A DNA stretch of 36,200 nucleotides from Octopus sinensis (GCF_006345805.1 NW_021837024.1:1-36200); one strand, 5' to 3'; numbered from the stretch's first letter, positions 1-36,200 are shown. Notes: a model not told the origin generated them from the letters alone. Program-made: numbers and translations.

Positions 1-147
1 GTAAGAAGCTTGCTTCCTAACCACATGGTTCAGAGTTCAGTCTCACTCCGTGGCACCTTGCTCTGCGATCATTTCATCATCTGACATGTGGCACATGGTC
101 CACCTGTATATATATATATATATGTGTGTGTGTATGTGTGTGTATGA

Positions 148-206
<59 letters not shown>

Positions 207-263
207 ATGTATATATATATATGTATAATATATATGTATATATATATTATATATATATGTATA

Positions 264-305
<42 letters not shown>

Positions 306-415
306 ATATATATATGTATGTATATAAATATATGTATGTATATATATATATGTATGTATATATATATTGTATGTATATATATATATATGTATGTATATAT
401 ATATATATATATATG

Positions 416-466
<51 letters not shown>

Positions 467-788
467 ATATATATATCTTGTACTATAGCCTCAGGCCAAC
501 CAAAGTCTAGTGAGTGGATTTGGTAGATGGAAACTGAAAGAATCCTGTCATATGTATCTTTGTGTGTATGTCTTTTGTGTCAGTGTTTGTCCCCCAAGCC
601 CTGCTTAACAACCAGTGTTGGTGTGTCTGCCTCCCCATAACTTAACGGTTCGGCAAAAGTGACTGATAGAATAATTACAAGACTTTAAAAAAAAAGTCCT
701 TGTGTTGATTTGTTTGACTGAAACTCTTCAATGTGGTGCCCCAGCATGGCCACAGTCAAATGACTGAAACAAGTAAAAGATAAAAGAG
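1..788 (+). mobile_element. SINE family A (tRNA-derived), 5' end cut by window edge, interrupted by a ~420-bp insertion
   Basis: B-box-like GAGTTCAGTCTC at 34-45; body 'tactatagcctcaggccaaccaaag...gaaactgaaagaa' resumes at ~481; tail 'ccagcatggccacagtcaaatgactgaaacaagtaaaagataaaag'. Same layout as the full copy at 17605-17982. Confidence 0.85.
108..478. repeat. Compound (TA)n/(TG)n microsatellite
   Basis: Directly visible dinucleotide array. Confidence 0.97.
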
Positions 789-834
789 ACATATATGCAC
801 ACACACACACATACACAAATATACATACATACAT

Positions 835-975
835 ACATTTATATCACAGGCTTCTACACAGTTTCCAGCTTACCATATTTACATACAAGGCATTGATCAG
901 CCCAGAACTTAGTGGAAAATACTTGCCCCAAAGGTACTGAAACTATGGTGTTGTAAAGTAAACTTCTTAAGCACC
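835..975 (-). mobile_element. Degenerate SINE A head fragment
   Basis: 'caggcttctacacagtttcc...caaggcattgatcagccc...aatacttgcccc' aligns by eye to the minus-strand A head. Confidence 0.6.
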
Positions 976-1029
976 TAACATCTAGATAGATAGAGAGACA
1001 GACAGACAGACGTACATGTGTGGTGTGTG

Positions 1030-1190
1030 AAGGTGCATGGCTAAGTGGTTAGGGTGTTGCACTTCCGATTGCGAGACCATGGGTTCGATTCCCAGACCGG
1101 CCATTGCATTGTGTTCTTGAGCAAAAGTACATCATCCAGGTCGCTCTGCGATCATTTCATCATCTGACATGTGGCACATGGTCCACCTGT
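1030..1190 (+). mobile_element. SINE family C (tRNA-derived head)
   Basis: A-box TGGCTAAGTGG 1038-1048, B-box GGTTCGATTCCC 1082-1093, then 'ttgtgttcttgagcaaa...gctctgcgatc...atctgac'. Homologous copy at 19855-20010 (-). Confidence 0.8.
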
Positions 1191-1217
1191 ATATATATAT
1201 GTGTGTATGTGTGTGTG

Positions 1218-1261
<44 letters not shown>

Positions 1262-1270
1262 ATGTATATA

Positions 1271-1307
<37 letters not shown>

Positions 1308-1314
1308 TCTATAT

Positions 1315-1555
1315 TTTACTTGTTTTAGTCATTAGATCATAGCCATGCTGGAGCACCACCTTGAAGAATTTTGGTTGAACAAATCGACCCCACACTTAGG
1401 TTTTTGTAAAGCCTGCCACTTATTCTATTATTGGTCTCTTTAACTGAACCTCTAGCTTACGAGGATGTAAACACACCAACACTGGTTGTCAAGCAGTGGT
1501 GGAGGTCAAAGTCAAACACAGACATAAACACAACCAGATAAACACACACACGAAG
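1315..1555 (-). mobile_element. SINE A 3' half
   Basis: 'tttacttgttttagtcatt...gccatgctggagcacc...aaatcgacccc...acaccaacactggttgtcaagc'. Confidence 0.8.
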
Positions 1556-1705
1556 GCCCAAACTTCTGATTTTTTTTTTTTACAGGGCTTAGAAAAACTG
1601 AAGGACCACTGCAATAAGTGTGTGAATCTGAGAGGGGAATATGTTCAACAAAATCCTCCAGTATTTTCTTTTATCGAAAGCCAGGAACTTTTCGACACAG
1701 CCTTG
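1550..1705 (+). pseudogene. Mariner transposase C-terminal fragment plus terminal-repeat remnant
   Basis: FFLQGLEKLKDHCNKCVNLRGEYVQ matches the mariner C-terminal pattern F..GI.KL..RW.KCV...GEY; followed by 'gccaggaacttttcgacacagccttg', resembling a mariner right end. Confidence 0.75.
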
Positions 1706-1734
1706 TGTGTGTGTGTTTGTGTATGTATGTGTGT

Positions 1735-1767
<33 letters not shown>

Positions 1768-1971
1768 TTCGTTCATTCAAATATGAGTTAAAATCAGTTC
1801 GAAGGAAATAGACAATATTGTATACACATACACAGGGTATGTTTTGCTAGTTCGTGGGTCGGCTGCGCTTTTGAGCGTGGTGCATGGAGAGAATGTATTC
1901 TCTTACGCCTATAAGCGCAGCCGACCCACGACTAGCAAAATACGTGCCTTTTGTATGCACGTTCGACATTG

Positions 1972-2001
<30 letters not shown>

Positions 2002-2002
<1 letters not shown>

Positions 2003-2135
2003 GGCTTCTTCCAGTTACCGTCTACCAAATCCGCTCACAAGGCTTTGGTCGGCCCAAGTATAAGACACTTGCTCCAGGTGTCACGCAGTGAGACTGAACC
2101 CAGAACCATGTGGTTTGGAAAGCAAACTTCTTATA
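2002..2135 (-). mobile_element. SINE A head half
   Basis: 'gggcttcttccagttaccgtctaccaaatcc...gactgaacccagaaccatgtgg'. Confidence 0.8.
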
Positions 2136-2599
2136 AAGATGTGTACACTTATTTCTAAACTGCTTAGAAGTGCGTCGTGGGTGTGAGTGCGCGCGCGCGC
2201 GTGTGTGTGTATGTATGTATGTGCGTCTGTAGAGTGCATTACCTCCGACGCTCATCTCTCAGTGGTGTCGTGACGTCGTCATGAAATAGTCTTGAGAGAC
2301 AGACATTAAAAAAGATACAAGTAAGAATGAAGAAGAAAAGATGTGAACTCACTTATTCCAGTACAAAACTGGTACTTTATTTATCGACCCCAAAAGGAGG
2401 AAAAGATACGTTGACTTCGACAGTATTTGAACACAGAGCGCAGAGATCCAAAACGAATAACACAAGGTTATTCATCCGACGTTTCATCGATCCAAAAGAT
2501 TGTGTATGCGCGCGCGTATTTGTGTGTCAATATATGTGTGTGTATGTATGTATACATTCATACATACATACAATATATATATACATACATACATACATA

Positions 2600-2855
2600 T
2601 TAGGTTGGTGCATAATTATTGCGGTTTTTTTTCAACGAACTCTCTTCAACAAAAACAATAACAATGCTCAACAAAAACATCTTTGAATGATGGTCTGACC
2701 GTCTGCCAAGCAAATAGGAAGGAAGCAGTAATTGAAGTAGATGGTGAATATGCTCCGGAATAATCATTTAAGATGTCTTTGTTACATGTTGTTATTGTTT
2801 TTTGTTGAATAAAGTTTATTGAAAAAAAAGCTGCAATAATCATGCACCAACCCAA
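2600..2855 (+). mobile_element. Non-autonomous mariner deletion derivative (MITE) with TA target duplication
   Basis: Ends TTAGGTTGGTGCATAATTATTGCGG / CTGCAATAATCATGCACCAACCCAA resemble Hsmar1/MADE1-type TIRs; TA at 2598-2599 and 2856-2857; interior retains frameshifted transposase C-terminus (...EAVIEVDGEYAPE*). Confidence 0.88.
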
Positions 2856-2862
2856 TATATAA

Positions 2863-2910
<48 letters not shown>

Positions 2911-2912
<2 letters not shown>

Positions 2913-3147
2913 CAACAATTGAGGAACGGCCACAATAGGCCGTTCGACCCACTAGAAAGAGCAGCCAGGACTCCAACCGCAAAAAGTAGTAATTCCGAAA
3001 TTTAAGGAAAATTTAAAAAAAACATTTACCCTATTTAATTTTTTAATTTTCCTTAAATTTCGGAATTACTACTATTTGCGGTTGGAGTCCTGGCTGCTCT
3101 TTCTAGTGGGTCGAACGGCCTATTGTGGCCGTTCCTCAATTGTTGTT
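2911..3147. repeat. Fold-back inverted repeat, 103-bp arms, 1 mismatch, 31-nt spacer
   Basis: 2911-3013 is the reverse complement of 3045-3147 except 2984/3074. Confidence 0.97.
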
Positions 3148-3242
3148 GAATTTATTTATAGTCTCTGACTATTTCCTCTTTCTCACTAGACCGCTGGTGG
3201 CAAAATAATTTCTATTGAATTTTTTGCTACCCTAAATTGATT

Positions 3243-3287
<45 letters not shown>

Positions 3288-3574
3288 GTATTTATATGTG
3301 TTTGTGTGTATTTATATGCATGTGAGAAGAAGAGTGCAAGCGCACGCGTGCGACCATATTGGTATAAATATAAATGGAACTGTCCGAGCTGAAAGTCACG
3401 CCCACGCTATCTACCCACGCATTTTTCCCCCTCTCTTCAACTATCTTTTATCATTGTGAAAAACGTCATTGAAACAACATCGTAACCGCCACCACCACCA
3501 CCATCATCATCATCGTCTTCACCGTTTTCATTCATCTCCGACCACCACCGTGACTAGTTCAGCCAGCGAAGAAA

Positions 3575-3720
3575 CCTTTGCGTATTCGTTCGACCCTCAA
3601 GAAATGACCACCAAATCACCTCCTCCGGCTGCACAACCACTCTTCTAAGAACAAGGGAACTCGTATCCGGCTATTTTTAGTATTGGAGATCCTATATCGA
3701 AAGAATATGTTGAATGGTTC
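3575..3720 (+). mobile_element. Degenerate family D repeat
   Basis: 'gttcgaccctcaagaaatgaccaccaaatcacctcc' is similar to the D head. Confidence 0.45.
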
Positions 3721-3724
3721 TCTT

Positions 3725-4085
3725 ATTCTTTTACTTGTTTCAGTCATTTGACTGTGGCCATGCTGGAGCACCTCCTTTAGTCGAACAAATCGATCCCAAG
3801 ACTTATTCTTTGTTATCCTAGTACATATTCTATCGGAGTCTTTTGCCGAACCGCTACGTTACGGGGACGTAAACACACCAACATCGGTTGTCAAGCGATG
3901 TTAGGGGACAAACACAGATACACAATTACACATACACACACACACATATATATATATATATACGACAGGCTTCTTTCAGTTTCCGTCTACAAGGCTATAG
4001 TAGAAGACACTTGCCCAAGGTGCCACGCAGTGGAACTGAACCTGGAACTATGTGGTTGGTAAGCAAGCTACTTACCGCCACTCCC
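3725..4085 (-). mobile_element. SINE A, near full length, internal (CA)/(TA) tract
   Basis: Tail at 3725; head 'ggaactgaacctggaactatgtggttggtaagcaagctacttacc'. Confidence 0.9.
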
Positions 4086-4169
4086 GGAACATGCTTTGAG
4101 TTGATAATAACAACAACAACATCAATTACTACGAATATTACTAACACTACGACTACTACTGTTGCTGCT

Positions 4170-4645
4170 GCTACTTATAATAATAGTTTCAAATTTTGGC
4201 ATAAGGATAGCAGCTTCAGGGGAGGGAGTAAGCCGTTTACATCGACCCCCAGTGCTCAACGGGTACTTAATTTATTCTAAAGGGCGGCGAGCTGGCAGAA
4301 TCGTTAGCACGCCGGACGAAATGCTTAGCAGTATTTCGTCCGCCGCTACGTTCTGTGTTCAAATTCTGCCAAGGTTGACTTTGCCTTTCATCCTTTCGGG
4401 GTCGATTAAATAAGTACCAGTTACGCACTGGGGTCGATGTAATCGAATTAATACCTAAGTCTGTCCTTGTTTGTCCCCTCTATGTTTAGCCCCTTGTGGG
4501 TAATAAAGAAATAGGTACTTAATTTATTCTAATCTACTCTAGACACAAGACCCGAAATTTGGGGGTGGGGTGCAGTCGATTAGATCAACCCCTGTACGCA
4601 ACTGGTACTTAATTTATCAACCCTGAAAGGACGAAGGGCAAAGTC
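4170..4645 (-). mobile_element. SINE B (tail-2 type) pieces, host of the nested insertion
   Basis: 'ttcaaattttggcataagg...acatcgacccccagtg...ggtacttaatttat' before and 'ctactctagacacaagacccgaaattt...ggtacttaatttatcaaccctgaaagg' after the nested copy. Confidence 0.7.
4281..4513 (+). mobile_element. SINE B full length with 19-bp flanking direct repeat
   Basis: Head GGCGGCGAGCTGGCAGAATCGTTAG, B-box GTTCAAATTC, central GCCTTTCATCCTTTCGGGGTCGATTAAATAAGTACCAG (from memory resembles the MetaSINE/Sauria-type central domain); GGTACTTAATTTATTCTAA at 4262-4280 and 4514-4532. Confidence 0.9.
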
Positions 4646-4689
4646 TGCGCAGTAGTTGTTGATAGTGGATCTTTTACTCATCAAAAGCC

Positions 4690-6109
4690 GTCTCTTACCG
4701 GTCAGACAATAATGAATTGTAGTTATGTTCGACCCTGTCAAAACCTTTAGCTTAATCTACCAAAGCCAGATTTACTATCAACTATTGATATACTAATCGA
4801 ATAGAGTGACTAGATCTGTTGGAAATCGCACAGGTTTGGAGTAGTATGCAGGACAAATTCCAAGATTTTTACCAGCACTCTAACCAGACTCGATGATTTT
4901 CCCCCTCGCACATCCATCTTCTGTAATACAGTTGCCGTTACCAGCTTTTCACAGCACATCACTCTTTCTAGCGAGAATCGCAGATGATTGTCGAGGTAGT
5001 CCACCATCTCCAGTCAAAGCTTCATATGCGTTGTTGCATAAAGATCCACTGAAAAACGTACGCTTCTGCTTGAAATTGGATAGGACGTTCCTATCGTGGT
5101 CCGTCGAAAACCAGACTGCTGATTTATTGCCAGGTCGCGCCTCAACAGGGCTGTTAAATGACTTGTACTCACTCGTATCTTGGAAGATATGCCTTATCTC
5201 AAACAACATAAACATCATATTTCGCAACAAAGAAGTAGGGCGTTATTTTGCCTTTAACATGTCAAAGGCAAATCCTTTCATAATACTCTCTTCGAATCTA
5301 CCTACTAAAATTGCACCCTAGATAAGGATTTTCTCTCACTATACCATTGCTATGATTAAAGGACTCTCCTCTGATTTGTCTCTTTAATGAGACCACCACA
5401 AGTTGTCGAAGATTGTCCTGACGACTGCTGCCAGACTAATCCAGTCCCTGTAAATTATTCCATTTGGGACCGATGCATTCAGCTTTCAGTAATCGGCTTC
5501 TCAACTTTGTCTTATCTAGGCTTATCCTGCAGATCACAAACTTGTGGGATTAACTACTCGAAACCGCGGACATCCCATGATACTCTTTCTTATTCGCTAA
5601 CTTATAAAAAAAAAAAAAAGACTAGGTCCGATCTTGAGGTTCAGATGCGTCTTCTCCGAACTGACATTGGCACATTCGGGAAATCTAAGCAGTATATATC
5701 AAACAGTTGGCCACTGTCTTCGCAGGTTTGTGAGTCTTTTACACACTCCTCCCATTCTTAAAATGTCATTTCAGTATCCTACTAACACCAGTAAGGGGGA
5801 TGTTTCCAGACGTTTGAAGTAGTCGGGATGGCCAGTCTCAGCCGGAGCATAAACGGTCGTTAGTCTGCAGATCCTGCTTTCACTACAGTTCAAGTAGTGA
5901 TCCAGACCCAAGGACATCGTTGAACTAACCTCCAGATCCGGACTTTTCCGAATCAACGCCAACGTCCCCAAATCCTTCCAGCCGTCTGAATGATATATAA
6001 ATTTTTCAGGCGCCCATAAAGAGCGCGAGTGTGCCGCGACCCAAGAATTACTAATGACGTCTACGTCTACCCTGACGTCAACGACGGTACGTCTAACTAG
6101 TTGTTCCAC
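4690..6109 (-). pseudogene. Decayed L1/Tx1-clade LINE ORF2 (AP endonuclease to first RT motifs)
   Basis: Minus-strand translations in order: RLTTVYAP...DYFKRLETSPLLVLVGY* (APE VYAP / LVGDWN), YCLDFPNVPM...SRSDLVF (SxLD), DY*KLNAS (GYWKLN linker), NLWWSH, GDGGLP (GxDGLP), LVRVLVKIL, VD*AKGFDRVEH at 4725-4760 (RT DxxKAFDRV). Many stops and frameshifts. Confidence 0.85.
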
Positions 6110-6117
6110 CTGATAAA

Positions 6118-6210
6118 AAGAACAGTCCCAAATCGCCCTTAAATCGAATACCTTGTGTCATAAGCAAGGTAGTGCTAGCTATGGAATGATCACGGCTAGA
6201 ATATCATCCA
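6118..6210 (+). mobile_element. Family D fragment
   Basis: 'ccaaatcgcccttaaatc...gatcacggctagaata' matches the D body (reverse complement of 'cattctagccgtgaccatc'). Confidence 0.5.
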
Positions 6211-6509
6211 TCATTCGGGAAATCTAAGCAGTATATATCAATCTCGATCGAGATTGCCACGTGGTTAAACAAAAACATGTATTCTCTTGCTTTTGTTTCT
6301 CATTTTTGTGATGTTTTTTTTTTTTTTTTGTGAGGGAGGAGTTTGTTGCTTCGTTTCCCAAGTTGTCATGCTTTGTTGTATTAACAATAATTTCTTGTCC
6401 ATATTTTTTATTCTATTTTTTAAGAAGGCATTTTACTTAACCCACAGAAGTGAAAAGCGAAGTAATTCCAGGCAGAATTGGAACTCTGAACATTGATTCT
6501 AACATTTGG

Positions 6510-6533
6510 ATAATAATAATAATAATAATAATA

Positions 6534-6567
<34 letters not shown>

Positions 6568-6568
6568 T
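6510..6568. repeat. (AAT)n microsatellite
   Basis: Directly visible. Confidence 0.97.
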
Positions 6569-6569
6569 G

Positions 6570-6765
6570 TTTCCAATACATGTACAAGGTCAGAAATTTC
6601 GGAGAAGAAGTCGATCAGTTAAATATTTGACTGGTATTGTATTTTACCGACTCGAAAAGGAAGGTACAGTCGATTATTTCGACCCAAGTATACTTAGCTG
6701 GTATTTGATTTAATCGATTCTGAAAGGATGAAATACTAAGCCGAACCTAGGTTGGATTTGAGCGC
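6570..6765 (-). mobile_element. Degenerate SINE B fragments
   Basis: 'caaggtcagaaatttc...tcgacccaag...ctggtatttgatttaatcgattctgaaaggatgaaa'. Confidence 0.6.
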
Positions 6766-7004
6766 TGGATGTAAAAAAAAAAAACGGACTAAACGACCTA
6801 AAAAGATTGTTGTCCCATGCTTGACGGGTTCTTCCAATCCACAGTCCGTGTTGTGATAATCGTAAGAAAAACTGCAATGGCAGCAACGAGTGACAATACA
6901 ACCACCACCACCAACAGCAACAGGTACAAGCATTATATACACCGTGACTGAGAAAGGCGCGGTTTTGACGTCATCCAACACATATTCCCTCTCTGTCTGT
7001 CTGA

Positions 7005-7050
<46 letters not shown>

Positions 7051-7346
7051 GTATATGTATATCTCGCGTCATATCAATATGCATTTATTCAATCAGTTCC
7101 ATTTGTAGTTTCCATGACAACGAAACTGTGTACGTGCTGTTGTATATATATATATATATATAAAGGTGTGCGAGAGAGAGAGAGGGGTGATGGTGACAGT
7201 GAAAAAGAAGTGGAGAGAGAGAAAGAAACAGACAGACAGAGAAACGACTGTTAAGAGACATTGACAAAGAAAGAGAGAATTAAAGACAGAAAAACGAGAA
7301 AGAGAAAGAGAGAGTTGAGAAGGGAAAATATGAAATAAAGTATAAG

Positions 7347-8136
<790 letters not shown>

Positions 8137-8181
8137 GCCAGAGAGCAATAAAGCATGACGAAGGAATTAAGGGCGAACTGT

Positions 8182-8292
8182 GAAACGGAGGTAAAGAATA
8201 CGCAAACCACCCGTTTTCGGCGTCACCTTAACCCTGAACCCTAAACCTACCCCTAACCCTAATCACCGAGTGTGCGTGTTGTTTACCTTCGC
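8182..8292. mobile_element. Small TIR element with telomere-like core
   Basis: Inverted repeats 8186-8207 / 8270-8291 (18/22 match); CGAACTGT at 8174-8181 and 8293-8300; degenerate CCCTAA units 8226-8262. Confidence 0.6.
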
Positions 8293-8314
8293 CGAACTGT
8301 TGTTTATCACAAGC

Positions 8315-8490
8315 GTACTTAGAGTCAAAGACATTCTAGCCGTGACCATCTCATCTTTTGTGTGTGGTGCGGGGGACTAGATGTGTAGTATCTAATGTGT
8401 CTTCCGTTTTTTTAAGACGGTAGACCGTAATTTGGAGGAGATTTGACATCTTTTTCTAGCAAATAATGCAAACATTCGAAGACTCCATGA
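8315..8490 (-). mobile_element. Family D repeat
   Basis: 'gtcaaagacattctagccgtgaccatc...ttttaagacggtag...ggaggagatttg...tttctagc'. Confidence 0.65.
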
Positions 8491-9179
8491 GAAAGTGGTA
8501 AAGGGGATATAGTGTGTGTGTGTGTGTTTGTGTTTGTGTATTTGTGTGTGTGTGCGTATGTTTGTTTGCGTGTGTGTGTGTGTGTTAGTGATACAAAATG
8601 AACTCAGAATAGAGGACTGACTGGAAGAGAGCGAGGAAGAGTGAGTAATATCGTGTGAGTGAAAGACAGAGAGAGAGAGAGAGAGAGATGTGTGTGTAGG
8701 CGTTTAGATATGGAAAAATAGAAAAAGAAAGAGCTGCGTTTAGGGTGAAGAGAAAAAGAGGGGAGAGTAAATTATGGTGAGAGAGAGAGAGATGAGTAGG
8801 GGTTTATAGAGGGTGAGTTATAGTTGTGGGCAGAAGGGAGAGTAAATGATAGTAAGAGAGAGAGGTGGAGTGTAGAGATGGAGAGAGATGGTGGAAGCTA
8901 TAAAGATCTGTATCGGATGGGAAATGAAAAATGATGACAGGACGTGGGAGGAGAACGATGAGTGACGAAGGAGGAGGTAATGTACCAGAAGAGGAGGAGG
9001 TGGTAGGATGAAAAGATGAGTGTGGTGGTGATGATGATGAGCGGGGAGAAGGGGAAGGAGAAAAGGACCGATGATGCGAAAGAAACCGAGGGGTTGGTGA
9101 TAGGGAAATCGAAGGAGAAACAGTGAGGAGAAGAGGAGGAAGCAAAGACAGTTTATGAATATGTAGAGAGAAATAAAAC

Positions 9180-9181
9180 GA

Positions 9182-9230
<49 letters not shown>

Positions 9231-9285
9231 GATAGATAGATAGATAGATAGACAGACAGAGATAGATAGATAGATAGACAGACAG

Positions 9286-9344
<59 letters not shown>

Positions 9345-9347
9345 CAG

Positions 9348-9378
<31 letters not shown>

Positions 9379-9380
9379 CA
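9180..9380. repeat. (GATA)n/(GACA)n compound microsatellite
   Basis: Directly visible. Confidence 0.97.
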
Positions 9381-9647
9381 AAGGGGAGAGATGATGAGGA
9401 AGACAGTAAATGAAAAAGGTGCGTATTGATGAGAGTGAGAGAAAGAAATAGAGTGAAAGATTGTGAGGAAAAGAGCGAAGTGGGAGTAGCATGTAACAGA
9501 TAATGGATAACTAAGAATCGATATTAGTAAACAGGTTCGTCGAAGACGTACAGTCGGCGTTGTTTGGTAGATTTTGACTGCTGCAATTACTATCTTTTCC
9601 ATAACACACTGTCGTGCTCCTTGGAGAAGTGAGTAGTATTATTACAC

Positions 9648-9681
<34 letters not shown>

Positions 9682-10074
9682 ACTCTCTCTCTCTCTCTGT
9701 CTCTCTCTCTTTCTTTTTCTCCCTCCACTGGTTGCACACAACACGCAACAAACATACCTGCTATTTCTTTGAAGTTCCTACGAAGATAAGGTAGGACTAA
9801 ACGTATGTTGACGTCTGTCGGGTTTTTTTAAAAACACTTTCACTCGTAAAATATCACTATATAAGAGGAGCGTGCCGTCGGAAGGGTTAGTAAACCTTTT
9901 GTTATTTTCCTTTTCTTTTCCTTTTTTTTTTCCTCATTTTTTTTTTTTCTTCTTTCGTGTGTGTGTGTAAACCCGTACACAATTTATAGACTGTTTTTGT
10001 GATGTTCCACTCATGTCTACCCCTGTGGAAAACAAAAAAACACCATTATTATTATCAATTATGAACATGTTGCT

Positions 10075-10320
10075 ATTCGTTGTTTTGTATAAGCGCGCGT
10101 CAGCTCTGATCCATCTATGACCAAAACCGTTCCAGCTGTGACCATACGTCTTATTTTTTTCATTCTTATTTTTAATGTATCCCTAAAAGAAATACTGTAT
10201 TTGTGAGTACAATATCGAATATTCCATTCTTATATTTAAGATAGTTTGGTCTTATTTGAGGGAGTTTCCTGCTGCTGCTTCTAGCACGTTCAACAATCAT
10301 GTAGTCTCCTCTCTCCGTGT
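10075..10320 (-). mobile_element. Family D repeat
   Basis: 'ctatgaccaaaaccgttccagctgtgaccat...ttgagggagtttcctgctgctgcttctagcacg'. Confidence 0.65.
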
Positions 10321-10430
10321 TGTGTATTTACATATAATTTGTATATGTACACGCATAGATACACATATGACACAAACTCACATACATACATACATACATA
10401 CATACATACATACATACATACATACATGTG

Positions 10431-10475
<45 letters not shown>

Positions 10476-10477
10476 TC

Positions 10478-10897
10478 TTTTACTCTTTTACTTATTTCAG
10501 TCATTTGACTGTGGCCATGCTGGAGCACCGCCTTTAAAAAATATCACATGGCAGCGGTGGGATATATATATATATATATTACTCTTTTTTTTTTACTCTC
10601 TTACTTGTTTCAGTCATTTGACTGCGGCCATGCTGGAGCACCACCTTTAGTCGAGCAAATCGACCCCAGGACTTATTCTTTGGAAGCCTAGTACATATTC
10701 TATCGGTCTCTTTTGCCGATCCGCGATGTTGGGGGGGGGGACAAACAAAGACACAAACATATACACACACATACATATATACACACATATATATACGACG
10801 GGCTTCTTTCAGTTTCCGTCTACCAAATCCACTAACAAGGTTTTGGTCGACCCGAGGCTATAGTAGAAGACACTTGCCCAAGGTGCCACGCAGTGGG
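10478..10897 (-). mobile_element. SINE A with duplicated 3' end (10478-10535 and from ~10590)
   Basis: 'tttactc.tttact..tttcagtcatttgactg.ggccatgctggagcacc.ccttta' occurs twice; second copy runs to 'gtgccacgcagtggga'. Confidence 0.85.
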
Positions 10898-10923
10898 AAT
10901 ATATATATATCTATATATATATA

Positions 10924-10977
<54 letters not shown>

Positions 10978-11019
10978 ATGTGTATGTATGTATGTATGTA
11001 TGTATGTATGGGGTTGGTT

Positions 11020-11240
11020 TCTGTTTAGTCGCAGTTGCGCTCTAATCGGGCATATTTTACCTATGCTCAAAGACATTTCTACCGTGACCATCCATCATTT
11101 CTTTTAAGACAGGGTGGCTATCTCTGATGTGTTATCCAACGTGTTTTTGTTCTATAAAAGGCAGTGGGTTGATAATTAGAGTGAGATTTGGCTGCTATTT
11201 CTAACAGGTTGAACGACCGTGAAGAGGTCGCTCCTATGCC
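11020..11240 (-). mobile_element. Family D repeat
   Basis: 'ctcaaagacatttctaccgtgaccatcc...gagatttggctgctatttctaacaggttgaacgacc'. Confidence 0.7.
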
Positions 11241-11269
11241 TATCATTATTGTAATCACAAATACTACAA

Positions 11270-11735
11270 TCTGGCAGAATCGTTCGCGCGTCGGACAAAA
11301 TGCTCAGCGGCAGTTTTTCCGACACACTGCGTTCAGAGTTCAAACCCCACCGAGGTCAGCTTAGCTTTTTCATCCTTTTGGATTTAATAAAATAAAGTAC
11401 CAGTCAAGTACTGGGGTCAATGCAATCGACTTACTCCACCTTTATCCTCAAAACTACTGGATTTGTGTCAAAATTCGAAAAAATTATTCTTTTCTACTCT
11501 AGGCACAAGGCCCGAAATTTTTTTTGGGGGGGGGGAAGTCGATTAGGTTGACCCCAGTACGCAACTGGTACTTAATTTATCGACCCTGAAAGGATGAAAG
11601 ACAAAGTCGACCTCGGTGGTATTTGAACTCTGATCATAAAGACAGACAAAATGCCTATTTCTTTACTACCCACAAGGGGCTAAACACAGAGGGGACAAAC
11701 AAACGGATTAAGTCGATTGTATCGACCCCAGTGCG
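11270..11735. mobile_element. Two SINE B copies in opposite orientation (+ 11270-11475; - 11490-11735)
   Basis: Plus head 'ctggcagaatcgttcgcgcg', minus body 'gaaaggatgaaagacaaagtcgacctcgg'. Confidence 0.8.
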
Positions 11736-11864
11736 TGTCCAAGTTACGATCATCTCTTCTTTCTTTTGGGTGCAGTCTAGCTAGGACTACGTTTTTCAAT
11801 GTGATGGGCAAACTCAAAAGAATTTGGTCGCTATTTCTCGCAAACGACCTCAAACAAGCTCTGA

Positions 11865-12290
11865 AGTTGTTGTTGTTGTTGCTGTTGCTACGGGGCCCAG
11901 GTCAACTCCGAATGAGTAACCCTATGATAAAAAGCATTTCACTCTTGACCAGTTCATCTTTTCCCTATGTCTAGAGAAATCCAGGACCACATTGTGTAAC
12001 GTATCCTATTTAAGACGAGTGGATATGATTTGAAGAAGATTTAGCTGCTATATCTAGCAGGTGGGATGATTACGAAGTCTCAGTTGTATGTTGTTGCTGT
12101 TGTTGTTGTTGTTTAATCCTGTGTCATCCCTTACCGAACAACTCAATCATAAAAAGTATTCCAGCCGAGATCATCCAGTCCTTTCCTTTGCGCAGAGAGA
12201 ACTCGGGGCAACAATGTCCAGCGCGTCCGGCTGCTATTTCTAGCATGTTGAGCAACCAAATTGAGGCTTTGTCATAACTTCGTGTTGAAC
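11865..12290 (-). mobile_element. Two adjacent family D copies, each with a (GTT)n end
   Basis: (GTT)n at ~11866 and ~12088; 'agatttagctgctatatctagcagg' and 'cggctgctatttctagcatgttgagc'. Confidence 0.65.
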
Positions 12291-12965
12291 ACTCACCGAA
12301 TGAATACAAATGCATACCAAAAATGACAGGCGTCATCGTCTGTATATTTATTTGATTAGCGATGCTTAAATTGTGATTTTCTGTTGTTAACCGGTGATAA
12401 GAAAAGCTTCTTTCAATAATATATATTTTTTCCTTGTTATATTTTCTTTTCCGCTGTTAACATAATTCAAACCCTACTTCTAAAAGTGCAGAAGTCATTC
12501 ACATTGAAGTCATTCACGTGAAGGGCAGGCAGTGTTTCATTGTATGGTGGTCTTAGCGAAAGAGGTTGTGTGGTGGACCAGATTGACAGGGCTGGAGACA
12601 GATACAGTATCTGAGATACTGTGCTCTTTGATCAAGCCCTCATAAACTTTTTCAAGTTTCTTTTGCAAAGGAAAGTGAGGGTAGAAAGAGAAGTGCTGCG
12701 TCTCAGCAATTTTGTTGAAAAGTGGGGGGAATGTGCCAAAACTGGTTCGATTGAACGGACAACGGGGAGAAAGCTCTTGCCCTAGTGATAAGGGCCTCCG
12801 TGGTTTTGTGGAGTTTCTTCGAGAAGCTCTCAGAAGTTTTTTTTTTTTGGGGGGGGGGGGGTAAGTTTCCGTTGTTAAAATTTATTTTATGTAACCCCAC
12901 ACTGTACTGTCTCGTACGGCCTTCAATGTTTTTTGTGGACCCACAATGGTCAATAAAGAAAACAT

Positions 12966-13175
12966 CCTAAAGGCGACGAGTTGGCGGAATCGTTAGCATG
13001 CCGGACAAAATGCTTAACAGCATTTCGTCTGGCTTTATGTTCTGAATTCCCCCGAGGTCAACTTTGCCTTTCATCCTTTCAGGGTCGATGAAATAAGTAC
13101 CAGTTGAGGACTGGGGTCGATGAAATTGACTTATCCCTTCCCCTGAATTTTCTGGCCTTGTGCCAAAACTAGAAA
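12966..13175 (+). mobile_element. SINE B (tail-2 type)
   Basis: 'aaggcgacgagttggcggaatcgttagc...ttgcctttcatcctttcagggtcgatgaaataagtaccag...ggccttgtgccaaaactagaaa'. Confidence 0.85.
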
Positions 13176-13245
13176 CCATTATTATCATTATTATTATTAT
13201 TATTATTGAGTGAGAGAGCAGTTCATGCCATCAAAGTGACACTGG

Positions 13246-13277
<32 letters not shown>

Positions 13278-13483
13278 TCTTCCCGTCGCTACGTTCTGAG
13301 TTTAAATTTCAAAGGGAACCTAGGGTCAAAGCTTATTGGAAGGTGAGGGGAAGGCCAGCTGATACATCGATCCGGGACCTTGACATTCAGAGAGGGGTCC
13401 TTGACGATCTACTTTGGCCTTCTCGAAGAAAAAATATTTGTTCATTTAAGCAAAAATATGACAAGTTTTAAACACAGATTTAT

Positions 13484-15056
13484 TCAGTCAATGATATAAT
13501 TACCATTTCCATCTTGTGGCAGGAGATATTCTTTTCTACTCTAAGCACAAGACCCGAAATTTTGGGGCAGGGGCCAGTCGATTAGATTGACCTCCGTATG
13601 CAACTGGTACTTAATTTATCGACTCCGAAAGGATGAAAGGCAAAGTCGACCTCGGCGGAATTTGTACTCAGAACGTAGCGGCAGACGAAATACCTATTTC
13701 TTTACTACCCACAAAGGGCTAAACACAGAGAGGACAAACAAGGACAGACAAACGGATTAAGTCAATTATATCGACCCCAGTGCGTAACTGGTATTTAATT
13801 TATCAACCCCGAAAGGATGAAAGGCAAAGTCGACCTCGGCGGAATTTGAACTCAGAACGTAGCGGCAGACGAAATACCTATTTCTTTACTGCCCACAAGG
13901 GCTTACACACAGAGGGGACAAACAAGGACAGACAAACGGATTAGGTCGATTATATCGACCCCAGTGTGTAATTGGTACTTTATTTATTGACCCCGAAAGG
14001 ATGAAAGGCGAAGTCGACATCGGCGGAATTTGAACTCAGAACGTAACGGCAGACGAAATACGGCTACGCATTTCGCCTGGCGTGCTAAAGTTGCTGCCAG
14101 CTCGCCGCCTTAGAGAGATACTAAAGCCTCCGCTCAAAGAATTTCTTGTCTTTACTAGCGAAAATCTCATTCAGATGAATTTGTACATCCTCTTCAGAAT
14201 TAAAAATCTGTCCATTCAACATTCGTTGAAATAAATGAGAATCCGAAGGCGCAAGATCGTGTGAATTATAGCGTGCAGCAAAACTTCCCAGCCAAGCTCC
14301 AGTAACTTCTTCCGTGTCAACAGAAAAATGTATTGGTCCAGCATTGTCGAAATAAAGGACAATGTACTTATGATTAGTAAGTTCTGGATGATTCTGCTGA
14401 ATGGCTACGTCTAATATCTGGTGGGTCGCAGCTGGTGACAGTACGCATCCGAATTGATTGCTCTGTCCGTGGGAAGAAGCTCAGAAAAGATGGCACCTCC
14501 AGTTCCACCAAACTGAAAGTATAACTTTTTTCGGGTGGAATACTGCTTAAAAGGTTATTTGTGTTATTTCGCGCACTTCCATCAAGATCGCTTGCGCTTT
14601 ACTATCAATTTTTCATCCCTTGTCACCATTCTCTTCGAAAAAATAAAGATCGTTTCCTTCAGGTTTCTGCAACAAATCGCAGATAGAAATCTGTTGGACG
14701 CGGTGAGTTTCATTCAATTGATGTGGGACCCAAGCATCAAGCTTGTTGACGTAACCAAGTTGATGCAGATGGTTTTCAACACTCGATTTGGATATTTGGA
14801 GAATATCTGTGATCACCCTGGTCGTATAACGTGGGGTCGGTATCGACTAACTTCTTCATTTTATTGATGTTAATCTCAGTTGACCGACCAGAGCGAGGGG
14901 CAACGTGAACCGAGAAAATTCCCGATCGAAATCGTGAAAACCATTTCTAGTACACAACGCATATTTGCCTACAGGTTTCCGCCACTTTCTTGCCTATTCT
15001 AAAATAATTTTTTTAAAAAGCATGAGACGTCAATAACATTCGTTTTGGTTCTCCAT
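13484..15056 (-). pseudogene. Nearly full-length mariner (DD34D) transposase pseudogene, interrupted at ~13530-14110
   Basis: ATG at 15056: MENQNE..RLMLF..KWFSRFRSG..PRSGR..ISKSSVENHLHQLGYVNKLDAWVPHQL (WVPHEL motif)..DNAGP..LELGWEVL..DLAPSDSHLF (YSPDLAPSD motif)..FFERRL; resumes after the SINE with ..DGNGNYIID* (stop at 13484). Many stops and frameshifts. Confidence 0.92.
13530..14110 (-). mobile_element. SINE B concatemer (head + three 184-bp-spaced bodies + tail-2)
   Basis: ATGAAAGGC(A/G)AAGTCGAC at 13633, 13817, 14001; head 'gccagctcgccgcctt' at ~14096-14111. Confidence 0.92.
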
Positions 15057-15239
15057 TTTCAAGATGAGCCCAAGACACGAAATACGATCCAGCTTCGCGT
15101 CAAACTACGTTGAAGCGTCAAGTATCTAACGAGTGCGCATGTGCAAGGGACAGACTGAACTTAACAACTTACTAAAGTGCTTGAAGTTTCGTGCCGACAA
15201 AATATCAGCCGGACGCGTGTATGCGTCAGTAAATGTCAC

Positions 15240-15432
15240 TACCATTGCTTGACAACTAGTGTTGGTTTATTTACATCCCTGTAACTAGGGTTCAGCGAAA
15301 AATTTAGAAAAAAGAATAAGTACCGTACTTTGGGCAAATAAGTACGGGGGTCGATTTGTTCGACTAAACCCTTCAAAGCTGTGCCCCAACATGGCCGCTG
15401 TCCAATGACTGAAAAAAGTAAAAGATAAGAGA
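15240..15432 (+). mobile_element. SINE A 3' half
   Basis: 'cttgacaactagtgttggttta...ggggtcgatttgttcgactaa...catggccgc...aatgactgaaa'. Confidence 0.75.
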
Positions 15433-15581
15433 TAAACTCTTCAGATTCTTCAGAAGCTATCGTGTTGAGATGCCTTGGATTTGAAGAATATTCACGATCT
15501 TCTGTAGCTGCAAGAAGCCATTTTCGAATGAATTGTTCCTACGTCCGTTATATATTGGATTTGCAACAAAGAGTTAACAAA

Positions 15582-15968
15582 TCTTTATATATAAAAGTGA
15601 AGTTGTGTGTCTGTCTCCTACGATTTAGATTCCTAACTACTCCCACATTTTGCGGTGCAATTTAACCAAAACAGGGTATCTTATAGTCGTGATTCATATC
15701 GAGCCCTTCTGGATATTAGCGCGCGTCTACGATGAGTCTACGTTTTAAAAAAAAATTTACCATCATTTTTTTCCATTTTAATGCATTTTTTTGCTATTAT
15801 ATAAGGGAAGTAATTCTCTAAAAATGTCTACGATGAGTCAACGATTTTTAAAAAAATTTACCATAATTTTTTTTCCATTTTTAATGCATTTTTTGGCTAT
15901 AACTCTCTAAAGATGCTTATATAGTTATTTCCCTTACAAACCCGAGCAACGCCGGGCGATACTGCTAG
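15582..15968 (+). mobile_element. Non-autonomous Helitron
   Basis: 5'-TC (TCTTTATATATAAAAG), subterminal GC hairpin CCCGAGCAACGCCGGG 15941-15956, CTAG-3' at 15965-15968, inserted between A (15581) and T (15969), no TSD. Confidence 0.88.
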
Positions 15969-16116
15969 TTGTCAATAAACGTCTTTGAAAATAATAAAGT
16001 GTTTGCTAACACAGGAGTTTGCCACGATATGAAACCGAGCGAGACACAGCTCTATAATCACCACGGAAAAAATATAATATAATTAAATCATATTGTACAT
16101 TGCTCAATAAACATAA

Positions 16117-16272
16117 GCGCAGGAGTGGCTTTTTGGTAAGAAGATTACTTCGTAACCACATGGTTCCGGGTTCAGTCTCACTAAGAGGCACTTTGCTCAA
16201 GTGTCTTCTACTACTGCCTCGAACTGACCAAAGCCTTCTCTGTAGGTTTGGTAAACGAAATTGGAAGCTCAT
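16117..16272 (+). mobile_element. SINE A head half
   Basis: 'gcgcaggagtggc...ggttccgggttcagtctcact...caagtgtcttctact'. Confidence 0.85.
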
Positions 16273-16297
16273 TGAATATATATATATATATATAAAT

Positions 16298-16624
16298 ATT
16301 CTTTTTATTTGTTTCAGTCATTTGACTGCGGCCATGCTGTAGCACCGCCTTTAGTCGAATAAATCGACCCCAGGACTTATTCTTTGTAAGCCTAGTACTT
16401 ATTATATCGGTCACTTTTGCCGAACCGTCAAGTTACGAGGACGTAAGCACACCAGCATCGGTTGTCAAGTGATGGTTGGGGTAGGGAGGAACAAACACAG
16501 ACAAGCATATACATATATATTCATATGACAGGCTTCTTTCAGTTTCTGAGTACCAAATCCACTCACAAGTCTCGGCCTGATTCTATAGTAGAAGACACTT
16601 GCCCAAGGTACCACGCAGTGGGAC
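16298..16624 (-). mobile_element. SINE A lacking the extreme 5' end
   Basis: Tail 'tgtttcagtcatttgactgcggccatgc' to 'gtaccacgcagtgggac'. Confidence 0.88.
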
Positions 16625-16684
16625 AGGCAGCTATTTAGCAATGTATCACCAAAAAGGAAAACTATAATTGCCATTAGATATGAT

Positions 16685-16975
16685 ATCACTTTGATCACTT
16701 TGACCGACCAGTCCGTCAGGCGTCCATTTGACACCGCTGGTCACAGCACGCTGTCCACTCCTCTCTGGATCGCGCCTTTCTCATCCACGTGATCCCAATC
16801 GTCCTCTTGAAATCGTCACTCCACCGTCGTGGAGGTCTTCCGGGTGGTCTTTTCCGCTCACGCGGGTACCACTCGACAACTGCGTGCGTCCACCGATTAT
16901 CGGTGAGCCGGGCGACGTGTCCAGCCCATCTATACTTGCTATATATCGGAGCACTTTAGCTCTTATTTCTAGCAT
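16685..16975 (-). mobile_element. 5'-truncated RTE-clade LINE (ORF C-terminus, short 3' UTR, tandem tail)
   Basis: 16955-16716 translates without stops: SAPIYSKYRWAGHVARLTDNRWTHAVVEWYPRERKRPPGRPPRRWSDDFKRTIGITWMRKARSREEWTACCDQRCQMDA*; the WAGHVAR..RW..W.P..R..GRP..RW pattern is typical of RTE ORF ends; tail CAAAGTGATCAAAGTGAT. Confidence 0.92.
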
Positions 16976-17022
16976 TGTCGGTTTCTAACACCCTCTGTCA
17001 TATCTATCTGCTATATCATACG

Positions 17023-17081
<59 letters not shown>

Positions 17082-17089
17082 ATATATAT

Positions 17090-17222
17090 ATGGTAAAAGA
17101 GCCCGATAGAATAAGTAGCAGGCTTCAAATAAGAAACGTAATGGGGTCGATTCATTCGGCTTTTGTTCCTCCAAGACGGTAACCCAGCATGGCCGCAGTT
17201 TATTGACTGATACAAGTAAAAA
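17090..17222 (+). mobile_element. SINE A 3' fragment
   Basis: 'ccgatagaataagta...ggggtcgatt...ccagcatggccgcagt...tgactga'. Confidence 0.7.
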
Positions 17223-17436
17223 AAGAAAAAAAGAAGTATTATTGTCACTTTCACACACTTTCACACTAAACAAATATTATTTTAATATCGGAAGTAATTT
17301 TATTCAGACATTTCGAAAACGCGTAAGTTTAATTCAACTTAACCGTTTGTTTATTGCGACGTTGGCGCATTCAGAGGCGATAACAATAATCAAACAGTCG
17401 GACTTCGGGGTGGCCTTCATTAGTACGCTCTACATA

Positions 17437-17582
17437 GGCGCTGGCGTGGCTGCTGCGTGGTAAGAGGCTTGCTTCCCAACCATATGGTCCCGGGTTCAGT
17501 AGGTGCCTTCTACTATAGCTTCGGGCCAACCAAAGCCCTTTGAGTAAATTTGGTAGACCGAAACTGAAAGAAACCCGTCGTA
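17437..17582 (+). mobile_element. SINE A head half with internal deletion
   Basis: 'ggcgctggcgtggctg...cgggttcagt...ctactatagc...gaaactgaaagaaacccgtcg'. Confidence 0.85.
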
Positions 17583-17604
17583 TATATATATATATATTAT
17601 TATT

Positions 17605-17978
17605 ATTTTTTTTGTTTCAGTCAATTGACTGCGGCCATGCTGGAGCACTCCCTTTTAGTCGAGCAAATCGATCCCAGGACTTATTCTTTGTAAGCCTAGT
17701 ACTTATTCTATCAGTCTCCGAACCGCTAAGTTACGAGAACATATACACACCATGTTATAGCGATGTTAGGTGGGGGGACAAACACACACACACATATATT
17801 TATATACATATATACGACGGGCTTCTTTCAGTTTCCGTCTACCAAATCCATTCACAAGGCTTTGGTCGGCCCGAGGCTATAGTAGAAGATACTTGCCCAA
17901 GGTTCCACGCAGTGGGACTGAACCCAGAGCCATGTGGTTGGTAAGCAAGCTACTTACCACACAGCCACTCCTGCGCCT
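17605..17978 (-). mobile_element. SINE A, full length (best reference copy)
   Basis: Reverse complement begins AGGCGCAGGAGTGGCTGTGTGGTAAG (A-box-like TGGCTGTGTGG), B-box-like GGTTCAGTCCC; complete body and tail. Should be compared with the published octopus OK/OR1/OR2 SINEs; I cannot assign it. Confidence 0.92.
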
Positions 17979-18000
17979 GCGCCCACATATATATATATAT

Positions 18001-18055
<55 letters not shown>

Positions 18056-18084
18056 CTGTGTGTGTGTTTGTCTTTGTGTCTGTG

Positions 18085-18210
18085 AACGATTGAATAAGTA
18101 CTAGGCTTTAAAAAACAAGTCCTGGGGTCGATTTGTTCGACTAAGGCCCTTCAAGGCGGTGCTCCAGTATGGCCGCAGTCAAATGATTGAAGAAGGATAA
18201 AAATAAAAGA
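18085..18210 (+). mobile_element. SINE A 3' fragment
   Basis: 'gaataagtactaggctt...cctggggtcgatttgttcgactaagg...ggccgcagtcaaatga'. Confidence 0.75.
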
Positions 18211-18334
18211 ATACTATTCGAACAGATATGGCACAAAGGAAAAGAGTGGACACAAAGGACATTGAATATTAAGATCGGACATTCACGTGTGGGCAGAATC
18301 TTTCGAGGCGTGAGGCATAAACTGAACTTTTTTG

Positions 18335-18494
18335 CATGGGGTATGACTTGAAGTTTGCTTCCCAACTACATGGTTTCGGGTTCAGTTCCACTGTGTGGCA
18401 CCTTGAGCAAGTGTCTTGTAATATTATCCTGGCCAGCCAAAGAAGCTCGTCGTGTATATGTGTGGGGGGAGGGTGTCTATATATGTACGTGTGT

Positions 18495-18565
<71 letters not shown>

Positions 18566-18785
18566 TGCGTCTGTCATCTCCACCACCATTTGACAACCGG
18601 TGTTGGTTTGTTGATGTCCCCGTAACCTAGCGGTTCGGCAAAAGTAACCGATAGGGTAAATGCCAGACTCGAAACTTATTAAAAAAATAAGTATAGTTCG
18701 ATTTGTACGACTAAAAAAACCTTTCGAGGTGGTACTCCAGTATGGCCGAAGCCCAGTAATGGAAACAAGTAAATGAAAAGATAAA
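18335..18785 (+). mobile_element. SINE A with expanded internal (GT)n/(GCGT)n
   Basis: 'catggtttcgggttcagttccactgtgtggcaccttgagcaagtgtc' ... 'gacaaccggtgttgg...gcggttcggcaaaag'. Confidence 0.85.
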
Positions 18786-19087
18786 TTGACCGAAAAGTCC
18801 CAAACTCATACCTGTTAAGTTAATTACTAACGCAATAAAGACAAAACTGTACTACTGATACAAAACTGTTACAAAACGTTTTTATCTCAAAATGTCTGAT
18901 AAATTTTTTGATACTTACACGTTATTAAACACAGCAGAGAAGTTCAAACAGCAAACAAAAGACGTTTCGAATTGCCATATTAAAAACGTCGACGATAGAA
19001 CATGATATTGCTTACACTGGGGAGTAATGACCAGGATAGAATGAAAAGCTACCAAACTAGGCTGCAAAATACGCTCTCATAGATACT

Positions 19088-19272
19088 ACATTTCCGGCAT
19101 ATAAGTCGACCTGGTATATAGTGTAGATATGCTGTGTAAACCGTCAAATATCGTCACTATCTTTCCAGATCCCACTACTTTTCCCATGGAGTTTTTTGGT
19201 CGCCCAAAGTTGTCCTCCCATTTTTGGCTGTAAATTTTGGTCAGGCTAATTCAATTTGTATGCCGGAAAATA
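19088..19272. mobile_element. Degenerate Tc1/mariner-superfamily (Tc2-like) MITE
   Basis: ATTTCCGGCATATAAGTCGAC at left and TTTGTATGCCGGAAAATA at right are imperfect inverted repeats resembling CCGTATTTTCCGG-type ends; TSD not clear. Confidence 0.45.
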
Positions 19273-19298
19273 AGCTAATAACAAATGGAAAATTAATA

Positions 19299-19850
19299 AC
19301 AGGCGCTGGCATGGCTGTGTGATTAAGATGTCCGCTTTACAACCATTTGGTTTCGAGTTAAGTCCCACTGGATCTTTTCGGTTTGAACGGCAGTTTTTTT
19401 TTCTAGCGGTGTCATATGAAATTGTCACCCATAATTATGACCCTAGTATCGATCTATTGCATTTCAATCTGTTTTAGGGTTAGAGTTAGGGTTAGGGTTA
19501 GAGTTAGGGTTAGGGTTAGGGTTAGGGTTAAGGGCGGGGGAAAGGGTATCTTTTTTCTTCACAAATGTAAATAAACCCAATCTGTTTCTTAAACGAGGAA
19601 CATATTCATACGGCACAGAATGTTTTCACCTCAATAGGCGTCATTGATTGGTTGAAATTGCAGAAATTGAAGAAAAAAACAACAAATATCTTACAAACTA
19701 TAGAATTTTCTCAATAAAGCCAAGAGAAAAAGATGTTTTATAAACACATTCTACCAGTATACGAAGTTTAAAAGTGTTTAGTTACGTGGAAATTATTTTA
19801 AAAAACTGCCGGTCAAACCGAAAAGATCCGTCCCACTACACGGCATCTTA
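19299..19850 (+). mobile_element. SINE A head split by the TIR element at 19370-19829
   Basis: 'aggcgctggcatggctgtgtgattaag...gagttaagtcccact' resumes as 'gtcccactacacggcatctt'. Confidence 0.8.
19370..19829. mobile_element. 460-bp non-autonomous TIR transposon, 8-bp TSD, GG termini (Merlin-like; hAT not excluded), internal telomeric repeat
   Basis: 30-bp TIR GGATCTTTTCGGTTTGA(A/C)CGGCAGTTTTTT with 1 mismatch; TSD GTCCCACT 19362-19369 and 19830-19837; nine TTAG(G/A)G units 19474-19527. Confidence 0.93.
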
Positions 19851-19854
19851 GAAG

Positions 19855-20010
19855 TTTCCTATACACACGTCAGATGTCGAAGTGGTCGCAAAGTAACGTG
19901 AGATGAAGTGCTTTGGGCCCGAGAATACAATGTACCGTCTGGTACGAGAATCGAACCCATGATGTCGCGATCCTGAGTGTAACGCGCTAACCACTGTATG
20001 CCATGCACTC
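19855..20010 (-). mobile_element. SINE C
   Basis: Reverse complement 'gtgcatggcatacagtggttagcgcg...atgggttcgattctcgtacc...gcgaccacttcgacatctgac', homologous to 1030-1190. Confidence 0.75.
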
Positions 20011-20464
20011 TCTCATACACAAACAGACAGATTATATATAAACTCTGATATACATGCACGTGTATGTGTGCATACACGTGCATGCAACATATAGTGTCAG
20101 TATATGTAAATGTGTATTTGCGTGTGTGTGTGTGTGTGTGCATTTTGATATCTCATATTGTAGAGGCAAAATACCTGAGGAATTTGAAAAGGGTGAGATT
20201 GCCAACGCAGGTGTACTCTAGTTTCAAGCAGAACATAGATTTTTGGGGTATGTAGTATATTCAACGTGACCGAATTCACATAACTTACAAGAACGACCAC
20301 CTAGTCCAATCAATGCATAGCAGAAGACAGTTAAGCCTATCAACCATTAATACATGCTTCTTCTTCACGTAAGGTCAACTATGTGACTACATATGGTATA
20401 CAATATGCATAGATAAATATTTATCTTATAAATGTATGTTTGCGTCTGTGTGTATCTCTCTCTC

Positions 20465-20479
20465 TCTCTCTTTGTATGT

Positions 20480-20521
<42 letters not shown>

Positions 20522-20559
20522 GTAAACATATATATATATATATATATATGTATACATGG

Positions 20560-20616
<57 letters not shown>

Positions 20617-20712
20617 AAGTACACACACATAATTATATAATTATATTAAAGGGATCCACTTGATAAAATCATTAAATTAATTTTATCCTTAATTCTATAA
20701 AGAATAATATAT

Positions 20713-20755
<43 letters not shown>
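20465..20755. repeat. (TA)n/(GA)n microsatellite cluster
   Basis: Directly visible. Confidence 0.9.
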
Positions 20756-20760
<5 letters not shown>

Positions 20761-20761
20761 G

Positions 20762-20978
20762 TGTGTGTGTGTGAACCTCGTGTGTACCGTTGGCGATTTT
20801 TTTCCTCTGTCTTCCCTTCTCTGGATCTTTCCTTCTCCTATGTTTCTGACGAAGAGCTCCGCTCGAAACGTTAAACCCTCCTTCTTTCCCTCTTTCCTGA
20901 GCGTCCAATAATACTATATTTGTTCCACGTCCTCGCGTTGTTGTGTTTTTTTTTGTGCTTTCTTGTTTGGATTAACTA
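20762..20978 (+). mobile_element. Probable Penelope-like element terminal repeat (solo pLTR-like)
   Basis: Pyrimidine-rich unit containing CTGACGAAGAGC..GCTCGAAACGTT, the hammerhead-type motif known from Penelope-like element ends; no coding sequence seen. Confidence 0.55.
20842..20876 (+). ncRNA. Minimal type I hammerhead ribozyme motif (candidate)
   Basis: Stem I GUUU(20842-45)/AAAC(20873-76); core CUGACGA 20846-52 plus extra A; stem II GAGC/GCUC with UCC loop; GAAAC 20865-69; palindromic ACGU as stem III; predicted cut after GUU at 20872. Confidence 0.6.
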
Positions 20979-20984
20979 TACATA

Positions 20985-21060
20985 TAGGGTGTCCATACGT
21001 TACCTTTACAATCTGATACAATAAATTGTGGAAGTTATAAAGATAATTTATGGACACTTA
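20985..21060. mobile_element. ~76-bp Tc1/mariner MITE
   Basis: TATAGGGTGTCCATACGTTACCTTTACAAT vs reverse complement of right end TATAAGTGTCCATAAATTATCTTTATAAC; TA-flanked. Confidence 0.6.
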
Positions 21061-21114
21061 TATGTATGTATATGTATATATCTGTGTGTGAGGCCATATA
21101 TGGTGCATATTTTT

Positions 21115-21263
21115 GATGCTACTTTAGCGTGCGGTCTACCTGGCCAGTTACACTTTTGTGTGCAATTGAACTCACGCCCTAACGCTAACCCTAATTTTAA
21201 AACACTAATCCGCATCCCAGATTAGGTCATTTCTCAGAGTTGATCGTTCGCTCCAGTAGCACC
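21115..21263. mobile_element. 149-bp TIR element with 9-bp TSD and telomere-like core
   Basis: TSD CATATTTTT 21106-21114 and 21264-21272; 24-bp TIR 17/24 match (GATGCTACT.. / ..AGTAGCACC); CCCTAA CGCTAA CCCTAA 21177-21194. Confidence 0.8.
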
Positions 21264-21361
21264 CATATTTTTCTCCTACACGCAATACACATCCATAATG
21301 GCGTTTTATTATACAAGCAAACGTGTGCGAGCGAGCGCGCACACAGAGTTTAATAATATCA

Positions 21362-21580
21362 GTTTCAAATTTTGGCACAAGGCCAGAAATTTCGGAGGCA
21401 GGTGTCTAGTTGATTAAATCGACTCCATTACTCAGCTGGTACTTATGTTATCGATCTCGTAAGGAAGAAAGACAAAGTCGACACTTCGGAGGAATTTGAA
21501 CTCAGAACGTAAAGACGGACGAAATACCCGCAAACAATTTATCCGGCATGCTAACTACTCTGCCGGCTCGTTTGCCTTGT
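21362..21580 (-). mobile_element. SINE B (tail-2 type)
   Basis: 'tttcaaattttggcacaaggccag...gaatttgaactcagaacgtaaagacggacgaaatacc...gccggctcg'. Confidence 0.82.
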
Positions 21581-22169
21581 AATAATTTCTATTAATGATA
21601 AACACCCTCTGTTTATTGACAGAAGTGTATCTGTCATAAAATGCAATATGTCACAAACCCGGACGTAAAGATGAACGGACATAACGCTCTTTATATCCGT
21701 GTTTCTTTAACAACCAAAACAAGCAACGAGAATCGAAGAATGAATGAATAAAAAAACTATTTTTTTTCTTTTTCTTATTTTACACATTTCAATATAAATA
21801 ATCATTAATATGACATGGCTTTAACACAATATCTTTAGTGAACGAATCCTCATTCAACAAGTTGTATATGATCGATGAAAAGCGTCTTTGTGTGTGTGTG
21901 TGTGTTTTATGTACACGCATTTGCAAGCAGTGTGTGTGTATGTGTGTGTGTGTGGATGTATATACGTCTGTGTGTGCGCACGTGCACGTGCTTTAGTCGG
22001 TGTTGGAAGTGGGGGGAAAGGACATAGAGGGAGACACTGTTCAGCTTATGGAGCAGTGTCGAGGATTAAAGCGCCCAAGGAACGACTTCTCCCGCCACTT
22101 CGTTCTCAACCTCACCGACTTCAAGAGTTCTGAAAAACCCATTCCCGCCAGTTTCTGGGAATGTGAAGG

Positions 22170-22233
<64 letters not shown>

Positions 22234-22720
22234 GCCTCTGTGTGTGTGTGTATGTATCTGTGCATCAGTTTTCATTATATGTGGACAAACTTCAAAACCT
22301 ATTTCTTTCTACCATTGCGCCATTGAAAACGAAACCAGCTCAGGGAATTAGAGACAGACAGAAAGAGACAGGGTAAAAGAGAGATAGACAGACAGACAGA
22401 CATAGCCAGAGAGAGAGAGAGACCGAGATAGAGGAGGAAGAGAGAAAGAGAAAGGTGGAGCGAGAAAAAGAAAGAATGAGATGCAGAAATCGTATCTTCA
22501 AAAACTAATTATTATGCGTTGGAATCATATTTAATTTAATTACAAATGATTTTTCAATTAGCGAGCGATGTGGTTAACAACTGACAATAACAGCTGTTGA
22601 CCATATTTTAGTCTTTGTGTTAGAGGAAGAGAGAGAGAGAGAGAGAGAGTAAGATGGAGAGAAAAAAAGAGGCAGAGACAGACAGTTGGAGATGAAAATT
22701 TGATGAAAAATCCTCAAGGT

Positions 22721-23095
22721 CAGTGGTTTCCGAAGTGGGCGCCACAGCCCCCTCCGGGAGCGGTGGATAGACCCAGGGGGGCACTGAAGAAAAGTAGGGG
22801 TAGCCAAAAGGGACGGTGGATCTATAAATATCTAAATAATGCTTTCATTAAATTAGGTTTTTGTTTTGTGTGTGTGTGTGTTCTTTCTTTCTTTTCTTTT
22901 ATTTGTTTCAGTCATTTGACTGCGGCCATGCTGGAGCACCGCCTTTAGTCAAGCAAATCGACCCCAGTACTTATTCTATCGGTTCTCTTTTGCCGAACCG
23001 CTAAGTTACGGGGACGTAAACACACGAGCATCGGTTGTCAAGCGATGTTGGGGGGACAAACACAGACACACAAACATATATACACACATACATAT

Positions 23096-23141
<46 letters not shown>

Positions 23142-23496
23142 ATATATATATAATATACGACGGGCTTATTTCAGTTTCCGTCTACCAAATTCACTCACAA
23201 GGCTTTGGTCGGCGCGAGGTTATAGTAGAAGACACTTGCCCAAGGTGCCACACAGTGGGACTGAACCCGGAACCATGTGGTTGGTAAGCAAGCTACTTGC
23301 CACACAGCCTTTTGTTTTTATTAATGTTTTTATTATTTCACTGTTATAAGCTTATACAATCCATTTTTAGAGTAATATTTATAAATTACCATCCATCATA
23401 AACTAGTCTAGTCGTGATATCTCACTCACAACTTAGGTGGGTGTTAGGCATAACAACTACTTAAAAGTGGGACATAAAGAAGGTTAAAAACCACTG
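22721..23496. mobile_element. hAT-type MITE interrupted by a SINE A
   Basis: Ends CAGTGGTTT.. / ..AAACCACTG; flanks CTCAAGGT (22713-20) and CTATAGGT (23497-504), 6/8 identical. Confidence 0.65.
22885..23308 (-). mobile_element. SINE A, near full length
   Basis: Complete tail to head 'gggactgaacccggaaccatgtggttggtaagcaagctacttgccacacagcc'. Confidence 0.92.
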
Positions 23497-23898
23497 CTAT
23501 AGGTGAATATTTACCTGGTTTGTGCACCGCGTGGGTTGAATGCAGAAGGGGGCGGTAAATATGGTGAAATGGTGCCTTTTTTCTGCCGTATAAGGGTGAT
23601 ACAAACTAACTGAGCTCATGCAACTTAGGAAATCCTTTTACTGCTATCTTGTTCTGCTTGTTTTGTTATAATTCTTGGCTGCTTTGTAAAAACATTAAAC
23701 AGCCGCCAGTTCCTAACTTGTTCTTTGTTTTATCGTTTTTGGAAGAAGGAAAAGGGAAGTTAATCTCAGTCTTTGTCTTTTGCTATAATTGTATTCACAT
23801 CTAGAATCCTTCAACACACGGCCTTGTCCGAATTCTTTTATCGTAATTTTCTTCACTTTCAGAATCCTTCATAGGAATATTAGCAACAATACAAGACC

Positions 23899-24115
23899 TT
23901 GGACTAAATATTGTTTGCTAGCATAACATGGTAGTCCCAGTTTAGGACGAATGTTGCTGTAATTTAGCCCCAGGAGACATCGTCTCCAGCTGGCTATACG
24001 ACACGATCTGAGCCGTATAGCCAGCTGGAGACGATGTCACCTGGAGCTAAATTACAGTAACATTCGTCCTAAACCGGGACTGCCATGTTATGTTGGCAAA
24101 CAATCTTTAGTCCAA
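23899..24115. repeat. Fold-back inverted repeat, 102-bp arms, 8 mismatches, 13-nt loop
   Basis: 23899-24000 vs 24014-24115; innermost 25 bp are perfect. Confidence 0.95.
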
Positions 24116-24139
24116 AATACTGTTGGTGAATATCTCTCG

Positions 24140-24368
24140 TTGTGAGATATATGTGTCTTTGTGTTTGTGTTTGATCGCCACCACCGCTTGACTAGGGTTG
24201 GCTTGTTTACGTCCCCGTAACTTAGCGGTTCGCCACAGTGAATGATAGAATAAGTATCATGCTTTAAAATGTGGGCTGGGGTTGATTTATTCGGTTTAAC
24301 CTTTCAAGGTGGTGCCCCAACATGGCCGCAGCCCAATGTCTGAAACAAGTAAAAGATTAAAGATTAAA
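24140..24368 (+). mobile_element. SINE A 3' half
   Basis: 'gtgtctttgtgtttg...acgtccccgtaacttagcggttcg...catggccgcag...gaaacaagtaaaagattaaagattaaaa'. Confidence 0.8.
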
Positions 24369-24469
24369 AAGTAAGCTAAAGGCCCATTCGTTGGAAAGAT
24401 GAATTGCTTTCAAGATTTCTGCTACCTTGGAGCCAAATTGTGGCCTGCAATTCGGAGCATACATGAACT

Positions 24470-24825
24470 GGTTTCAAATTTTGGTACAAGGCCAGTAGTT
24501 TCAAGGGAAGGGGTTAGTTGATTACATCGACCCTAGTACTTGGCTGGTACTTTATTTTATCGCCCCCGTAAGGATGTAAAGGCAAAGTCGACTTCGGCGG
24601 TTTGAACACAGAACGTAAAGGGCCGCAAGAAATACCGCAGAGCATTTTGGCCAGAATGCTAAGGATTCCGCCAGCTCGCTACCTCAGTCACCTTTGTATG
24701 TTAAAGGTAAATGAAGGCGACGAACTGGCAGAATCGTTGTTATACCGGACAAAATGTTTAACCACATTTCTTACGGTTTTAAGTTCTGAGTACAAATTAC
24801 TCGGCGGTCGACTTCGCTTTTCATC
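24470..24825. mobile_element. Two divergent SINE B copies (- 24470-24685; + 24712-24825)
   Basis: 'aaggcaaagtcgacttcggcgg...ccgccagctcgc' and 'aaggcgacgaactggcagaatcgttg'. Confidence 0.75.
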
Positions 24826-25114
24826 AGTTTTTCTTTGTTAAAAGAACGAGTTTTTTGAAAATCAAAATGAAATTCCCTTGATATTGTTTCGTTACCACTA
24901 TGAGCATCGACTGAAAATCTCTGTGGGAAATCTTAATGAAATACTTCTATTATTATTTCATTCAGGTGTAGAATATTTTATAGAAATGTATCGTTAGTAG
25001 CTTAATATAATAAATATTAAATCTACTCCAGGACTCCACTGGTTCTACATTGCACCAACTCTGCAAGAATAAAAAGCAAAGATAAGCTCAGCAGGGCTTA
25101 AAAGTAATTGCATT

Positions 25115-25330
25115 TGTTGTTGCTAAGCTGCAGGTAAGCTATAACCGAGCAGACTTGTGATCAAAAACGTTCCAATCGTGACCATCTAGTTTTTTGGGGG
25201 GTTTTTTAGTTGTTATTTTTTAAATTTGTATTTAGAAGTCCATTATTGAATCCCTTCTCCTCTCTTAAGATGATATAGGGTACGATTTGTACGTATAGTA
25301 AAGAGCTTGTTGCATAGTGCTCGCGTGCTC
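25115..25330 (-). mobile_element. Family D repeat, degenerate
   Basis: 'ttgttgttgc...tgatcaaaaacgttccaatcgtgaccatc'. Confidence 0.55.
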
Positions 25331-25581
25331 TACAACTCGTCGGAAAAGAGATAAAAGACGGGGATAGAAAGCAGCAATAATTAGAGTTAATGAAAGACAG
25401 CAATGAAGCCTAGAGTACATGCACACTGCACAGAATAAAACTCAAAAATAGAAAAAGTGAACAGGAAAAGAAACAAGGATGCATAGACACATTAAGAGTT
25501 GAGTGGTGAATTTCGAGAAGCATTCAAGATTTGAAAGCCTCGGTGTCTTGACAGGTAACAACTGACGCAGTTTATCTAGAA

Positions 25582-25929
25582 CAGAGGTTCTCAACCGAAG
25601 TTTATGTGACCCCTGAGGGTCCATATAAGATTTTTGCGGGGTCCATGCAACAAAGTAGTAAATTGGGGATCCACAATAGTATCTGAAGGGCCTTGAAATC
25701 AATTTTGCTTTAGATGTATGTATTGGTATGTATTTCAAGAAACAACTAAGTTCTTTCTTTAACATTTTACATGGTTCAACCTACACAAGTTAATGTGTGA
25801 AAAACAAAATGGCAATTTTGGAAGAAGTTTCTATAAAACTAGCTTTCAAACATCAAATGGCTATGGAGGTCCACCAGAATAAATCAGTAATCGAAGGGGT
25901 CCATAGATAAAAATGATTGAGAATCCCTA
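25582..25929. mobile_element. hAT (Charlie/Buster-type) MITE with perfect 8-bp TSD
   Basis: TIR CAGAGGTTCTCAACC / GATTGAGAATCCCTA (11/15); TSD ATCTAGAA 25574-81 and 25930-37 fits the NTCTAGAN preference of Charlie-group hATs. Confidence 0.88.
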
Positions 25930-26399
25930 ATCTAGAACAAACATGGCAACCTTTTTTGAGAAGCGGACCCTATAAGGAATTGCTTATCATCAGATTTGCC
26001 GCACAACTAAAGAAAAACATGAAGGTAATTTCTCGTTAGGCATGCCACTCAGAAACCCGCGCAGGCCGCAGATTGCCAATGAATGATCAAGAACATTGTT
26101 ATTTTTGGTACCCTTCCTGTTGGAACTTCGTTTTAGATGTCCCATATCTCAAGGGAAGGATAAAAGTAACGGAAGTGAAGCGAAAAACCCTAAACATTTT
26201 TAATTTTAGGGTAAAAAATCGTAATTTCCGTTGTTTGAAAACAAGTAATATGGTCCTTTATTAAAGAAAGGAATGTGGTTGATGGCTTGGCCCAGCAACT
26301 GTCCTAGGCTGGGAACATAAACATGTGCAGTGCATCCATCCTGACCAGTGCCCTGTCCTGAAGCAAATAAAGCATTTTCAGAAAGCAAAAATTAACGAA

Positions 26400-26762
26400 C
26401 TTGCTACTCCTTCGGGTTGAGGGGGTAAAGATCCCTTCGATCCCGAATGACCATGGGATGGCACCAAGAAAGTTATCCTGCGAGGCACAAGTCCGGGCAA
26501 GGTTGTTTATGGAAGACCAGCAGTCGCTCATGCATACTGGCCTCCACTCTCCACACCACTGATGTTATCTAATGGAAAGGCAAAGGGGCCGATACAGCTT
26601 GGCACCAGCGACGTCGCAACTCATTTCTACAGAAGAGTGGACTGGAGCAACGTGAAATAAAGTGTGTTGCTCAAGAATACAACGTACAGCCCACTCTGAG
26701 AATCGAACTCACTATTTCATGATTGTGAGCCCATTGCTCTAACCATTAATCCATGCGCCTTC
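26400..26762 (-). mobile_element. SINE family E (tRNA-derived)
   Basis: Reverse complement: AAGGCGCATGGATTAATGGTTAGAGC (A-box-like), GAGTTCGATTCTC (B-box), then 'ttcttgagcaacacactttatttcacgttgctccagtccac'. Confidence 0.75.
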
Positions 26763-26994
26763 TTTCATCTGAGTACATAATGGTACTTCAAAAATATCTA
26801 TTTATGAAGATGGGAACCCCAATAAATGGTGGTAATTTTGATAATCATCTAACTATGAGAACAACAGACAGGCCGCTTAAGCAAAAATCCGTTCCAAAAC
26901 GGAAGAATAGGGGGAGAAAAACTACCCTTTTTCCTTTTTTATGAGGTATTAGACGTCTAGTCCGAAACTTCGCCTCATTTCCCATTTCTTCTAC

Positions 26995-27070
26995 GGCCTG
27001 TAGAGTGTAATTTGAAGTTGTTTCACTGCTACTTCTAGCAGTCGAGCGACCACGTCGAGGCTACCTTATT
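26995..27070 (-). mobile_element. Family D head fragment
   Basis: Reverse complement 'gcctcgacgtggtcgctcgactgctagaagtagcagtgaaa'. Confidence 0.65.
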
Positions 27071-27272
27071 GTATTTATTCAAATTTCTATGATCTTGGAT
27101 ATAGAATACTTCTTGAAAAATTACGAAATGTAACGTGTCAATGTTCTGTGTGTGTGTACGTGTGAGTGTGCGCGTGCGCGCTCGTGTGATGCACGTGCGA
27201 GCGTGTGTGCTGTGCGTTGTGTATGATATAAGATATGCGTATTAGAATCCGTGTATATGTGTCTCTAAATGT

Positions 27273-27306
<34 letters not shown>

Positions 27307-27524
27307 CTGCTTTCGATGGTAGCGGGAGGTCCGAGGAAGGTAGGGGATTCTGAACATTCTGAAGACAATTCCCAGTTCCCATAACAGATATCAGTCACTT
27401 CCTATCCGGTCTGAAAGCGAAGTAAAGTAGGTACCACTCTCCTATTATGCACACAACACGCACAGACGTGTGTATATATATATATATATATGTATGTATA
27501 TATATATATTTTCTTTTATGTATA

Positions 27525-27556
<32 letters not shown>

Positions 27557-27775
27557 CTTTTATTGTTTTATTTGTTTCAATCATTTGACTGCGGCCATGC
27601 TGGAGCACCGCATTTAGTCGTACAAAACGACCCCAGGACTTATTCTTTGTAAGCCTAGTAACTTATTCTATCAGTCTCTTTTGCCGAACCGCTAAGTTAC
27701 GGGGGACGTAGACCCGCCACCATCGTTGTTAAGCGATGGTGGTGGGGGAGGGGACAAACATACAACACACATGCA
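27557..27775 (-). mobile_element. SINE A 3' half
   Basis: 'tttgtttcaatcatttgactgcggccatgctggagcacc...gccgaaccgctaagttacggg'. Confidence 0.85.
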
Positions 27776-27780
27776 TACAT

Positions 27781-27833
<53 letters not shown>

Positions 27834-27856
27834 TGTATGTATGTATGTATGTATGT

Positions 27857-27904
<48 letters not shown>

Positions 27905-28043
27905 ATATATATATATAAATTAAATAATAAGGGTGAAAAATTTAATATTAATTTGATTAATATCAATTTAAAACCAGTGGCCTAGTATATGAAAAATCTG
28001 AAGATTCAGAAAAATTATATTACATACTTCTTATATGTATGTA

Positions 28044-28074
<31 letters not shown>

Positions 28075-28257
28075 TGCAGCGTGGAAGGTGTTTGTAAGCT
28101 ATTTAAGAAACACGCAAAAGCCGTTCAATTCACTTCAACATTTAAGTCTTATTTGTCAAAATATTTTCATCGCTAAAATCCGCGACCTGTTCACTGACAA
28201 AAATCCGTGCTGCATCTCAGATCAAATCACTTGCTATGCGAGTACACCTCCGTATAT

Positions 28258-28373
28258 ATATACGACGGGCTTCTTTCAGTTTCCGTCCAAATCTACTCAC
28301 AAGGCTTTGGTCGGCCCGAGGGCACTTGCCCAAGGTGCCACGCGGTGGGACTGAACTCGGAACCACGCGGCTG
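28258..28373 (-). mobile_element. SINE A head half
   Basis: 'tacgacgggcttctttcagtttccgtc...gcacttgcccaaggtgccacgcggtgggactgaactcggaacc'. Confidence 0.85.
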
Positions 28374-28376
28374 CTA

Positions 28377-28415
<39 letters not shown>

Positions 28416-28973
28416 GTAGTGGCTGTATGATGTATATGTATGAATGTATGTGTGCATGCATGCATGCATGTATGTATGTATGTATGTACGTATGTATGTA
28501 TGTATGTATGTATGTATACCTGTCCACTCGAGTCCGAAGTCTACCATATTTGACTATAAAGAGAATTGCGCTTTCGACAATGGTTCTTAAAAACCTGCCA
28601 TACTCTTTAATGTCTTTTGCCTGATCCTACGAAGTACAATTACATACATACATTACATTACATATATATATACAGTATAGTACATATATCATTCTTTTAC
28701 ATGAAAAGTGTTGATAGTGACTTCGAAATTTCGGACGATGAAAGTTAAGACGGCCGAACCTTCGAAGTCACTGTAGAAGAAGAATAAGCATGTACACTGC
28801 GAAAAGTATTGAATAATCCTTCAATTAAATGTGAAATTGTTTTTGTATACAGTTTGTGATTCACAAAAACGTCTAAACTGATCGTCTAAACTGATCTCCG
28901 AGTAACAATCACAAACTGGCTGATTGCCAATATGAAAATATAAACTCTAACAACGTATCGAGAACCTCTTTTC

Positions 28974-29531
28974 GGAAAGACTTCCGCAAGCCCACCATCA
29001 CCACCACCACCACCATTTTCTCCCAAATTTGTTTATTTTTGTAAATTTTTTTTTTTTTTTTTTTTGCCAAAAAGCCCCGTTTTCAGATACGGAGGTTCCG
29101 GAAAATTGCCAAAAATCGGCATTGTGAAATTTTTCCCCCAACTTCAATTTTGACTTTTTTCCCCAACACTAAACCTAAAACCCTAACCCTAAAACCCAAA
29201 ACGTAACTACAGAAATGTTTTGAAATTTTTGTCCGAATCATGATTTAGAATAAAAAATTCTTAAAAAATAATTTCACAAAGACTTTTGGAATTTTTTTTT
29301 TTTTTTTCAGAATCATAATCTCCGTATTTTACCGCATATTTTGAAAAAAAAAATTGTAAAAAAAGTTTAAAATGAATAAAATGGTGTTGGCGGGATGGTA
29401 ATTTAGAAATGTCGATTTTTGCCAATTTGTTTGCAGATTCGCATTCCCCGTAGCCGAAAAGTGGGATTTGTGTCGAAAAAAAAATTTTTTAAGGGTGGTT
29501 CTTTTGGGTGGGGACGGGCGGAAGTCTTGCC
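28974..29531. mobile_element. ~560-bp element with long imperfect TIRs, GG termini and telomere-like core
   Basis: Terminal GG(A/C)AAGACTTCCGC (28974-87 / 29518-31); subterminal AAATTG(C/G)CAAAAATCG(G/A)CATT (~29104-24 / ~29408-28); CCCTAACCCTAA 29181-92; no TSD found. Confidence 0.65.
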
Positions 29532-29534
29532 CTT

Positions 29535-30335
29535 GACAACATTTCTTCTGGCTCTTTACGTTTTGAGTTCAAATACCGCCGAGGTCGATTTTTTAACCTT
29601 TCATTTAACCAGTCAAGTACTTGGGTCTGTATAATAGACTTTCTCCTTCTCCAAATTGCTGTTATATCTTAATCAGAAACATTTATCTCTGTATTAATGC
29701 CTTTATTGTTGATGTCAGACTTTTAGCTCAAAGTATCATCCAACTCCTACTGCTCCTTGTTATGTTGTATAATATTACTGTTGTTTATTATAAGTTATAT
29801 CGTGAAAGTGGCGAGCTAGCAGAATCGTTAGAGCAACAGACATAATGAAAATCAAATTGCTTACGCTACTTTGTTACCAGCTCTACGTTCTCAGTTCAAA
29901 TCCTATCGAGATTGACTTAGTCTTTTATCCTTTCGAGGTCGGTAACACAAATCCTGATCAAGCAGTGGGGTCGATATAATCGTCTGTTCTCTCCAACGCC
30001 GTCAATACGATGGGTTTTTACGTTTTACTCAAGGGTGCCAGTCAGGTTGATGACGGGGTCTTTGAGCAAAAGGCGTAAAGATTTCTGTCCTTGTGCCTAT
30101 GTAATCAATTATTATAATTTTTGTCTCGTGCTGGCAGAATCGTTGCAGCATCAGACAAAATGCATTGCGGTATTTCTTCCGGTTCTTTACATTCTGAGTT
30201 CAAATACCGCTGAGGTCAACTTTGCCTTTCGTCTTTTCAGAATCAGTAAAATAAGTACCAGTGTAGCACTTGGGTCGATGTAATCGACTTACCCCTCCCC
30301 TCAAAATTGTTGGCCTTGTACTTACATTAGAAAGA
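29535..30335 (+). mobile_element. Three degenerate SINE B copies (~29535-29680, ~29805-29990, ~30125-30335)
   Basis: Repeated 'ttacgtt.tgagttcaaataccgc.gaggtc' and 'gcgagctagcagaatcgttag'. Confidence 0.75.
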
Positions 30336-30419
30336 ATTATTATTACTATTACCCTTACTTTTTATTCCGTGTAAATTCCTCAGTTTTGGGGGCGGAGTTT
30401 TTTGTATTTTCTTTCAAAT

Positions 30420-30600
30420 ATTATTGTTTAGTCGCAGACCAATGATGAAAGACATTCTAGCCGTGACCGTACCTACTTTTATCCCTTTATTCAGACATAG
30501 CATCTGAAGGACTTCAATATCCAATGAATTCTGAAAACAGTGCAGTATGGTTTGAGTAAGTTTTGGCTGTCATTTCTAAGGGTCGACCGAGCGTATAATA
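30420..30600 (-). mobile_element. Family D repeat
   Basis: 'gaaagacattctagccgtgaccg...ttttggctgtcatttctaagggtcgacc'. Confidence 0.6.
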
Positions 30601-31334
30601 AAGGTTTTGTCGCTTATTAGTTTAATTAATTAAAATTTCTTAATTCACTTCATTTCATATAATGGCCCCGACTTTACTATTTTGTTTTCATGCAAAGGAC
30701 GCCCCTGAGTATCCCAGCTTGTCTTTGTGCTAGATAAACTTCGCTTAGCACCCTTCCACTTCCTCAAGACAAAATACCCAGCAAGATCACGTTACGTTTC
30801 TTTAATCCAGATGCCTTTCGGCTGATGGGCTTGATGAAGAGTGGGATGTAGAAACGCCTGTTGTTGAAGACCCCTTCATTTTCTTTTGCAACTTTTGCTA
30901 AGCTGACACTCTTGAGAAAAGCGTAAATGTAAAAGTCTCATCGCATTCCAGACATTAACGGGTAGCTCTCTGAATAACCTACAAACCTGAGAGGACAAAG
31001 AAAACGGTTTTCTTTCAACCTGGAGCCTTCAAGCTAACTAGCTACATATCTTTATCTTTCTATTTCTATCTTTCCCCTCTCTCTCTCTCCCTCTCTTTAT
31101 ACACACACACACATCAACGGTTTAACGTCCATTTTTCTATGCCTGCATGGGTTAGACGTAATTCGTTGAGGGGGGAAGGTTTTGCTACGACGAGATACCC
31201 TTCCTGTCGCCAACATTTACTTGTTTCCAAGCAAGGTAATGCTTCCATGGAAGACTGGAAACGAGGGACTAATATGATTGTGCCATTCATTTATTACTGT
31301 CACGTAATATCTAAACAAACACACACACACAAAC

Positions 31335-31470
31335 GACAGGCTTCTTTTAGTTTCTGTCTATCATATCCTCACTCATAAGGTTTGACCAAGTCGGGGCCAA
31401 TGTGCCTTGCAGTGGGTCCGAACCTCAACTCACGAAATTGGACTGCAGACTTCTTAACCACAAATCCAAA
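31335..31470 (-). mobile_element. Degenerate SINE A head
   Basis: 'cgacaggcttcttttagtttctgtcta...gcagtgggtccgaacc...cttcttaaccaca'. Confidence 0.6.
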
Positions 31471-31509
31471 CCTTCTCCTAAAAGTAGGTGTGAGTTGTGT
31501 GTCTGTGTC

Positions 31510-31578
<69 letters not shown>

Positions 31579-31664
31579 TCTGCACGTGTAGTTGTGTATG
31601 AACACGTCCGTCTGTGAGATTTTCTAACCAGCAACCTGATTCTGACCATGTGTAGAGAGAGGTC

Positions 31665-32052
31665 TCTTTTACTCTTTTACTTGTTTCAGTCATTTGACTG
31701 TGGCCATGCTGGAGCACCGCCTTTAATCGAGCAAATCGACCCCAAGACTTATTCTTTGTAAGCTTAGTACTTATTCTATCGGACACTTTTGCCGTACCGC
31801 TAAGTTACGGGGACGTAAACACACCAGCATCGGTTGTCAAGTGATGTTGGGGGGGGGGGGGGCAAACGCAAACACACACACACATATATGCCTATAAATA
31901 TATACGACAGGCTTCTTTCCGTCTACCAAATCCACTCACAAGGCTTTGGTCGCCCCGAGGCTATAGTAGAAGACACTTGCCCAAGGTGCCACGCAGTGGG
32001 ACTGAACCCGGAACTATGTCGTTGGTAAGCAAGCTACTTACCACACAGCCAC
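31665..32052 (-). mobile_element. SINE A, near full length
   Basis: Tail repeat 'cttttactcttttact' to head 'gctacttaccacacagccact'. Confidence 0.92.
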
Positions 32053-32959
32053 TAATGCAAGTAACAAGCTATTTACCTGGCCGACCCTTCTCTACATTAA
32101 AGTAACCAGTGTTCCTTCCCTTCCTTGTCATTCTAACCCTTTTCTTCTTTCTCCGCCTCAAAATCTATTCTTTCCCAAATATACTTCCTTTGAACATTTC
32201 TATCCCACACAGGCGTAACAACTCCCTCCTATTTCCTGTCATTTGCTACTGTGTTCATGTACTTATGGCTAAATAGGATGGTGAGAAAAAGCTTCTTGCT
32301 TCTTGAAGAAGGGATTTTGTCCGAAACGGCAGAGATTCTATTATCAGTCAATAAACTGGATATAAACACATATCTACATTTTTGTGTATGTGTGTGTGTG
32401 CTGTTTGTGCGTGTTTGTGCGTATGACTCTCTCTCTCTCTCTCTCTCGTGCATCAATGTGTGTGTGCGTGTGTGTATATATACCAACGTGTGTATGTCTT
32501 TGTATCCCACTACTACCACTATAACAGCTTGACAACCGGTGTTGGTTTGCTTATGTCATCGTAGCTTAATAGTTCGTGAAAAGAAACTCATAGAATACAT
32601 ACTGCGGTCGATCTAGGTGGTGTCCCCAAAAGGATCCAGGACAGTAAATTAGTAAAATTTTTTAGGACGCCGGCCGAGATGTCTTGTGGTATTCGCTTTG
32701 GCTCCTGGAGTCTAAATTCTTGTTAAGTAGACTTAGGTCCGTTAATTGGTTTGAAACAACTGCCTGATACTTCGAGTGTCTTTAGCAGACCCTGTGACAA
32801 GCATTCAGACCAGGTGTCTCGTTTGAGGATATCTTCTTTTATATATTTTTGTCTTGGAGCCCCTGAAAAATAAAGGGTTGTTGCTGCTACTCATCCATCC
32901 CTAAATTTGTAGCAAGACTATAAAAAAATGGGTGAAGCAGTTAGATACTAAAAAATCGG

Positions 32960-33500
32960 TTTCAAATTTTAGAAGAAGGCCAACAAGTTAAGGGGAGGGA
33001 TTAAGTCGATTACATCGATCCCGAAAAGATGAAAGGCAAAGTCGACCATAATACTATTCTATATTTTGAGATGAGGAATTATGTACATTGTTTATGATGG
33101 ACAGATAGGTGATTATTTACAATGGCCGGATGAGGACACCTATCCGTCGATTGTAAATAAAGTCCACTATGGTAGAATTTGGGCTTAGTATGTATAGACG
33201 GACGAAATGCTACGAAGCATTTTTTACCGGCGTGTAACGATTCTGTCGGTTGAGCAAATACTGAAATATTCGTTTCTACTCTAGGCACAAGGCCTGAAAG
33301 TTTGGGGAAAGGGGGCCAGTCGAGTAGTTCGATCCCAGTACGCAACTGCTACTTAATTTATCGACCCCGAAAGGATGAAAAAGGCAAAGTCGACCTCGGC
33401 GGAATTTGAACTCAGAACGTAAAGCAAATACTGAAATATTGATTTTAAGTTCTAGCACAAGGCCAGCAATTTCGAGGGGTGGGGTTATATCGATTACATC
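32960..33500. mobile_element. Cluster of SINE B fragments, both strands
   Basis: 'gaaaggcaaagtcgac' at ~33030 and ~33385; plus-strand head remnant ~33195-33250 is itself inverted. Confidence 0.65.
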
Positions 33501-33784
33501 CACACACACCCACCCCCCTGTGCTCATTAATAATTCCAAAAAAGAATTATTGATATTTAAATTTAATTTATTTGGACAAATGGATGTATTATTGTACACT
33601 GATCCAACAAATTAGTCACCTAAATCTTTTTCCTCATTTTTTTCTTGTATTTTTTTAAAATTTATTATTTAATTTTAACTCTGCTTCTTTAATCACTTAA
33701 TTAAGTTCCCTCCTATGTAAACCTTACAAAAATTATTGTCCCACAAACCAAGAACCACTACACTTTGATGCCATCTTTTATCTT

Positions 33785-33989
33785 CTACTTCTTTCAGTCA
33801 TTAGACTGCGGCCATGCTGGGGCACCGCCTTGAAGAATTTTTTTTTTTCTTTTTTGTCGAACGAGTTGATTCCAGCACTTTTTGTTAAAAGCTTATTACT
33901 TATTCCATCGGTCCATTTTGCGGAATTGCTGAGTTATGGGGCGTAATCGAACCATCACCGGTTGTCAAGCGTCGTAATGGAGGACTAAC

Positions 33990-34024
<35 letters not shown>

Positions 34025-34192
34025 TGCTTACATAACGGGCTTCCTTCAGTTGCCGTCTCCCAAATCCACGCACAAGGATTTGGTCGGCCCAAGGCTATAG
34101 CATAAGACATTTTCCCAAGGTGCCGCGCAGTGAGATTGAACCCGGAACTATGTGGTTAGGAAGCAAACTTCTTACCACACAGCCACGCCTAC
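33785..34192 (-). mobile_element. SINE A, full length, older copy
   Basis: 'ctttcagtcattagactgcggccatgctggggcacc' to 'cttaccacacagccacgcct'. Confidence 0.88.
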
Positions 34193-34254
34193 GATGTTTA
34201 CGACGGAGGATGAATCAGATTACGAATTTCCGATTTCCACAGTAAAAACCATCG

Positions 34255-34400
34255 CATCCTAATCTCGACCATTGCGTATCTGAGACTACATTAACGAATA
34301 TGTTCCTCTTTTCTTCTTAATACGGTTCGGTACGATTTGAGATGAATATCACTACTATTTCTAGTAAATCTTGTTACTTCGTAGAGGTGCGTGTGTCGAA
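34255..34400 (-). mobile_element. Family D repeat, degenerate
   Basis: 'gatttgagatgaatatcactactatttctagt...cgtagaggt'. Confidence 0.5.
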
Positions 34401-34809
34401 TACGTGCATATTTGGATGTGTTCCTTTAATCTGACATCTCCTGATAACTTATCAATAAACTAAACAAACATATGGCCTTTTTCCGCCCAATTATATCTCC
34501 TTCGTTTGTTGTTTTTAATTCTTATTATTTCTGTTTTCTTAAATATTATATATATTTCTTCTTCGTATTTAGTTAATGATTAATGTCTTTCCCACGATTA
34601 AACACCCACCCTCTTATCGGTCCACCTACCTACCAACTTACGTACGTACATACATACATACATACATACATACATACATACATACATACATTTCTGTATT
34701 TTACTTATATACTCAAGCTATATGTAATTTCTATTTCACGTGCCGTTGAACAAAAATATTGACCTTTGAGTCACTTATATACCCTATAATACACAGTCTA
34801 TGTGTGTGT

Positions 34810-34863
<54 letters not shown>

Positions 34864-34913
34864 ATACATGCATATGCATTTGCGCTTAGATAAACGGACA
34901 GACAGACAGATAA

Positions 34914-35183
34914 GCTAGCAGAAACGTTAGCACGCCGGGCGAAATGCGTAGCCGTATTTCGTCTGCCGTTACGTTCTGAGTTCAAATTCCGCCGAGGTCG
35001 ACTTTGCCTTTCATCCTTTCGGGGTCGATTAAATAAGTACCAATTACGCACTCGAGTCGATATAATCGACTTAATCCGTTTGTCTGTCCTTGTTTGTCCC
35101 TTCTGTGTTTAGCCCCTTGTGGGTAGTAAAGAAATAGGTATTTCGTCTGCCGCTACGTTCTGAGTTCAAATTCCACCGAGGTT
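34914..35183 (+). mobile_element. SINE B with start of a second 184-bp unit
   Basis: GTATTTCGTCTGCCG at 34954 and 35138. Confidence 0.92.
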
Positions 35184-35186
35184 CAC

Positions 35187-35600
35187 TTTCTTTATTACCC
35201 ACAAGGGGCCAAACACAGACAGGATAAACAAGGACAGACAAACGGAATAAGTCGATCATATCGACCTCAGTGCGTAACTGGTACTTATTTAATCGACCCC
35301 GAAAGGATGAAAGGCAAAGTCGACCTCAGCGGAATTTGAACTCAGAACATAAAGACAGACGAAATACCTATTTCTTTACTACCCACAAGGGGCTAAACAC
35401 AGAGGGGACAAACAAGGACAGACAAACGGATTAAGTCGATTATATCGACCCCAGTGCGTAACTGGTACTTATTTAATTGACCATGAAAGGATGAAAGGCA
35501 AAGTCGACCTCGGCGGAATTTGAACTCACAACTTAGCGGCAGACGAAATACCGCAAAGCATTTCGCCCCGGCGTGCTAACGTTTCTGCCAGCTCGCTGCC
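35187..35600 (-). mobile_element. SINE B dimer (184-bp period)
   Basis: ATGAAAGGCAAAGTCGAC at 35307 and 35491; head 'ctgccagctcgctgcct' ends at ~35601. Confidence 0.92.
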
Positions 35601-36163
35601 TCAATATTTTCATATATCTAGTATAAAATGTGAGGGAGAAGTCTTTTGTTAATGCAGATTTAATCCTAATGAATAACTAGTGCTCTTTTTTTTTTTTTTT
35701 TTTTGTTAATATTCAACCATCTTTTAGGGTATGACAAATCCATTGCATAGCGATTAGGTGGTTGATATTTGGAAATTCTTCAATAAATATCGATGGAAGT
35801 CTCTGCAAGAATTCTTCAATTCGATGTTTTTGTTATAAATTGCAGAAGACTATCATAGGATGTTATACGTCTACGGGAGACAAAGATTTCATCGAGCTAT
35901 CAATGTGAAGATGGTATATTGTATAAATGACCCAGTCGATTTTATAATTATATGATTATCTCTCAAACTTCATATACATGTGTGTGTGTGGGGGGTGGGG
36001 GTTCTCGGACGCAGGTTGTGTGCCGTTAACTAGCTGGAAAAGGTGTTTTCCTGGGGTTAAAATGTAGTAACATAATTCTTTATAGAACAACCACGTTATA
36101 GTGGTAAAAAACATTAACATTACCCCTATATATATTATATTATATCCTATAATATATAATATA

Positions 36164-36200
<37 letters not shown>

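What the first reader, a model, noticed from the sequence alone, without database searches (positions are those of the whole stretch)
8174..29531. Four unrelated TIR elements each carry a telomere-repeat core: a possible convergent 'telomeric MITE' system
Seen: elements at 8182-8292, 19370-19829, 21115-21263 and 28974-29531 share no TIR sequence, yet each has TTAGGG/CCCTAA units in its interior. Three have 8-9 bp flanking direct repeats; two end GG...CC and a third GA...CC. I found no comparable TTAGGG/CCCTAA runs outside such elements in this window. Established: 8-9 bp TSDs with 5'-GG termini fit the Merlin/IS1016 superfamily (hAT ends usually start CAG/TAG); TTAGGG is the usual molluscan telomere repeat. 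Inference: the core is a selected cis-element (binding site for telomere-repeat-binding proteins, G4/nucleosome effect, or transposase enhancer) and these MITEs disperse interstitial telomeric sequence genome-wide.
Basis: partly seen in the sequence, partly recalled or inferred. Interest (0 to 1): 0.8.

Follow-up and report, generated by a model that had tools for sequence, protein, structure and literature searches.

The report
Telomere repeats inside octopus miniature transposons
In this stretch of octopus DNA, all four short runs of the chromosome-end repeat TTAGGG sit inside small, unrelated cut-and-paste transposon remnants; this is not chance, but there is no evidence yet that the repeats do anything for the transposons.

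Summary
The window has exactly four telomere-repeat sites: 13 near-perfect 12-mers against 0.11 expected. They lie at 8226-8262, 19474-19533, 21177-21194 and 29165-29206. Each sits in the interior of a segment bounded by inverted repeats, and three of those segments have exact 8-9 bp flanking duplications.

An unbiased scan for duplication plus inverted repeat ranks elements E2, E1 and E3 first, third and fifth of 1002 candidates. The chance that 3 of 4 random sites fall in such structures is about 3e-4. E2 is a proven insertion, because a paralogous SINE copy in Octopus bimaculoides is uninterrupted at that point. The four share nothing except the repeat.

The interpretation, a selected and convergent "telomeric MITE system", is untested. 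No other copies could be retrieved, so family consensuses could not be built.

Several results lean toward passive carriage:
- The cores decay roughly in step with the inverted repeats.
- In E2, a 10-bp direct repeat brackets the run plus 47 nt, as a nested insertion would (P about 0.004-0.02).
- Three other inverted-repeat elements in the window lack a core.
- 54 kb of O. bimaculoides DNA has none.

The most likely reading is that telomerase-made filler was joined into breaks inside Merlin-like miniature transposons and then hitch-hiked. This is a variant of known things and is moderately interesting.

The parts
8182..8292 (.). E1: 111-bp hairpin-like miniature TIR element
   Evidence: Bounded by exact 8-bp direct repeats and 22-nt arms matching 18 of 22. 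Folds as a roughly 30-bp stem with the telomeric run in the loop, z = -2.3. Ranks third of 1002 in the unbiased duplication-plus-TIR scan.
8174..8181 (.). E1 target-site duplication, left copy (CGAACTGT). The right copy is at 8293-8300.
   Evidence: family D3, both copies 100% identical.
8226..8262 (-). E1 interstitial telomeric run, with the G-strand on the minus strand. About 6 degenerate units, about 89% pure.
   Evidence: It is flanked by the 5-bp word TCACC on both sides, which is not statistically significant.
19370..19829 (.). E2: 460-bp non-autonomous TIR element with Merlin-like structure (GG...CC termini, 30-bp TIR, 8-bp duplication)
   Evidence: TIRs 19370-19399 / 19800-19829 match 29 of 30. 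Ranks first in the scan with score 27.5, where Markov simulations reach 12 in only 1% of runs. Fold z = -5.3. It interrupts a SINE. The paralogous SINE copy L002:12846-12911 runs straight through the site with a single GTCCCACT.
19362..19369 (.). E2 target-site duplication, left copy (GTCCCACT). The right copy is at 19830-19837.
   Evidence: family D4. Confirmed as a duplication by the paralogous empty site.
19474..19533 (+). E2 telomeric run: (TTAGGG) about 9.5 units with two TTAGAG variants, about 95% pure
19465..19474 (+). Left copy of the 10-bp direct repeat CAATCTGTTT. The right copy is at 19578-19587. Together they bracket the run plus a 47-nt non-telomeric tail, as a nested-insertion duplication would.
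   Evidence: family D3. The word occurs only at these two places in the window. A bracketing repeat of 10 bp or more has P = 0.004 under a Markov null and 0.023 under a real-window null.
19531..19577 (+). 47-nt non-telomeric tail of the bracketed segment, of unknown origin. The coordinates overlap the last 3 nt of the run.
   Evidence: No Rfam match. No stable hairpin. No match in the window or fetched loci beyond 13 nt. No match in metagenome or prokaryote contigs.
21115..21263 (.). E3: 149-bp candidate miniature TIR element (weaker case)
   Evidence: Exact 9-bp direct repeat CATATTTTT at 21106-21114 and 21264-21272. Gapped TIR matches 20 of 26. Ranks fifth of 1002, behind two AT-microsatellite artefacts. 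Fold z = -1.5, not significant.
21177..21194 (-). E3 telomeric run: 3 units with one mismatch (CCCTAACGCTAACCCTAA on the plus strand), at the centre of the element
28974..29531 (.). E4: 558-bp old, degenerate foldback-type element with no detectable target duplication. Its ends are uncertain.
   Evidence: Arms 29056-29131 / 29400-29484 are about 75% identical with gaps. Segments are partly permuted or duplicated (29344-29399). Terminal 11-mers lie at 28977-28987 and 29518-29528. Fold z = -2.8.
29165..29206 (-). E4 telomeric run: perfect 14-nt core at 29179-29192 inside a degenerate 42-nt array, about 79% pure

Best explanation
The window is Octopus DNA. It holds four unrelated, non-coding copies of cut-and-paste DNA transposons, that is, miniature inverted-repeat elements. 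E2 has the structure of the Merlin superfamily. E1 and E3 have 8-9 bp duplications compatible with it. E4 is an old foldback. Each carries a short interstitial telomeric sequence in its interior.

The most likely origin of those sequences is passive. Telomerase, or a related repair pathway, added TTAGGG repeats to a free 3' end at a break inside the element, and the break was then rejoined. The break could have been the internal deletion or gap repair that created the miniature element. It could also have been a later staggered break, as the 10-bp bracket in E2 suggests. Afterwards the repeat travelled with the element as a passenger.

Shown here: the anatomy, the non-random association, and that E2 is a true insertion.
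Inferred: the role of telomerase, the timing, and whether the run belongs to each family or only to these copies.
For: - Organism: peptides derived from the window's SINEs hit only O. bimaculoides proteins. The SINEs are shared with O. bimaculoides loci at 75-91% identity. TTAGGG is reported as an octopus telomere repeat (PMC6160780).
- There are four runs and no more, far above chance. Three lie inside the top non-artefact candidates of an unbiased scan, P = 2.8e-4.
- E2 is a real insertion with an 8-bp duplication.
- In E2, a 10-bp direct repeat abuts the first base of the run and recurs after a 47-nt tail. This is the signature of a secondary insertion into a pre-existing element.
- Run purity falls with TIR identity. 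TIR identity / run purity: E2 97/95, E1 82/89, E3 77/94, E4 about 75/79. The runs are therefore about as old as the copies and show no sign of special preservation.
- The run's position is not fixed. It is central in E1 and E3, off-centre in E2 and E4, and found in either orientation.
- Other TIR elements in the window lack a run.
- Short telomeric tracts inserted at break sites are documented in vertebrates, including inside repetitive elements (PMC8537989).
- MITEs that carry hitch-hiking microsatellites are documented (cited in PMC6947457).
Against: - No family consensus could be built, so a conserved or selected core is not excluded.
- Random break repair does not by itself explain why all four runs are in TIR elements, which cover only about 4-6% of the window. 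A bias is needed, either at element birth or because such elements break often, and neither was shown.
- The 10-bp bracket is only suggestive once four elements have been examined: P about 0.015-0.09 after correction.
- E1's 5-bp bracket is not significant, and E3 and E4 have none.
- No orthologous empty site is available for any run.
Confidence: 0.5

Rival explanations
1. The telomeric core is a selected cis-element, such as a binding site for a TRF-like protein, a G-quadruplex or nucleosome signal, or a transposase enhancer. Several MITE families acquired it convergently, and these MITEs spread interstitial telomeric sites across the genome.
For: - Four of four runs lie in TIR elements and the association is non-random.
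- The four elements share nothing but the run.
- Every run keeps at least two adjacent units with at most one mismatch, enough in principle for a double-Myb site.
- Merlin is unusually abundant in O. bimaculoides (PMC8101967).
Against: - There is no conservation test.
- Cores are degenerate in step with the arms.
- Core position, length (18-60 nt) and orientation all vary.
- G-quadruplex potential is not shared. From the run sequences printed, E3 has only two GGG tracts.
- The E2 run looks secondarily inserted.
- Three other TIR elements in the window lack it.
- No such element and no run occurs in 54 kb of O. bimaculoides DNA.
Confidence: 0.13
2. The insertions are specific to these copies. 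Hairpin-prone TIR elements are break hot spots, for example through cruciform or loop cleavage or aberrant transposase nicks. Telomerase healed those breaks locally, so the run belongs to these copies and not to their families.
For: - In E1 and E3 the run sits in the hairpin loop.
- E2 has the 10-bp bracket.
- Vertebrate telomeric insertions are sometimes found inside repeats (PMC8537989).
Against: - The arms of E1 and E3 are short and imperfect (18 of 22 and 20 of 26), so they are poor cruciform formers.
- The two long, near-perfect foldbacks at 2905-3155 and 23899-24115 should be the most fragile, yet they carry no run.
- Four independent hits within 36 kb would need a very strong bias.
Confidence: 0.17
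3. Shared ancestry. All four are derivatives of one superfamily, such as octopus Merlin elements, whose autonomous members carry an internal telomere-like array. The unlike TIRs reflect family divergence, not independent acquisition.
For: - The 8-9 bp duplications and G-initial termini are compatible with a single superfamily.
- O. bimaculoides has 191 Merlin transposase sequences.
Against: - An unselected microsatellite should not outlast complete divergence of the TIRs.
- E1 (GA/GC) and one end of E3 lack the defining GG terminus.
- No transposase remnant is linked to any of the four.
Confidence: 0.08
4. Over-reading. Only E2, and perhaps E1, is a real transposon. The boundaries of E3 and E4 were fitted around the runs after the fact, and the window is simply rich in telomeric remnants, for example because it is near a chromosome end.
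For: - E3's TIR score is matched by microsatellite artefacts, and its fold is no better than shuffles.
- E4 has no duplication and has permuted arms.
- The run density here, 4 in 36 kb, is well above that of the control loci, 0 in 54 kb.
Against: - E1, E2 and E3 emerge from a scan that never looked at telomeric sequence, P = 2.8e-4.
- E4's non-low-complexity arms are real: 29 nt at 83% and 37 nt at 78%.
Confidence: 0.1

Closest known systems
Short interstitial telomeric sequences inserted at double-strand breaks, including TERC-ITS (Nergadze/Giulotto laboratory; PMC8537989)
   Same: These are short tracts of exact or near-exact telomeric hexamers at internal sites. They are sometimes inside repetitive elements and sometimes accompanied by extra non-telomeric sequence. 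E2 has a run plus a 47-nt tail bracketed by a short duplication.
   Different: They are described in vertebrates and show no preference for transposons. Here all four lie in TIR elements. No orthologous empty site is available, and no cephalopod telomerase RNA is available to test whether the tail derives from it. The tail has no template-adjacent hairpin. A hairpin of that kind, the P1.1 stem, is reported as universal in protostome telomerase RNAs (PMC8480181).
MITEs carrying hitch-hiking microsatellites, such as the lepidopteran (GTCY)n MITEs of Coates et al. 2011 and the bivalve tandem-repeat MITE-like elements (cited in PMC6947457)
   Same: A small TIR element with a target duplication carries a simple repeat in its interior, which it can disperse passively.
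   Different: In those cases the repeat is a feature of one family's consensus. Here the repeat is the telomeric hexamer, it occurs in four unrelated elements, and family-level presence is unproven.
Merlin superfamily of DNA transposons (Feschotte 2004, as summarised in PMC8101967)
   Same: Merlin elements have 8-9 bp target duplications, TIRs of 24 bp or more, and terminal 5'-GG. E2 meets all three. Merlin is very abundant in O. bimaculoides.
   Different: No transposase partner was identified. E1 and one end of E3 lack GG. No telomeric core turned up in the Merlin paper read here or in the nine full-text searches run.
Ciliate telomere-bearing transposons: Oxytricha TBE (bioRxiv 10.1101/2025.03.17.643836) and Tetrahymena Tel-1 (Cherry and Blackburn 1985)
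   Same: DNA transposons with inverted repeats that carry telomeric repeats at internal chromosomal positions.
   Different: Tel-1's telomeric repeats are at the ends of the element (title of Cherry and Blackburn 1985), and from memory the same holds for TBE. From memory, both are tied to programmed genome rearrangement. Here the repeats are interior, and the organism is an animal.
Endonuclease-deficient Penelope-like retroelements, Athena and Coprina (PMC8557442)
   Same: They carry reverse-complement telomeric repeats at the 3' end. Read on the minus strand, the bracketed segment in E2 ends in (CCCTAA)n.
   Different: Those elements have an adjacent hammerhead ribozyme and attach to chromosome ends. 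No hammerhead or any other Rfam family matches here.

Membership tests
MITE / non-autonomous TIR DNA transposon | Terminal inverted repeats | tested here: met
   E2 29 of 30, E1 18 of 22, E3 20 of 26 with a gap, E4 long degenerate arms at about 75%. E3 and E4 are weak.
MITE / non-autonomous TIR DNA transposon | Target-site duplication directly flanking the TIRs | tested here: met
   Exact 8, 8 and 9 bp for E1, E2 and E3. Not met for E4.
MITE / non-autonomous TIR DNA transposon | Shown to be an insertion, against an empty site | tested here: met
   Shown for E2 only. The paralogous SINE copy L002:12846-12911 is continuous across the site with a single GTCCCACT. No empty site was found for E1 or E3.
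MITE / non-autonomous TIR DNA transposon | Small and non-coding | tested here: met
   The elements are 111-558 bp. They hold only short ORFs, and a composite translation of E2 finds no homologues.
MITE / non-autonomous TIR DNA transposon | Multi-copy family in the genome | tested here: inconclusive
   No second copy in the window or in 54 kb of O. bimaculoides DNA. No eukaryotic genome collection could be searched. The E2 TIR is absent from the metagenome, viral and prokaryote collections.
Merlin superfamily | 8- or 9-bp target-site duplication | tested here: met
   E1 8 bp, E2 8 bp, E3 9 bp. Definition taken from PMC8101967.
Merlin superfamily | Conserved terminal 5'-GG on both TIRs | tested here: inconclusive
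   Met by E2 (GG/GG). Met by E4 only at unverified ends. Not met by E1 (GA/GC). Half met by E3 (GA/GG).
Merlin superfamily | Autonomous partner with matching TIRs that encodes a DDE_Tnp_IS1595 transposase | not testable with these tools
The only transposase remnant seen in the window is mariner.
hAT superfamily | 8-bp duplication plus YARNG termini (the terminus consensus is from memory) | tested here: not met
   E1 and E2 have 8-bp duplications but start GAAAC/GCGAA and GGATC. A true hAT MITE in the same window, 25582-25929 with CAGAGG.../TAGGG..., shows what the signature looks like.
Break-site telomeric insertion (short ITS / TERC-ITS) | Tandem telomeric hexamers at an internal site | tested here: met
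Break-site telomeric insertion (short ITS / TERC-ITS) | Absent from an orthologous or ancestral empty locus, having been inserted in one step | not testable with these tools
   No related genomes or family copies were available. The only proxy is E2's 10-bp bracket.
Break-site telomeric insertion (short ITS / TERC-ITS) | Flanking fragment derived from the telomerase RNA | tested here: inconclusive
   No cephalopod telomerase RNA has been published. The 47-nt tail lacks a hairpin, has no Rfam hit, and is not found elsewhere.
Ciliate telomere-bearing elements (TBE, Tel-1) | Telomeric repeats at the extreme ends of the element | tested here: not met
   The runs are interior, 41-191 nt from the nearest end of the element (coordinates).
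EN-deficient Penelope-like element 3' end | Reverse-complement telomeric repeats next to a hammerhead ribozyme | tested here: not met
   No Rfam match at E <= 10 in 19300-19900 and none at gathering score in the whole window.

The most novel reading that the evidence does not exclude
In octopus, several unrelated families of Merlin-type miniature transposons each carry a telomeric core in their consensus, and together they account for most interstitial TTAGGG sites in the genome. The cause would be either that telomerase routinely supplies the filler when such elements are born by abortive gap repair, or that the core is kept because it recruits telomere-repeat-binding proteins. A side reading: the 47 nt next to the E2 run is a telomerase read-through product and so reports the 5' end of the still-unknown cephalopod telomerase RNA. 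I put that sub-reading at about 0.05, given that the tail has no template-adjacent hairpin.
Probability: 0.15. Interest if true: 0.75.

Novelty: new variant of a known kind. Interest (0 to 1): 0.45.

Why it matters
If family-level copies confirm it, this would be a documented route by which cut-and-paste transposons scatter telomere-repeat sites through an animal genome. Such sites could bind telomere proteins, break easily, or seed new telomeres. It would also link telomerase to the repair events that create miniature transposons.

Cephalopod genomes are heavily rearranged and rich in repeats, so a mobile source of interstitial telomeric sequence would bear on how their chromosomes evolve.

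If instead the runs are copy-specific scars, the finding is a small but clean example of break-site telomeric insertion outside vertebrates.

Tried and rejected
1. Exact look-ups of window ORFs to recover other copies or the source contig. An ORF spanning the E2 run was not on record, and none of 10 window ORFs is in the protein collection.

2. A composite six-frame translation of E2 searched against 5.8 billion proteins. No hit.

3. The E2 TIR as an exact pattern in the metagenome, viral and prokaryote collections. Zero matches. The 23-mer at the tail/run junction also gave zero.

4. A mariner remnant used as bait for octopus loci. It returned only distant relatives from other organisms, mostly mammals and an insect.

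5. SINE-derived peptides used as bait. These worked. They hit only O. bimaculoides proteins and gave two loci. Two further proteins had no contig on record. The 54-kb sample contains no copy of E1-E4 and no telomeric run. Its only high-scoring duplication-plus-TIR candidate is a 30-bp tandem repeat.

6. The idea that the 47-nt tail is telomerase RNA. No cephalopod telomerase RNA is in the literature held. The tail has no hairpin and no Rfam hit. I downgraded the idea.

7. E1's 5-bp bracket TCACC. Not significant, since P(5 bp or more) is about 0.9. I dropped it as evidence.

8. One family in disguise. Rejected at the sequence level. The 8-mer ACGGAGGT shared by E1 and E4, which I read by eye, is about what chance gives for sequences of these lengths.

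9. Pfam scans of 18 window ORFs for transposase remnants. Nothing.

10. Nine full-text literature searches for MITEs or DNA transposons with telomeric cores. No description found.

Full report
**What the window is.** The window is 39% GC and packed with microsatellites and tRNA-derived SINEs. It has no tRNA genes and no Rfam families. Peptides translated from its SINEs match only Octopus bimaculoides proteins, at 71-84% identity. Two O. bimaculoides loci fetched through those proteins are L001 and L002, from GCA_001194135.2. They share the SINE families with the window at 75-91% identity. The window is therefore Octopus DNA, from O. bimaculoides or a congener. (TTAGGG)n has been reported as an octopus telomere repeat (Adachi et al. 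2014, as cited in PMC6160780).

**Checking the observation.** A rotation-aware census of telomeric hexamers finds four clusters and nothing comparable elsewhere:
- 8229-8262, C-strand on the plus strand
- 19474-19530, G-strand on the plus strand, 9.5 units
- 21177-21194, C-strand
- 29179-29192, C-strand, inside a degenerate array at 29165-29206

The 12-mer TTAGGGTTAGGG with up to one mismatch occurs 13 times, all at these four sites. Shuffles give 0.11 on average.

The claimed boundaries are also there.
- E1 (8182-8292) has exact 8-bp CGAACTGT on both sides and arms matching 18 of 22.
- E2 (19370-19829) has arms matching 29 of 30 and exact 8-bp GTCCCACT on both sides.
- E3 (21115-21263) has exact 9-bp CATATTTTT on both sides and gapped arms matching 20 of 26.
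- E4 (28974-29531) has no flanking duplication. It has long degenerate arms at 29056-29131 / 29400-29484 and a terminal 11-mer on each side.

blastn-short shows that the four share no sequence except the run.

**Is the association more than hindsight?** I scanned the whole window for any exact 8-mer direct repeat 60-700 bp apart, with an inverted repeat starting within 3 nt of each copy. The scan made no reference to telomeric sequence. Of 1002 candidates, E2 ranks first (score 27.5), E1 third and E3 fifth. The second and fourth are AT-microsatellite artefacts. Only 4.2% of window positions lie inside a candidate scoring at least 8, yet three of the four runs do. P(at least 3 of 4) = 2.8e-4.

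E2 is independently confirmed as an insertion. It interrupts a SINE, and the paralogous SINE copy at L002:12846-12911 reads straight through the site with a single GTCCCACT.

E3 and E4 are weaker. E3's hairpin is no better than shuffles. E4 has no duplication, and its arm segments are partly permuted.

**Anatomy.** E1 folds as a stem of about 30 bp with the run filling the loop. E3's run is also central. In E2 and E4 it is off-centre.

In E2, a 10-bp direct repeat, CAATCTGTTT, sits at 19465-19474 and again at 19578-19587. These are its only two occurrences in the window. Its first copy ends exactly where the run begins. Its second copy follows a 47-nt non-telomeric tail. This is what a nested insertion with its own target duplication looks like. 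It implies a 347-bp ancestor of E2 without any run. The chance of such a bracket is 0.004 under a Markov null and 0.023 under a real-window null, per element. That is suggestive but not proof, since four elements were examined. E1's 5-bp bracket is not significant, and E3 and E4 have none.

TIR identity and run purity fall together:

| Element | TIR identity (%) | Run purity (%) |
|---|---|---|
| E2 | 97 | 95 |
| E1 | 82 | 89 |
| E3 | 77 | 94 |
| E4 | about 75 | 79 |

The runs are therefore about as old as the copies, and they are not visibly protected from decay.

**Controls.** The same window holds three other TIR elements without a run.
- A textbook hAT MITE at 25582-25929, with 8-bp duplication ATCTAGAA and termini CAGAGGTTCTCAAC / TAGGGATTCTCAAT.
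- A near-perfect foldback at 2905-3155, with arms matching 113 of 115.
- A second foldback at 23899-24115, with arms matching 94 of 102.

So the core is not a general property of TIR elements here. The most cruciform-prone elements are not the ones that carry it. The 54 kb of non-N O. bimaculoides DNA contains no telomeric run and no 8-bp-duplication MITE. Such elements are therefore either unevenly distributed or less common genome-wide than this window suggests.

**What could not be done.** The decisive test is whether each family's consensus carries the run and conserves it. That needs other genomic copies. No eukaryotic genome collection was searchable by DNA. Protein-based and pattern-based routes found no copy.

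**Mechanism.** The best-supported reading is that these are non-autonomous cut-and-paste elements with passenger telomeric tracts.

Short telomeric tracts are known to be joined into double-strand breaks in vertebrates. They are sometimes found inside repeats and sometimes come with extra sequence (PMC8537989). Miniature transposons arise by internal deletion during gap repair. Gap repair generates free 3' single strands, which telomerase could plausibly extend. Filler at that junction would give exactly the layout of E1 and E3: arm, short unique sequence, run, short unique sequence, arm. E2's bracket instead points to a later small insertion at a staggered break. In either case the run would then be copied passively, as happens with microsatellites in other MITEs (cited in PMC6947457).

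These steps are inferred. What is shown is the anatomy, the association and the insertion status of E2.

Core length (18-60 nt), position and orientation all vary. G-quadruplex capacity is not shared. Decay tracks the arms.

'Convergence' is also not established. E2 fits the published Merlin definition of 8-9 bp duplication, TIR of at least 24 bp and terminal GG. O. bimaculoides has 191 Merlin transposase sequences, the highest count the survey names among bilaterians (PMC8101967). A common superfamily origin therefore remains possible. Against it, E1 and one end of E3 lack the GG terminus.

**A lead that weakened.** Read on the minus strand, the bracketed E2 segment is 47 nt followed by (CCCTAA)n. 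That is the layout expected if telomerase ran past its template to the 5' end of its RNA. No cephalopod telomerase RNA has been published. Protostome telomerase RNAs are reported to have a template-adjacent hairpin, the P1.1 stem (PMC8480181). The 47 nt has no stable hairpin. It also has no Rfam match and no match in the collections that could be scanned. I keep this only as a low-probability side reading.

**Comparison with known systems.** The closest are break-site telomeric insertions, MITEs with hitch-hiking microsatellites, and Merlin MITEs. Ciliate telomere-bearing transposons carry the repeats at their ends, not inside. Endonuclease-deficient Penelope-like elements pair the repeats with a hammerhead ribozyme, which is absent here. 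Nine full-text searches found no description of MITEs with telomeric cores.

**Verdict.** The association is real within this window. The functional interpretation is untested and, on the single-copy evidence, less likely than passive carriage. This is a new variant of known phenomena and is moderately interesting. A straightforward genome-wide BLAST and census would settle it.

Noticed in passing
window 25582-25929: A textbook hAT-type MITE. It has an 8-bp target duplication ATCTAGAA and termini CAGAGGTTCTCAAC / TAGGGATTCTCAAT, with no telomeric run inside. Its right terminus plus the duplication happens to spell CCCTAA once.
   Followed up: partly
window 2905-3155 and 23899-24115: Two near-perfect foldback (palindromic) miniature elements. 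Their arms match 113 of 115 and 94 of 102, with loops of 19 and 13 nt. Neither has a telomeric run, although the first has a single ACCCTA at its loop centre. The first may have a TA target site.
   Followed up: partly
window 14124-14946, minus strand: A frameshifted remnant of a mariner transposase. The composite translation matches Mos1/SETMAR-type transposases (PF17906, PF01359) at E = 4e-44, but only at about 38% identity to proteins from mammals and insects.
   Followed up: partly
window 13602-14061 and 34937-35568: One tRNA-derived SINE family occurs as a 184-bp tandem (2.5 copies, 92% identical) and as a head-to-head inverted pair with 253-nt arms at 92%. Such arrangements produce long inverted repeats that are not TIR elements.
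   Followed up: no
window 26186-26212: A small palindrome made of single telomere-like units facing each other: AACCCTAAA, an 11-nt spacer, then TTTAGGGT. It could be chance or the remnant of a head-to-head telomeric site.
   Followed up: no
window 16719-16955, minus strand: An open frame reading ...RWAGHVARLTDNRWTHAVVEWYPRERKRPPGRPPRRWSDDF... From memory, this resembles the conserved C-terminal tail of LINE ORF2 proteins. Pfam gave no hit.
   Followed up: partly
window 7589-8136 and 9182-9378: Very long (TAGA)n / (ATAG)n arrays, about 135 and 51 units. The first ends 38 bp upstream of E1's target duplication. The window as a whole has more than 160 TRF calls.
   Followed up: no
L001 15770-15910: A tandem array with a 30-bp unit, GTCACCGACTGGTGACTAAACTAGTTGAGTC, in an intron of the O. 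bimaculoides kelch-like 10 gene. It mimics a duplication-plus-TIR structure in naive scans.
   Followed up: yes
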